Source: Candidatus Woesearchaeota archaeon (lineage in GTDB: Archaea > Nanobdellota > Nanobdellia > Woesearchaeales > SM23-78). Taken from it: DNA of 55,869 nt. The notes beneath the pieces are model-generated. The model saw nothing but the letters and a program-made list of their open reading frames with translations. It was not told where the DNA came from and searched no databases. Positions 1 to 55,869 of the stretch are shown in pieces. The position numbers were made by a program, and so were the translations under genes. Every line of letters starts with the position of its first letter. The stretch's first letter is position 1. Location: NCBI GenBank assembly GCA_016933095.1, contig JAFGBP010000069.1, positions 1 through 55,869 on the forward strand. Direction: 5' to 3'.

Positions 1-455
1 ACCGGGATGGGGAAGTGCTGCCTGACGAGCCGATCCCTCAGCCTCCTGCGCCTGTCAACTGGGCTGCTGATCCAAACGCTCCTGTATCTTCAGCGGGCTA
101 TTCTGATTATTCTGATGAGCAGGTAAGCATTCCGAGGCTTGGCACGCAGCTTCAACCTGTGCCTGCGGCTTCAAGCCAGGCTCCTTCCATGAGCGCTCCT
201 GTAGAGGATGAATCGTTCACGCCTCCCGCGGCAAAGCCGGAGATTCCGAATCCGCGCTCAAAAATTGCAGTCCTTGCAAGGGATGCAAGAGCTCTTCTCT
301 CCCAGGGAAGAGTGCTTGATGCCGAAGAGGTTTACATGGAAGCGAGAAAGATATATTCTGACCTAAGGTCCAGGCACGCTGCTGACTTCTCGCTCTATCA
401 CGAGCTTAAGCAGTTGTATGACGAGATCCAGACCAGGCTTTCGAAGGCCAGCTGA
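1..455 (+). CDS. Hypothetical protein, C-terminal fragment (5' end outside window). Pro/Ala/Ser-rich region followed by a conserved helical tail module.
   Basis: The frame is open from nt 3 with no stop before 453-455. The tail KIAVLARDARALLSQGRVLDAEEVYMEARKIYSDLRSRHAADFSLYHELKQLYDEIQTRLSKAS aligns with the C-termini of 769..2190 and 22123..24306. Confidence 0.6.
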   Translation, partial: RDGEVLPDEPIPQPPAPVNWAADPNAPVSSAGYSDYSDEQVSIPRLGTQLQPVPAASSQAPSMSAPVEDESFTPPAAKPEIPNPRSKIAVLARDARALLSQGRVLDAEEVYMEARKIYSDLRSRHAADFSLYHELKQLYDEIQTRLSKAS

Positions 456-768
456 TTGATGTTGTATTAACGCGGCATGCTCGCTGGGAGCCACTTGTTC
501 TTCAGCCTCCTTTTCAAGGGAGTGCGTTGAAAGTCTTCAGTGCACGGCACTCACCGAATATTAGCAAGAATCATTTGCCGAGTCTAGTGTAATCTGGCGT
601 AATGGCCTGGTTTGCTTGAAGGAGTGCCAATGTGCAGCAGAGTATGGCTCTGCGCACAAGTAAGCTATGCTTACTCCGTGCACTTTTTCAACTCACCCTT
701 TTCAAGGGAAAGGTTTATATATAATCTTATTCAAGTGGGATGTTGGAAAAGGTTTTAGGGGTAAGTTG

Positions 769-2190
769 ATGAACAAGAGTAGGTTGCCGGCGTTATTTAT
801 TGTGTTATCTATCCTGTGCGTGTTCTCTCTGGCTTTACGGGTTGTTTCTGCAGATGAACAAGTCTTAGGGCAGGTTGAGAAGTTCTGGACCCACATCCCC
901 GCCGATACTCCTGAGACTTGGGAGATCTCGAATGACGTCATAGGATTCACAGCAATCGACTTTACATTGTCGATGGGGACTCCGAGCGTTCGAATATCAG
1001 TTGACGCGTTGAGCGAGGTTCCATCCCACCTTGCGCCTTCTGATTCAGAAGTCTACAAGGTCCTCAAAGTCTTGTCCTTAGAAGTGGATCCTGATAATCT
1101 TGAAGGCCTGGCAACTATCAAGTTCAAGGTTTCAAAAGACTGGATTAAGTCCAATGGGATTGATAAGAACACTGTCCACTTGAAGCGCTACAAGTCAGGA
1201 TCCTGGGCAATTCTTGATACGAAGCTAGTCTCAGAGGGCTTGTCGAGCGTGTTCTACGAGGCTAAGACTCCTGGTTTCAGCTACTTTGTGATTGCTGGTT
1301 TGAAAGAGGTTGACTCTTCTCCTGTCGTTGCGGCGGCTGATGAATTTGCCTGGCAGGACGCTGTTGCATCAGAGCCTGCGCCTGTTGTTGAGACTCGGGG
1401 TGAGGTTGAGAAACAGCCTCGGTTGTCGCCTCCTGCTCAGGCTGGTGCGCCTGCTGTCGAGCCTGAGTCAAAGCCTTTGCTCCAGCTCCCATTTCAGGTG
1501 AAGTTCGACTGGCTCATAGATTATACAAAGGGTTATACTAAGGATTATCCTCCTGCCGTGCCTTACGTCGCAGTCGGAGTGGTCTTGGGAATCTTGCTGA
1601 TCCTGATTTTGGTGCACGTCTTCCATCATCATTCCGTTCCTGTTCCTCCGATGCCTTCGGCTAGCATCATGGATGAGCCTCCTGCCCCGTCGCGGGAGAT
1701 GATGTCTTCTCCTGTTGTTGATGATCAAGGCTCGATCACTTTTGTCGGTGGAGCTCCTGACCCGTCACTCATGCCCTCGAAAGAGGAGTTGGAGGAAGTG
1801 CTTGGCCAACCAGCCGCTGTTGCTCCTGCTGGCTCTGAAGCCGTTGTGAAAGAGGAACTTCCTGCAGGACCTGGAGAAGGGATGGAGTCTGAGCAAGAAG
1901 TTGTCGAGGAAGAGCAAGAGCCTGCGGTCTTGGAAGCTGAAGAGGCTCAGACCGTCGACTTGGTGTCTGAGAAGCGGTACAACATAAATAATCCTGTGCT
2001 TGCTGACATCGCGAAGAGCGTGCGTCGCATGTTGGCCCAAGGCCGGGTGAGCGAGGCTAAGTCCAAGTTCCTGGAGGGGAAGAATGTTTACCAGGGCTTG
2101 AAGGCGCGCGGAGAGGCTACCATGGACTTGTACAATGCCTTGAAGAAGCTGCACGACGACATCCAGAGGAAGCTTAACGAGGCTTCTTGA
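769..2190 (+). CDS. Single-pass membrane protein. Order of parts: signal peptide, PGF-pre-PGF-like domain, Pro/Ala linker, TM helix, acidic cytoplasmic region, conserved helical tail module.
   Basis: The ATG at 769 follows a TATA-like box (GGTTTATATATAAT, about 708-722) and a G-rich RBS. The N-terminus MNKSRLPALFIVLSILCVFSLALRVVSA is signal-like. The stretch ...FKVSKDWIKSNGIDKNTVHLKRYKSGSWAILDTKLVSEGLSSVFYEAKTPGFSYFVIAG matches the PGF-pre-PGF domain pattern. The TM helix is VPYVAVGVVLGILLILILVHVF. The ORF-track start at 667 is probably too far upstream. Confidence 0.7.
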   Translation: MNKSRLPALFIVLSILCVFSLALRVVSADEQVLGQVEKFWTHIPADTPETWEISNDVIGFTAIDFTLSMGTPSVRISVDALSEVPSHLAPSDSEVYKVLKVLSLEVDPDNLEGLATIKFKVSKDWIKSNGIDKNTVHLKRYKSGSWAILDTKLVSEGLSSVFYEAKTPGFSYFVIAGLKEVDSSPVVAAADEFAWQDAVASEPAPVVETRGEVEKQPRLSPPAQAGAPAVEPESKPLLQLPFQVKFDWLIDYTKGYTKDYPPAVPYVAVGVVLGILLILILVHVFHHHSVPVPPMPSASIMDEPPAPSREMMSSPVVDDQGSITFVGGAPDPSLMPSKEELEEVLGQPAAVAPAGSEAVVKEELPAGPGEGMESEQEVVEEEQEPAVLEAEEAQTVDLVSEKRYNINNPVLADIAKSVRRMLAQGRVSEAKSKFLEGKNVYQGLKARGEATMDLYNALKKLHDDIQRKLNEAS

Positions 2191-2215
2191 TCTTCTCTTA
2201 GAATTCTGTGCTTAT

Positions 2216-2575
2216 CTATCTATGATAAGGGTCTTCATCTAAGAAGTTCCGCGGGCACTTCTCGAACATGCAAGGGCCTTTAAGAAGCGTGCACTTGAAA
2301 GTCACGGTGTTGGTGCCTACCTCTTCCTTCTTGTTGGGACACCGCTCCCAGATCGCATTCTTCCACTCGAATATCGACGAGAACCTCTTGGTCTTGACTG
2401 CGCTCGCGATCTTCTCCTCGTCCTGGGCCTGCCTGCCTTCGAAGAGCTTGATGTCTTCCTGCAATCCCTTGATCTCCAATGATAGGTTGATTGATTGCTT
2501 GACAAGCTTCTTGAGCTCTTTCACTTCCTCGTATAAGTCTTCGTTCGATATCGGCACTGAAACGACCTCTTTCAT
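2216..2575 (-). CDS. Hypothetical protein with a coiled-coil N-terminal half and a 4-Cys C-terminal half.
   Basis: 119-aa ORF. The Cys pattern CPNKK..x..C..x..C..x..CP suggests a small metal-binding domain. One copy of the conserved hairpin element lies about 80 nt upstream in the same orientation. Confidence 0.55.
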   Translation of the reverse strand: MKEVVSVPISNEDLYEEVKELKKLVKQSINLSLEIKGLQEDIKLFEGRQAQDEEKIASAVKTKRFSSIFEWKNAIWERCPNKKEEVGTNTVTFKCTLLKGPCMFEKCPRNFLDEDPYHR

Positions 2576-2655
2576 TCCTCCTGAGGTGGCGGTCTATTTA
2601 AAGATTTTGAAAAGCGTGTTCCTTGTGAAATCATCTTGCTGTTTCTTTAGATCAC

Positions 2656-2699
2656 CCGGCGCTTGGTCGGATTTAGCTTTGGATGAAGCGCCGCTCTAT
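2656..2699 (-). promoter_or_regulatory. Conserved imperfect-hairpin element, copy C (upstream of 2216..2575).
   Basis: Minus-sense sequence ATAGAGCGGCGCTTCATCCAAAGCTAAATCCGACCAAGCGCCGG, about 80 nt upstream of the minus-strand ATG at 2575. Confidence 0.55.
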
Positions 2700-2816
2700 G
2701 TAGGCTCTTATGTCTATGTTATGTGGCAGAAACTTATAGGACTGTCGTCCTGAACTTACGATGTGCTTCGCGCATAGTAAGCTTTATAAACCCCCTGCGT
2801 TTTCGGGAAAGATACT

Positions 2817-3560
2817 ATGGCGAAAGACAGTGTTGAAGCATTGATCGAAGGAGGGAAAGCAACAGCTGCGCCTCCACTAGGCCCAGCCCTTGGTCCGAAG
2901 GGTGTCAATATAGGCCAGGTCATCGCTGAGATCAACAAGAAGACTGCTGACTTCAAGGGCATGCAGGTTCCTGTCAAGGTCATAATTGATTCTGATACTA
3001 AGGAGTTTGAGATTTCCATCGGGACTCCTCCAGCGGCTGCTCTCATCAAGAAGGAGGCGGGCCTGGACAAGGGAGCGGGCAACCCTCTTGACCACGTAGC
3101 GGACCTGAAGATCGAGCAGATCATGAAGATCGCCAAGATGAAGTCTGACGCGCTCAACGGCAAGGACTTGAAGAGCAAGGTCAAGGAGATCGTCGGAACC
3201 TGCAACTCCATGGGCGTAATGGTTGAGGAGATGCATGCCAGGGATGCCCTGAGGGCTATCGAGGCTGGCAAGTTCGACGAGAAGATCAAATCTGGAAAGA
3301 CTGAGCTGACTGCTGAGGAGATCAAGAAGATTGCTGAAGAGAAGAAGAGATTGCAGGAAGAGATCGCCAAGAAGCGCGATGAATATGTGGCTCGGGGTAA
3401 GGCCGTCATCAAGGAGATGGAAGGCAAGGAGCCCAAGCTTGTCAAGAAGAGGATGGAAGAGCTTGAGATTCCAGAGATTATTATCAAGGAGCTCTTGCCT
3501 GGCGCTGACGCCAAGGGCGGCGCTGGCGGTAAGCCTGCTGCTCCTGCTGCTAAGAAGTAA
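2817..3560 (+). CDS. rpl11: 50S ribosomal protein L11 with a C-terminal extension of about 85 aa.
   Basis: GGKATAAPPLGPALGPKGVNIGQVIAEINKKT is the L11 N-terminal signature. A TATA-like GCTTTATAAAC sits about 28 nt upstream of the ATG, which suggests a leaderless or short-leader mRNA. Confidence 0.9.
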   Translation: MAKDSVEALIEGGKATAAPPLGPALGPKGVNIGQVIAEINKKTADFKGMQVPVKVIIDSDTKEFEISIGTPPAAALIKKEAGLDKGAGNPLDHVADLKIEQIMKIAKMKSDALNGKDLKSKVKEIVGTCNSMGVMVEEMHARDALRAIEAGKFDEKIKSGKTELTAEEIKKIAEEKKRLQEEIAKKRDEYVARGKAVIKEMEGKEPKLVKKRMEELEIPEIIIKELLPGADAKGGAGGKPAAPAAKK

Positions 3561-3713
3561 ACTCTTTTTTGATATTTCTCATGTTAAAACGTAATTGTTT
3601 TTCAGCTCGTTTTTTTGGATTCTGCGCCGCGAAGTCCTTTTTTTCTTCCCAAAACTATATATATCGGGCTTAGTTTTCCTTCTGTTAACTTACCTATCAG
3701 AGGTGATAGATTA

Positions 3714-4505
3714 ATGGGATTGACATTCAGTTTTTCTGACCGTACCGGGGAGCCAGAGAAGATGCTAAGTTATTCTTATCGCGGCCACAACTGGAGATTC
3801 GTTGCTAAGGCAGTATTGATGTTGAGGGAGGCTTTGCTTGATCAGTTTGTCGATCCAAAGCTTTTGAGTGCCTTGAGAAGCGGTGCTGATAATTATGAGG
3901 AAGTGATGGCAGACCTTGATGAGGAATCCAAAGCCATCCTGGTATCCAGATGCGCTGGGGTTTTTGAATCTAAAGAAGAGACTGCTCGAGAGATTGAGAA
4001 GCTTGACATGATAAGATATCATGTGTTGGCGCCTGTGGGGAGCCGTTCTTTTGATGCGCACGCAGGGGACTGGGCCAGGACTAGGTATGGGTATGAGGTG
4101 TTTAGGACTGGGCTGGTGATAAATCCTGGTGGCTACATTCCAGAGTCCAAGATTGAATCCATTCTTTCCTTGGGCAAGGATGGTGTGTTGCGAGGAGAAG
4201 ACGTTCCCGCCTATAAGAGGGCTTCTGAGCTTAAGCTTAAATCAGGCGACGCCGTGTCTTTCGCTTGCTCTTTGGAGCGCTTGTCAAAGACTTATGGTGA
4301 GATGCCGCGTGTCGGATCCTCTTTACCTTCGGTTGCGGGTCTGGAAGTGGCTGATACGGTGTGGGATGGCGAGAAGAGGTTTAAGATAGTTTCTGATTGT
4401 AATTTTGGCATTACTTTGAGGAGCGACGAGGCTCATTATAGTTTCATTCAGGAATTCGCGAACTCTTTGGTGAACAGCATGTATCAGAAGTTTTCATCGA
4501 AATAA
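3714..4505 (+). CDS. Hypothetical protein.
   Basis: The ATG at 3714 is preceded by the GAGGTGATA RBS and the TATA-like ACTATATATATC. I recognise no family. The ORF-track start at 3615 is probably too far upstream. Confidence 0.55.
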   Translation: MGLTFSFSDRTGEPEKMLSYSYRGHNWRFVAKAVLMLREALLDQFVDPKLLSALRSGADNYEEVMADLDEESKAILVSRCAGVFESKEETAREIEKLDMIRYHVLAPVGSRSFDAHAGDWARTRYGYEVFRTGLVINPGGYIPESKIESILSLGKDGVLRGEDVPAYKRASELKLKSGDAVSFACSLERLSKTYGEMPRVGSSLPSVAGLEVADTVWDGEKRFKIVSDCNFGITLRSDEAHYSFIQEFANSLVNSMYQKFSSK

Positions 4506-4646
4506 TCTTCGAATGAGACCACGCAGACTCTTTTATATTATCATCTCTTTTTCCTCTTCTTCCAGATCTTCAATTCTCCGTCCTCCTGTGATTTTCTCGG
4601 TTTAAATCCATAAATTTTATATATCCTCTTCGTGCTTTTCGTTCTT

Positions 4647-5978
4647 ATGAAGCTGACGGCTTTCAAATCATACGATGTAAGGGGCGTGTATCCGACTGAC
4701 ATCAACGAGGAGCTTGCCGCGGCTGCTGCTAAGGCTTTTGTCTTCCACATGAGGGCGGGCAAGATAGTCATCGGCAGGGACGGACGGACGAGCAGCCCTT
4801 CGATACACGCTGCTGTCGTCGAGGCTATCATGGAGCTGGGTGTTGACGTCTTTGACATCGGGCTTTGCCCTTCTCCGCTGTTCAACTATGCAGTCGCCAC
4901 CAAGGGTTTTCCTGGCGGCATAATGATAACTGCTTCTCATAGTCCTCCTGAGTATAATGCTTTGAAGATGAACAAGGAGGGCATCCAGATCTGCAGTCCT
5001 GGAGAGCTTGACGATGTGAAGAAGCTCGTCATTGATCCTTCTCCTATCAAGCCTTTGGGTCAGGGCCGCGGGCGAAAGGTGATACTGGATGTGTTGAAGG
5101 ATTATGTTAAGGAGGTTGTCGAGCACTTCGAGAAGGTGAAGGGCTTGAGGGTGGTTGTCGACTTTGCTAACGGCATGGGCGCGATCACGGCGAGACCGGT
5201 CTTTGAGAAGCTCGGCCTTGACTTCGTCTTCTTGAACGAGGAGGTCAACTTCGTGAATCCTGACCACTTGGCTAATCCTCTTGAGGAGAAGAACCTTGTG
5301 CAGATACGTAAGGCCGTGGTGGAGGAGAAGGCTGACTGCGGCATCTTCTTTGACGGCGACGCTGACAGGGTGATATTCATTGATGAGAAGGGCAGGCCTA
5401 TCTATCCTGACATATTGACCGCTATAATAGCTCCTCACGAGCTACAAGGCCGGGCTGACAAGAGGGTGTATTATGATCTCAGGTTTTCCAAGGCCGTCCC
5501 TGACGTCATACGCGAGCATCGCGGTGACCCTGTGATGCTGCGCGTCGGCAACCCTTTCTACAAGGAGAAGCTTAAGAACGCGGGCGGCGTGTTTGCGGCC
5601 GAGCTCTCAGGCCACATGATGTTCCAGGACCACTATGCAATCGACGACGGGTTGTATGCTTCCTTGAAGATCTTGAAGGTGATTGTGTCTGAGTCCAAGA
5701 AGCTCTCTGTCTTGGCAGATGCCGTGAACAAGTACCATGCTTCTCCTGAGCTGAACTTCCACGTGAAGGATGCTGATGCCACTATGAAGAAAGTTAGGTC
5801 TAGCTTTAAAGGCGGTAAGGTCTTGGAGCTGGACGGCTTGACACTTGACTTTGGGGACTGGTGGTTTAACATCCGCAAGAGCATGACTGATCCTGTGGTT
5901 AGGCTCAGGATCGAGGCTGACACTGCCGAGACTTTGGCGGCGATGAGGAAGAAGATCGAGGGGATTATCGAGGAGTGA
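4647..5978 (+). CDS. Phosphohexomutase (phosphomannomutase / phosphoglucomutase / phosphoglucosamine mutase family).
   Basis: MKLTAFKSYDVRG; an active-site loop TASHSPPEYNALK; a metal loop FDGDADR; and the GE.SGH-like AELSGHMMF. The TATA-like AAATTTTATATATCC lies about 25 nt upstream of the ATG at 4647. Confidence 0.9.
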   Translation: MKLTAFKSYDVRGVYPTDINEELAAAAAKAFVFHMRAGKIVIGRDGRTSSPSIHAAVVEAIMELGVDVFDIGLCPSPLFNYAVATKGFPGGIMITASHSPPEYNALKMNKEGIQICSPGELDDVKKLVIDPSPIKPLGQGRGRKVILDVLKDYVKEVVEHFEKVKGLRVVVDFANGMGAITARPVFEKLGLDFVFLNEEVNFVNPDHLANPLEEKNLVQIRKAVVEEKADCGIFFDGDADRVIFIDEKGRPIYPDILTAIIAPHELQGRADKRVYYDLRFSKAVPDVIREHRGDPVMLRVGNPFYKEKLKNAGGVFAAELSGHMMFQDHYAIDDGLYASLKILKVIVSESKKLSVLADAVNKYHASPELNFHVKDADATMKKVRSSFKGGKVLELDGLTLDFGDWWFNIRKSMTDPVVRLRIEADTAETLAAMRKKIEGIIEE

Positions 5979-6123
5979 TTGGGCTTCTTAGGGCTTTTAT
6001 CCTGTTCTGGCTTGTTTCTTTGCAGGCCGTACTCTTTGATTCGTATCCCTCCTTGTTTCTATTCATAGTAGAAACTAGTTCCTGTTAGCAATCGAAATAT
6101 TTAAATAGTAACTATTAGTTAAC

Positions 6124-6741
6124 ATGTGTGAACTAATAATTAACATGATTGTTTCAACCGAACTGGAAAGAGAACTCGTACTTAAGCTAGTCAAAGACTT
6201 CACCAAAGAATACAATTCAAGCAACATAGCAAAGGAAGTCGGAAAAACAAGAGTTGGAACATTCAAAGCATTAAAGGCACTAGAACAAAAGCAGTTAGTC
6301 ACAAGCAAAGTCCTGGGAAAAGCAAGGTTTTACAAATTTAACCTTGCGAGCCCCTTTGCAAGAAAATCAGTGGAACTGCTGTTGATGGATGAAGCCAACA
6401 AGCACCAAAGATGGATTGAAGAATTCAAAGAAATATTCGAAACCGTAAATGTTGCGATTTTATTTGGGTCAATCATAAATAGAAGGAACGCAAACGACAT
6501 TGATCTGATGCTAGTCTATCCGATTGATAGCAACGATAGGGTCAATTCATACGTGGCTGCAAAAAATGAGATGATGACAAAGAAGATACACTTGCTGAAG
6601 CAGACAAAAGAAGATTTGATGAAGAACCTCAAGAACAAAGACGCCGTTATTATTGATGTTATCAGAAACGGGATTGTATTGCATGGATGCGAGGAATTAG
6701 TGGAGCTGATGCGATGTGTCACAGGCCAAGAACAAGGTTGA
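6124..6741 (+). CDS. Nucleotidyltransferase (MNT-type) with an N-terminal winged-helix domain. Probable antitoxin-like partner of the downstream HEPN gene.
   Basis: wHTH-like region NIAKEVGKTRVGTFKALKALEQKQLV. NTase motif ILFGSIINRRNANDIDLMLVY (GS...DxD). The gene overlaps the next gene by 26 nt. Confidence 0.75.
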   Translation: MCELIINMIVSTELERELVLKLVKDFTKEYNSSNIAKEVGKTRVGTFKALKALEQKQLVTSKVLGKARFYKFNLASPFARKSVELLLMDEANKHQRWIEEFKEIFETVNVAILFGSIINRRNANDIDLMLVYPIDSNDRVNSYVAAKNEMMTKKIHLLKQTKEDLMKNLKNKDAVIIDVIRNGIVLHGCEELVELMRCVTGQEQG

Positions 6742-7228
6742 GTGGTGCCTCCGAAAAGCCAGAAAAGAGCTTGAAGGCTCTGCCAAGCACAGGGGGCTGG
6801 TGGAGACGAAACCTGATCTGGAAGAGGCAAAGAAACATATTGCGAAAGCAGAACACAACCTCAAAGCCGTTCTGTCCTTTGAGAAGGCTGGATTCTCCGA
6901 CTGGTCGGTAAGCGCGTCGTTCTACACGATATATCATTGTCTGCTGGCGGTTATCAGGAAGCATGGGTTCGAATCAAGGAACCAGGAATGCACTCTTGCG
7001 ATGATCGAACACTTGCTTGAGCAAGGGAAGGTCAGGATAAGCAAGGATGTTATCGAAGCAGTGAAGACTACTGATGCGGAGGAGAGGCACGAGATAAGCG
7101 CCATAACGCTAAGGGAAGACTATCAATACGGGACCGAGACGAGCATCCGGGATGGCAGGCTAGATGACCTCAGGGCCCTGTGCAGGAAAGCGATCGACGA
7201 GGCCAAAGAAGAGATCTATCGGGCGTGA
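6716..7228 (+). CDS. HEPN domain protein, partner of the MNT gene.
   Basis: All-helical. KHIAKAEHNLKAVLSFEKAGFSDWSVSASFYTIYHCLLAVIRKHGFESRN follows the typical HEPN helix-1/helix-2 pattern. It has a GTG start that overlaps the MNT gene. I could not find a clean Rx4-6H motif. Confidence 0.7.
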   Translation: MSQAKNKVEWCLRKARKELEGSAKHRGLVETKPDLEEAKKHIAKAEHNLKAVLSFEKAGFSDWSVSASFYTIYHCLLAVIRKHGFESRNQECTLAMIEHLLEQGKVRISKDVIEAVKTTDAEERHEISAITLREDYQYGTETSIRDGRLDDLRALCRKAIDEAKEEIYRA

Positions 7229-7418
7229 TGGCCAAAAACAATGGTTGGTGGAAATGGTTTTATTCTGCTTCCCAGATTTTTATATTAACTCAATAGTGAC
7301 AACAAAACCGAAAGCTTTATAAACTAGTGAAACAACAATAGCCCTAGAAACGGCCCAGAAAAACAAAGGTCTAAAAAAGAAACTAACATTCCAAGAACAA
7401 CCGAGGTGCAAAAACAAA

Positions 7419-8384
7419 ATGACACTAGACGAAAAGATTATTAACGAACCAAAGCGAAGATCATTCTTAAAGAAAGCAGGACAATACGCGCGTGACTTCT
7501 TGCTTGGAGCAGCGCTTGTTACAGGCATAGGATGCGGTGGCGGTCCAACACAGCCTTCTCCTCCACCTTCACCAACACCGCCTGCCACTTACGAGAAAGC
7601 CACAAGGATTATAGGCTCTCCAAGCGGAACAGTTTACAACCCAGATGCCAGGTTCTTAGTACAGAACGGAGTGGCTACAATATCCCAAGCAGAGCTTGAA
7701 GCAGCCGGTGCGCCAAGCGCCAGGCATGCAGTCGCTACCGAGGAGCCTGTTGGAGGTTTCGTCGGTGACGTAGTTGGCGCTATGAGAAACGGTGTCATGT
7801 ACGCTCATTTCGATGCTGACGGATACGGCCAGTTAATTGTAGCAGAGGCTCCCGATACAGTTGACTGCGCAGTTAACTCTTACGGCATGGGCCAGGATAT
7901 CATCTTTGGCCAGGTTTCAGGCGGCGGAACAACTGTTGTGACCAGGAAGATAGTGCCTGGGGAGACTGTATTGGGCGAAACTGGTGCTGATGGTCCGGAT
8001 AGTTACGTGACTAATGCCATGAACAAGTTCAACAATCTAATGATGGTCGGTGGCCAGAGGATTTTGTTCCTTAACTATGCTAAGGAAAACCCTGGAGCGA
8101 CCTTTTTGGAAGGATACTTAAGTAGCATCCATACTATGGGATTGAACGGCCCAAAGATATTTGCCGCAGCAAGATCGACAGGTAACCCTGTTAATCAAGT
8201 GGCTGTTTTTATGCGAGAGACTTTGGAAGCTACTCTCGTGCCTAGGGTGAATAATCCTGTGTGTGGTGGCGAAGAGCCTGTCTGGTATAATGGTGCTGGA
8301 GAGGCTGCACAATATAACCAAGCCGCTCATGACTATGCGCCAATGGTTGGATTGTATGCTCTGGCTAAAAGAAAGGGCTTTTAA
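7419..8384 (+). CDS. Secreted lipoprotein with a twin-arginine signal; function unknown.
   Basis: KRRSFLKKAG (Tat consensus RRxFLK), then LGAALVTGIGCGG (lipobox-like Cys), then a PSPPPSPTPP linker. Confidence 0.65.
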   Translation: MTLDEKIINEPKRRSFLKKAGQYARDFLLGAALVTGIGCGGGPTQPSPPPSPTPPATYEKATRIIGSPSGTVYNPDARFLVQNGVATISQAELEAAGAPSARHAVATEEPVGGFVGDVVGAMRNGVMYAHFDADGYGQLIVAEAPDTVDCAVNSYGMGQDIIFGQVSGGGTTVVTRKIVPGETVLGETGADGPDSYVTNAMNKFNNLMMVGGQRILFLNYAKENPGATFLEGYLSSIHTMGLNGPKIFAAARSTGNPVNQVAVFMRETLEATLVPRVNNPVCGGEEPVWYNGAGEAAQYNQAAHDYAPMVGLYALAKRKGF

Positions 8385-8489
8385 GGTATTTTTTTATATT
8401 ATTTTTATTATCATTTTTATGTTCTTCCTCTTCTTTTTTTCAAAAGCTTTATTAATGGGTATTTCTAGAGAGAGGGAAAGAGGTGTTTT

Positions 8490-9029
8490 TTGCAGTTGAG
8501 GTCGGGCTTTAGGCTTATTTTGAATTGGGCATTGCTTTTGGGCTTAGTTTCTTCTGTGCTCTTCTTGTCTGGCTGTGCCAGTTCCTCTGGTGCTAAGGCT
8601 TGGCTTGATCCTCAGATGAGCGTTTATTTTGCTTCTTTCCCTTATGATATGACTGGTGTTAATGAGTTTTTCATTCCTGCTTCCAGCCAGCAGAAGCTTG
8701 ACACTTTTGACATGGACGGCCAGACCTTCTATAAGCTGGCTTTTGTGTCTAACTTCACGATCGATAATGAGCTTGATTTTGTTGGTGAGAGTGTGTTTTG
8801 CAAGGATGGGTCTGGCAAGGAGTTTGATTTTGCAATCAACCCCTCTACGTTTACAGTGGGAGATGCTCCGGCTACTTTCAAGAACGGGGTGAAGCCCGGT
8901 CAGGTAACTGGTGTCGGTTTTGAAGTGCTCTTCCCTGAAGACATGAAGGAGTTCTCCTGTTCATTGAACGTGTTTTTCGGTGAGCCTAATCAAGTGCAGG
9001 GTAATAATGTGAAGGTTGTCCTGGAATAA
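8490..9029 (+). CDS. Small secreted lipoprotein; function unknown.
   Basis: TTG start. Signal plus lipobox-like LVSSVLFLSGCASS. The start is preceded by a GAGAGGGAAAGAGGTG RBS region. Confidence 0.6.
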   Translation: MQLRSGFRLILNWALLLGLVSSVLFLSGCASSSGAKAWLDPQMSVYFASFPYDMTGVNEFFIPASSQQKLDTFDMDGQTFYKLAFVSNFTIDNELDFVGESVFCKDGSGKEFDFAINPSTFTVGDAPATFKNGVKPGQVTGVGFEVLFPEDMKEFSCSLNVFFGEPNQVQGNNVKVVLE

Positions 9030-9048
9030 GAATGTATGGTGATATAGA

Positions 9049-17246: not shown

Positions 17247-18167
17247 ATGTCAGACGAAGAAAAGCTGTTTGTACAGGACAAGGAAGTCGTTGTCCCTGGA
17301 GAAGTGTTGGCTGAAGGCCTTAGCTTCCTGCCGGGCAGCGGCACGTACAGACTGAACGACAAGATAATCGCGAACCGACTGGGTTTGCTGACAATGGAGG
17401 GAAAGGTCATGAAGACCGTCCCTATGGCAGGCAGGTACTTGCCTAAGAGAAACGACGTGGTCATAGGAAAGGTCATAGACATCCTGATGAGCGGCTGGCG
17501 CTTGGAGATAAACAGCCCATACAGCGCAGTGCTCCCGCTAAAAGACGCGTCTTTCAGCTACATCGAGAAAGGAGACGACCTTACAAGGTTTTTCGAGCTC
17601 GACGACTACATGGTTTGCAAGATCACGAACGTGACCAGCCAGAACCTGGTTGACGTGAGCTGCAAGGGCCCCGGCCTCCAGAAGCTCAAGGGCGGAAGGA
17701 TAATCGAGGTCAACACTCACAAGGTGCCGAGGATTATCGGCAAGAGGGGTTCCATGGTTTCCATGATCAAGAACGCTACGGGCTGCAAGGTCACTGTCGG
17801 CCAGAACGGCATAGTTTGGATCAGTGGAGAGCCTGAGATGGAGGTCTTGGTGGTCAACACCTTGAAGTACATCGAGGAGAGGAGCCACATCCAAGGGCTT
17901 ACGGAAATGGTCAAGGAATACCTCGAGAAGGCGACAGGAAAGACAGTGGAGGTGCCTGATGCAGACTCTTTGCCTGAAGATGCTCCTGAGGAGGGGCGGG
18001 AGTTCCAGGAAGATGCTGATAGGCCTCCAAGGAGAGATTTCCATGGCGGCGGTCCAAGAAGCGGCGGCTTTAGGAGCGGGCCCCGAGGCGGCGGCTTTAG
18101 GAGCGGACCAAGAGGAGGGCCTAGAGGAAGGCCTCCTAGAAGGGACAGCAGGCGATTCGGAGAGTGA
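17247..18167 (+). CDS. rrp4: Exosome complex RNA-binding protein Rrp4 (S1 + KH) with an acidic and then RGG-rich C-terminal tail.
   Basis: VVPGEVLAEG...YLPKRNDVVIGKVIDI is S1-like. The KH motif is VPRIIGKRGSMVSMIKNATGCKVTVGQNGIVWI. The tail is RPPRRDFHGGGPRSGGFRSGPRGGGFRSGPRGGPRGRPPRR. Confidence 0.88.
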   Translation: MSDEEKLFVQDKEVVVPGEVLAEGLSFLPGSGTYRLNDKIIANRLGLLTMEGKVMKTVPMAGRYLPKRNDVVIGKVIDILMSGWRLEINSPYSAVLPLKDASFSYIEKGDDLTRFFELDDYMVCKITNVTSQNLVDVSCKGPGLQKLKGGRIIEVNTHKVPRIIGKRGSMVSMIKNATGCKVTVGQNGIVWISGEPEMEVLVVNTLKYIEERSHIQGLTEMVKEYLEKATGKTVEVPDADSLPEDAPEEGREFQEDADRPPRRDFHGGGPRSGGFRSGPRGGGFRSGPRGGPRGRPPRRDSRRFGE

Positions 18168-18889
18168 TGATGATGACTACAAGCAGTTATACTAAGAGAG
18201 TTGACGGAAGAAAGTTTGACGAGCCAAGGCAGATCACGGCCAAGGCAGGAGTGATAAAGAAGGCAGATGGGAGCGCGTTCTTCAAGATCGGGAACACTGC
18301 GGCTTACGCAGCGGTCTACGGTCCTAGAGAGCTTAACCCTAAGCACATGCAGGACCCTAAGAAGGGAGTCTTGAGGTGCAACTACAACATGATGCCTTTC
18401 TCAGGCACTGACAGGATAAAGCCCGGCCCTAGCAGGCGAAGCAAGGAGATCAGCATGGTCACTGAGAAAGCCCTGCTGCCAGTTGTGAACCTGGAGGATT
18501 ACCCTAACGCCGTGGTTGATGTTTTCATAGAGTTGACAGAGACTGACGCGGGGTCGAGGTGCGCTGGCATATGCGCAGCAGCCATGGCCTTGGCAGACGC
18601 TGGCATCACCATGAGGGACATGGTAGCAGCCGTTTCCACCGGAGTTGTTGACCACCAAGTGTGCGTCGACCTGAACGGGGACGAGGAGCACATCCACGAC
18701 GTAGACGTCGCCGACATTCCAGTCGCGATGGTCCCGAGCACTGGGGAGATAACACTCTTGCAGATGGATGGGATAGTGTCAAAGGAAGAGTTCTTGTCAG
18801 CTATAGAGACAGTGACTCCTGTACTGAAGAGAATCACAGACCTCCAGAGGGCTGTGCTTAAGGACAGGTTCAAGACTACAGAGGAATAG
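18164..18889 (+). CDS. rrp41: Exosome complex exonuclease Rrp41 (RNase PH domain).
   Basis: RVDGRKFDEPRQI...ADGSAFFKIGNT...VYGPRE fits the RNase PH family. The start overlaps the rrp4 stop (GTGATGATGATG). Confidence 0.9.
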   Translation: MMMMTTSSYTKRVDGRKFDEPRQITAKAGVIKKADGSAFFKIGNTAAYAAVYGPRELNPKHMQDPKKGVLRCNYNMMPFSGTDRIKPGPSRRSKEISMVTEKALLPVVNLEDYPNAVVDVFIELTETDAGSRCAGICAAAMALADAGITMRDMVAAVSTGVVDHQVCVDLNGDEEHIHDVDVADIPVAMVPSTGEITLLQMDGIVSKEEFLSAIETVTPVLKRITDLQRAVLKDRFKTTEE

Positions 18890-18952
18890 GTGATCACAGA
18901 TGAAACAAAAAAACAACTTTTTTGATCATAACACATCACGAGGTGATGTGTT

Positions 18953-19744
18953 ATGAATCCAGCAGAAAAAGAACACATGATAGAAGCTCTTAATAAGGGA
19001 ATCCGGCTTGATGGCCGTAAGAAGGACGAGTTCAGGCCTATAACGATAGAAGTAGGCACTCTCTCGACAGCAGAGGGAAGCGCCATCGTGACCTGCGGAG
19101 AGACAAAGGTCGTTGCAGGGATAAAGATGGACGTGGCGAAGCCGTACCCTGACAGCCAGGAGGACGGGGTTATGATGTTCTCAAGCGAGATGCTCCCGCT
19201 CTCAAACCCTAACTTCGAGATGGGACCTCCTAAGATCGAGTCGATCGAGGTCGCGAGGGTGATTGATAGGGGTATCAGGGAAGGTCATGCAATGGATACC
19301 AAGAAGCTTTGCATCACACCGGGCGAGCTCGTCTGGAACGTGATGGTCGACGTGCTGCCGTTGAACTTCGACGGCAACCTGATAGACATCGGCGGGATGG
19401 CTGCGTTGACAGCGCTCTACAGCGCCAAGATGCCCAAGTTGGAGAATGACAAGGTCGTGCCCGGCACTAAGACAGAGGAAGGAATCCCTCTGAACGCCAT
19501 GCCTTTGCCAGTCACTGTCATCAAGATAGGAGACAACCTGATAGTCGACCCTACCGAGGCAGAGATGCAGAACCTGGATGCTAGGCTCACGATTGCGGTA
19601 TTGGAGGATGGCAACCTCTGCGCCATGCAGAAGGGAGGGAATGCCAGCCTGACCGTAAAAGATTTAAATGAGATGCTAGACCTTGCTATTGCCAAGAGCC
19701 AGGAACTGAGGCAGAAGGTCAAGGCTGCACTCGGGATGGCCTAA
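18953..19744 (+). CDS. rrp42: Exosome complex protein Rrp42 (RNase PH-like, non-catalytic).
   Basis: GIRLDGRKKDEFRPITIEVG...AEGSAIV fits the RNase PH fold. It follows rrp41, as in other archaea. Confidence 0.88.
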   Translation: MNPAEKEHMIEALNKGIRLDGRKKDEFRPITIEVGTLSTAEGSAIVTCGETKVVAGIKMDVAKPYPDSQEDGVMMFSSEMLPLSNPNFEMGPPKIESIEVARVIDRGIREGHAMDTKKLCITPGELVWNVMVDVLPLNFDGNLIDIGGMAALTALYSAKMPKLENDKVVPGTKTEEGIPLNAMPLPVTVIKIGDNLIVDPTEAEMQNLDARLTIAVLEDGNLCAMQKGGNASLTVKDLNEMLDLAIAKSQELRQKVKAALGMA

Positions 19745-19762
19745 AAAGCGGTGATATGAAAT

Positions 19763-19993
19763 ATGGCTGAAACGATCGAACCATTAAAGGAAGGGGAGTA
19801 CACGAAGTTTGAGAAGGCAAGGCTGATAGGAGCCAGGGCCCTCCAGATAACAATGGGCGCGCCCTTCCTCATAAAGCTGACGCCAAAGCAGCTTGAAGAG
19901 CTCAAGTTCAACCCTATCGAGATTGCCAAGAAGGAATTCGAAGAAGGAGTCCTTCCAATCGAGGTAAGAAGGCCATACCCTGAGCTGAGATAA
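19763..19993 (+). CDS. rpoK: DNA-directed RNA polymerase subunit K (Rpo6/omega homologue).
   Basis: TKFEKARLIGARALQITMGAPFLI...NPIEIAKKEFEEGVLPIEV is the Rpb6/RpoK signature. Confidence 0.85.
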   Translation: MAETIEPLKEGEYTKFEKARLIGARALQITMGAPFLIKLTPKQLEELKFNPIEIAKKEFEEGVLPIEVRRPYPELR

Positions 19994-20025
19994 ACTTTTT
20001 CAGATAATATTTTTTGTTTCTCTTT

Positions 20026-20634
20026 TCAACTCTCATCTTTCAAGCCTTTCTGTACTATCCTTGCGCAGCACTCTGCGATGGATGCCTGCCTCCTGGCAGT
20101 GTACTCAAGGCCTGAAACTATATTCTTCCCTGTGAAGAAAATTCTCTTATAGATTTCTCTCTCTACAAGCGTGTCTTCCTCATTTCTGTTCATGTAGTCG
20201 AACATCTTTTCAGAGTCCATCCTTACGAACATGTCATCAAGGCTTTCTCTTAGGAGTTCGGCTCCGGCCTTCAGGTCTTTCGATAAGGCTTGGTAATGCT
20301 CTGCTATTGCCTGGTATTCTACGGCTTCTCCCTGCGAGAGCCTTGTCTGCCAGGTCTCTCTTTCCAAGACACTCTCAAGCGTAGAGTTGATGTTTTGCTT
20401 CCCATCCTCGACAGACCTCATCATTTCCAAGTACTCCTCGCCTAGTCTCCTGATCTGGCCTGAGGGTTCGAGCATGAAATGGTTCCAGTTGAATTTTACC
20501 TTCGCGCTCCTGTAGAAGAAGATGAGTTCGTTGGCGCTGGGCATTATCACTGTGAGGCCTCCGAAATCCTTTGTGATCGGGTAGTGTTTCTCTCTGCAAA
20601 GAACCCCGTCCACTTTCACATTTGGTTCTAGCAT
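20026..20634 (-). CDS. Hypothetical protein.
   Basis: 202-aa ORF. I recognise no family. Confidence 0.55.
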   Translation of the reverse strand: MLEPNVKVDGVLCREKHYPITKDFGGLTVIMPSANELIFFYRSAKVKFNWNHFMLEPSGQIRRLGEEYLEMMRSVEDGKQNINSTLESVLERETWQTRLSQGEAVEYQAIAEHYQALSKDLKAGAELLRESLDDMFVRMDSEKMFDYMNRNEEDTLVEREIYKRIFFTGKNIVSGLEYTARRQASIAECCARIVQKGLKDES

Positions 20635-20805
20635 GAGAAGGGGAACGCGTCCGGGTTTAAAATGGTTGCGGGCTCTTGCCTGAATCGCTCCGGTTTATAT
20701 CTTAAAATGGCTTTTTAACGATTCAACAGAACAACTAAATATCTTGTGTGACAATACCTCCTTATCAGCAGTGCTTCAGCAATTTTTTTTAGGAGGTGGT
20801 GTGCA

Positions 20806-20958
20806 ATGGAAGATAACAGGATTGTTTGCAGGAAGGGGAAATGCGTCGACCTGGACTATGTGGACTGCGAGAGCGAGTTCGATTCCCGGGATGACGTCAG
20901 GTACTGTGAGTACATGAAGGAGGAGTATTCTGACTGGCTTGATTCGCCGGCCAAGTAA
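20806..20958 (+). CDS. Small (50 aa) acidic Cys-containing protein. It is not in the supplied ORF track, which lists nothing shorter than 60 aa.
   Basis: The ATG at 20806 lies 6 nt after a strong AGGAGGTGGTG RBS. My translation is MEDNRIVCRKGKCVDLDYVDCESEFDSRDDVRYCEYMKEEYSDWLDSPAK, ending at a TAA stop (20956-20958). Confidence 0.45.
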   Translation: MEDNRIVCRKGKCVDLDYVDCESEFDSRDDVRYCEYMKEEYSDWLDSPAK

Positions 20959-21032
20959 GCGGCTTGTGAATGGCTCTTCGGATGCCTTTTTCTTTCACTA
21001 CTTTTTTATACCCTGCCATGTTATTCCTTTGC

Positions 21033-22133
21033 ATGATACAGCTTGACGGCTCTTTTGGCGAAGGCGGAGGAAGCATCCTCAGGCAAGCCTTGGCTCTTAG
21101 CATACTGACTGGCAAGGACTTTAATATCAAGAACATCAGGAGCAACAGGCCGAAGCCAGGGCTCTCTGCCCAGCACCTGGCTGCCTTGAACGCGGCTGTT
21201 GAGGTTTCGGGTGCAACTGTCTGGGGCGATGCCATCGGCAGCACTGAAGTCTATTTCAAGCCTGGTGAGTATAAAGGCGGAACTAGGCGTTTTGACATAG
21301 GCACAGCCGGCTCCATAACGCTCCTCCTCCAGTCTGTCTTGCTGCCTGCAGTGTTCTCTAAGAAGAAGTCTGTATTCACGATAACGGGGGGGACTGACGT
21401 TTCGTGGTCTGCTCCTTATGACTATTTCACGAATGTCTTCCTGCCTCAGCTCAGGAGGTTCGCTGACATCGATGCAAGCCTCTTGAAGAGAGGATACTAT
21501 CCGAGAGGCGGCGGAGAGTTGAAGATAAGCATTAACAGCAGGTTTGCGAGGGATAACGCTGATCTTCCGAAGCTGGCCATTATTGAAAAGCCAAACCTTC
21601 TTCACATAAAAGGATCAAGCCATGCGTCTGCTGACTTGGAGCCGAACAGGGTGTCTGAGAGGCAGGCTGAGAGCGCAAAGCTAAAGCTCAAGGGCATTGG
21701 GGCTCCTGTTTTCATCACGACTTCCTATGCCAACACTCCGAGCACTGGTTCGGGAATCGTATTGTGGGCGATTTATGGAGGGGAAGAGATTGATTTTAAG
21801 AATCCGGTTATCATAGGCTCTGATTCTCTAGGCCAGCCCGGAAAGCGTGCAGAGCACTTAGGGATAGAGGCTTCTGAGAAGCTCATGGAATTCATAAGCT
21901 CGGATGCGCCGGTGGATGAGTATCTCTGCGACCAGCTGATACCTTACCTTGCAGTGGCTGGCGGTAAGATTAAGACTAACAAGGTAACAGATCATACCCT
22001 CTCGAACATCTACGTGACAGAGAAGTTCCTGGATGTCAAGTTCGACATAAAAGAGAATGTCGTATCGATTTCTGCTCCAATAGAAAAGAACTCAGAAGAC
22101 ACAGCCGGCAAGGATCCCGAGCTTAACCCTTGA
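21033..22133 (+). CDS. rtcA: RNA 3'-terminal phosphate cyclase.
   Basis: MIQLDGSFGEGGGSILRQALALSILTGKDFNIKNIRSNRPKPGLSAQHL is the RtcA N-terminal signature. I chose the start at Met22 of the tracked ORF (21033), because homologues begin at the IxLDGS motif. Confidence 0.88.
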   Translation: MIQLDGSFGEGGGSILRQALALSILTGKDFNIKNIRSNRPKPGLSAQHLAALNAAVEVSGATVWGDAIGSTEVYFKPGEYKGGTRRFDIGTAGSITLLLQSVLLPAVFSKKKSVFTITGGTDVSWSAPYDYFTNVFLPQLRRFADIDASLLKRGYYPRGGGELKISINSRFARDNADLPKLAIIEKPNLLHIKGSSHASADLEPNRVSERQAESAKLKLKGIGAPVFITTSYANTPSTGSGIVLWAIYGGEEIDFKNPVIIGSDSLGQPGKRAEHLGIEASEKLMEFISSDAPVDEYLCDQLIPYLAVAGGKIKTNKVTDHTLSNIYVTEKFLDVKFDIKENVVSISAPIEKNSEDTAGKDPELNP

Positions 22134-24306
22134 TTATCGCGAGGTTTATGTCATCGTATAACAAGCGCAGGGCGTTGTAGACCTCGTCAACTCCTTCTCG
22201 CTCGCCATGCATCACCATCTGCTGGTATAGCTCACGAGCCTTCATATAAACCATTTTTGCATCGTCGAACTTGCTCTGCCAGAGCATCGACCGGCACTCA
22301 TCGACTAGCTTGTACACTTCCCCGCCAGGGACTCCCAGCTCGTCCCTGTGTCCAGAATACTTTGGGTAGATGACTTCTTTTGTGGACAATTCTGACTGGA
22401 GGTAGTTCGAGAACCCGTCGCGCCTGATGCTCTGCTCCATGACCTTCAAGGCTTGCTCTGCCTCTTTCAGCGCGTTCTCTCGCTGGACAAGGCTCTTCTC
22501 AAGCTTCTCGTTAAGGGCGATCTTCCCCCTCAATGCTTCCACTTGCTTCTTCACGTGGTCGTGCTCGTGGCGCAGCTGTGTGAGCTTTGGCTTGATCTCC
22601 TTGTACTCTGTCTTCTCCTTCTGCAGGAACTCCCGTTCCTCTTTGACATCGTCCTTGATCTTCAGGTTATGCTCACGCTCTTTCTTCAGCTTCTCCTCGC
22701 GCTCATCTAGCTTGCCTTCCTTCTCGACTATCTGGCCTTCCCTCTCTTGGAGCTCTTTCTGCTTCTTCCTGAACTCGTCCTGCTGCTTCCTCAGATCTGC
22801 CTTCTCAGCGTCTACCTCTACCATGAGGCTTGCTCTCTCCTCTTCCCTTACTTTCTTCTTGATTCTTGCCTTGTAAGCATTGGTGAGCTTTGCAGCGGGC
22901 TCTGATACCATTTCAGGCCTTATCTTGTGATGCTTCTCCAAAGCCTCCTTCATGATCTTCTTATGCTTTGACTTATGAGAGATTGGCTCTGGTTCAGCCT
23001 CTTCCTCTTGAGATGTGCTCTCTTCAGCGACGAGCTTTGCCTCGAGCTCTCCCAAGTCGGGCTTGGTCGTTATTCCTCGGGCTGGCTCCTCGTCGAAGTC
23101 CGGGAAGTCAGGCACTGCGTCGTCAGATGATTCCTCCTCATCAGGCTCTGGATGGATGGTGCCTTCGATGTCATCTGCTTCATTGGCAGGCTCTTCTTCC
23201 TTGTATTCCAGGTCTGGAAGGTCATCGGGAAGCTCTGATAATTCCTCTTGCTCGCCATACTCAGGCTCGAGGTTGTCCTCTTCAGCAGGCGACTCCTCAG
23301 GCTCCTGCTGCTCGACCTCTTCGGGCTCCTCAGTCATCACCTTCTCTCTTGGAGTCATCTCCTTCTCTAGCTTGTTGATCTCAGAACTCTTGATGGTCTT
23401 GGCTTTCTTCTCTTTCTTTGTCTTGACCTCCATGTCCTCAGGCTCTATGTCCTGCAGGAAGTCATGGTTGACCGGCTTCTCGAACACCTCTGCGTGGTTC
23501 TGGACTTCTTCTGTGAAAGAAGTAGGTGCAGGCGCCTCTTCGGTTTCTGGCGTCGCATCCTTCGACCAGTCGATGTCAGTCGGCGGGTGTGGAGTCTCGA
23601 CGTTCCTGAACTCGTGCCTCTTGTCAAATGACTCGTCGATGGATTTGTAATCAGGAGTGCTGTCTTTCAATAGCTCTTCCGGCACCATGCTCTTGTGAGG
23701 GTCAAAGTCAGGCTCTGATGATGCTGGCTCTGGCATCTTGGCTTCTGCCTGTGACTTGGCGAACTGCAACGGCTCGTCGATCTTCTGCTTCTTAGGCAAT
23801 GGTTGTGTCTCGATAGGCTCTGGCTCTACAGTGAAGTCAGTGTCTTCACCCACGGGCTCGAGTTCTGGAAGTTCGTCAGAAAGGTTGTCATCATATCCTT
23901 GGGTGGGTTCGTGCCTTGGCTTCAGGTCGTTGAACTGAGGGGCCTTGCCCATGCTCCGGGGCTCGTTTGGAAACTCTGGATTTTCCGATGCATTTAGACC
24001 TAGGTGGGCTCTTACTTGTTCGGCGTCAAAGTCCTGGCTTGAAGCCTCTTGCTGCGACCTGCTCGCTGGAAGGGGCGGTGGTTCATTCATTGGGAGAGGC
24101 GTATTCATTTGGCGTGGCGCTGGCCTTGGAGCAGGATGGTATTGAGGATATTTCTGAGGATATGCCTGGACTTCTTCCCTGTCAATAGAAATGGGATCCG
24201 GCTCGAGGTCATGACTATCCTTGTGGCCGAACATCTTCCCTAAGAATCCTCTCCTATCTCTCTTAGCCTCGCCGGGCGGAGCCGGGGGCATCAGTTCATC
24301 ATCCAA
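22123..24306 (-). CDS. Large (727 aa) low-complexity protein. Order of parts: Pro-rich N-terminus, very acidic middle, K/E coiled coil, conserved helical tail module.
   Basis: Long ORF. Coiled-coil region KKKVREEERASLMVEVDAEKADLRKQQDEFRKKQKELQEREGQIVEKEGKLDEREEKLKKE. The tail VYKLVDECRSMLWQSKFDDAKMVYMKARELYQQMVMHGEREGVDEVYNALRLLYDDINLAIIKG aligns with the tails of 1..455 and 769..2190. Confidence 0.75.
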   Translation of the reverse strand: MDDELMPPAPPGEAKRDRRGFLGKMFGHKDSHDLEPDPISIDREEVQAYPQKYPQYHPAPRPAPRQMNTPLPMNEPPPLPASRSQQEASSQDFDAEQVRAHLGLNASENPEFPNEPRSMGKAPQFNDLKPRHEPTQGYDDNLSDELPELEPVGEDTDFTVEPEPIETQPLPKKQKIDEPLQFAKSQAEAKMPEPASSEPDFDPHKSMVPEELLKDSTPDYKSIDESFDKRHEFRNVETPHPPTDIDWSKDATPETEEAPAPTSFTEEVQNHAEVFEKPVNHDFLQDIEPEDMEVKTKKEKKAKTIKSSEINKLEKEMTPREKVMTEEPEEVEQQEPEESPAEEDNLEPEYGEQEELSELPDDLPDLEYKEEEPANEADDIEGTIHPEPDEEESSDDAVPDFPDFDEEPARGITTKPDLGELEAKLVAEESTSQEEEAEPEPISHKSKHKKIMKEALEKHHKIRPEMVSEPAAKLTNAYKARIKKKVREEERASLMVEVDAEKADLRKQQDEFRKKQKELQEREGQIVEKEGKLDEREEKLKKEREHNLKIKDDVKEEREFLQKEKTEYKEIKPKLTQLRHEHDHVKKQVEALRGKIALNEKLEKSLVQRENALKEAEQALKVMEQSIRRDGFSNYLQSELSTKEVIYPKYSGHRDELGVPGGEVYKLVDECRSMLWQSKFDDAKMVYMKARELYQQMVMHGEREGVDEVYNALRLLYDDINLAIIKG

Positions 24307-24536
24307 ACTACTTTCTCACCCCTAAATCTTTCCCTCTTTTTAAATATCCATATCGACGTTCATATTTAAACTTTTTGGTCGTTTAGGCTCTGTAGAATAA
24401 GTGCCCTCAAGCGAGCATTCAGTTAGAATGAGCGACTGCAGAAGACTCGTGATCTTGTTTGGATTGGCGTTCGGTGCGAGCGGGGCACGGGAAATATTTC
24501 AGGGTTGCACAAAAAACTATTTATACTCCTCTTTTC

Positions 24537-24926
24537 ATGAGCTGTTTCATGGCAGACTTTGTAGACGTGGACCAGGCGGCAGAGATTGGTAATTACATCC
24601 ATGTGATAGACTCCAGGGCCAGGTTGCTGGAGAAGGACGTCCTCTTGCACGATAAGAGGCTTGATGAGTACGACCAGAAGCTTAGGACTATCAAGAAGAT
24701 GTCTAAGGCCGAGTATTCTGAGATGCAGGACGCGGTCTCTGCGATGAAAGATGACGTGCGCTTGGTCCAACGCTCGATCATTTCAATGATATCTGTTCTT
24801 AAGAACACGGTGAAGGGCGCTGATTTTGACCGTTTCCAGAAGAGGCTTGACTTGTGGGCTCCTGAGACTTTTGTCTCAAGAAAAGAGGCTCAGAGGGTCG
24901 TTGAGGATTTGAAGATAAAGGCTTGA
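24537..24926 (+). CDS. Hypothetical coiled-coil protein.
   Basis: The ATG at 24537 lies 10-25 nt after the TATA-like AAACTATTTATACTCC. The sequence is heptad-like: LLEKDVLLHDKRLDEYDQKLRTIKKMSKAEYSEMQD. Confidence 0.55.
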   Translation: MSCFMADFVDVDQAAEIGNYIHVIDSRARLLEKDVLLHDKRLDEYDQKLRTIKKMSKAEYSEMQDAVSAMKDDVRLVQRSIISMISVLKNTVKGADFDRFQKRLDLWAPETFVSRKEAQRVVEDLKIKA

Positions 24927-24948
24927 AGGCGTTGACCGTGGCTTTGTC

Positions 24949-25899
24949 TTAGATGTCTCTTCTTCCGATCGTGGCTTTCAGTGATTCTATCGCCACTTCT
25001 ATCTGCTTTCCGTCAGGCTCCTTGGTTGTGAGCCTCTGGACGAGCAGTCCTGGGAACACCAGTGTCTTTGTTATCATGTTGTCGTATTTTCCTGCGAGCC
25101 TTATCAGCTCGTATGATATCCCTGCAATCGCCGGCAAGAGGAGCACTCTCAAACCCAGCTTTCCAAGGAATCCTGTGTTCATCGGTATGAATATGTAGAA
25201 GAGGATGCTGAGGACGATCACGAATATGATGAAGCTCGTGCCGCATCTTGGATGCTCTTTCTTGTGGTGCTTCACGTTCGCAACTGTGAGTTTCTTGTGG
25301 GCTTCGTAGCACGCCACGCTCTTGTGCTCTGCCCCGTGGTATTGGAAGAGTCTCTTGACGTCTGGCATCAGTGATATGGCTAAGAGGTATGCGATTAGGA
25401 TTGCAAGCTTTGTCAGTCCATCAACGAGGTTGAACAAGATGTTGTTGTCGCCCGTTATCCTGGTCGCAAACGTCGCGACGAGCAAAGGCAGGAACTTGAA
25501 GAGTGCGATCGCGAATACGAACGAGACTATCATGGTGAAGATGAGTCCTTTCTCAAGGTCTTTCTTTGAGGGTATCTTGTTCTCGAAGTCGATGCTGGCC
25601 GAGAAGTTGAGGGACTTGACTCCCAGTATGAGCGTCTCGAAGAGCATTATCATGCCCCTGATGAACGGTAGGCCCCACAGTTTGCTGTTGGCAGTGACTG
25701 AGTGGAACTTGTCCTTCTTGACGATTATCTTCCCTTTTTGGTTCCTGACGGCGACTGCGTAGCGGTCCTTAGTCCTCATCATGACTCCTTCTATGACTGC
25801 TTGGCCGCCTATCATCAGCTCGGGATGCTTATCTTTGTTTTCCTTTGCAGCCTTTGGACTGTCTTTCTTTTTTTCGTTTTTCCTGCTTGTCTTCTTCAA
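24949..25899 (-). CDS. DUF1385 family membrane protein.
   Basis: IGGQAVIEGVMMRTKDRYAVAVRN...FQYHGAEHKSVACYE...HPRCGTSF are the characteristic DUF1385 motifs. Confidence 0.8.
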   Translation of the reverse strand: MKKTSRKNEKKKDSPKAAKENKDKHPELMIGGQAVIEGVMMRTKDRYAVAVRNQKGKIIVKKDKFHSVTANSKLWGLPFIRGMIMLFETLILGVKSLNFSASIDFENKIPSKKDLEKGLIFTMIVSFVFAIALFKFLPLLVATFATRITGDNNILFNLVDGLTKLAILIAYLLAISLMPDVKRLFQYHGAEHKSVACYEAHKKLTVANVKHHKKEHPRCGTSFIIFVIVLSILFYIFIPMNTGFLGKLGLRVLLLPAIAGISYELIRLAGKYDNMITKTLVFPGLLVQRLTTKEPDGKQIEVAIESLKATIGRRDI

Positions 25900-25974
25900 C
25901 AGAACACCTGTGTATTCTCTTTATTTTCTTGTGGTTCAAGAATATTTATAAAGATTTTGAACTTATTGCTGTTT

Positions 25975-26304
25975 ATGAGCGCAAAAGCTAATGGGCAGGA
26001 GGGGTTGGATAGTAGGAATGATGTCGTTACTGACGAGAAGCTTGACAAGTATTTCGACGTGACGAGACGCGCGCTTGAGGCTGTGGCGGCTGCTTCCTGG
26101 GATGAGTCAAGGAGGGATTTGGGCGAGGATTTCCTTGACATGGCCAAGAGGTACTTTTCAGACGCAAAGCATTTCAGAGAGAAAGGGGATTGTGTGCTTG
26201 CTTTTGGCGCCCTTAACTATGCTCATGCTTGGCTGGATGCTGGGGCGAGGGCAGGACTTTTTCTAGTATCTGATGACTCACTATTTGCCGCAGACCCGAA
26301 GTGA
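25975..26304 (+). CDS. DUF357 family protein.
   Basis: DKYFDVTRRALE...AKRYFSDAKHFREKGDCVLAFGALNYAHAWLDAGARAGL fits the DUF357 pattern. I chose the start at the internal ATG 25975, because the upstream part of the tracked ORF is antisense to the DUF1385 gene. Confidence 0.7.
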   Translation: MSAKANGQEGLDSRNDVVTDEKLDKYFDVTRRALEAVAAASWDESRRDLGEDFLDMAKRYFSDAKHFREKGDCVLAFGALNYAHAWLDAGARAGLFLVSDDSLFAADPK

Positions 26305-26485
26305 TCTGGACTGCTTTATTATTGCCCCGCTGGATGAGGGCTAATATCATATATGAGCTTTTCCTGGATTTTTTTCTCTCTCCGAGCGTTTCCTGCTCTT
26401 AAAAAAACAAAAATATTTAAAGGATCAGTCCAAGCTTATGGTAAAGAATTGATTTTGTAAGCTAACTTTTTTAGGGGGTGTATAC

Positions 26486-26830
26486 ATGGCAAAATCAGTG
26501 AAGAAAGCGGCTTCGGGTAGCGCGGACCATTCTGTTGCGTGCGCTGTTCTCAGCTATCTTTTGGTTGGCATTATCTGGTATTTCTCAGATGCTGCTATGA
26601 AGAAGAACAAGTTTGTGCAGAGGCACGTCAGGCAGGGCATCGTGCTCTTGGGGCTTTGGATCGTCGTCATGATCCTGCTCGGTGCGATTCCGTTTATAGG
26701 CTGGGTACTCATCCCTGTGGCTGAGATATTATTCCTGATCCTGTGGGTCTTGGCAATAATCCACGCTGCTACTGGGAAGGACGAGGCTATGCCTGTCCTT
26801 GGAAGCTTGGCTGAGAAGCTGAACATCTGA
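26486..26830 (+). CDS. Small membrane protein (DUF4870-like, 3 TM).
   Basis: AGGGGGTG RBS. Three hydrophobic helices: VLSYLLVGIIWYF, GIVLLGLWIVVMILLGAIPFIGWVLIPV and LFLILWVLAIIHA. Confidence 0.65.
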   Translation: MAKSVKKAASGSADHSVACAVLSYLLVGIIWYFSDAAMKKNKFVQRHVRQGIVLLGLWIVVMILLGAIPFIGWVLIPVAEILFLILWVLAIIHAATGKDEAMPVLGSLAEKLNI

Positions 26831-26849
26831 TATTATTGCAATATTTTTT

Positions 26850-27869
26850 TTATTTCTTTGTTATTTTAGGATAAGTCTCTGTCTTCATGAAGACCTGGTC
26901 GGGCTTTGCAAAGAGCCCTTTGTCTTTCTTCATGGCGTCTTCGCTCGTCGCCTGGGCTATGGCTGCCATGACAAGCTCTCCTTTGAGGGTGAGGACTGCT
27001 ATTCTCTCGCCTTTGTCGATCCTTGACTCGAGCTTTGCTATCCCTGGGATGTTGAGGTATGCGCCGTGGCATATGCTGCTCACCGTGGCGTCGTGGATCC
27101 ATACTTTCTTCAGGTGCTCCGCGCCCTTCTCTACTGGGAGGACTATTTTCCGGAGGAGGGTCTCGTCTCCTTTCTCCTTGTAATAATAGAACGCGTCTTT
27201 CAGGTCTTGGAGCGTGCAGATGGTCGACTCGTCGAACGGCCCCGCCATGGTTCTTCGGAGCTCTGCCATGTGGGCGCCGCATCCGAGCTTGAGTCCTAGG
27301 TCAGAGCACAGCTTCCTGATGTACGTCCCTGCCTGGCATCCTACGCGGAATAATATTGAGCGCTCTTTCATCTCGATTATGTCTATATAATATATTGTGC
27401 GTTTTCGGACCTGGCGCTTCACCGCGCTCCTGACTGGCGGTAGCTGGTCTATCTCTCCGACGAATGAGTCCATTGCTTTCCTGATCTTGTTCTCTTCGAC
27501 GTCAGCGTGCAGGCTCATGAGACATACGTACTCTTTGCCGGCGGTGAGAAGTGACTGGACTATCCTCGTGCCTCTGCCAATAGCTACGGGAAGGACTCCT
27601 GTGACCTTGGGGTCTAGTGTGCCTGAGTGTCCTGACTTCTCGACCTTGAGGATCTTCTTGACAAACGCTGAGACCTCGTGGCTGCTTGGGCCTGATGGCT
27701 TGTCTACGTTTACTATGCCATAGTCCAATAAGTCTGGGATAGATCGCTTTTCAGGGTCGCAGCCGTATCTTGGATCTGTATCGGATTCGCTTTTGATAAG
27801 CACTTCTCGCTTGTCCATCCATGGGAACTTGTTTGATTTCATCTTCGGTTTTCTTGATATGTCTTTCAT
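26850..27869 (-). CDS. cbf5: H/ACA RNP pseudouridine synthase Cbf5 (TruB family with a PUA domain).
   Basis: DPRYGCDPEKRSIPDLLDYGIVNVDKPSGPSSHEVSAFVKKIL...GHSGTLDPKVTGVLPVAIG, plus a C-terminal PUA-like region VWIHDATVSSICHGAYLNIPGI. The true start may be one of the downstream Met codons (MKSNKF or MDKRE). Confidence 0.9.
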   Translation of the reverse strand: MKDISRKPKMKSNKFPWMDKREVLIKSESDTDPRYGCDPEKRSIPDLLDYGIVNVDKPSGPSSHEVSAFVKKILKVEKSGHSGTLDPKVTGVLPVAIGRGTRIVQSLLTAGKEYVCLMSLHADVEENKIRKAMDSFVGEIDQLPPVRSAVKRQVRKRTIYYIDIIEMKERSILFRVGCQAGTYIRKLCSDLGLKLGCGAHMAELRRTMAGPFDESTICTLQDLKDAFYYYKEKGDETLLRKIVLPVEKGAEHLKKVWIHDATVSSICHGAYLNIPGIAKLESRIDKGERIAVLTLKGELVMAAIAQATSEDAMKKDKGLFAKPDQVFMKTETYPKITKK

Positions 27870-27872
27870 CAG

Positions 27873-27915
27873 CCGGCGCTGGATCGGATCATATTTGGAT
27901 GAAGCGCCGTTCTAT
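27873..27915 (-). promoter_or_regulatory. Conserved imperfect-hairpin element, copy B (immediately upstream of cbf5).
   Basis: Minus-sense sequence ATAGAACGGCGCTTCATCCAAATATGATCCGATCCAGCGCCGG, followed by CTG and then the ATG of cbf5. A TTTTAAA box lies about 29 nt upstream of the ATAGA. Confidence 0.6.
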
Positions 27916-28098
27916 GTTATCCATCAAGAAGCTTGGATTGTTTAAAACGTTTTTCTTATTGGCAAGGCTTGCTCTGCAAAAAATGTGTTCTCTATAGAAC
28001 AATAATGTTTATATAGCCCTTTGCAATTCATCGTGTTATTTCGCTGTAAAAGCGATTTGTTATGGGAAGGCTTTTTGGCCTTGGAGTGTGGGTTAGCT

Positions 28099-28773
28099 AT
28101 GAAGAGTAGATTAGAGAGGGTTGTGAATTCTGTTATGGCTGTTGCATTATCAGCTACTATGTCTGGTTATGCCTTGTCTCAGTATGGTTGTGGCAATGAA
28201 GATTGTTCAACGTTGACTTGTGCAGATCCTATGCCTAGTCCGTTGGTGACTCCTGATCCGGAGCCGACTCCTACGCCTAAACCAACGCCGACGCCTAGGC
28301 CTACTCCGACTCCGACGCCTAGGCCTACTCCTAGACCGACGCCGACGCCTACACCTACTCCTACACCAACGCCTACGCCAGGACCTGGAGAGCTTGACGC
28401 TGTGAAGTCGGGTCCAGCGCAGGTTGAGAGCAAAGACCTTTTCAATTATGGTATGAAGGTGAAGAATATTGGGGAGAGTGCGTGCAACAATGCCATACTT
28501 AGGGATACTCTGGATGACAAACTTTACCTTATAGAGAAGCCAGGGTATTGTTCTTACAACTCGTACACTCGCAACCTGAGGTGCGAGCTTGGGGGCTTGG
28601 CTCCTGGTGCGTCAAAGGAACTGTCTATTAAAGTGAAGGCTCCATACGTTTCGAGTTCGCAGATGATCGTCTTGTGCCATACTGAGGTAAAGAATTATTT
28701 CACTGCGTCTTCGGCGACGTGCGATGATGCGACCAGCAACACAGTTGTTACAAAGGTCGTCAGAGGTGATTAA
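28099..28773 (+). CDS. Secreted protein: signal, Pro-Thr linker, DUF11-like beta domain.
   Basis: [27 protein letters not shown] is signal-like. A (TP)n/(RPTP)n linker follows. [47 protein letters not shown]...[20 protein letters not shown] fits the DUF11 'conserved repeat domain' pattern. Confidence 0.7.
28252..28386 (+). repeat. Coding Pro-Thr ([10 protein letters not shown]) tandem repeat.
   Basis: Degenerate 6-nt ACNCCN period encoding [47 protein letters not shown]. Confidence 0.9.
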
Positions 28774-28774
28774 G

Positions 28775-29533
28775 ATGGCAGGAAAGACTTTATCAAGAGT
28801 GGCAATGACAGGGCTTGCATCTGTTGTTGCAGGGATGATGGCTTTGGGTACTCCTGGCGTGTCTGCGTCTGAGAATCAAGGCGCGCATGAGGTTGAGAGT
28901 TCTCAGGTGCAAAAGCAGGGTTTTGATGATGGCAAAGAGAAGAAGAGCAGCAAGATAAGTCTTGGCGCGAGCGTGATTTATGACCAGAACGAGGCTATTG
29001 ATGGCACGCTTGATCTGGGCGTTGCTCTTGGTTCTCATGTGAGCCTAGTTGCGAGCGGGCTTTATGGCCAGGGCAGGAGGGGTAGTTGGAGCCAGACTTA
29101 TCCTGAGGTGTTGGATCCTATCCGTTCAGGCGGAAGGATGGTGCTTCATGATGAGATAATCGATTCTCTCTATAACTATGACGAGAAGGCTTTGCTTCTG
29201 GGATTTGACCTTGGCAAGAAGAATGGCATCAGGCTTGTTCTTCAGGGCGGCATGGGGCTTTACGAGCTTCGCAACCAGTACACGAATACGCTTGTGGCTA
29301 GGACTGAAGATTTTGAAGAGGTCGCCAGGCAGGTCACGAATGGCGAGTCGCATGCACGGGACGAATGGTTCATTGCAGTCGCCAAACTTGGCATTCCTTT
29401 CTGGAAGAGGAGTGATGGCTCTGTAATCATGTCTTTGGAAGCTGGAGCTGTTTGGAAGAAATACCTGTGCTTCCCTCCTGGCTTGAAGGACGAGCCGCTC
29501 GGAGCGGTTGTGAGCTTGAAGTATAGCAAGTAA
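28775..29533 (+). CDS. Secreted protein with a beta-strand-rich, barrel-like C-terminal region.
   Basis: The ATG at 28775 starts 1 nt after the upstream stop (28771-28773). Signal MTGLASVVAGMMALGTPGVSASE. Alternating-pattern strands: ISLGASVIYD, LDLGVALGSHVSLVASGLYG, IRLVLQGGMGLY, VIMSLEAGAVW, GAVVSLKY. Confidence 0.65.
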   Translation: MAGKTLSRVAMTGLASVVAGMMALGTPGVSASENQGAHEVESSQVQKQGFDDGKEKKSSKISLGASVIYDQNEAIDGTLDLGVALGSHVSLVASGLYGQGRRGSWSQTYPEVLDPIRSGGRMVLHDEIIDSLYNYDEKALLLGFDLGKKNGIRLVLQGGMGLYELRNQYTNTLVARTEDFEEVARQVTNGESHARDEWFIAVAKLGIPFWKRSDGSVIMSLEAGAVWKKYLCFPPGLKDEPLGAVVSLKYSK

Positions 29534-29683
29534 TTCTTTTGACATTCTTTTTTATCTTTTTCTTTGTTTTCGTCACTGTTTTGGGACGTGAACTTGTCAC
29601 TTTTTCCGTCGATAAAAGCATAAAATATATAAGCAAGATGGCCTGACCCGTTCCAAAGGGTTTTCATAACCGGTGGTGATTTA

Positions 29684-30697
29684 ATGGGAATTTTAGAGAC
29701 TATAGTGAAAAACAATTTTGTGCGAGTTGGAGCAGTTGCCCTCGGCCTTGCAGTGCTTAGCTGTGGCGGCAGAGATGATTCCATGACAGGGCCTTCTTCT
29801 ACCTCTGTGACTCAGACTGACGGATCTGCGAAAGCTGCAGCCGCCCCTGCGCCTGCGCCTGAAGCGACTCCTCAGCCGACAGACGAGAACGACGAATCGC
29901 AAGGAAGATACTTCACGGCAAACTTCATAAATGGAACTCCAAAAGCAGAGATAATCAACACGACATATCAGGACAACAAGCAGATGTCATACTGTGTCTT
30001 TGAGATGATCGACGGAAACTTCAATAACCAGAAGTTAGTCGGTCACAGGATCTACACCTTGAATGCAAGATCGAAGATAGAGACTGGCGGCCTTGAAGAA
30101 GTCTACCGGCTGTCTCCAGAACAATGCGGAATCGTGCAGACACTCCAGCTGGATCTCATCAGAGGACCTGAGTGCGGACAAGCGCCTAATGGCCATCCTC
30201 ACCAGCCAGAGGCTGTGATTGTAGGATATGTGCTGAAGGGTGATCCATGCCCTACTCCAACTCCGACACCAACGCCTACACCGACTCCGACTCCGACGCC
30301 TACGCCTACACCAACTCCAACGCCTACACCTGGCACTTGCGAAGTAACTGCTCCTCTTGGAGTGGAACTTCCAAAGCAAGGCAATCCGACGGCAGAGTGC
30401 AATTACTTCGGACTTGACTTCTTGTGCAAGGAAGAGGGCGACGCTGCGAGTTCATCATGCGCAGTTTACTCCCCAGTGGCTGGCGGCCAGACTGAGGTCT
30501 TAAGCCTTCATCAGGATGCAAGGATCTTCATCCTGAAAGCCGGGACCAAGATGATTGGATACGATGAGGCTGATGTGCCTGGGGTATTTAACAACCCGGA
30601 GAATAAGGACTTGTCGCACCTGACTGTCTGTGAGTGTCCTCCTGAGACTCCGCAGGCAAGGAATTATCGTGGCTTGTTGGAAGGATTGTTTGATTAA
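29684..30697 (+). CDS. Secreted lipoprotein with an internal (PT)n linker.
   Basis: VGAVALGLAVLSCGG is lipobox-like. The linker is [30 protein letters not shown] recognise no family. Confidence 0.7.
   Translation: MGILETIVKNNFVRVGAVALGLAVLSCGGRDDSMTGPSSTSVTQTDGSAKAAAAPAPAPEATPQPTDENDESQGRYFTANFINGTPKAEIINTTYQDNKQMSYCVFEMIDGNFNNQKLVGHRIYTLNARSKIETGGLEEVYRLSPEQCGIVQTLQLDLIRGPECGQAPNGHPHQPEAVIVGYVLKGDPCPTPTPTPTPTPTPTPTPTPTPTPTPTPGTCEVTAPLGVELPKQGNPTAECNYFGLDFLCKEEGDAASSSCAVYSPVAGGQTEVLSLHQDARIFILKAGTKMIGYDEADVPGVFNNPENKDLSHLTVCECPPETPQARNYRGLLEGLFD
30251..30330 (+). repeat. Coding Pro-Thr dipeptide tandem repeat.
   Basis: (CCN ACN)n encoding [26 protein letters not shown]. Confidence 0.9.
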
Positions 30698-30931
30698 GGG
30701 TTTGGTTGAAATTCTTTATTTTGAAATTTTTTTATCATTTCTCTTTGTTTTCTTTGTTGTTTCTCTCATTTTCGTCACCACTTCGTGACGCATTTCGAAC
30801 TTATTTTGTCGTCGGTAGACAAGTAATTCTTATGTAGTGGTGAAAATGCTAACCTTTAAAAAGAAAACCCGCTTACCGCCAAAACATATCCGGATAAATA
30901 TCTTTATGATATTGCAACGGGGGGAAAAATA

Positions 30932-32194
30932 ATGTTAGAAACAAAGGTTAGCAAAGCAAACACTTCTAGATTAAGACGACTGATAGGCGCAACAGTAATC
31001 GGAGCAGCAACGCTCCTCGGAGGCGCACTCTACGCAACGCCAGCAAACGCAGCAGAAGCTGCGAAAGACACGAAGCCTGCAGTCAGCCATTACGTTATCC
31101 CAAGGGTGTGCGCACAGGTCAACAACGCAGAAGGAAAGCCAGTCAGAGAATACTCATTCGTCAAGCCAGGAAGCAGCCTGTCGATGACTGAAGATGAGAG
31201 TCTTAAGCTGTGTGATGAGTACGAATTAAGAGCAGTCGACCAGAACGGCATCGGGCCAGACCTGAAGCTGGACGCCTTGATCAATGATTCAGAAGGAAAT
31301 CCTGTTGAAGACAAGACTCCGAACCCTAACAAGTCCAAGAGAGCATTCGACTTCCCGATCAACCCGCGAGCAGACGGACTCGAGCCAGGAAAGTACACGC
31401 TTCACTTCCATGGCGAACAGGGACGAGCCTCCAAAGCAGACGTCGAGACAGAACTGACAATACTGCCGGGAGAGAAACCAGCAGCGCCTGCTTGCTCGAC
31501 AGATCCTGAAGTCATAGTGGATTCGGCGCCATGCCCTTCAGAGAAAATCACGGAGTTCAAAGCGTATCCTGTTCCATATCCGGTCCCGGTCCCTGTACCT
31601 GGAAAGGCAGCAGTATTCCTGGATTACAAGAGGGATGGATTCGTCCATGAGGGATCATTAACAGTCCTTAAAGTCGGCGAGAAGTGGAGTTACGGCTTCG
31701 GAGTCGCCGCTGGAGTGGGCCATAAGGATATTGATCGCAGGTTCCAGGGCGACTTGGGAGTCGATACTGGAAGACAGGTGCTTGACTTGGAGTCATTCTA
31801 TGGTTCAGGGGTTGATGTTATCCGCGGAGATGCAATCTTCCAGTTGATGAGAAGGGTCAACGGCAGGGTGCACGTCGGAGGCAGATTAGGTGTCGGCGGT
31901 ATGCAGCTCAGCGCAGCCAACAAGACTTACCAGACAGCCAGAGATCATGTAACTTATGAACAGGTTAAATACCAGGAATGCGATAACGGTGTTTACAAAG
32001 TTAACGGGCTCCATGGATTGGTTGATGGTGTTCTGGAAGTCGAAGCCGTAAAGGACAAGATTAGCGTAGTGGTCAACGGCGGAGTTGGCTATAACGGCGC
32101 CAATGAGATAATCCATGAGGCTGACAACCAGCGAGTCAAGGCCATGCCAAGAGTCACCAAACGATTTGGTGTCGGTGTGAAGTGGAGATTCTAA
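30932..32194 (+). CDS. Secreted protein: signal, Ig-like region, PV linker, beta-barrel-like C-terminal domain ending in Phe.
   Basis: Signal LRRLIGATVIGAATLLGGALYATPANA. Linker YPVPYPVPVPVPG. Strands WSYGFGVAAGVG, RVHVGGRLGVGGMQL, ISVVVNGGVGYNG. The C-terminus is RFGVGVKWRF followed by the stop. Confidence 0.7.
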   Translation: MLETKVSKANTSRLRRLIGATVIGAATLLGGALYATPANAAEAAKDTKPAVSHYVIPRVCAQVNNAEGKPVREYSFVKPGSSLSMTEDESLKLCDEYELRAVDQNGIGPDLKLDALINDSEGNPVEDKTPNPNKSKRAFDFPINPRADGLEPGKYTLHFHGEQGRASKADVETELTILPGEKPAAPACSTDPEVIVDSAPCPSEKITEFKAYPVPYPVPVPVPGKAAVFLDYKRDGFVHEGSLTVLKVGEKWSYGFGVAAGVGHKDIDRRFQGDLGVDTGRQVLDLESFYGSGVDVIRGDAIFQLMRRVNGRVHVGGRLGVGGMQLSAANKTYQTARDHVTYEQVKYQECDNGVYKVNGLHGLVDGVLEVEAVKDKISVVVNGGVGYNGANEIIHEADNQRVKAMPRVTKRFGVGVKWRF

Positions 32195-32209
32195 CAGGGG
32201 GGATGAGGA

Positions 32210-34852
32210 ATGAAACATTTTAAGTTCAACAGGCTTTTGCTGCTTGTATTGACAATAATAACCTGCGCCAGCTTTGTCGCGGCAGTCTTGGTCTTCATGA
32301 GTCCGGACAAGACCATCAGCAACGGAGACTCTGCAGCGTTTACCTGCACGGTCGATCCGATGAGCGGCACTGCAAACTACAACATCAAGCTGACTGGTAA
32401 CGGCGTTAATAAGGTGCTTCAGTCAGGATCGGTTTCAGACAGCAGCGCCCAGAAGACTGTCAACGTTGGCCCTTCTGACTATAATGGGGTCGGGACTTAC
32501 TCAGTTACCTGCTCGGCTACAGAGATGTCTTGCGATCCTTGCTGCTGCAGTTCAGATTCTGAGTCTGCTACTTTGATCGTTACTGGCGGATCTTGCCCTG
32601 CTGACGGCTGGTATTGCACTGCTGAGGAGTGGCGCGAGTACTGGCGATATGACGCCCAGTGCCAGAAGTCTGTCATCAACACCGGCGAGCACTGCAACGA
32701 CTTTGACGGGTGCTATCCTTGGAGCAGCGGCTGCGAGGGCCGTGATTACTCCTGCAACCCGGGCGTGACAGAACTTCCTTGCGTATACACTTATTCTGAC
32801 AGGCACGAAGACTACACTGAAGCCTACATCAAGTATTGCGATGACGCGCTGGTCAAGAAGCACCAGAAGAATCATGATTATTATTGTGGAGTATTATGCG
32901 ACGACCACACTTCCTGGATAAACGACCAGGTCGTGGAGAACTGCAATGATTATGACGGGTGGTACGATACGACAGATACTCGATGGGTTGCGAACGGCGT
33001 GTGCAACGAGAAGAAGCAGAAGAAGCAGGCGTACAGGGATTACACCTGCTCTACCCCGACAGTCTCATGCACTTACGCTGTGACCGGCAACCAATGGGTG
33101 GACACTGGAGAGACTAGGTATGTCCCAGACGGTACTGTCTGCAACGATGGATTGTGGTGTACTACGCCTGATTACTGCACTGAAGGAGTGTGTGGCGGAG
33201 ATCCAAGGGACTGCAGCTACAACAGCTACTTAGAGATAGGGGTCTGTGATAACATTCCAGACAGCATACCTTACACTTGGGATTTCAGCCCCGGATTCGA
33301 GAGTGTTTGCGACGAGGTCCACGACTTGTGCACTGAATCTAACAGGACTTACACTCATACCTGCGACATTGTGAACTGCGGTGCTGAGTGCGAGAGTGAC
33401 CTTGACTGCGAAGACGGAAACCCTTACACGACAGACACTTGCCTCGCTGAATGCACTTGCGAATACGAAGGCCCGCAATGCGGAGACGGAACAGTCCAGC
33501 CTCCAGAGACTTGCGAGCTTCCAGGGACGAGCGACAACCCTTACTGCGAGCAGACAACCAGCGAGTGTAGCGGCTATCTGCTGGGCTTAAGGGACGCTTT
33601 TGGAAACTGCGACGCTGTTTGCGGCTGCACAGATGACCCATTCGACTATGCTTGCGTAGAGGGTTCTTGTGGCGCTGAGTGTGACGCTGACCTTGACTGT
33701 GAGCCTCAATGTCTTGGTAATGTGTATTATTATGGTGGAGCCTGCGACATGCAGACCACTTGCGCTTGTTTGTACGACTCTGAGGATTGCGACGTCCACG
33801 ACGGATGGTACTTGACAAACGAGACTAGGTGGGTTGCTAATGGCGTGTGTATGGAGAAAGAACAGGTAAAGCAAGAGTACAGGAATTATTATTGTGCATT
33901 GCCTGATGGCTGCGATTATGATGTGACTGACTTTTCATGGGTCGACACTGGCAACACGACAAACGTTCTTAACGGTACTGTCTGCAACGATGGTCTTTGG
34001 TGCACTACTCCTGACTATTGCACTGAAGGAGTGTGTGGTGGAGACCCAAGAGATTGCAGCTACAACAGCTACTTAGAGATAGGGGTCTGTGATAACATTC
34101 CAGACAGCATCCCTTACACTTGGGATTACAGTCCTGGGTTTGAGAGTGTTTGCGACGAGGTCCACGACTTGTGCACTGAACAGAACAGGACATATGTCCA
34201 TGAGTGCAGCATCGCTAACTGCTCAGCAGAGTGCGAAGACGACATTGATTGCGCTGATAAGGATCCTTTCACTCTTGACGTGTGCCTTGACAACTGCTCT
34301 TGCGAGTACACTTGGGTCGGCGGATGCGGCGATGGCATGTGCGAGGGTGGCGAGACTTGCTCGAATTGCCCTGCTGACTGCGGATCCTGCCCAGTAGTTA
34401 GCTCTAAGAAGAGCAGCGGCGGTGGCGGAGGCGGCGGGAACTTCATCCTGTCATCTGTTGCTTGGGATTGCGGTGAGTGGAGCCCGTGCATAAATGGGGC
34501 TGAGAGAAGGACTTGCCAGCAAGGATCCTTATCAAAAGAGGAGACTCGCGAGTGCGCTCTTCCAGAAGACAGCGGTTCTGAAGGCTCATCTGATGAGGAG
34601 AAGACAGCCTCTAGCTTTACAGTACTGGGAAGCAGCGGCGGTTCTGAGGAATCAAACGTAGAGGCCGAAAGCCTTGCCTCGAAAGAGGATACGACTGTGG
34701 TCTCTGCTTCAGACGAGGTAAAAGACATGTCAAGAGTCACTGGCTTCAGCATAAAGGACCTTGGATTGTCGGGTTTCAACCCATTCTGGCTCTTCATCCT
34801 GGTGGCAGGCCTGTTGGCTGCCTTTGCAGGATACAAGATCCTGAAGAAGTGA
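32210..34852 (+). CDS. Giant cysteine-rich surface protein (880 aa) with two copies of an about 175-aa Cys module, a Gly linker, an acidic stalk and a C-terminal TM anchor.
   Basis: N-terminal anchor/signal LLLLVLTIITCASFVAAVLVF. Duplicated module (32941..33466 and 33788..34309). A CGDGMCEGGETCSNCPADCGSC motif. C-terminal FWLFILVAGLLAAFAGYKILKK. Confidence 0.8.
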   Translation: MKHFKFNRLLLLVLTIITCASFVAAVLVFMSPDKTISNGDSAAFTCTVDPMSGTANYNIKLTGNGVNKVLQSGSVSDSSAQKTVNVGPSDYNGVGTYSVTCSATEMSCDPCCCSSDSESATLIVTGGSCPADGWYCTAEEWREYWRYDAQCQKSVINTGEHCNDFDGCYPWSSGCEGRDYSCNPGVTELPCVYTYSDRHEDYTEAYIKYCDDALVKKHQKNHDYYCGVLCDDHTSWINDQVVENCNDYDGWYDTTDTRWVANGVCNEKKQKKQAYRDYTCSTPTVSCTYAVTGNQWVDTGETRYVPDGTVCNDGLWCTTPDYCTEGVCGGDPRDCSYNSYLEIGVCDNIPDSIPYTWDFSPGFESVCDEVHDLCTESNRTYTHTCDIVNCGAECESDLDCEDGNPYTTDTCLAECTCEYEGPQCGDGTVQPPETCELPGTSDNPYCEQTTSECSGYLLGLRDAFGNCDAVCGCTDDPFDYACVEGSCGAECDADLDCEPQCLGNVYYYGGACDMQTTCACLYDSEDCDVHDGWYLTNETRWVANGVCMEKEQVKQEYRNYYCALPDGCDYDVTDFSWVDTGNTTNVLNGTVCNDGLWCTTPDYCTEGVCGGDPRDCSYNSYLEIGVCDNIPDSIPYTWDYSPGFESVCDEVHDLCTEQNRTYVHECSIANCSAECEDDIDCADKDPFTLDVCLDNCSCEYTWVGGCGDGMCEGGETCSNCPADCGSCPVVSSKKSSGGGGGGGNFILSSVAWDCGEWSPCINGAERRTCQQGSLSKEETRECALPEDSGSEGSSDEEKTASSFTVLGSSGGSEESNVEAESLASKEDTTVVSASDEVKDMSRVTGFSIKDLGLSGFNPFWLFILVAGLLAAFAGYKILKK
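32941..34309 (+). repeat. Intragenic duplication of an about 175-aa cysteine-rich module (copies 32941..33466 and 33788..34309).
   Basis: Both copies run from C(N/D)..DGWY...RWVANGVC to C.CEY. A 69-aa core (33131-33337 against 33974-34180) has 68 of 69 residues identical. Confidence 0.85.
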
Positions 34853-34927
34853 TAAAATCTTTTTTACAAACTTTTTCCTTATGATTTTAGGAGTGCCAAG
34901 ATTTAAAAATAGGGGTGCTTTTCAAGC

Positions 34928-36049
34928 GTGAAAATGGACCATTATCATTTAAAGGCTTTCTTTGCGTGGATGATGGTCTCAATAATTGTATGCGCTGCTT
35001 CTGCGATGGCAGTTGCGGATCCGTGCGACGCCAAGGATGGTTGGTATGATACTGCATTTTCAAGGCTGGTGGTGGATGGTGAGTGCATGCAGAAAGTCCA
35101 GGTCATGAGGCAGTATCGGGATTACCAGTCTATGTCGAGTTTCTGTGTCTACAGGATTACTGACATCACTTGGATCGACACATCTGATTCTGTGCCTGCG
35201 GCTGACGGAACGAGCTGTAATGACAGCTTGTGGTGCACTGTCGATGATTCTTGTTCTGGCGGCGTGTGTTTGGGTTTCCAGAGGGACTGTTCAGGCAATA
35301 GCTTTGGAGAACTCTCCTCTTGCGATAATGTCCCTGACGCCAACCCTTTCACTTTTGATTACAGCGTTGGCTTTGATAGCGTGTGCAGCGAGGCTTTGCA
35401 GGCCTGCACCCAGGAAGATAGGGTCTTCACCCATGAATGCAGCATTGCTGGCTGCAATGCTTCCTGTGAGCAGGACAGCGACTGTGATGACAATAATGCT
35501 GCAACAGCCGATACTTGCCTTGCAAACTGCTCCTGTCAATACACTGTAATAGAATCTTGCGGAGATGGTGTTTGTGGCTCTAGCGAGTCATGTTCGACTT
35601 GCCCTGCTGACTGTGGTTCTTGCCAGACAACGACCACTAAGAAGAGCAGCGGTGGAGGTGGAGGAAGCATAAGCGCTTCTGATTACTTGCCTTCGATTTG
35701 GAACTGCACCGATTGGAGCGAGTGCGTAGATGGAAATGAGAAGAGGACTTGTGAGTTGAATGGCGTCTCAAAGGAAGAATCAAGGGTTTGCTTTGAGGAA
35801 AACCAGGGCTCTTCTGATGGCGGTTCTTCCGGAACCGTTGTCTCTGAAGACTCCTCCTCGGCAGGCGTCTTGTCAGGATCAGAGCCTCTTTTGATGAACG
35901 ACACCGATTCTCAGCAGGTTGATAACTCAATAACTGGTTTTAGTATCAAGGACTTTGATGCTGGAAATTCTAACTCTCTATGGTTTGTGGTCTTGATGCT
36001 CGGGGTCATTGCGGGCTATATCGGATTGAGTATTCTCAGAAAGGAGTGA
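34928..36049 (+). CDS. Cysteine-rich surface protein (373 aa), a paralogue of 32210..34852 with one Cys module and the same C-terminal architecture.
   Basis: CDAKDGWYDT...SCNDSLWCTVDDSCSGGVCLGFQRDCSGNSFGELSSCDNVPDANPFTFDYSVGFDSVCSE...CGDGVCGSSESCSTCPADCGSC...ITGFSIKDF...LWFVVLMLGVIAGYIGLSILRKE. Confidence 0.75.
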   Translation: MKMDHYHLKAFFAWMMVSIIVCAASAMAVADPCDAKDGWYDTAFSRLVVDGECMQKVQVMRQYRDYQSMSSFCVYRITDITWIDTSDSVPAADGTSCNDSLWCTVDDSCSGGVCLGFQRDCSGNSFGELSSCDNVPDANPFTFDYSVGFDSVCSEALQACTQEDRVFTHECSIAGCNASCEQDSDCDDNNAATADTCLANCSCQYTVIESCGDGVCGSSESCSTCPADCGSCQTTTTKKSSGGGGGSISASDYLPSIWNCTDWSECVDGNEKRTCELNGVSKEESRVCFEENQGSSDGGSSGTVVSEDSSSAGVLSGSEPLLMNDTDSQQVDNSITGFSIKDFDAGNSNSLWFVVLMLGVIAGYIGLSILRKE

Positions 36050-36071
36050 TTGGGAGGGTTTTACGGCCAGT

Positions 36072-36473
36072 TTACTCGGTTTTCTTCATTATCTCCCATA
36101 AGTTTCTTTGCCTTTGGCTCTCTTTTCTTAGCATGCCTTTTTCTCCCCAATCAATTCGCGTCTGCCATTCGTACTTCCAGGTCGGAGTGTAATCCAGCCC
36201 TATACTGACCAGTTCATCCCTGATCTGGGGGCTTCCTTTCTCTTCAGAGTATATGATGAGGCAGGGTTTGTTGAAAGGCAAATGGTCGATCTCCAAGTTT
36301 CTTTTTGGATTATACTTGGCTCGTATTATTTTGCCTTGATTCACGAGTTCGTCAATCTTGGGGAACACCTCATCGAGCTTGCTTGCGGGTGCTTCGTAGA
36401 TCAGCTTTCCGACTATTAACTGGCGGTTCTCAGGGTTAATGGACCAGATCCATGCTCCATCCTTCTTAATCAT
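36072..36473 (-). CDS. Hypothetical protein, tentatively DUF1917/Bles03-like.
   Basis: 133-aa ORF. The GAWIW...KLDEVFPKIDELVNQGKIIRAKY...PCLIIYSEE...IRDELVSIGLDYTPTWKYEWQT layout resembles that family, from memory only. Confidence 0.5.
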   Translation of the reverse strand: MIKKDGAWIWSINPENRQLIVGKLIYEAPASKLDEVFPKIDELVNQGKIIRAKYNPKRNLEIDHLPFNKPCLIIYSEEKGSPQIRDELVSIGLDYTPTWKYEWQTRIDWGEKGMLRKESQRQRNLWEIMKKTE

Positions 36474-36545
36474 AAGAGAAGACGTGTTGAAAATGAGCTT
36501 AAATGCTTTTTGGAAAGAATATGATGAAATAATATGAATGAATAT

Positions 36546-37400
36546 CTACCAAATCTTGCTTTTCTTCTTGCCGCTGTATTGCTCCCTTATCTGCTGCGAG
36601 AAGACTGCAAGCCCGATCCCTGCACCGAGTGCCAGGATGAATCCTATGGCGATGTATAGTGGCACGTTAGGCTTGGAAGGCTCTACAGGGTACTCTGCGT
36701 AGCCGATTATCTTGACATCGGCGCTCTTCTCCTGGGCCATTATGCTGGCTTCTTCACGCCTATTGAGCAAGTAGTCGTATATCTTCTGCTTTGCGCTCAT
36801 CTCCCGAACAAGGGCTTCATGGGCTATCCTGTCATCAATTGTGGTCGTGGAGTTGATGTTCATGCTCTGGTTCAGGAACTCCAGGTGCGCCTTGGTCATC
36901 TCGTTGAGCTCGAACTCGTAGAACGAAATCTGCTCGGTTATGAAGTTGCTGACGTCCTGGGCTTCCAAGACCTTCTCTTCGCTGCTGTAGTTGACGTAAG
37001 ACCTTGCAATTAGGTTCGCGATTGCCATTGCCTTTTCAGGGTCATATGCCTGGACTGTTATCTCTATGACGTTCGAGTCCTTCAGGATCTCGGTGTTCAC
37101 CTTGTATCCATCTACCCCTTGGGTGGTGTATACAGGACTCATGATTACTGGGCTCATTATGAGGTATGTTTGGGTCTCCAAGTCAACCTTTGGTGCAATC
37201 TTTCCAAGGACGCTGCTTATCTGGTCTCCTCCGCTTACCATGATCATGCTGCTAGTCTCATAGACTGGGGGGGTAGTCATGGTGAAGATCAGGACTAATC
37301 CGAACACCACTAGGAATCCGAGAAGTGCAGCGACCCAGTTGTCACCTACAATCTTCAGATAATCGAAAAATTCAAGTTCATCATCGCTCATTGGAATCAA
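36546..37400 (-). CDS. Wzz-like polysaccharide chain-length determinant protein.
   Basis: N-terminal TM helix followed by PPVYETSSMIMVSG (Wzz motif), a long helical periplasmic-type region, and a C-terminal TM helix PLYIAIGFILALGAGIGLAVF. Confidence 0.75.
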   Translation of the reverse strand: MIPMSDDELEFFDYLKIVGDNWVAALLGFLVVFGLVLIFTMTTPPVYETSSMIMVSGGDQISSVLGKIAPKVDLETQTYLIMSPVIMSPVYTTQGVDGYKVNTEILKDSNVIEITVQAYDPEKAMAIANLIARSYVNYSSEEKVLEAQDVSNFITEQISFYEFELNEMTKAHLEFLNQSMNINSTTTIDDRIAHEALVREMSAKQKIYDYLLNRREEASIMAQEKSADVKIIGYAEYPVEPSKPNVPLYIAIGFILALGAGIGLAVFSQQIREQYSGKKKSKIW

Positions 37401-37592
37401 ATCCTCCTTTTTAAAGGCAGAAAAGCCCTTCTATTTTTATAGTTATTGAATTTTTGCCTCCTTTTAGTGAGAACTTTAGGGTTAATCCCTTGTTTGGGCC
37501 AGAACCAGCAATCCAATAGTATTCCTAGGCATCTTATGCCTGTTGTCATCCCTCTATGGGGGTTGAAAAAATATTATGAAAGAATGTTGTTA

Positions 37593-38123
37593 TTATCGCT
37601 TCCTCAGGTAAAGCATGCCGAGTGTCCCTACTATGATGGCTGCTCCCAGGGTCAGCGTGCTGAATTCCGGAACCCCACCAGTCGTTGGCGGGGTACTGGT
37701 GATGCTTGGCATCTTGCCGCAAAGCAGGATTGCGCTCAGGTCTTTGTCGACGCATACTGTTCGGTAGTCATAGACCTTGTGCGGGAGTGGGAAGCCGCTC
37801 CAATGCCATGAGTCTTTATTCTTCTCTTTCCAGCATTGCTCCCAGGCGTCAATCGTGCCCGAGGTTCCACCGGAAAAGGTCTTGATATCAGTTCCTGCCT
37901 TTGCGACTACTTTTAATGCTGCTGGGTCTGACTCCCAATCGGCGCTCTGTGCGTCTCCTGATACGTCGGTGTTGGATCCACTTCTCTCGGATTCTTTCTC
38001 CCATCCATCGTGGTATTCCCACTTGGCGACTTCAATGTACCCAGTTCCGCATTTGAATGAGCACGCGCTCGCTACGGTCACCAGTAGGAGGGCGACGATC
38101 AAATAGCTCAATATCTTCCTCAT
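37593..38123 (-). CDS. PEF-CTERM sorting-domain protein (secreted; mature domain of unknown function).
   Basis: Signal MRKILSYLIVALLLVTVASA. C-terminus GGVPEFSTLTLGAAIIVGTLGMLYLRKR followed by the stop. This is the tripartite signal: PEF motif, TM helix, basic tail. Confidence 0.85.
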   Translation of the reverse strand: MRKILSYLIVALLLVTVASACSFKCGTGYIEVAKWEYHDGWEKESERSGSNTDVSGDAQSADWESDPAALKVVAKAGTDIKTFSGGTSGTIDAWEQCWKEKNKDSWHWSGFPLPHKVYDYRTVCVDKDLSAILLCGKMPSITSTPPTTGGVPEFSTLTLGAAIIVGTLGMLYLRKR

Positions 38124-38154
38124 TGTTCCACCCTTGTGTCTTCTCCTTTTTTTT

Positions 38155-38604
38155 TTATCTTCTTCTGAGCGTGAGTATTCCTGCCGTTCCGATCACGACT
38201 GCTGCAAGAAGCGTGAATGTTGAGAACTCTGGCACTCCGTTGCCTGGGTCCTCGTCGTCACCGCCAATTGTCTGGCAGAATGTTATGTGCGAGACGTCTT
38301 GTCCGCAGCTTGTTGAGAAGTCCTTTTCTCCTGCGCTGTAGCCGCTCGTGTAGTCGGTGTATTCGCACTTGTCGCCGCTTTTGACCCTCACGACGTCTGA
38401 TGCGTTCATCCGTACTGTCCAGCTGTCTCCGTTGTCTTCGACAAGCGAGAATCCTGAGCAGCTTGGGCCTTCGGTGGCTCCGCCGCCTTCTATCTTACAT
38501 TGGAATATTAACCCGTAGTCTGCGCATTCACTGCTGGGGCTTCCTCCTGCAAGAACTGTTGTGGCCAGAATGAGTGCCATCATAATAAATACTGCTATTT
38601 TCAT
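38155..38604 (-). CDS. PEF-CTERM sorting-domain protein.
   Basis: Signal MKIAVFIMMALILATTVLAG. C-terminus GNGVPEFSTFTLLAAVVIGTAGILTLRRR followed by the stop. Confidence 0.85.
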   Translation of the reverse strand: MKIAVFIMMALILATTVLAGGSPSSECADYGLIFQCKIEGGGATEGPSCSGFSLVEDNGDSWTVRMNASDVVRVKSGDKCEYTDYTSGYSAGEKDFSTSCGQDVSHITFCQTIGGDDEDPGNGVPEFSTFTLLAAVVIGTAGILTLRRR

Positions 38605-38716
38605 ATTACAATCCCCCGATTATTGTTCCCTCACCAGCTTTTTTTTGAAAAATATGATTGTTATTCTCTTGTTTTCGTGTGTGAAAAATGAAATACTTTA
38701 TAAGATTTTGCTTTTC

Positions 38717-39208
38717 TTAGTGCTTTCGTAGGTAGAGTACGCCTAGAAGTCCTAGTGCGACTGCTGCTCCCAGTGTGAGTGTTGAGAACTCTGGTACGCC
38801 TGCGCCTGGTCCGATAAGGTTATGGCTGCCGGTTATTCCGTCTCCTGGCGAGCTTGGTGCCCTTCCGCACATGGTGATCTTTGCGATCCCGTCTGCTTCG
38901 ACTGTTTCTGAGCTGGCGACTCCGTTGTAGTCGTGGGTCTCGTTCGCTGTTGCAACGATCACTCCTGCGATGCTTGTGCTTGAGGTCCAGTTTGCTTCTT
39001 GGTTGTCTCCTACGACGTTTGTCGTGTAGCCGCCGGCTTCGTCAATCTTGACGTAGCTGCTGCCCATGTAGTCCCATTGGGCGACTGCAAAGTCGTATCC
39101 GAGCTCTGCGCAGTCAGCGTCCATTGTTGATGGTGGAAGCTGTTGTATTGCGCTTGCGCTTGATACTATTAGCAGTGCTGCGAGGACGTAGCTTAGTATT
39201 GCTTTCAT
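38717..39208 (-). CDS. PEF-CTERM sorting-domain protein.
   Basis: Signal MKAILSYVLAALLIVSSASA. C-terminus GAGVPEFSTLTLGAAVALGLLGVLYLRKH followed by the stop. Confidence 0.85.
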   Translation of the reverse strand: MKAILSYVLAALLIVSSASAIQQLPPSTMDADCAELGYDFAVAQWDYMGSSYVKIDEAGGYTTNVVGDNQEANWTSSTSIAGVIVATANETHDYNGVASSETVEADGIAKITMCGRAPSSPGDGITGSHNLIGPGAGVPEFSTLTLGAAVALGLLGVLYLRKH

Positions 39209-39625
39209 TTTGTTTTCAATCCCCCAAAACTTAAGATTTTATGTTGTGGATGGTCCTTTCCTTTATAAAGGTTTCTTTTATTTCACTACTTCTGGATAGA
39301 GAATGACTTTCCTCCAGATTTTGGGTGACAAATCTCCAGAAATTGACCGGTTTCTTCGGAGATCTGGTTCTTTTAGTCTGACGGGCTATGTGAATCTGGT
39401 GATGCTTCTCAAGATATTCCTGCGCGGTGCTGTTTTGATATTGCAATATGGGGAGATTATTGGGGGTGGTTTGATCCTTCAAAAGAGCTAGGAAAGAATG
39501 GAACGCACCTTAAGCAATGCGTCGCGGTGGTGGCGAGAAAGCTTGCCATTATTGTTATTTTGATGTGTTGAATTGCCATGAATTATCGAAACATTTAAAT
39601 ATATTATTATCACTAGTTATTGAAT

Positions 39626-40147
39626 ATGTCAAAAATAAGTGATAATATTGCGAGTCTTTCGGAGAATGAAGTTCGAATCATTGCCGAACTTGAATTTAAG
39701 AAGAAATACTATTTTACAAGAGAAGATATCAAGCATCACTTTGACAAGAAAAGCAAAGTCAGCTATGCAATTCATCGGCTCATAGCAAAAAAAAGGATTG
39801 TAAAGCTTAACAGGAATAAGTATTGCCTCATCCCTATGAAAGCCAAGACCGGAAGATGGACTGATGACCCGTTCATAATCGCTGATGAGATGTTTGAAGG
39901 AAAAGATTACTACATCGGAGGATGGGCTGCCGCCCACTACTGGAAGCTCACAGAACAGATACCTATGAAAATTGAGATATTTACTAATAAAAGGAACGGA
40001 TCGTCGAAAACCCTTACAGAAACATTCATATTCAAGAAAACAACCCTGAAAAGAATAGATGAAGCAATAATTAGAACAATTTCCAATCACAGCTTCAAGA
40101 TCCTTAGCAAGAAGAGATCAAAACAATGGCTGAAAACAAGAAAATAA
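39626..40147 (+). CDS. AbiEi-like antitoxin/transcriptional regulator (type IV TA).
   Basis: N-terminal wHTH-like region EVRIIAELEFKKKYYFTREDIKHHF...SYAIHRLIAKKRIVKLNRNKYCLIP. It overlaps the downstream AbiEii-type gene by 22 nt. Confidence 0.65.
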   Translation: MSKISDNIASLSENEVRIIAELEFKKKYYFTREDIKHHFDKKSKVSYAIHRLIAKKRIVKLNRNKYCLIPMKAKTGRWTDDPFIIADEMFEGKDYYIGGWAAAHYWKLTEQIPMKIEIFTNKRNGSSKTLTETFIFKKTTLKRIDEAIIRTISNHSFKILSKKRSKQWLKTRK

Positions 40148-40929
40148 GCTTTCTTGAAGTTGATAATAAAAAATCAACCATCAAGGAACTACTCGAAGAA
40201 GAACTATTGCAGATCATGGCAGATCGCGGATTTGCAAGAGCACTAACCCTAAAGGATTACTACATCTCAATAATTCTCTATCTGCTAAAAGACGTGAAAG
40301 GGATCTGTTTCAAAGGAGGCACGGCACTGCAAAAAACGCTTCTGGACTATTCAAGACTTAGCGAAGACATAGACTTCACACTAACAAGGGATCTAAACAA
40401 AGTGAAAGAAGAGATAATCCGAATCCTGAATGACTCAAAGCTCTTCGGAAAAATCGACAAGGACAAGGATGTTACCAAATTTACCAGGCTAATAGCACCA
40501 TACTCTTCAAGTCTTGGGCGAGGAGAGATATTTCTTGACCTGAACGAAAGAGGAAAACTGCTCCTAAAACCAGAGCTACTGGATATGAAGCATTTCTATC
40601 CAAACATTCCAAAATACAACTTCCTGTGCTTGAATAGGAAAGAGATGATTGCAGAGAAAGTTGCTGCGGCTATCGGCAGGAACAAGCCCAGAGATCACTA
40701 TGATATATACCAGATCATAAAGCATAAGATTCCCGTAGATATGTCTTTGGTTGAGAAGAAATGCAAGCAGTCTGGAGATGAATTTGACATTACAAAGATG
40801 TTCAACAGGGCCAAGAAACGCCACAAAAGATGGAACGCAGACATGATCCCGTTATTGGCCGAAGATGTCAAGTTCCAGGAAGTCATGAAGACACTGGCTG
40901 ATCATTTTGATCTCAAATCATATAGATGA
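40126..40929 (+). CDS. Nucleotidyltransferase AbiEii/AbiGii toxin family protein (DUF1814).
   Basis: FKGGTALQKTLLDYSRLSEDIDFT is the family's GGTAL...S.D.D nucleotidyltransferase motif. KPRDHYDIYQI matches the R.RD..D motif. Confidence 0.8.
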   Translation: MAENKKISFLEVDNKKSTIKELLEEELLQIMADRGFARALTLKDYYISIILYLLKDVKGICFKGGTALQKTLLDYSRLSEDIDFTLTRDLNKVKEEIIRILNDSKLFGKIDKDKDVTKFTRLIAPYSSSLGRGEIFLDLNERGKLLLKPELLDMKHFYPNIPKYNFLCLNRKEMIAEKVAAAIGRNKPRDHYDIYQIIKHKIPVDMSLVEKKCKQSGDEFDITKMFNRAKKRHKRWNADMIPLLAEDVKFQEVMKTLADHFDLKSYR

Positions 40930-40966
40930 ACCAATTTCAAAGTAGCGATGGCTTTCAGAAACGTAA

Positions 40967-41239
40967 TTATCTTCGATATGCTGTGTCGTGGTGCTGCAGA
41001 TCCATGAAGCTTATGGTCTTGCTGTTCTCATAAATCTTGAATGTGAGGATGAAGTGAGAGTCGATGTGCACTCTTTTGAAGTCTTTTAGTTCATAGCTCA
41101 GGTGCTTGTATCGCCCAGGTTCGGCGCTTTTCATGACCTCTTCTATCTTGCTGATGGTTGCTTCGTATCTTCTCTTGTCTCGTTTGTATAGTTTCTTCAG
41201 GATCCTGACTAGTTTCTCGCTTCTCTGAAGTCTATACAT
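40967..41239 (-). CDS. RelE/ParE-superfamily type II toxin.
   Basis: 90 aa. KKLYKRDKRRYEATISKIEEV...KHLSYELKDFKRVHIDSHFILTFKI fits the RelE-like layout. It overlaps the upstream antitoxin gene by 8 nt. Confidence 0.7.
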   Translation of the reverse strand: MYRLQRSEKLVRILKKLYKRDKRRYEATISKIEEVMKSAEPGRYKHLSYELKDFKRVHIDSHFILTFKIYENSKTISFMDLQHHDTAYRR

Positions 41240-41477
41240 TCTCTATCTCCTTTCTTAGCTCGTCAATGCTCGTGAACGCCTTGAATTTCCCTTTCTCTAT
41301 CTTTTTGAGCTCTTCTTTGTATTCGGGCCTGAGGCTGGCTTCAAGGAGTGTGTCTCCATATTGGCTTATTATGAAGTTCACGGCGTCTGATTTGTTCTTC
41401 AGGCCGTATTTCCCTCTTACAATCGTGATGAGCCTGTCTTCTCGTTCTCCTAATCTTATTATCGCTTGTACCATCAT
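41232..41477 (-). CDS. Type II antitoxin, partner of the RelE-like toxin.
   Basis: 81 aa. The N-terminal beta-strand/helix IIRLGEREDRLITIVRGKYGLKNKSDAVNFII is RHH/DUF2683-like. Its position and the 8-nt overlap are typical of TA pairs. Confidence 0.6.
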   Translation of the reverse strand: MMVQAIIRLGEREDRLITIVRGKYGLKNKSDAVNFIISQYGDTLLEASLRPEYKEELKKIEKGKFKAFTSIDELRKEIENV

Positions 41478-41634
41478 TTATCTACCTCGTTATGTCTTAT
41501 TATGTTTCATAATAAAACATAACTATTTATAATGATTTCGCTTTGCATCTTTCTTTAGACTTAGAAGGTTTATAATGCCTGCGGGGCAATGTCTAGTGGG
41601 TCCTGTGCTTTCTTTCGAAGAATACGAAAATCTT

Positions 41635-42963
41635 TCAGTACCTGCCCTTTGTCATCAGGATGGCTGGTATGGTCTTGAGTATTATCTGGATGTCAAGGAC
41701 GAGTGACATGTGCTTTACATAATAGATGTCGTAGAGGACTGCCTTGTCGAAGTTCAGCTCATGCCTTCCGTTGACCTGCCAAAGCCCTGTCAGGCCCGGC
41801 TTTACCTTGAAGCGCGCCATCCTCCAACCCTTGTAGTTATGGAGCTCTGTCTGGAGGTGAGGCCTCGACCCCACTATCGACATGTCTCCCTTGAAGATGT
41901 TTATGAGCTGTCCCAGCTCGTCGATGCAGGTCCTCCTTATGAACTTGCCTACCTTCGTGACTCTCGGGTCGTCCTTCATCTTGAAGATGCCCTTGACCTC
42001 GTTCTTGAACTTGGCATTGTCTGTGAAGTGGTCTGAGGCCCTCATCGACCTGAACTTGTAGAGCATGAATGGCTTCAGGTTCTTTCCAAGGCGCTCGTGC
42101 TTGTAGAATACTGGCCCTGGAGAGCCGATCTTTATGGCTATTGCAAGCATGAGGAAGAGTGGGGATAGCACGACTAATGCCGTTCCGGATGCTATGATGT
42201 CGAACAGCCTCTTGAAGAACTGGTATCCCTTGTTGTCTTCCCTGTGAGAGACGTTGATTATCGGGTAGTCCTTGAACTCATCCAATGCTACGGGGTCTAT
42301 GACTAGGTTTAGTATGCTTGATATTATCTTCCATTCTATGTGGTCGTTCTTGATCATGAGCTCGAGCAGCTTGTCGTCTATTGACTCCATCTTGATGAAT
42401 ACGACCTGTGCCTTTTTGAGAGCTGCTTCTAGTTCTTGCAGGTTCTTGGTGATCTTGAATATCCTGTATCCTAGGTGCTTGTCCTTTAGCTTCTCTATCA
42501 GCTCGTCTTTCGGGTCTCCGAAGAAGACTGTCTTCCGGATGTCGTAGCCGTACTCTCGGAATAGCGATATGATCTTGCTGAGTATGGCCCTGCTGAGGGT
42601 GGTTGTCGGGATTGTGAGGGTCATTGCTATGATGAGGGTTGCCCAAAGAGTAATGTCTCTTGTGTCGAACATGAGTAGGAATATGACTAACACGAATAGT
42701 GTCATTCCGACCCCGTAGAGTATGCTCATGAAGTCGTTGTCGTCGAAGAGGTTCCTCTTCTCCTTGTATAGCATGAAGCTTGCGTATGAGAGGATGAGGA
42801 TTACCAGGGTGAACAGGAAGAATCTCTGGTAGAAGAGGCTTGTGTAGTCGAGGCCGGTTATTAATGCTCCTGCCATTGCTGAGATTAGGAATGCTATCAG
42901 GTCTGAGATGTATAGGAGTATGTAGAAGTACTTCTTTTTTCCGTGGAAAAAGTCTAGTATCAT
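41635..42963 (-). CDS. Polyprenyl-phosphate sugar-phosphate transferase (WbaP/EpsB-like 'bacterial sugar transferase' family).
   Basis: N-terminal TM block. C-terminal FKRLFDIIASGTALVVLSPLFLMLAIAIKIGSPGPVFYKHERLGKNLKPFMLYKFRSM...DPRVTKVGKFIRRTCIDELGQLINIFKGDMSIVGSRP...KPGLTGLWQVNGR. Confidence 0.88.
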   Translation of the reverse strand: MILDFFHGKKKYFYILLYISDLIAFLISAMAGALITGLDYTSLFYQRFFLFTLVILILSYASFMLYKEKRNLFDDNDFMSILYGVGMTLFVLVIFLLMFDTRDITLWATLIIAMTLTIPTTTLSRAILSKIISLFREYGYDIRKTVFFGDPKDELIEKLKDKHLGYRIFKITKNLQELEAALKKAQVVFIKMESIDDKLLELMIKNDHIEWKIISSILNLVIDPVALDEFKDYPIINVSHREDNKGYQFFKRLFDIIASGTALVVLSPLFLMLAIAIKIGSPGPVFYKHERLGKNLKPFMLYKFRSMRASDHFTDNAKFKNEVKGIFKMKDDPRVTKVGKFIRRTCIDELGQLINIFKGDMSIVGSRPHLQTELHNYKGWRMARFKVKPGLTGLWQVNGRHELNFDKAVLYDIYYVKHMSLVLDIQIILKTIPAILMTKGRY

Positions 42964-44111
42964 CTTCTCCTCTTTTTTGGCCTCTTGCCCTTTTGCGTTG
43001 TCTCTGCAGTGCTCTTGCCTGTTTTCTCTTGGCTGTTTCTGGCGCTCTCTGTCTGGGCTTTTTCGGTTGTCTGGGCGCCTGGTTTGGTGGAGCTAGCATA
43101 GTATATAAATCTTTTCATTACTAAATAGTAGCAAAGGAAATAGATGACGAATAAGAGCCAGCCGATATTCGTATGGAAGAGCCCGACCGCGAACTCAGGA
43201 CTGACATAGATTCCGGTCAGCATAAGCAGGAAGAGCCTCAAGATGTTCACAAAGTAGACTCCGACAAAGCCAAGGAGTGACGCTCCTAAGTAAGGAAGCT
43301 TCCTCATCTTTGCATGATCAAGCGCAAAGATGCCGACAGAGAACGCCACGAACAAGAACATGGACTCGATGCCCGAACAAGGAGGCCCAATAGAGACTGT
43401 GAAGTTCGAGACCTGAAGCAGCGGCGCTTCACCAATCAAACTATAAGACGTAGGGAAAAGAGGCTGGAAGAGGAACGCGAGGATATTTGTTATGGTGGCA
43501 GAGAAAAGACGCCACTGGTTCTGGAAGAACATGAGCAGGTTATAACATATTACTGCGGCGATTGCAGTGATCCAAAGCTCCTTCCTGAACTCGGAATAGA
43601 AGCGCTTGAGGTAATCAAAGGAGAACGTGGCTAATAGGAACGAACCGAATGCAATGACAAGAACCAAAATGCTCGAGGCGTAGACTGCATAGAATGAGGG
43701 CCCTGATGTTATCTCGTAGGCGTTGCTGATGAAGCGAAGCCCATAATAAGCCGTCACGAGCAGGAAGCCGAGAATGCCGAATATGACTGTCTTAGGAATG
43801 TCCTGCTTGGGATGGGCGATGTTATTAATCCTCCTCTGATAATAGAGGGTGAAGAACATGCCAGCCAAGGCAAACACCTTAAGGCCGTCGCTCTTGCTGA
43901 AAACCCTTGTTGCCTCCGTCATCCTGAGAAGCGTCAAGTGGAAGTAATCAATGGGGAAACGGAAAAGGAACGTGACTCCAAGGAAGATAGCGACTAGGAT
44001 GACTCCCTTAATTATGAACTCCTTGGTGTTCTTCCTCTCCCCAAGCGAGCCAAAGATGCTCTTATTCTTTGCCATCTTCTCCATGATCATCATCTCATCA
44101 TTGCCTGCCAA
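42960..44111 (-). CDS. Archaeosortase (exosortase/archaeosortase family transpeptidase), probably the PEF-CTERM-specific type.
   Basis: Polytopic membrane protein with SIGPPCSGIESMF (Cys245, codon at 43377-43379), VNILRLFLL (Arg292) and LFHTNIGW (His313). It lies 3.7 kb from three PEF-CTERM genes and is translationally coupled on both sides. Confidence 0.85.
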   Translation of the reverse strand: MAGNDEMMIMEKMAKNKSIFGSLGERKNTKEFIIKGVILVAIFLGVTFLFRFPIDYFHLTLLRMTEATRVFSKSDGLKVFALAGMFFTLYYQRRINNIAHPKQDIPKTVIFGILGFLLVTAYYGLRFISNAYEITSGPSFYAVYASSILVLVIAFGSFLLATFSFDYLKRFYSEFRKELWITAIAAVICYNLLMFFQNQWRLFSATITNILAFLFQPLFPTSYSLIGEAPLLQVSNFTVSIGPPCSGIESMFLFVAFSVGIFALDHAKMRKLPYLGASLLGFVGVYFVNILRLFLLMLTGIYVSPEFAVGLFHTNIGWLLFVIYFLCYYLVMKRFIYYASSTKPGAQTTEKAQTESARNSQEKTGKSTAETTQKGKRPKKRRR

Positions 44112-45234
44112 GCGCTTTCCTATAGACCTCCAAGGTCTGCTCGGCTATCTTGTCCCAGTTGTACTTCTGCTTCACAAGCTCTTTTGCCTTCCTGCCCTTG
44201 GTGTTGACAGTGGCTTTATGCTTAAGCATGAAATCCATCTTCCTGGCAAGATCGTTTACGGTTCTTACCTTGAAGCTGAAAGAGACAGAATCATCAACGA
44301 CCTCGAGGTTCTCTGCGATGTCAGAGACGAGAGGGCACTTGCCAAAACTCATAGCCTCTAATAAGACTATCGGCATCCCTTCTATGGTTGACGGGAGGAC
44401 GAAGAACGAGCAGTTGGAGAAAGCCTCAGTCTTCTCATCACCGTAGAGAGGACCTGTGAAAATGATCCTCTTGTCATCCCCTGCCGATTCCTTGACTTTC
44501 TTCAGGTAATCATCAGTGTGAGTGGTGGGCCCGGCAATCACGAGCTTCTGCCTGGTCTTGAGCTTCCTGAATGCCTTTACTAAGGTGTGCGCCTCCTTCT
44601 CAGGTACGATACGGCTAAGGAAAAGGATGTAACCATCCCTCTTCAGACCAAAGCGCTTCAAAGACTTGATAAGCCTGCTCTTAGGGATGTTGACCCCGTT
44701 AGGGATGACGGTGACATCAGTGAAGTTGAAACGATTCTTACAATAATCCTTGATCTTGTTAGAGACAGAGATGACCTTGTTCTTCAACAAGTACGTCGCC
44801 CTCTCAGAGAACTTGATGTAAGCCCTTGCGAGCCTTCCCCACTTCTCACGCTCCCAATCAATGCCATGAAAGGTGACGACTGTCTTCTTTCCGGCGATCT
44901 TTGGCAATAGAGAGAAGATGCCGTTGGCCATTGCATGGAAATGCACGATGTCAAAGTCGCTCAAGGCAGCTACCATGCTGGCAGCCGTGGAGTGCACGAT
45001 CGCCTCAGTCGTCTTGGTATTAAGCGTCGGGATGTTCTTGAGATTCACACCCCGGTAAGACTTATGCCTCGTCAAGCAGTACTGCGACCTGCAAAACACA
45101 GTCACGTCGCACCCAAGCTTCGCTAAGCGCGTCGAGATCTCCTCGACAGCGACCTCGATACCGCCATTCGAAGCAGGTATCCCCCGAAGGCCGATCATGG
45201 CGACTTTGATCCTGTCCTTGTCTTTTCCGACCAT
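44098..45234 (-). CDS. Glycosyltransferase family 4 (GT-B, group 1).
   Basis: IKVAMIGLRGIPASNGGIEVAVEE...LPSTIEGMPIVLLEAMSFGKCPLVSD (the E..G....EAM..G.P motif). Confidence 0.85.
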   Translation of the reverse strand: MVGKDKDRIKVAMIGLRGIPASNGGIEVAVEEISTRLAKLGCDVTVFCRSQYCLTRHKSYRGVNLKNIPTLNTKTTEAIVHSTAASMVAALSDFDIVHFHAMANGIFSLLPKIAGKKTVVTFHGIDWEREKWGRLARAYIKFSERATYLLKNKVISVSNKIKDYCKNRFNFTDVTVIPNGVNIPKSRLIKSLKRFGLKRDGYILFLSRIVPEKEAHTLVKAFRKLKTRQKLVIAGPTTHTDDYLKKVKESAGDDKRIIFTGPLYGDEKTEAFSNCSFFVLPSTIEGMPIVLLEAMSFGKCPLVSDIAENLEVVDDSVSFSFKVRTVNDLARKMDFMLKHKATVNTKGRKAKELVKQKYNWDKIAEQTLEVYRKALGRQ

Positions 45235-45264
45235 GTTATTCCGTCATCCTTACTTTATCAATCA

Positions 45265-45918
45265 TCAGTCCTTGCTGATCAGCACTGTGAAAGTCGCAGG
45301 CATGCAGAGCAGCCTGTTGCTCACGATCCTGTAGCTGAACTTATGCTTCTTCGACACCTTGTCAAGCATCCTCTTCAGGTCGTTCTTTCCCAACAGGTAC
45401 ATGTAGCTTCCCGTCGCCCACTTCTTGCCGAGCACCTTATATATTGTATCGCAAGCGCCCTTAGGCAGCCAGTGGAACAATGGCAGCTTGGTATGGGTCT
45501 CCATCGGGAACCACCTGTTAGGCGTCGTGAACACGATCTTCCTCTTGCACACGCGAAGCATCTCTGAGATGAAGAGCTCCTGGCGCTTTTCAGGTCCGAC
45601 ATGCTCAATCACTGCGTTGCTCCAGACAAAGTCAAAGCTGTCCTTCTTGAAAGGGAATATCTTCCCGTTGTAGGTCACTGCCTTGACACCCAGATACCTC
45701 TTCCTGAAGTTGCCCAGCTTCTCGATTCCAAGAGCCGTGATCATCCTCCTGTGAGGATAGTTTCTCTCAAGGGTGTTGTCGTTGCCCATGTAATCCTTGT
45801 CCTGGACGCCCACGTCCAAGACCTTGTCATTCCTTGTCGGAGAGCAGAACCTGAGGAACTGCTTGTACTTCCTTGCCCTGCTCCTGTTCATGAAAAACTC
45901 AAATATATTCTTCATCAT
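45265..45918 (-). CDS. Class I SAM-dependent methyltransferase.
   Basis: KVLDVGVQD (motif I-like) and FDFVWSNAVIEHV (Methyltransf_11-like). Confidence 0.75.
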   Translation of the reverse strand: MMKNIFEFFMNRSRARKYKQFLRFCSPTRNDKVLDVGVQDKDYMGNDNTLERNYPHRRMITALGIEKLGNFRKRYLGVKAVTYNGKIFPFKKDSFDFVWSNAVIEHVGPEKRQELFISEMLRVCKRKIVFTTPNRWFPMETHTKLPLFHWLPKGACDTIYKVLGKKWATGSYMYLLGKNDLKRMLDKVSKKHKFSYRIVSNRLLCMPATFTVLISKD

Positions 45919-45919
45919 A

Positions 45920-47146
45920 TCACCGCCTGTATTCTTCTATGGTTTTTTTATACGTTTTCATTAGCTTTGTGAAATAGCCTTTTTCACTGCATTCTCTTTT
46001 TATGAATAAGATTGCTGCAGATCCCATCTCCCTTCGATTCTTGACTGTCATTTTCTCTGCGCACAGTATCTTCTCTTTCAAGTCCTTGACTGATCGAGAT
46101 TCGAACAGGAATCCAGTCTTACTATCTTGGATGAGTTCAGGGATCCCCCCTATCCTGGCGCCTATCACTGGCGTTCCATCCCCGAGCGATTCGATGGCTG
46201 AAAAAGGATTGTTCTCATAGCATTCTGACGGGACTATTGTGAACCATGCCCCGCTCCTAAGGTTCTCGAGTTCCTTTCCCTGCTTATAGCCTAAGAACGA
46301 TATCTTGTCTGACTTATACCTTCCTGAAAGGTCATCTAACAGCGGACCATTACCGACAATCTTGAGCTTCACTCCAGCTTCCTTTGCTGCTTGGCAGAGG
46401 GTCGGTATCCCTTTCTCCCTGCTAAGCCTGCCCAGATAGAGGAAGTACCTGTCCTTTGCAGGCATTGAACTCTTTCCAGGTTTCTCGTAGTAATTGCTTA
46501 TTACTGTGAATTTGTTCTTATCGTATCCGAATTCCAGGTATTTGTTCATGAGGAACCTACTCGGGGAGATGAAAGTGGTTATCATCTTGCCGAGTCCCTG
46601 AAGATCATTTGATATCCTCTCCGTCGCAGACACTACGCTAGGCAATAGCGAATCCTTTATACACCTCTCCAGTATCGGAGCCAGGTAGTTGTGCTTGCAT
46701 CTCTCGCAGACATTGCCGTGGGACAGCATGACATGGTTCGGACAGATTAGTTGGTAATCATGGAGTGTCCAGACCATAGGTATCTTCCTTTTGTAGGCCT
46801 CGCGGATTATGCTTATTGTGAGGTGTCTGTGGATGTTATGTAAGTGTATAATGTCTGGTTGGAAGAAATTCAGAGCCTCGCAGAACTTCTTCCTGGCATC
46901 GGTAGAATAGAAGACCCTTCTCAAGACCTTGGCCTTCGACCCCAAGGATTTCTTTTTCATCTCTTCCGGGAAATCGATGTATTCTGCGAAGAACCTGCTG
47001 AATTTGTACTTGATGTTTTGCGGGTGGTGCATCGAGAAGTGCATCACTTCATGCCCTTTCTTTTCCAGCAGTTCGCCTATCTGGAGCGCGTTCTTTTCGG
47101 CTCCTCCCCTTACATAATGGAACTTGTTCACAATCATTACTTTCAT
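45920..47146 (-). CDS. Glycosyltransferase family 4 (GT-B, group 1).
   Basis: MKVMIVNKFHYVRGGAEK...YLGRLSREKGIPTL...VPSECYENNPFSAIESLGDGTPVIGARIGGIPELI. Confidence 0.85.
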   Translation of the reverse strand: MKVMIVNKFHYVRGGAEKNALQIGELLEKKGHEVMHFSMHHPQNIKYKFSRFFAEYIDFPEEMKKKSLGSKAKVLRRVFYSTDARKKFCEALNFFQPDIIHLHNIHRHLTISIIREAYKRKIPMVWTLHDYQLICPNHVMLSHGNVCERCKHNYLAPILERCIKDSLLPSVVSATERISNDLQGLGKMITTFISPSRFLMNKYLEFGYDKNKFTVISNYYEKPGKSSMPAKDRYFLYLGRLSREKGIPTLCQAAKEAGVKLKIVGNGPLLDDLSGRYKSDKISFLGYKQGKELENLRSGAWFTIVPSECYENNPFSAIESLGDGTPVIGARIGGIPELIQDSKTGFLFESRSVKDLKEKILCAEKMTVKNRREMGSAAILFIKRECSEKGYFTKLMKTYKKTIEEYRR

Positions 47147-48456
47147 TCTTTCACATCAATTCTCTTCTTATCATCCAGTATCCTGTTTTCCAAACCGAGA
47201 AGGATGAAAAATGGAAACGTGTAATACAGATTATAATCTAACTGACTGTCCGTTATCATGGTTATGATGAAGAATATGAACATGCAGGCGAGGACTGCGT
47301 TCTCTTTGGCGTTCATCCAAACTCTCAGTCCCTGCATGCCGGTGAAGGTTATGAAAACTGCAAATCCGATGATTCCTACTTCAAGCAGAACCCTTATGAA
47401 ATCGTTGTGTGGGACACTGATATCGAACTTCTCCAGAATGTCAATGCTGCTTCCGACACCGGTGCCTGTAAGCGGACTCGCGTCGAAGACGCTCAAGGAC
47501 TCTTTCCAGAGGTTTATCCTGCCGCTTGATATGTAATTGAGGTTTGATTCTGCGTATCTGGCGTCCTGTTTGAATGCGTACTCTGAAATGGGGCCTGCAA
47601 AGGCTATAACCATGATCACTGCGACAGGAAGGATGTATTTCAGCTTGTTCTTGTAGTAGACGTATGCTATGATCGTGACGAAAAGTCCAAGTATCGCGGC
47701 CCTTGTTATGGTGGCTAATGTGAATGCTATCGCAACCAGTTCCATCAGGAGGTATTTTTTCTGGCGGTACTTATCATATAGGTAAAGTGCCGCATAGAAT
47801 GCCAGAGAGAAGAATAGTGCCAACGGAACCGGATGGACTGCGCCTCCGCTGAATCGCCCTCCCCTCTCGTTGTCTTGGAGGAACAGGTTATCCCCTTGGA
47901 GTATTTGGATCGGATAAACCACCAGAATAGATATGAGTGCCGACACCACGATTATCTTCATGATCTTCTCCCTTGATATGCCTTGGATATTGTAGAATAT
48001 CATGAGAGTCAGGAGATATTGCGCGATATTTGCCAGCACCTTCACTCCATTGAAAAGGTTGCTTGTGTAGAGGAGTGAGCTGGCAGAGATCAAGGTAAAT
48101 ATGAGGAACAGGACTGTATTCTTATCAAGCTTTATCTGCTTTATCTTGAAGAATCCTACTAGCAGGAAGATGATCTGCCCGACGGTTATGAATGCATTCG
48201 GGTTAAGGCCGCCCATCTCCCCTGGAGCAAAGAACAGGTATCCGAAATTTATGCCGGATACGTACAGGACCAGTTCCAAACCCTTGTTGTATCTCATGAT
48301 GCTGACGATGAGTGCGAGCGCGGGGAATAGGAAAAGGACGTGTTTATCGATGAAGCACCCTATCACGAACCCGATTGCCAGGATTATCATGTCTGGACTT
48401 AGGCTCTCCGGCCTGTTTTTTCTTCTCTCGTTTTCTGTGGCTTCATGCGCTTTCAT
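47143..48456 (-). CDS. O-antigen ligase / Wzy-like polymerase family membrane protein.
   Basis: At least 10 predicted TM helices. TRAAILGLFVTIIAY...GRINLWKESLSVFDASPLTGTGVGS...PHNDFIRVLLEVGIIGF is the O-antigen-ligase-type loop. Confidence 0.7.
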   Translation of the reverse strand: MKAHEATENERRKNRPESLSPDMIILAIGFVIGCFIDKHVLFLFPALALIVSIMRYNKGLELVLYVSGINFGYLFFAPGEMGGLNPNAFITVGQIIFLLVGFFKIKQIKLDKNTVLFLIFTLISASSLLYTSNLFNGVKVLANIAQYLLTLMIFYNIQGISREKIMKIIVVSALISILVVYPIQILQGDNLFLQDNERGGRFSGGAVHPVPLALFFSLAFYAALYLYDKYRQKKYLLMELVAIAFTLATITRAAILGLFVTIIAYVYYKNKLKYILPVAVIMVIAFAGPISEYAFKQDARYAESNLNYISSGRINLWKESLSVFDASPLTGTGVGSSIDILEKFDISVPHNDFIRVLLEVGIIGFAVFITFTGMQGLRVWMNAKENAVLACMFIFFIITMITDSQLDYNLYYTFPFFILLGLENRILDDKKRIDVKE

Positions 48457-49818
48457 CTATTCACCTTTCAATGTTTTCTTTTTCGAGTGGTTCTTGTCCT
48501 CTATGTTGCACTTGAATGCGATCTTCTTTCCGTTGCTCTCCACAGGGAACTTCTTAGTGAACTTTATGTTGAGGTTCCGGCATCCGAGCGTCTTCTTGAT
48601 TATCTTCGAGATTGCACTTATATCATTTCTAGTTATCTTTTCTGATTGCACTATGTTGAGATCTGTTGTGTCTATAGTCTGCTGGACGACTTGGAATTCT
48701 CCAATGTTTAGCTGGCTCTTCTCGACGAGCTCTTTAATCAGGCCTCCGCTTATCTTCTCGTATTTTCTGTTGCGCAGTATCTCGTATATCCTTCCGATTC
48801 TGATGGAGAACTCGGAGAAGGGGTGATTGGAACCAGATTTTGTCCTCTTGTTCATCATGCCGACATCCCCTATCTGATACCTTATCAGCGGCATTCCGTA
48901 GCTTTCCAATGAGGTGATGAGAATGTTGTCTTTGCTGTCCAGCTCTATGATGATGAAGTCATCTGAGCTGTGCATGACATAGTTCAGGTTCTCTATGGCT
49001 ATCGAAGGTATCTCTGTGGCTCCGTAGTGGTCTATGACTTGGCATCCAAATGTCTTCTCTATGAATTCCCTGTGATTAAGGCTTTCTGCAGTGGTGATTA
49101 TTTTCTTGAGCTGGTGGATATTCAGGCCTCTTTGTTCTATGAGTTTTGCCAGTTCATATATCATCCCAGCGAATCCGTACATGTAGTCCGGCTTGAACTT
49201 GTTGAACTCGTTCTTGATCCATTCTTCAAGCTCTTCGTCGGTGTACTTGAAAACATTGAACCTGATGCTTCTCTTGCATACCTCCGGGATAATAGAATCC
49301 ATGGCCTTTTTCAGGGGCGTCTTGTGCGGCTCAATCTCTCCCCATATCCAAGCGATTTTGTCCCCTGGTTCGACTCCCACCTGGTTGAGGTCTCTCATCC
49401 AGATGGCATTAGATATCTCAAAATACCGCTGGTCCTTGAATACGGTCACTTTGTTTCCGGTGGACCCTCCGGAGTGATGGGTCAGGATCTTAAACTTCTT
49501 ATGGCTCTTCAGCCGGTTTAGGTTGTCCTCTATTCTCTTCTTTGTCAGTATTGGTATCTTCTGAAGGTCATCCATGGAATCAATCTTGTCTGGGTCGATT
49601 CCTTCTTTGTCGAAAACTTCCCTGTAATAATCTGTCGTGTCGTATGCGTGCCTGAGTATCTTCCTCAGCCTGTCGAGCTGATACTTCCTGATCGCATTAT
49701 GGTCCATCCTCAGGTTCCTTTTGTACCTGTAATAGTGCAGGAATCTCAAGTCGCCTTCCAAAAGATATCTTGCCGGAAGGAGTATTTTGCTGTATATCTG
49801 GCTTATGAATCTCATCAT
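48457..49818 (-). CDS. Adenylate-forming enzyme of the phenylacetate-CoA ligase / CapK / F390-synthetase family.
   Basis: THHSGGSTGNKVTVF (P-loop-like AMP motif), YGATE, and the overall PaaK-like length of 453 aa. Confidence 0.75.
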   Translation of the reverse strand: MMRFISQIYSKILLPARYLLEGDLRFLHYYRYKRNLRMDHNAIRKYQLDRLRKILRHAYDTTDYYREVFDKEGIDPDKIDSMDDLQKIPILTKKRIEDNLNRLKSHKKFKILTHHSGGSTGNKVTVFKDQRYFEISNAIWMRDLNQVGVEPGDKIAWIWGEIEPHKTPLKKAMDSIIPEVCKRSIRFNVFKYTDEELEEWIKNEFNKFKPDYMYGFAGMIYELAKLIEQRGLNIHQLKKIITTAESLNHREFIEKTFGCQVIDHYGATEIPSIAIENLNYVMHSSDDFIIIELDSKDNILITSLESYGMPLIRYQIGDVGMMNKRTKSGSNHPFSEFSIRIGRIYEILRNRKYEKISGGLIKELVEKSQLNIGEFQVVQQTIDTTDLNIVQSEKITRNDISAISKIIKKTLGCRNLNIKFTKKFPVESNGKKIAFKCNIEDKNHSKKKTLKGE

Positions 49819-49819
49819 T

Positions 49820-50770
49820 TCACCTATTCCTTATGAGTCTCGATATACTGGCCGGCATCATGAGCAAGGCTGTCTTCTTCAAGACATACGATGGCTCAAG
49901 CTTTCCCAGGTTTTGCAGGATTAGCTTCAATGCGACCTTCTTGTCGGTGTAGACTGCGAGGTTTATTATCGTCTTGAGGCCGTTGTATGACCCTTTCCCG
50001 TCTTTTATGCCTCTGGCCTTCATCTCGTTCTCCGGATCGAACTTGTCGTAGCTATCCTTCCCTGTCTTTCTTCTCTGCCAGTAGAATTCCTTTGCCTTCT
50101 CTGCAAGGAATGCCTGCTTCTCTGATTTAGTGGATGATATCCCTTCGTCATTTACCCTGTATTCTACAAGCGCTTCTGGGATGTTGTCTATCCCGTATCC
50201 TTTTGAGATAACATTCAGCATGAAATCGTAGTCCTGTGCAAACCTGAATTTCGTCCTGTACTGGAATTCCCTGCTGTTCCTGAACATCACTGACGAATGG
50301 ATTATATGGTTTCTCCTGACGATCTTCCTGAGATTGTTTTCCTTCCCGCAGATGCTGTCTATCCTGAACCTCGTTCCCTTGCTGGATATCCCTGTTGCAT
50401 AGCTCCCGACAAGGAAGATATCGGGGTGTGATTCAAGGTATTTGAGTTCCTTCTCCAGCCTGGTAGGATACGAGTTGTCGTCTGAGTCCTGGATTGCGAC
50501 GTATTTCCCTCTGGCTCTTGACAGCCCCCTGTTCCTTGTCTCAGCGGCCCCCATGTTCTTGCTGTTCCTCAGCACCTTTATCCTTTTGTCTGACTTGGCA
50601 TATTTGAGGATAGTCTTCAGGGAGCCGTCTGTGGATCTGTCGTCTATGATTATGAGCTCCCATTCTTTCATAGTTTGGCTAAGGACGCTCTCTATTGATG
50701 CTTTCAGGAATGCATCCTGATTGTACACTGCCATGATTACAGTCACCATGGGAGTCTTCATGGGCAGCAC
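49820..50770 (-). CDS. Glycosyltransferase family 2.
   Basis: VTVIMAVYNQDAFLKASIESVLSQTMKEWELIIIDDRSTDGS...YVAIQDSDD (DxD). Confidence 0.85.
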   Translation of the reverse strand: MLPMKTPMVTVIMAVYNQDAFLKASIESVLSQTMKEWELIIIDDRSTDGSLKTILKYAKSDKRIKVLRNSKNMGAAETRNRGLSRARGKYVAIQDSDDNSYPTRLEKELKYLESHPDIFLVGSYATGISSKGTRFRIDSICGKENNLRKIVRRNHIIHSSVMFRNSREFQYRTKFRFAQDYDFMLNVISKGYGIDNIPEALVEYRVNDEGISSTKSEKQAFLAEKAKEFYWQRRKTGKDSYDKFDPENEMKARGIKDGKGSYNGLKTIINLAVYTDKKVALKLILQNLGKLEPSYVLKKTALLMMPASISRLIRNR

Positions 50771-51846
50771 CTCTTTAGGTATGATGCCTCATAGATGCGC
50801 GGAGGCACTGTTCTTTTGTCTGACACCTTCACATCCAATAATCCTGTTCTGCGGTCAAGATGCAAATCGAGTTGCTTATTTATCCATGCAGATTCAAGGC
50901 TCTTGTCTTCTGTAGACCTGTTTGTGAATGCTCCTATAGCGCACGCCATTTCAAAACCAGTCATGTTATATCTGAACATGAACCTGTTCATGCTCTCTGC
51001 CGGAAGATGCTTCTTGTTCGCCTCTTCCAGGGAATTCGCGATAAGTTTTATTATCCGGTCATCCCTCCAGACATTTCCTTGCGGATCTTCCTTTCGTATT
51101 AGCGCTAGTCCCAGTAAGGTGAATGATAAGTATCCTATGCTCTCTTCCCAGAGTTGCTTTCTCTTCCTTATCCGTTGGACTTTCCTGAGAAGATACTGGT
51201 GGGGCTGGCCGATCAACACGTTTTCGTCTATCCACATGTCCATTATCTTTCCGCTCCTCCTGATCGTGCGAGGAAGCCTGTCCATGAACATAGAATATCT
51301 CTTCAAGAGAGTCTTGTTCTTGAGTGCTCTTCCTGCTCTCAAGTGCATCAATGCAAACCAGACCTGCTGGTTCATCGAATGGTTGATTCCCAGGCTTTCC
51401 CCTTCCTTGCTATGCATATTCCAGAGGCCTAGGTTGGTATCAAAGCAATGGTTCTGGAGTACGGTTTCTGCAGTGCGCAGGGCTTCTTTTGACTTGAGCA
51501 CAGAGCCTGCTGCAAGGAGGGCTTCTACCGCCCATGCCTGCCCTATGAGCCCGTTGACCTCGATTTCTTTTCGGCTGCTCTCGCAGCACCTGAATGCGTG
51601 TCCTCCATGTCTCTCAAAGCTGTCAATGAGATACTTGGCTGATTTCATCGCTCCTAACTTGTATCTTGGCTGCTTGGTCATCTTGTATGTCTCGAGAAGC
51701 ACCAGAGTCTGGTGAGCTGTGATCCTTACGGGCGTGTCTTTGTTTTTCCAGGGGCCATTATGCCCTGCAGGAAAGCTTCCATCCTTTAGCTGGATCTTCA
51801 AGGCACGATCCGCATTCTTCACCATGATGTTGTCCAAGTCAGTCAT
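50758..51846 (-). CDS. Hypothetical protein, helical-repeat (possibly alpha/alpha-toroid-like), embedded in the glycan operon.
   Basis: 362-aa ORF that overlaps both neighbours (4 nt and 13 nt). QLKDGSFPAGHNGPW...NGLIGQAWAVEALLAA...LGLWNMH resembles terpenoid-cyclase/glycoside-hydrolase-like toroid repeats. This is a weak call. Confidence 0.6.
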   Translation of the reverse strand: MTDLDNIMVKNADRALKIQLKDGSFPAGHNGPWKNKDTPVRITAHQTLVLLETYKMTKQPRYKLGAMKSAKYLIDSFERHGGHAFRCCESSRKEIEVNGLIGQAWAVEALLAAGSVLKSKEALRTAETVLQNHCFDTNLGLWNMHSKEGESLGINHSMNQQVWFALMHLRAGRALKNKTLLKRYSMFMDRLPRTIRRSGKIMDMWIDENVLIGQPHQYLLRKVQRIRKRKQLWEESIGYLSFTLLGLALIRKEDPQGNVWRDDRIIKLIANSLEEANKKHLPAESMNRFMFRYNMTGFEMACAIGAFTNRSTEDKSLESAWINKQLDLHLDRRTGLLDVKVSDKRTVPPRIYEASYLKRCCP

Positions 51847-53486
51847 TTTTCCAGATGCCTCCTTATGAACTCCATCTCTGTTATCAGGTGAAATCTCGTC
51901 CTTATCTCGCTTAAGGAACGCATATTGATGCTTCCAGTCACGTCGATTCCGGCAATCCTCGTTCTTGAGTAATCATATGAGCTGAGGAAATCCCGGCTCA
52001 GCATCTCCCAATCAAGCATTCCCTGGAAACTGATGGCAGGATACAGCGGTATCTTAATGCCTGTCTTGTTGTACACCTTCCATTTGAGCGCTAGTATGGA
52101 TGACTTGATCTGCTTGAGCCTGCTTCCGTCATGAAGATTATATGGCTTTCTTTCGGGCCTTATCTTAGCAAGATCCGGATGGAGCGTCTGTATGAATAAG
52201 TTATAGAATTTGCTGTCTTGAAGGTGCTCTACAGGGATCTTTAATGCGAACTCCACCACATCTATGTCTGCGAATGGAGAGAAGGTCTTGTACTTGCCGT
52301 AATAGTCAAAAAAGGCACTGTTCTTGATGAAGTGAAGCTGCCGGTTCTCGAAGTTGAATGCTTCACAGGTCTTCCATGCCACGGTCTTCTTTGAGCCATT
52401 GTAGTGTTGGAGATCCTTCTTGACTGCCGACATTAGATTGTCCGATATCCTAACTGACTTACTCTTTAGTTCATATCTTCCTCTTATATGAGCTACAGGG
52501 TCTCCTTCTGTGAGCTCGCCTTCTTTTATGTGGCTTCCGAAGATGTTATCTCCGTTGAAACCTGTGAGTATTGATCTTGTCTTCGGGAGATCCTCAGTCA
52601 CGGAAGCATACGGTGAATATAGGATGTTCAGCAATGGCTTCTTCGCCACATGCTCTTCTATCCTGTTCCAGGCCTGTTTCCTGACAGCTATGAGTTTTAG
52701 GTCTATCTTGAGGCTCTTAGCGATCTGCTTGGCGATTTTGAATGCATCCGAGCCTTTGTGGCTTATCACGAACGCTCTCAATGGGATATTTTCAGTCAAT
52801 GCATACCTCGCTACGATCCTGCTGTCAAGACCTCCGGAGATACCTATTGACATCGCTTCATTGTTCATGCTCTTTATTCTCTTCATAGCCTTATGCATCA
52901 GGGAATCTAGCTTGATCAATGCTTTTTTTATGTCAAAATCATTGTCTTCTGCATGTCCGTATCTCCAGAATGACTTCGTCTTCGTGGCTCCACCTTTCCG
53001 GATTGTCTTTATGGTGGCATAGGGGAGTATCTTTACCTCTTTCAGGAAGGTCCTGTCCAGAAGGCTGTGTTCATACAGCACCATCTCTGCACACGCGATC
53101 TTATCTAGATTCTTTTCACCCCATAGCCTCTCTTTGAGAATCTGCGTGAAATCAGTCGCGATCATTATCTCTTTCCTGCTGTGCATGTAGTAGACATCTC
53201 CAAGTCCGAGCTGGTCGTTGAAGATTGTTATCTCTGCTTTATCCTTGTCTATGATGCATCCGCAGTACCTTCCTTTGAATATTCGGAGGTCAGAGTTGAG
53301 GCCTTTTCTTGAGATCTCTGAGAAGAGATCTTCCGGATGCAGCTTGATGTCAGGATATAACTGGCCCTCGAGCAACATCAGCTTTCTAGCTCTCTTCAGC
53401 TCAATGGTCTCGGGCCCTTTAAAGTAACTGAACTGGCCGAATTGTTTCCATTTTCCGGTCTTCTTGTCTGTCGTTGTTATCATCAT
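51843..53486 (-). CDS. Asparagine synthetase (AsnB)-like amidotransferase without the N-terminal catalytic Cys.
   Basis: PP-loop SIGISGGLDSRIVARYA. N-domain remnant GRYCGCIIDKDKAEITIFNDQLGLGDVYY. The N-terminus is MMITTTDKK rather than MCG. Confidence 0.8.
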   Translation of the reverse strand: MMITTTDKKTGKWKQFGQFSYFKGPETIELKRARKLMLLEGQLYPDIKLHPEDLFSEISRKGLNSDLRIFKGRYCGCIIDKDKAEITIFNDQLGLGDVYYMHSRKEIMIATDFTQILKERLWGEKNLDKIACAEMVLYEHSLLDRTFLKEVKILPYATIKTIRKGGATKTKSFWRYGHAEDNDFDIKKALIKLDSLMHKAMKRIKSMNNEAMSIGISGGLDSRIVARYALTENIPLRAFVISHKGSDAFKIAKQIAKSLKIDLKLIAVRKQAWNRIEEHVAKKPLLNILYSPYASVTEDLPKTRSILTGFNGDNIFGSHIKEGELTEGDPVAHIRGRYELKSKSVRISDNLMSAVKKDLQHYNGSKKTVAWKTCEAFNFENRQLHFIKNSAFFDYYGKYKTFSPFADIDVVEFALKIPVEHLQDSKFYNLFIQTLHPDLAKIRPERKPYNLHDGSRLKQIKSSILALKWKVYNKTGIKIPLYPAISFQGMLDWEMLSRDFLSSYDYSRTRIAGIDVTGSINMRSLSEIRTRFHLITEMEFIRRHLEK

Positions 53487-54754
53487 TGTACGGTCATCTC
53501 CTTATGCAGCAGCCTGAAATACACGATGTATGATGCTATGGCTGTGTACGTTGCACATATTAGCGTGCTGTATATCACTCCCATGAATCCGAATCTCCAT
53601 ATGAATAGGATATCAAGGGATATATTCAGAAAACCAGCAATTACCATTATCTTGAGCATCTCTTTGGCTTTTCCAGTGGGTATGAAGTGTGCTTGGCTTA
53701 GGAATGTTGAGGCAAACCTGAATGGCACCACAAATATGAGCAGGCCGAACATGAGCCTGGTTTCGACTGTGAAGTATTTGGTAAAGAATGACGAGATGAT
53801 TTCTGGGATGATGAAGTATGCCGCGACGCTTATTATCGTGGCTATGATCAGGACAATCCCTGTCTCCTCCAACATGTTCTTCTTGACGTCGTGGTGCTTT
53901 TTGAGAGTGTGTAACCTTGTTGTGTTTGGGGCTATTATTTGTCCGAATATGACGGCCGGCAGTATGATGAAATCAAACAGTCGCACCAGCACCTCGTAAT
54001 ACCCTATTTCTTTAAGGAACCCGAATTGCTTGAGGATGATTATGTCGGCTCTGCTGTACATGAAGAATGCGAATGATGATAGGCCGAGGATTATGCTGTA
54101 TGTGAGTATTTGTCTCAGCAGGTCTTTGTTTATCTTCCATTCTATCTCTTTTCTCATCCTTATGAATAAGAAGACTGCGAGGAGGATGAAGAAGATGTTC
54201 TGTGCGGCGATGGCCCCAAGGATGCTGAATTTCATTATCAGGAAGTAGGCTGATGCCACTGTGATTATGCCTGCCACGGTGGCGATGATAGAGAGTTCTT
54301 TGAACCTCTTCTGCCCTCGATAGATGCCATCAAGCACACTTGAGATTGGCAGGAAGAACAGGTATGGGATGTAGAACAGTATGAATCCATAGTTCTCTTT
54401 GAAGATCATTTTTCCGAAGATGAGGAGTGTGAGGGTTATCAGGGAGATGAGAGCTCCGACTGCAACTGTTGATGAGAACAGGATCTGCTTGGCTCCTTTT
54501 GTGTCTTTGGCCTCGGTCTCGGCTACGTATTTGGAGGTGGCTTGTGATATGCCGAAATCCCCGAATAGGGTGAGGAGGTAGGCAACTGCCGTGAGATAAG
54601 TATAGAGTCCAAACTGCTCTGGTTCCAGAAATTTTGTTGTGATCAGGAATGTCAGGAATGTGATTAGTTGTTTCCCGAATATCTGAAGGCTTCTCCAGAA
54701 GAAATTCTTCGTGTTTGCTTTGTTTTTGTGATATATTCTCTTGAAATGTTTCAT
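53483..54754 (-). CDS. Wzx-like polysaccharide flippase (MOP superfamily).
   Basis: About 12 TM helices. N-terminal FFWRSLQIFGKQLITFLTFLITTKFLEPEQFGLY is typical of the Polysacc_synt family. It is the first gene of the operon. Confidence 0.8.
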   Translation of the reverse strand: MKHFKRIYHKNKANTKNFFWRSLQIFGKQLITFLTFLITTKFLEPEQFGLYTYLTAVAYLLTLFGDFGISQATSKYVAETEAKDTKGAKQILFSSTVAVGALISLITLTLLIFGKMIFKENYGFILFYIPYLFFLPISSVLDGIYRGQKRFKELSIIATVAGIITVASAYFLIMKFSILGAIAAQNIFFILLAVFLFIRMRKEIEWKINKDLLRQILTYSIILGLSSFAFFMYSRADIIILKQFGFLKEIGYYEVLVRLFDFIILPAVIFGQIIAPNTTRLHTLKKHHDVKKNMLEETGIVLIIATIISVAAYFIIPEIISSFFTKYFTVETRLMFGLLIFVVPFRFASTFLSQAHFIPTGKAKEMLKIMVIAGFLNISLDILFIWRFGFMGVIYSTLICATYTAIASYIVYFRLLHKEMTVQ

Positions 54755-54845
54755 CTTTACTACTAATTGATAAAGAAAATCGAGGTCTTTATAAAGTTTT
54801 TTGATTCCTGTCTCCGCAACCTTTAAATATGTTTATCCCTGAAGT

Positions 54846-55196
54846 TTGTTCATGGGAAGGATGGCTCTGGGTGCTTTGCTTATGATTGCGTTCCTGTTGT
54901 ATGGCTGCTCTGAGGCGGTGCCTTCGGGGGACTTTTCTGGCATGAATGGGTCTGTGGATGAGCCTGTGCTTGATTCTGGTGGAATCGATTCGGAGAACTT
55001 ATCCGGGGTTGCTATTTCTGGGGAGGGTCCTGTTGAGATTTCTGCGATTTTGCCTTGTGCTGGCTTGGAGGGTCCGCCGCGTTATGATTGTCTGAAAGAA
55101 TACGGCTCTGCAGCCGGGCTGGAATCTTGTGGTGTGTTCGAGGATCCTGCCGATCTTGCCATGTGCGAAAGCGGCGTTGTGGGGTTTGATAGTTGA
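54846..55196 (+). CDS. Small secreted lipoprotein; function unknown.
   Basis: LGALLMIAFLLYGCSEA (signal plus lipobox-like Cys). TTG start with ATG alternatives at 54852 and 54861. Confidence 0.5.
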   Translation: MFMGRMALGALLMIAFLLYGCSEAVPSGDFSGMNGSVDEPVLDSGGIDSENLSGVAISGEGPVEISAILPCAGLEGPPRYDCLKEYGSAAGLESCGVFEDPADLAMCESGVVGFDS

Positions 55197-55332
55197 ACTT
55201 TCTTTCTGTGATGGGGGGGTTTGTAGAAGGTCAGATTAGCCCAGTTTACTTATCTTATTATATTATTATATAATCTAATGAGTTATTAATCCGCAACATT
55301 TATAAATAAGAGAACCTAATTACAATATTAGC

Positions 55333-55851
55333 TTGCTTAATACGGATATTTTATATAATGGAATAAGTAATGCTGTATCTGGGACAGTTAGTGATCTGGA
55401 TGTCATCAGGGCACTGGAATCTTTACTCGACATCTACAAAGAATCAAACAAAAAAGAAGGTCAGTATTTCCTGCCGCTGGAGTTGTTCTCTGAAAGGAGG
55501 CTTGGCGTCCTAGAAATCGTGATAAAGTACCTTCACGAGGGTCGTGGACTGAGCTATGGTCGGATAGCTGATATCCTATGCAGGGACGACCGGACTATAT
55601 GGGCCTCCTATCACTCATCTGTGAGAAAACTCAAATCTCCTTTGCGGATCGGATCTCAGACGAATATCATGATTCCATCTTCTATTTTCAACAATCGTGT
55701 GCTTGGGCCTCTCGAAGCCCTTGTCATATACCTCAAGAGAGACTGCGGCCTCTCATTCAAGGAAATCTCTCTTAAGCTTAAACGAGAATATTGCGTGATC
55801 TGGCTATCATACAGGAAAGGCACTGACAAGCTCTTGAAAGTGAAAAGATGA
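55333..55851 (+). CDS. Protein with two tandem sigma70-region-4/LuxR-like HTH modules; possible regulator.
   Basis: Internal repeat: LPLELFSERRLGVLEIVIKYLHEGRGLSYGRIADILCRDDRTIWASYHSSVRKL against IPSSIFNNRVLGPLEALVIYLKRDCGLSFKEISLKLKREYCVIWLSYRKGTDKL. TTG start about 25 nt after the TATA-like CATTTATAAATAAG. Confidence 0.55.
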   Translation: MLNTDILYNGISNAVSGTVSDLDVIRALESLLDIYKESNKKEGQYFLPLELFSERRLGVLEIVIKYLHEGRGLSYGRIADILCRDDRTIWASYHSSVRKLKSPLRIGSQTNIMIPSSIFNNRVLGPLEALVIYLKRDCGLSFKEISLKLKREYCVIWLSYRKGTDKLLKVKR

Positions 55852-55869
55852 ACGAAAGAAGGCTAAACC

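What the first reader, a model, noticed from the sequence alone, without database searches (positions are those of the whole stretch)
36546..54754. Archaeosortase embedded in an 11-gene translationally coupled glycan operon beside PEF-CTERM cargo genes: an archaeal analogue of bacterial exosortase/EPS loci
Seen in the sequence:
- ORF 42960..44111 (-) is a polytopic membrane protein with SIGPPCSGIESMF (Cys245), VNILRLFLL (Arg292) and LFHTNIGW (His313). This Cys/Arg/His arrangement defines the exosortase/archaeosortase family.
- Its start overlaps the upstream GT4 gene by 14 nt. Its stop overlaps the start of the priming sugar-phosphate transferase by 4 nt.
- Eleven minus-strand genes from 54754 to 41635 are separated by -14 to +30 nt. 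In order they are: Wzx flippase, AsnB-like, unknown, GT2, CapK/PaaK-like ligase, O-antigen-ligase/Wzy-like, GT4, methyltransferase, GT4, archaeosortase, priming transferase.
- A Wzz-like gene (36546..37400) and three PEF-CTERM genes (37593..39208) lie just downstream.

Established knowledge: the combination of sortase, Wzz, priming transferase, AsnB-like amidotransferase, acyl-CoA-ligase-like enzyme, O-antigen-ligase-like protein and GT4s is the hallmark of bacterial PEP-CTERM/exosortase A (EpsH) EPS loci. As far as I know, archaeosortases have mainly been described as processing S-layer-type cargo, not as embedded in such operons.

Inference: cargo cleavage/anchoring and synthesis of a dedicated glycan or glycolipid are co-expressed here as one system.
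Basis: partly seen in the sequence, partly recalled or inferred. Interest (0 to 1): 0.85.

Follow-up and report, generated by a model that had tools for sequence, protein, structure and literature searches.

The report
DPANN archaeosortase inside a polysaccharide operon
A tiny-celled (DPANN/Woesearchaeota-type) archaeon carries a protein-sorting enzyme wedged between the first two enzymes of a surface-sugar pathway, next to three small proteins bearing its recognition tail. The arrangement is conserved in a whole clade of relatives and is even fused into single genes in some of them, so it is an undescribed archaeal counterpart of bacterial exosortase/EPS systems.

Summary
ORFs, motifs, gene order and junctions (-14 to +30 nt) are as described.

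- **Sortase.** 42960..44111(-) is a true exosortase/archaeosortase family protein. It scores 56 bits on TIGR04178 (cutoff 23) and has invariant Cys245/Arg292/His313. It fails every curated subfamily model: ArtC 52 of 100 bits, XrtE 47 of 150, XrtA 26 of 208.
- **Cargo.** The three cargo tails carry a stereotyped signal, [VM]PEFSxxTLG.A..G.GLGL.[FY]LRK. They score below the PEF-CTERM cutoff.
- **Host.** The window is archaeal (Cbf5) and its relatives are DPANN/Woesearchaeota MAGs.
- **Linkage is not accidental.**
  - In a 12-member sortase clade, 11 have the priming transferase directly downstream, often with a 4-nt overlap. Most are followed by VPEFS cargo and a Wzz-like gene.
  - Neighbouring clades are still linked to glycan genes. 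The other half of the family is not.
  - Natural fusions exist: sortase plus priming transferase (the same ORF in two separate assemblies), and sortase plus Wzx in both orders.
  - The cargo genes lie 2.4 kb from the operon, behind two toxin-antitoxin insertions, and probably have their own promoter.
  - Co-transcription and chemistry are untested.

Verdict: a new variant of a known kind (an exosortase-in-EPS locus), undescribed for archaea in the searchable literature.

The parts
53483..54754 (-). Wzx-type flippase, first gene of the operon
   Evidence: PF01943 scores 83.7 bits (cutoff 28.2). It overlaps the next gene by 4 nt.
54788..54795 (-). TATA-like box (TTTATAAA), 34-41 nt upstream of the Wzx ATG; putative archaeal promoter
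   Evidence: Read directly from the sequence. This is an inference, not tested.
51843..53486 (-). AsnB-like ATP-dependent amide-forming enzyme that lacks the N-terminal glutaminase Cys
   Evidence: PF00733 scores 33.9 bits (cutoff 21). TIGR01536 gives 70.8 bits and TIGR03108 gives 46 bits, both below cutoff. The N-terminus reads MMITTT.
50758..51846 (-). 362-aa protein of unknown function
   Evidence: No Pfam, NCBIfam or PDB match.
49820..50770 (-). GT2 glycosyltransferase; probable true start is the ATG at 50761
   Evidence: NCBIfam EpsE and TuaG hits at 1e-42 and 1e-39, below equivalog cutoffs. Junction.
48457..49818 (-). CapK/PaaK-like adenylate-forming ligase
   Evidence: NCBIfam DVU1553-family and PaaK hits. 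PDB phenylacetate-CoA ligases at 5.6e-15. Orthologues in related loci carry PF27533 CapK_C.
47143..48456 (-). Wzy / O-antigen-ligase-like polymerase
   Evidence: PF04932 scores 56.6 bits (cutoff 31.7).
45920..47146 (-). GT4 glycosyltransferase
   Evidence: Multiple NCBIfam GT4 hits.
45265..45918 (-). SAM-dependent methyltransferase
   Evidence: PF08241 scores 30.8 bits (cutoff 21.2).
44098..45234 (-). GT4 glycosyltransferase of the DUF1972/Cps2T type (likely second-step transferase); conserved upstream neighbour of the sortase
   Evidence: Best NCBIfam hit is Cps2T at 130 bits, below cutoff. Orthologues at 50-72% identity lie upstream of the sortase, directly adjacent in most loci, in L001, L005, L009-L015 and L019. 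They carry PF09314.
42960..44111 (-). Archaeosortase of an unnamed DPANN subfamily. Catalytic candidates are Cys245, Arg292 and His313. It has 8 TM helices and a unique Lys/Arg-rich C-terminal tail.
   Evidence: TIGR04178 scores 56 bits (cutoff 23) and PF09721 scores 51.5 bits (cutoff 25.7). Invariant residues. AF2 model has pLDDT 85.7. Topology.
41635..42963 (-). Polyprenyl-phosphate hexose-1-phosphate (priming) transferase; overlaps the sortase stop by 4 nt
   Evidence: TIGR03025 scores 335.5 bits (cutoff 295.55). The same 4-nt overlap occurs in L001, L003, L009, L011 and L015.
40967..41477 (-). DUF2683-like antitoxin plus YafQ/RelE-like toxin. An insertion that interrupts the module, not part of the system.
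   Evidence: TIGR00053 scores 68.5 bits and PF10884 scores 24.5 bits, both below cutoff. Absent at this position in L001 and L003.
39620..40929 (+). AbiEi/AbiEii type IV toxin-antitoxin pair. An insertion, not part of the system.
   Evidence: PF08843 scores 95.2 bits and PF13338 scores 23.1 bits.
38717..39208 (-). Cargo 3: signal peptide, small beta domain, linker and VPEFS-CTERM tail. A TATA-like box lies about 55 nt upstream.
   Evidence: AF2 model has pLDDT 81.
38155..38604 (-). Cargo 2 with VPEFS-CTERM tail
37593..38123 (-). Cargo 1 with VPEFS-CTERM tail
36546..37400 (-). Wzz-like polysaccharide co-polymerase (two TM helices, no kinase domain)
   Evidence: PF13807 GNVR scores 42.7 bits (cutoff 27.7). 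The top NCBIfam hit is TIGR03007, the XrtA chain-length determinant, at 71 bits (below cutoff). It holds a conserved position after the cargo in L001, L003, L009, L011, L012 and L013.
55333..55851 (+). Double-HTH protein, candidate regulator (tentative)
   Evidence: Homologues lie beside sortase loci L001, L020, L024 and L029. Only weak HTH Pfam hits.

Best explanation
This is a cell-surface assembly locus of a DPANN (Woesearchaeota-type) archaeon. An unnamed subfamily of the exosortase/archaeosortase family is a fixed component of a Wzx/Wzy-dependent polysaccharide gene cluster.

**Proposed working, with the basis for each step.**
1. The priming transferase puts a hexose-1-phosphate on a polyprenyl phosphate at the cytoplasmic face (family membership shown).
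2. The Cps2T-like GT4, the second GT4 and the GT2 extend the unit. The methyltransferase, the AsnB-like enzyme and the CapK-like ligase decorate it, probably with amide-linked groups (inferred).
3. Wzx flips the unit, Wzy polymerises it and the Wzz-like protein sets chain length (family membership shown, roles inferred).
4. The three small Sec-exported proteins stay held in the membrane by their C-terminal [VM]PEFS-helix-RK tail (sequence shown).
5. The archaeosortase has Cys, Arg and His at the outer ends of TM6-8. It recognises the tail inside the membrane, cleaves at the PEF motif through a thioacyl intermediate, and hands the new C-terminus to an acceptor (inferred from the family).
6. The sortase gene sits between pathway steps 1 and 2 throughout a clade, and is naturally fused to the priming transferase or to Wzx elsewhere. 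I therefore think it works in physical contact with that machinery.
7. The most likely acceptor is an amine on the flipped lipid-linked glycan or on the polymer. That would be analogous to sortase A with lipid II, or to PorU with A-LPS.

The result would be a surface glycan layer carrying or anchoring these proteins, plausibly for attachment.
For: **Family membership.** Scores above cutoff and invariant Cys/Arg/His. The model is a confident 8-helix fold with the three residues at the outer membrane face.

**Sorting signal.** All 30 cargo homologues, plus those in related loci, carry one fixed-length tail that is conserved inside the helix.

**Synteny.** GT4, sortase and priming transferase lie together in 11 of 12 members of one clade at 41-69% identity, mostly followed by cargo and Wzz. 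The sister clades are still glycan-linked.

**Fusions.**
- P0132 is a sortase plus Bac_transf fusion, found as the identical ORF in two separate assemblies with the same neighbours.
- P0138 is Wzx plus sortase, and P0157 is sortase plus Wzx.

**Pathway completeness.** The priming transferase, Wzx, Wzy and the co-polymerase all pass curated cutoffs.

**Possible amine sources.** Related loci carry polysaccharide deacetylases, and this one carries AsnB-like and CapK-like enzymes.

**Host.** Archaeal, shown by Cbf5, with extended synteny to a Woesearchaeota MAG.
Against: - No expression, proteomic or biochemical data exist for any member. No exosortase has a demonstrated acceptor.
- The only characterised relative, ArtA, anchors cargo to a membrane lipid, not to a glycan.
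- In this window the cargo genes lie 2.4 kb away, behind two toxin-antitoxin modules, with their own TATA-like box.
- Each fusion is a single 90% cluster, and two of the three were seen on one contig only.
- Half of the wider family has the same kind of PEF tail nearby but no glycan genes, so the enzyme can work without such a cluster.
- The window has no deacetylase, and no sugar-amine step is identified.
Confidence: 0.6

Rival explanations
1. The sortase and cargo are as above, but anchoring follows the ArtA pattern. The cleaved cargo is attached to a membrane lipid head group. The glycan cluster is linked only indirectly: by co-regulation, by glycosylating the Gly/Asn/Ser-rich linker of the cargo, or by building the layer in which the cargo sits.
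For: - ArtA substrates are lipid-anchored, and this needs PssA/PssD-type lipid enzymes.
- Distant family members with PEF-type tails lack glycan neighbours.
- The cargo genes here have their own putative promoter.
- The cargo has a low-complexity linker typical of glycosylated stalks.
Against: Indirect linkage does not easily explain three things:
- the fixed position of the sortase between pathway steps 1 and 2;
- the recurrent 4-nt overlaps with the priming transferase;
- the in-frame fusions to the priming transferase and to Wzx.
Confidence: 0.3
2. The EpsH-like protein is not a protein-sorting protease here. It is a structural or export component of the polysaccharide machinery, and the neighbouring tail-bearing proteins are ordinary tail-anchored membrane proteins.
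For: - EpsH was first named as an EPS-locus membrane protein.
- The fusions are to glycan-pathway membrane proteins.
- No protease activity has been shown for this clade.
Against: - Cys, Arg and His are invariant from DPANN proteins to bacterial XrtE.
- A stereotyped tripartite tail co-occurs with the enzyme in dozens of loci, including loci without glycan genes.
- Mutagenesis of ArtA supports catalysis by the conserved Cys and Arg.
Confidence: 0.06
3. The adjacency is accidental or an artefact. Either a generic cell-envelope island collected these genes by chance, or the contig is a bacterial or chimeric mis-assembly.
For: - Polysaccharide loci are mosaic, and this one contains mobile toxin-antitoxin insertions.
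- GC content is slightly lower than in the rest of the window.
- A few related records are titled as CPR bacteria.
Against: - The order is conserved in at least 11 independent genomes at 41-69% sortase identity, and those genomes form one clade.
- The window carries archaeal Cbf5 and RtcA.
- It shares flanking genes outside the cluster with a Woesearchaeota MAG.
Confidence: 0.03

Closest known systems
Bacterial exosortase A (XrtA/EpsH) with PEP-CTERM, in EPS loci (Haft 2006, PMC1569441)
   Same: - The sorting enzyme belongs to the same superfamily and is embedded in a polysaccharide locus.
- That locus also holds a chain-length determinant, a priming transferase, an AsnB-like amidotransferase, an adenylate-forming ligase, an O-antigen-ligase-like protein and GT4s.
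- The cargo has a tripartite tail with a P-E-x motif abutting the helix.
   Different: - The host is an archaeon without an outer membrane.
- The XrtA model gives 26 of 208 bits, and every XrtA-associated accessory model is far below cutoff.
- The motif is VPEFS, not PEP.
- There are 1-3 cargo genes beside the enzyme rather than many scattered ones (only the flanks were examined).
- Natural fusions to the priming transferase and to Wzx are seen here.
Archaeosortase C (ArtC, TIGR03762) with PEF-CTERM (TIGR03024), from Methanosarcinales and ANME-2
   Same: - It is archaeal, with a P-E-F motif followed by a helix and a basic cluster.
- ArtC is one of the two best-scoring subfamily models.
   Different: - The score is 52 bits against a cutoff of 100, and only the C-terminal ~100 residues align.
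- Clade members score 33-51 bits.
- The tails score 11-16 bits against a cutoff of 23.
- The lineage is different (DPANN).
- The genomic context of true ArtC could not be examined here.
Exosortase E / VPEID-CTERM (XrtE, TIGR04162)
   Same: - It is the nearest named outgroup by profile search, at 53-67 bits.
- The motif begins V-P-E, and Cys/Arg/His are shared.
   Different: - XrtE is bacterial and is fused to a CPBP/CAAX protease domain that is absent here.
- The score is 47 bits against a cutoff of 150.
- I know of no glycan-operon embedding for XrtE (from memory, not tested).
Archaeosortase A (ArtA) with PGF-CTERM, from Haloferax volcanii
   Same: - Same superfamily, and the likely mode of action is cleavage of a C-terminal tripartite signal at the outer membrane face.
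- It is the only experimentally studied relative.
   Different: - No ArtA model hit at E<=0.01, and the motif is PGF.
- ArtA has many substrates, including the S-layer glycoprotein.
- Its anchor is a lipid, and it is associated with AglB/PssA/PssD rather than a Wzx/Wzy cluster.
- The critical residues shown for ArtA are Cys173, Arg214 and Arg253.
Sortase A with lipid II, and T9SS PorU with A-LPS (mechanistic analogues only)
   Same: A C-terminal signal is cleaved by a transpeptidase, and the protein is joined to an amine on a polyprenyl-linked or lipid-linked glycan.
   Different: The folds and families are unrelated. The analogy is my inference from gene order and fusions, not a tested property.

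Membership tests
Exosortase/archaeosortase family (TIGR04178, PF09721) | Scores above the curated family cutoffs | tested here: met
   TIGR04178 scores 56 bits (cutoff 23). PF09721 scores 51.5 bits (cutoff 25.7).
Exosortase/archaeosortase family (TIGR04178, PF09721) | Near-invariant Cys, Arg and His in the C-terminal signature region | tested here: met
   C245, R292 and H313 are invariant in 22 DPANN relatives. They stay invariant in an alignment with named XrtE proteins. Haft 2023 names Cys/Arg/His as the suspected triad.
Exosortase/archaeosortase family (TIGR04178, PF09721) | Polytopic protein with about 8 TM helices | tested here: met
   The AF2 model (pLDDT 85.7) is all-helical, with a small beta hairpin region before the Cys. 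Hydropathy gives 8 TM helices with both termini inside.
Exosortase/archaeosortase family (TIGR04178, PF09721) | Co-occurring proteins with a tripartite C-terminal signal (motif, helix, basic cluster) | tested here: met
   Three such proteins in the window. Others lie next to relatives in many loci. All 30 of 30 cargo homologues have the signal.
Exosortase/archaeosortase family (TIGR04178, PF09721) | Cysteine endopeptidase or transpeptidase activity on the signal | not testable with these tools
   Needs biochemistry or proteomics.
Archaeosortase C / PEF-CTERM system | ArtC model TIGR03762 at 100 bits or more | tested here: not met
   52.3 bits, covering residues 233-333 only. Relatives score 33-51 bits.
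Archaeosortase C / PEF-CTERM system | Cargo tails match TIGR03024 at 23 bits or more | tested here: not met
   11.3-16.2 bits. The literal PEF tripeptide is present.
Archaeosortase A / PGF-CTERM system | ArtA model hit and PGF motif in the cargo | tested here: not met
   No ArtA model among hits at E<=0.01. The tails read VPEFS.
XrtA / PEP-CTERM EPS system | XrtA model TIGR03109 at 208 bits or more | tested here: not met
   25.9 bits.
XrtA / PEP-CTERM EPS system | XrtA-associated accessory families at their cutoffs (TIGR03007, TIGR03013, TIGR03108, TIGR03088) | tested here: not met
   Scores against cutoffs are 71 of 279, 176 of 393, 46 of 817 and 68 of 409 bits. These are the same kinds of enzyme, not orthologues.
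XrtE / VPEID-CTERM system | TIGR04162 at 150 bits or more, and a fused CPBP protease domain | tested here: not met
   47 bits. There is no PF02517 domain, and the protein ends in a Lys/Arg-rich tail.
Wzx/Wzy-dependent polysaccharide pathway | Priming phosphoglycosyl transferase, Wzx flippase, Wzy polymerase and a co-polymerase, all present | tested here: met
   TIGR03025 scores 335.5 bits (cutoff 295.55), PF01943 83.7 (28.2), PF04932 56.6 (31.7) and PF13807 42.7 (27.7).
Single operon (translationally coupled transcript) | One transcript spanning 54754..41635 | not testable with these tools
   The sequence shows only same-strand genes, junctions of -14 to +30 nt, SD-like motifs and one upstream TATA-like box.

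The most novel reading that the evidence does not exclude
The archaeosortase is a transpeptidase whose second substrate is the flipped, polyprenyl-linked glycan unit made by its own operon. The nucleophile would be an amine installed by the AsnB-like or CapK-like enzymes, or by the deacetylases seen in relatives. DPANN cells would then build a protein-tipped or protein-anchoring polysaccharide. This would be an archaeal, non-homologous equivalent of sortase A with lipid II. It would also be the first concrete answer to why exosortases live in EPS loci, possibly serving attachment to host cells.
Probability: 0.3. Interest if true: 0.85.

Novelty: new variant of a known kind. Interest (0 to 1): 0.58.

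Why it matters
**The open question.** Exosortases were named in 2006 because they sit in bacterial EPS loci. Why a protein-sorting enzyme belongs there, and what it attaches its cargo to, is still unknown. In archaea the family has been discussed for halophiles and methanogens, as an S-layer or lipid-anchoring system.

**What this locus adds.**
- A sizeable DPANN branch of the family exists: 237 clusters at 50% identity score E<=1e-30.
- One clade in that branch is hard-wired into a Wzx/Wzy pathway.
- In that clade the sortase lies between the first two assembly steps.
- It has its own stereotyped VPEFS signal and one to three small dedicated cargo proteins.
- Natural fusions join it to the priming transferase and to the flippase.

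**Why that is useful.**
- The fusions point to the lipid-linked glycan machinery as the enzyme's working partner.
- The system is compact: one sortase, one small cargo and one priming transferase. That makes it a good candidate for heterologous reconstitution.
- DPANN archaea depend on surface contact with hosts, so an unrecognised surface glycan-and-protein system is relevant to their biology.
- Annotation pipelines have no subfamily model for either the enzyme or the signal.

Tried and rejected
- **Haft et al. 2012 (PMC3256604).** This paper defines ArtA-ArtE and PEF-CTERM. It is not held, so I could not check whether an EPS context was noted for ArtC.
- **Context of canonical ArtC in Methanosarcina.** This was not tested.
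- **Solved structures.**
  - Sequence and profile searches of the PDB found nothing for the sortase or the cargo.
  - Foldseek searches with both confident models found nothing at E<=0.001.
  - So the cargo fold gave no functional clue.
- **The 362-aa gene 50758..51846.** No family or PDB match.
- **Whole-genome cargo count.** Not possible. The window is the only contig holding this protein, and only 10-kb flanks of relatives are held.
- **Bacterial or chimeric origin.** Considered and rejected.
- **Fusions as sequencing errors.**
  - Rejected for P0132, which is the identical ORF in two assemblies.
  - Still possible for P0138 and P0157, each seen on one contig.
- **tRNA scan.** Run to look for an integration site near the toxin-antitoxin insertions. 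None was found.

Full report
**1. The observation**

Eleven minus-strand genes run from 54754 to 41635. Using the longest ORFs, their junctions are -4, -4, -13, +1, 0, -4, +1, +30, -14 and -4 nt.

- The -14 between the GT4 and the sortase depends on a TTG start. The first in-frame ATG gives +4, and the public gene call (P0001, 374 aa) starts three codons later still.
- The -13 becomes a 4-nt ATGA overlap with the ATG at 50761.
- Most genes are preceded by Shine-Dalgarno-like purine runs.
- A TTTATAAA box lies 34-41 nt upstream of the Wzx start. Another TATA-like box precedes the first cargo gene.

Family scans confirm the functional labels.
- Above curated cutoffs: Wzx (PF01943), the Asn_synthase domain, Wzy_C, a class I methyltransferase, the priming transferase (TIGR03025, 335.5 bits against 295.55) and the GNVR domain of the Wzz-like protein.
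- Clear at superfamily level: the GT2, the two GT4s and the PaaK/CapK-like ligase.
- The AsnB-like protein begins MMITTT, so it lacks the N-terminal glutaminase cysteine.

**2. The sortase**

ORF 42960..44111(-) scores 56 bits on the exosortase/archaeosortase signature TIGR04178 (cutoff 23). It scores 51.5 bits on PF09721 (cutoff 25.7).

Cys245, Arg292 and His313 are C236, R283 and H304 in P0001 numbering. They are invariant in 22 relatives down to 27% identity. They remain invariant when proteins named exosortase E are added. Haft (bioRxiv 2023) names Cys, Arg and His as the suspected triad of the family. For ArtA, mutagenesis has shown Cys173, Arg214 and Arg253 to be critical (PMC9263693).

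An AlphaFold2 model built on the alignment is confident (pLDDT 85.7). Hydropathy and the positive-inside rule give eight helices with both termini inside. They place the three residues at the outer ends of TM6, TM7 and TM8 (inference). No solved structure resembles the protein by sequence, profile or fold.

The enzyme is not a member of any curated subfamily.
- ArtC: 52 of 100 bits.
- XrtE: 47 of 150 bits.
- The 8TM_EpsH model: 30 of 106 bits.
- XrtA: 26 of 208 bits.
- No ArtA hit.

Ten relatives behave the same way. By profile search the nearest named outgroup is bacterial XrtE.

**3. Host and family size**

The window encodes an archaeal/eukaryotic-type Cbf5 (DKCLD, TruB and PUA domains) and RtcA. 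All close sortase homologues come from MAGs labelled Woesearchaeota, Nanoarchaeia, Nanoarchaeota or Pacearchaeota.

The best relative is JAFGGS010000016 (locus L001).
- It shares 69-72% identity for the GT4, the sortase and the priming transferase.
- It also shares flanking genes outside the cluster: an HTH protein, a large repeat protein and a 420-aa protein.

An exhaustive profile search of 1.84 billion representatives found 237 clusters at E<=1e-30 and 1291 at E<=1e-10. The branch is therefore sizeable, but it carries only the generic annotation.

**4. The cargo and its signal**

The three small ORFs have four parts:
- a signal peptide;
- an eight-stranded beta domain of about 80 residues with two invariant cysteines;
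- a disordered Gly/Asn/Ser/Pro linker;
- a C-terminal tail.

The tails hit the PEF-CTERM model only weakly, at 11-16 bits against a cutoff of 23.

A profile search found 30 homologues, all unnamed and all from DPANN-type sources. All 30 end in the same signal.

Over 37 tails the consensus is [VM]-P-E-F-S-x-x-T-L-G-[LAI]-A-[IV]-x-G-x-G-L-G-L-x-[FY]-L-R-K-[HQRK]. The length from Pro to the end is fixed at 25-26 residues, and conservation runs through the helix. By Haft's argument, that pattern is what an intramembrane processing enzyme would produce.

A second cargo type has a CarboxypepD_reg-like domain and carries the same tail in L005, L011, L013 and L019. PEF-type tails also lie near more distant family members. 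The cargo fold has no match in the PDB.

**5. Is the link to the glycan genes real?**

I collected 49 genome loci plus metagenome loci and scored their ORFs against the window's proteins.

On a neighbour-joining tree of the sortases, the window falls in a 12-member clade at 41-69% identity.
- Eleven members have the priming transferase directly downstream.
- The twelfth (L010) has a nucleotidyltransferase insertion there, and then the contig ends.
- The Cps2T/DUF1972-type GT4 lies upstream of the sortase in the members where the upstream flank could be read, directly adjacent in most of them.
- The 4-nt sortase/transferase overlap recurs in L001, L003, L009, L011 and L015.
- VPEFS cargo follows the transferase in L001, L003, L005, L009, L011, L012, L013 and L019.
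- A Wzz-like gene follows the cargo in L001, L003, L009, L011, L012 and L013. L019 has a Wzz-like gene further away on the opposite strand, and none was found in L005.

The sister clade (L006, L017, L018, L021) still has the sortase at the end of a glycan gene run, after a WecG-type transferase in L006. In two of these loci the priming transferase and a VPE[FY] cargo lie a few kb downstream.

A further clade (L020, L022, L023, L026, L028, L035) is also flanked by glycosyltransferase, flippase or ligase genes. The other half of the tree shows no glycan neighbours by this test.

The exhaustive search also turned up natural fusions.
- P0132 (749 aa) is sortase plus Bac_transf.
- P0138 (733 aa) is Wzx plus sortase.
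- P0157 (733 aa) is sortase plus Wzx.

P0132 is the identical ORF on contigs from two separately assembled samples. Both contigs have the same deacetylase, GT4 and fusion order, so it is not a random frameshift. The other two fusions rest on one contig each.

It is therefore not met, and the adjacency is ancestral to a clade.

**6. How this window differs from its relatives**

In L001 and L003 the cargo follows the transferase after about 300 nt. Here, 2.4 kb intervene. The inserted stretch carries a DUF2683/YafQ-like pair and an AbiEi/AbiEii pair, with a local GC dip. The window also has three cargo paralogues rather than one. The sortase has a unique Lys/Arg/Thr/Glu-rich C-terminal tail of about 50 residues, with low model confidence.

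**7. Mechanism**

*Shown.*
- Family membership of each enzyme.
- The invariant residues.
- The stereotyped signal.
- The conserved order.
- The fusions.

*Inferred.* The proposed sequence has four steps.
- A Wzx/Wzy-type pathway builds a decorated repeat unit on a polyprenyl carrier.
- The cargo is Sec-exported and held by its tail.
- The sortase cleaves at PEF through its cysteine.
- The new C-terminus is passed to an acceptor.

The sortase gene is fixed between steps 1 and 2 of unit assembly, and is fused elsewhere to the priming transferase or the flippase. I therefore favour physical association with that machinery, with an amine on the flipped lipid-linked glycan as the acceptor. Candidate amine sources are the AsnB-like and CapK-like enzymes here, and the polysaccharide deacetylases in L003 and L057.

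The main rival is ArtA-like lipid anchoring with only indirect linkage. It is supported by the one characterised relative, and by family members that lack glycan neighbours. I put the direct-acceptor step at about 0.3-0.4. I put the broader statement at about 0.6: one functional module, a genuine sortase and cargo pair, working with the glycan machinery.

**8. Comparison with the literature**

- Full-text searches found no paper that combines exosortase with Woesearchaeota.
- Papers that mention both archaeosortase and DPANN are general reviews.
- PEF-CTERM and ArtC appear only as domain counts in Methanosarcinales and ANME.
- Haft's 2023 text describes archaeosortases as occurring in halophiles and methanogens, and exosortases as frequent in EPS loci.
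- The 2012 paper could not be read, and the context of true ArtC was not examined. An earlier remark on an archaeal EPS context therefore cannot be excluded.

**9. Verdict**

It is an unnamed DPANN archaeosortase subfamily with its own VPEFS-type signal. The subfamily is built into a polysaccharide operon, which makes it a new variant of the known exosortase-in-EPS-locus theme. The fusions to the priming transferase and to Wzx add a new lead to the old question of what exosortases do in EPS loci. Interest is moderate to high. Experimental access is limited because the hosts are uncultivated, but the module is small enough to reconstitute.

Noticed in passing
window 32210-34852 (+) and 34928-36049 (+); L001 16065-19559 (-): Two repeat-rich secreted proteins (880 and 373 aa) end in a different tripartite tail: [VI]TGFSIKD, then a helix, then a basic cluster. 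A 1164-aa homologue sits beside the same locus in the closest Woesearchaeota MAG. This may be a second, unnamed C-terminal anchoring signal.
   Followed up: partly
window 55333-55851 (+): A 172-aa protein with two weak HTH regions lies divergent from the operon. It has homologues beside sortase loci L001, L020, L024 and L029, directly after the sortase in L024. It is a candidate regulator.
   Followed up: partly
window 39620-41477; L010 3395-4015; L012 3142-4240: Toxin-antitoxin or nucleotidyltransferase-type modules are inserted inside these loci at different points. Here they are AbiEi/AbiEii and a DUF2683/YafQ-like pair. In L010 and L012 they are NTP_transf_2 genes next to the sortase.
   Followed up: partly
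window 54846-55196 (+): A small Cys-rich secreted protein has a lipobox-like LLYGC after its signal sequence, so it is a possible archaeal lipoprotein. It has no family match.
   Followed up: no
window 51843-53486 (-): The AsnB-like protein keeps the synthetase domain but has no N-terminal Cys, and only a weak GATase_7 hit. It probably does not use glutamine.
   Followed up: no
P0166 (802 aa); L059 6212-6898: One family member is fused to a soluble C-terminal domain of about 480 residues with unknown function. The locus of the sortase-Wzx fusion has a separate Rce1-like CPBP protease nearby, which recalls the fused protease domain of XrtE.
   Followed up: no
L009, L013, L015, L017-L019, L021, L028, L039, L045, L048, L051, L052; L027, L042: Many related MAG records are titled 'uncultured Methanosarcinales archaeon', although their loci match DPANN ones. 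Two records are titled Patescibacteria or Kerfeldbacteria; both carry family members, and L042 also has PEF-type tails nearby. Mislabelling, mis-binning or transfer was not resolved.
   Followed up: no
L015 and L045; L025 and L031; L030 and L056: Single MAGs hold two family paralogues on different contigs. In the first pair, one is glycan-linked and the other is not, which suggests specialised sortases within one genome.
   Followed up: no
L024 11081-15279 (-): Six tandem genes for small proteins with [IV]PEF[SG] tails lie about 4 kb from a sortase at 38% identity. This is a larger local cargo array than in the window.
   Followed up: no
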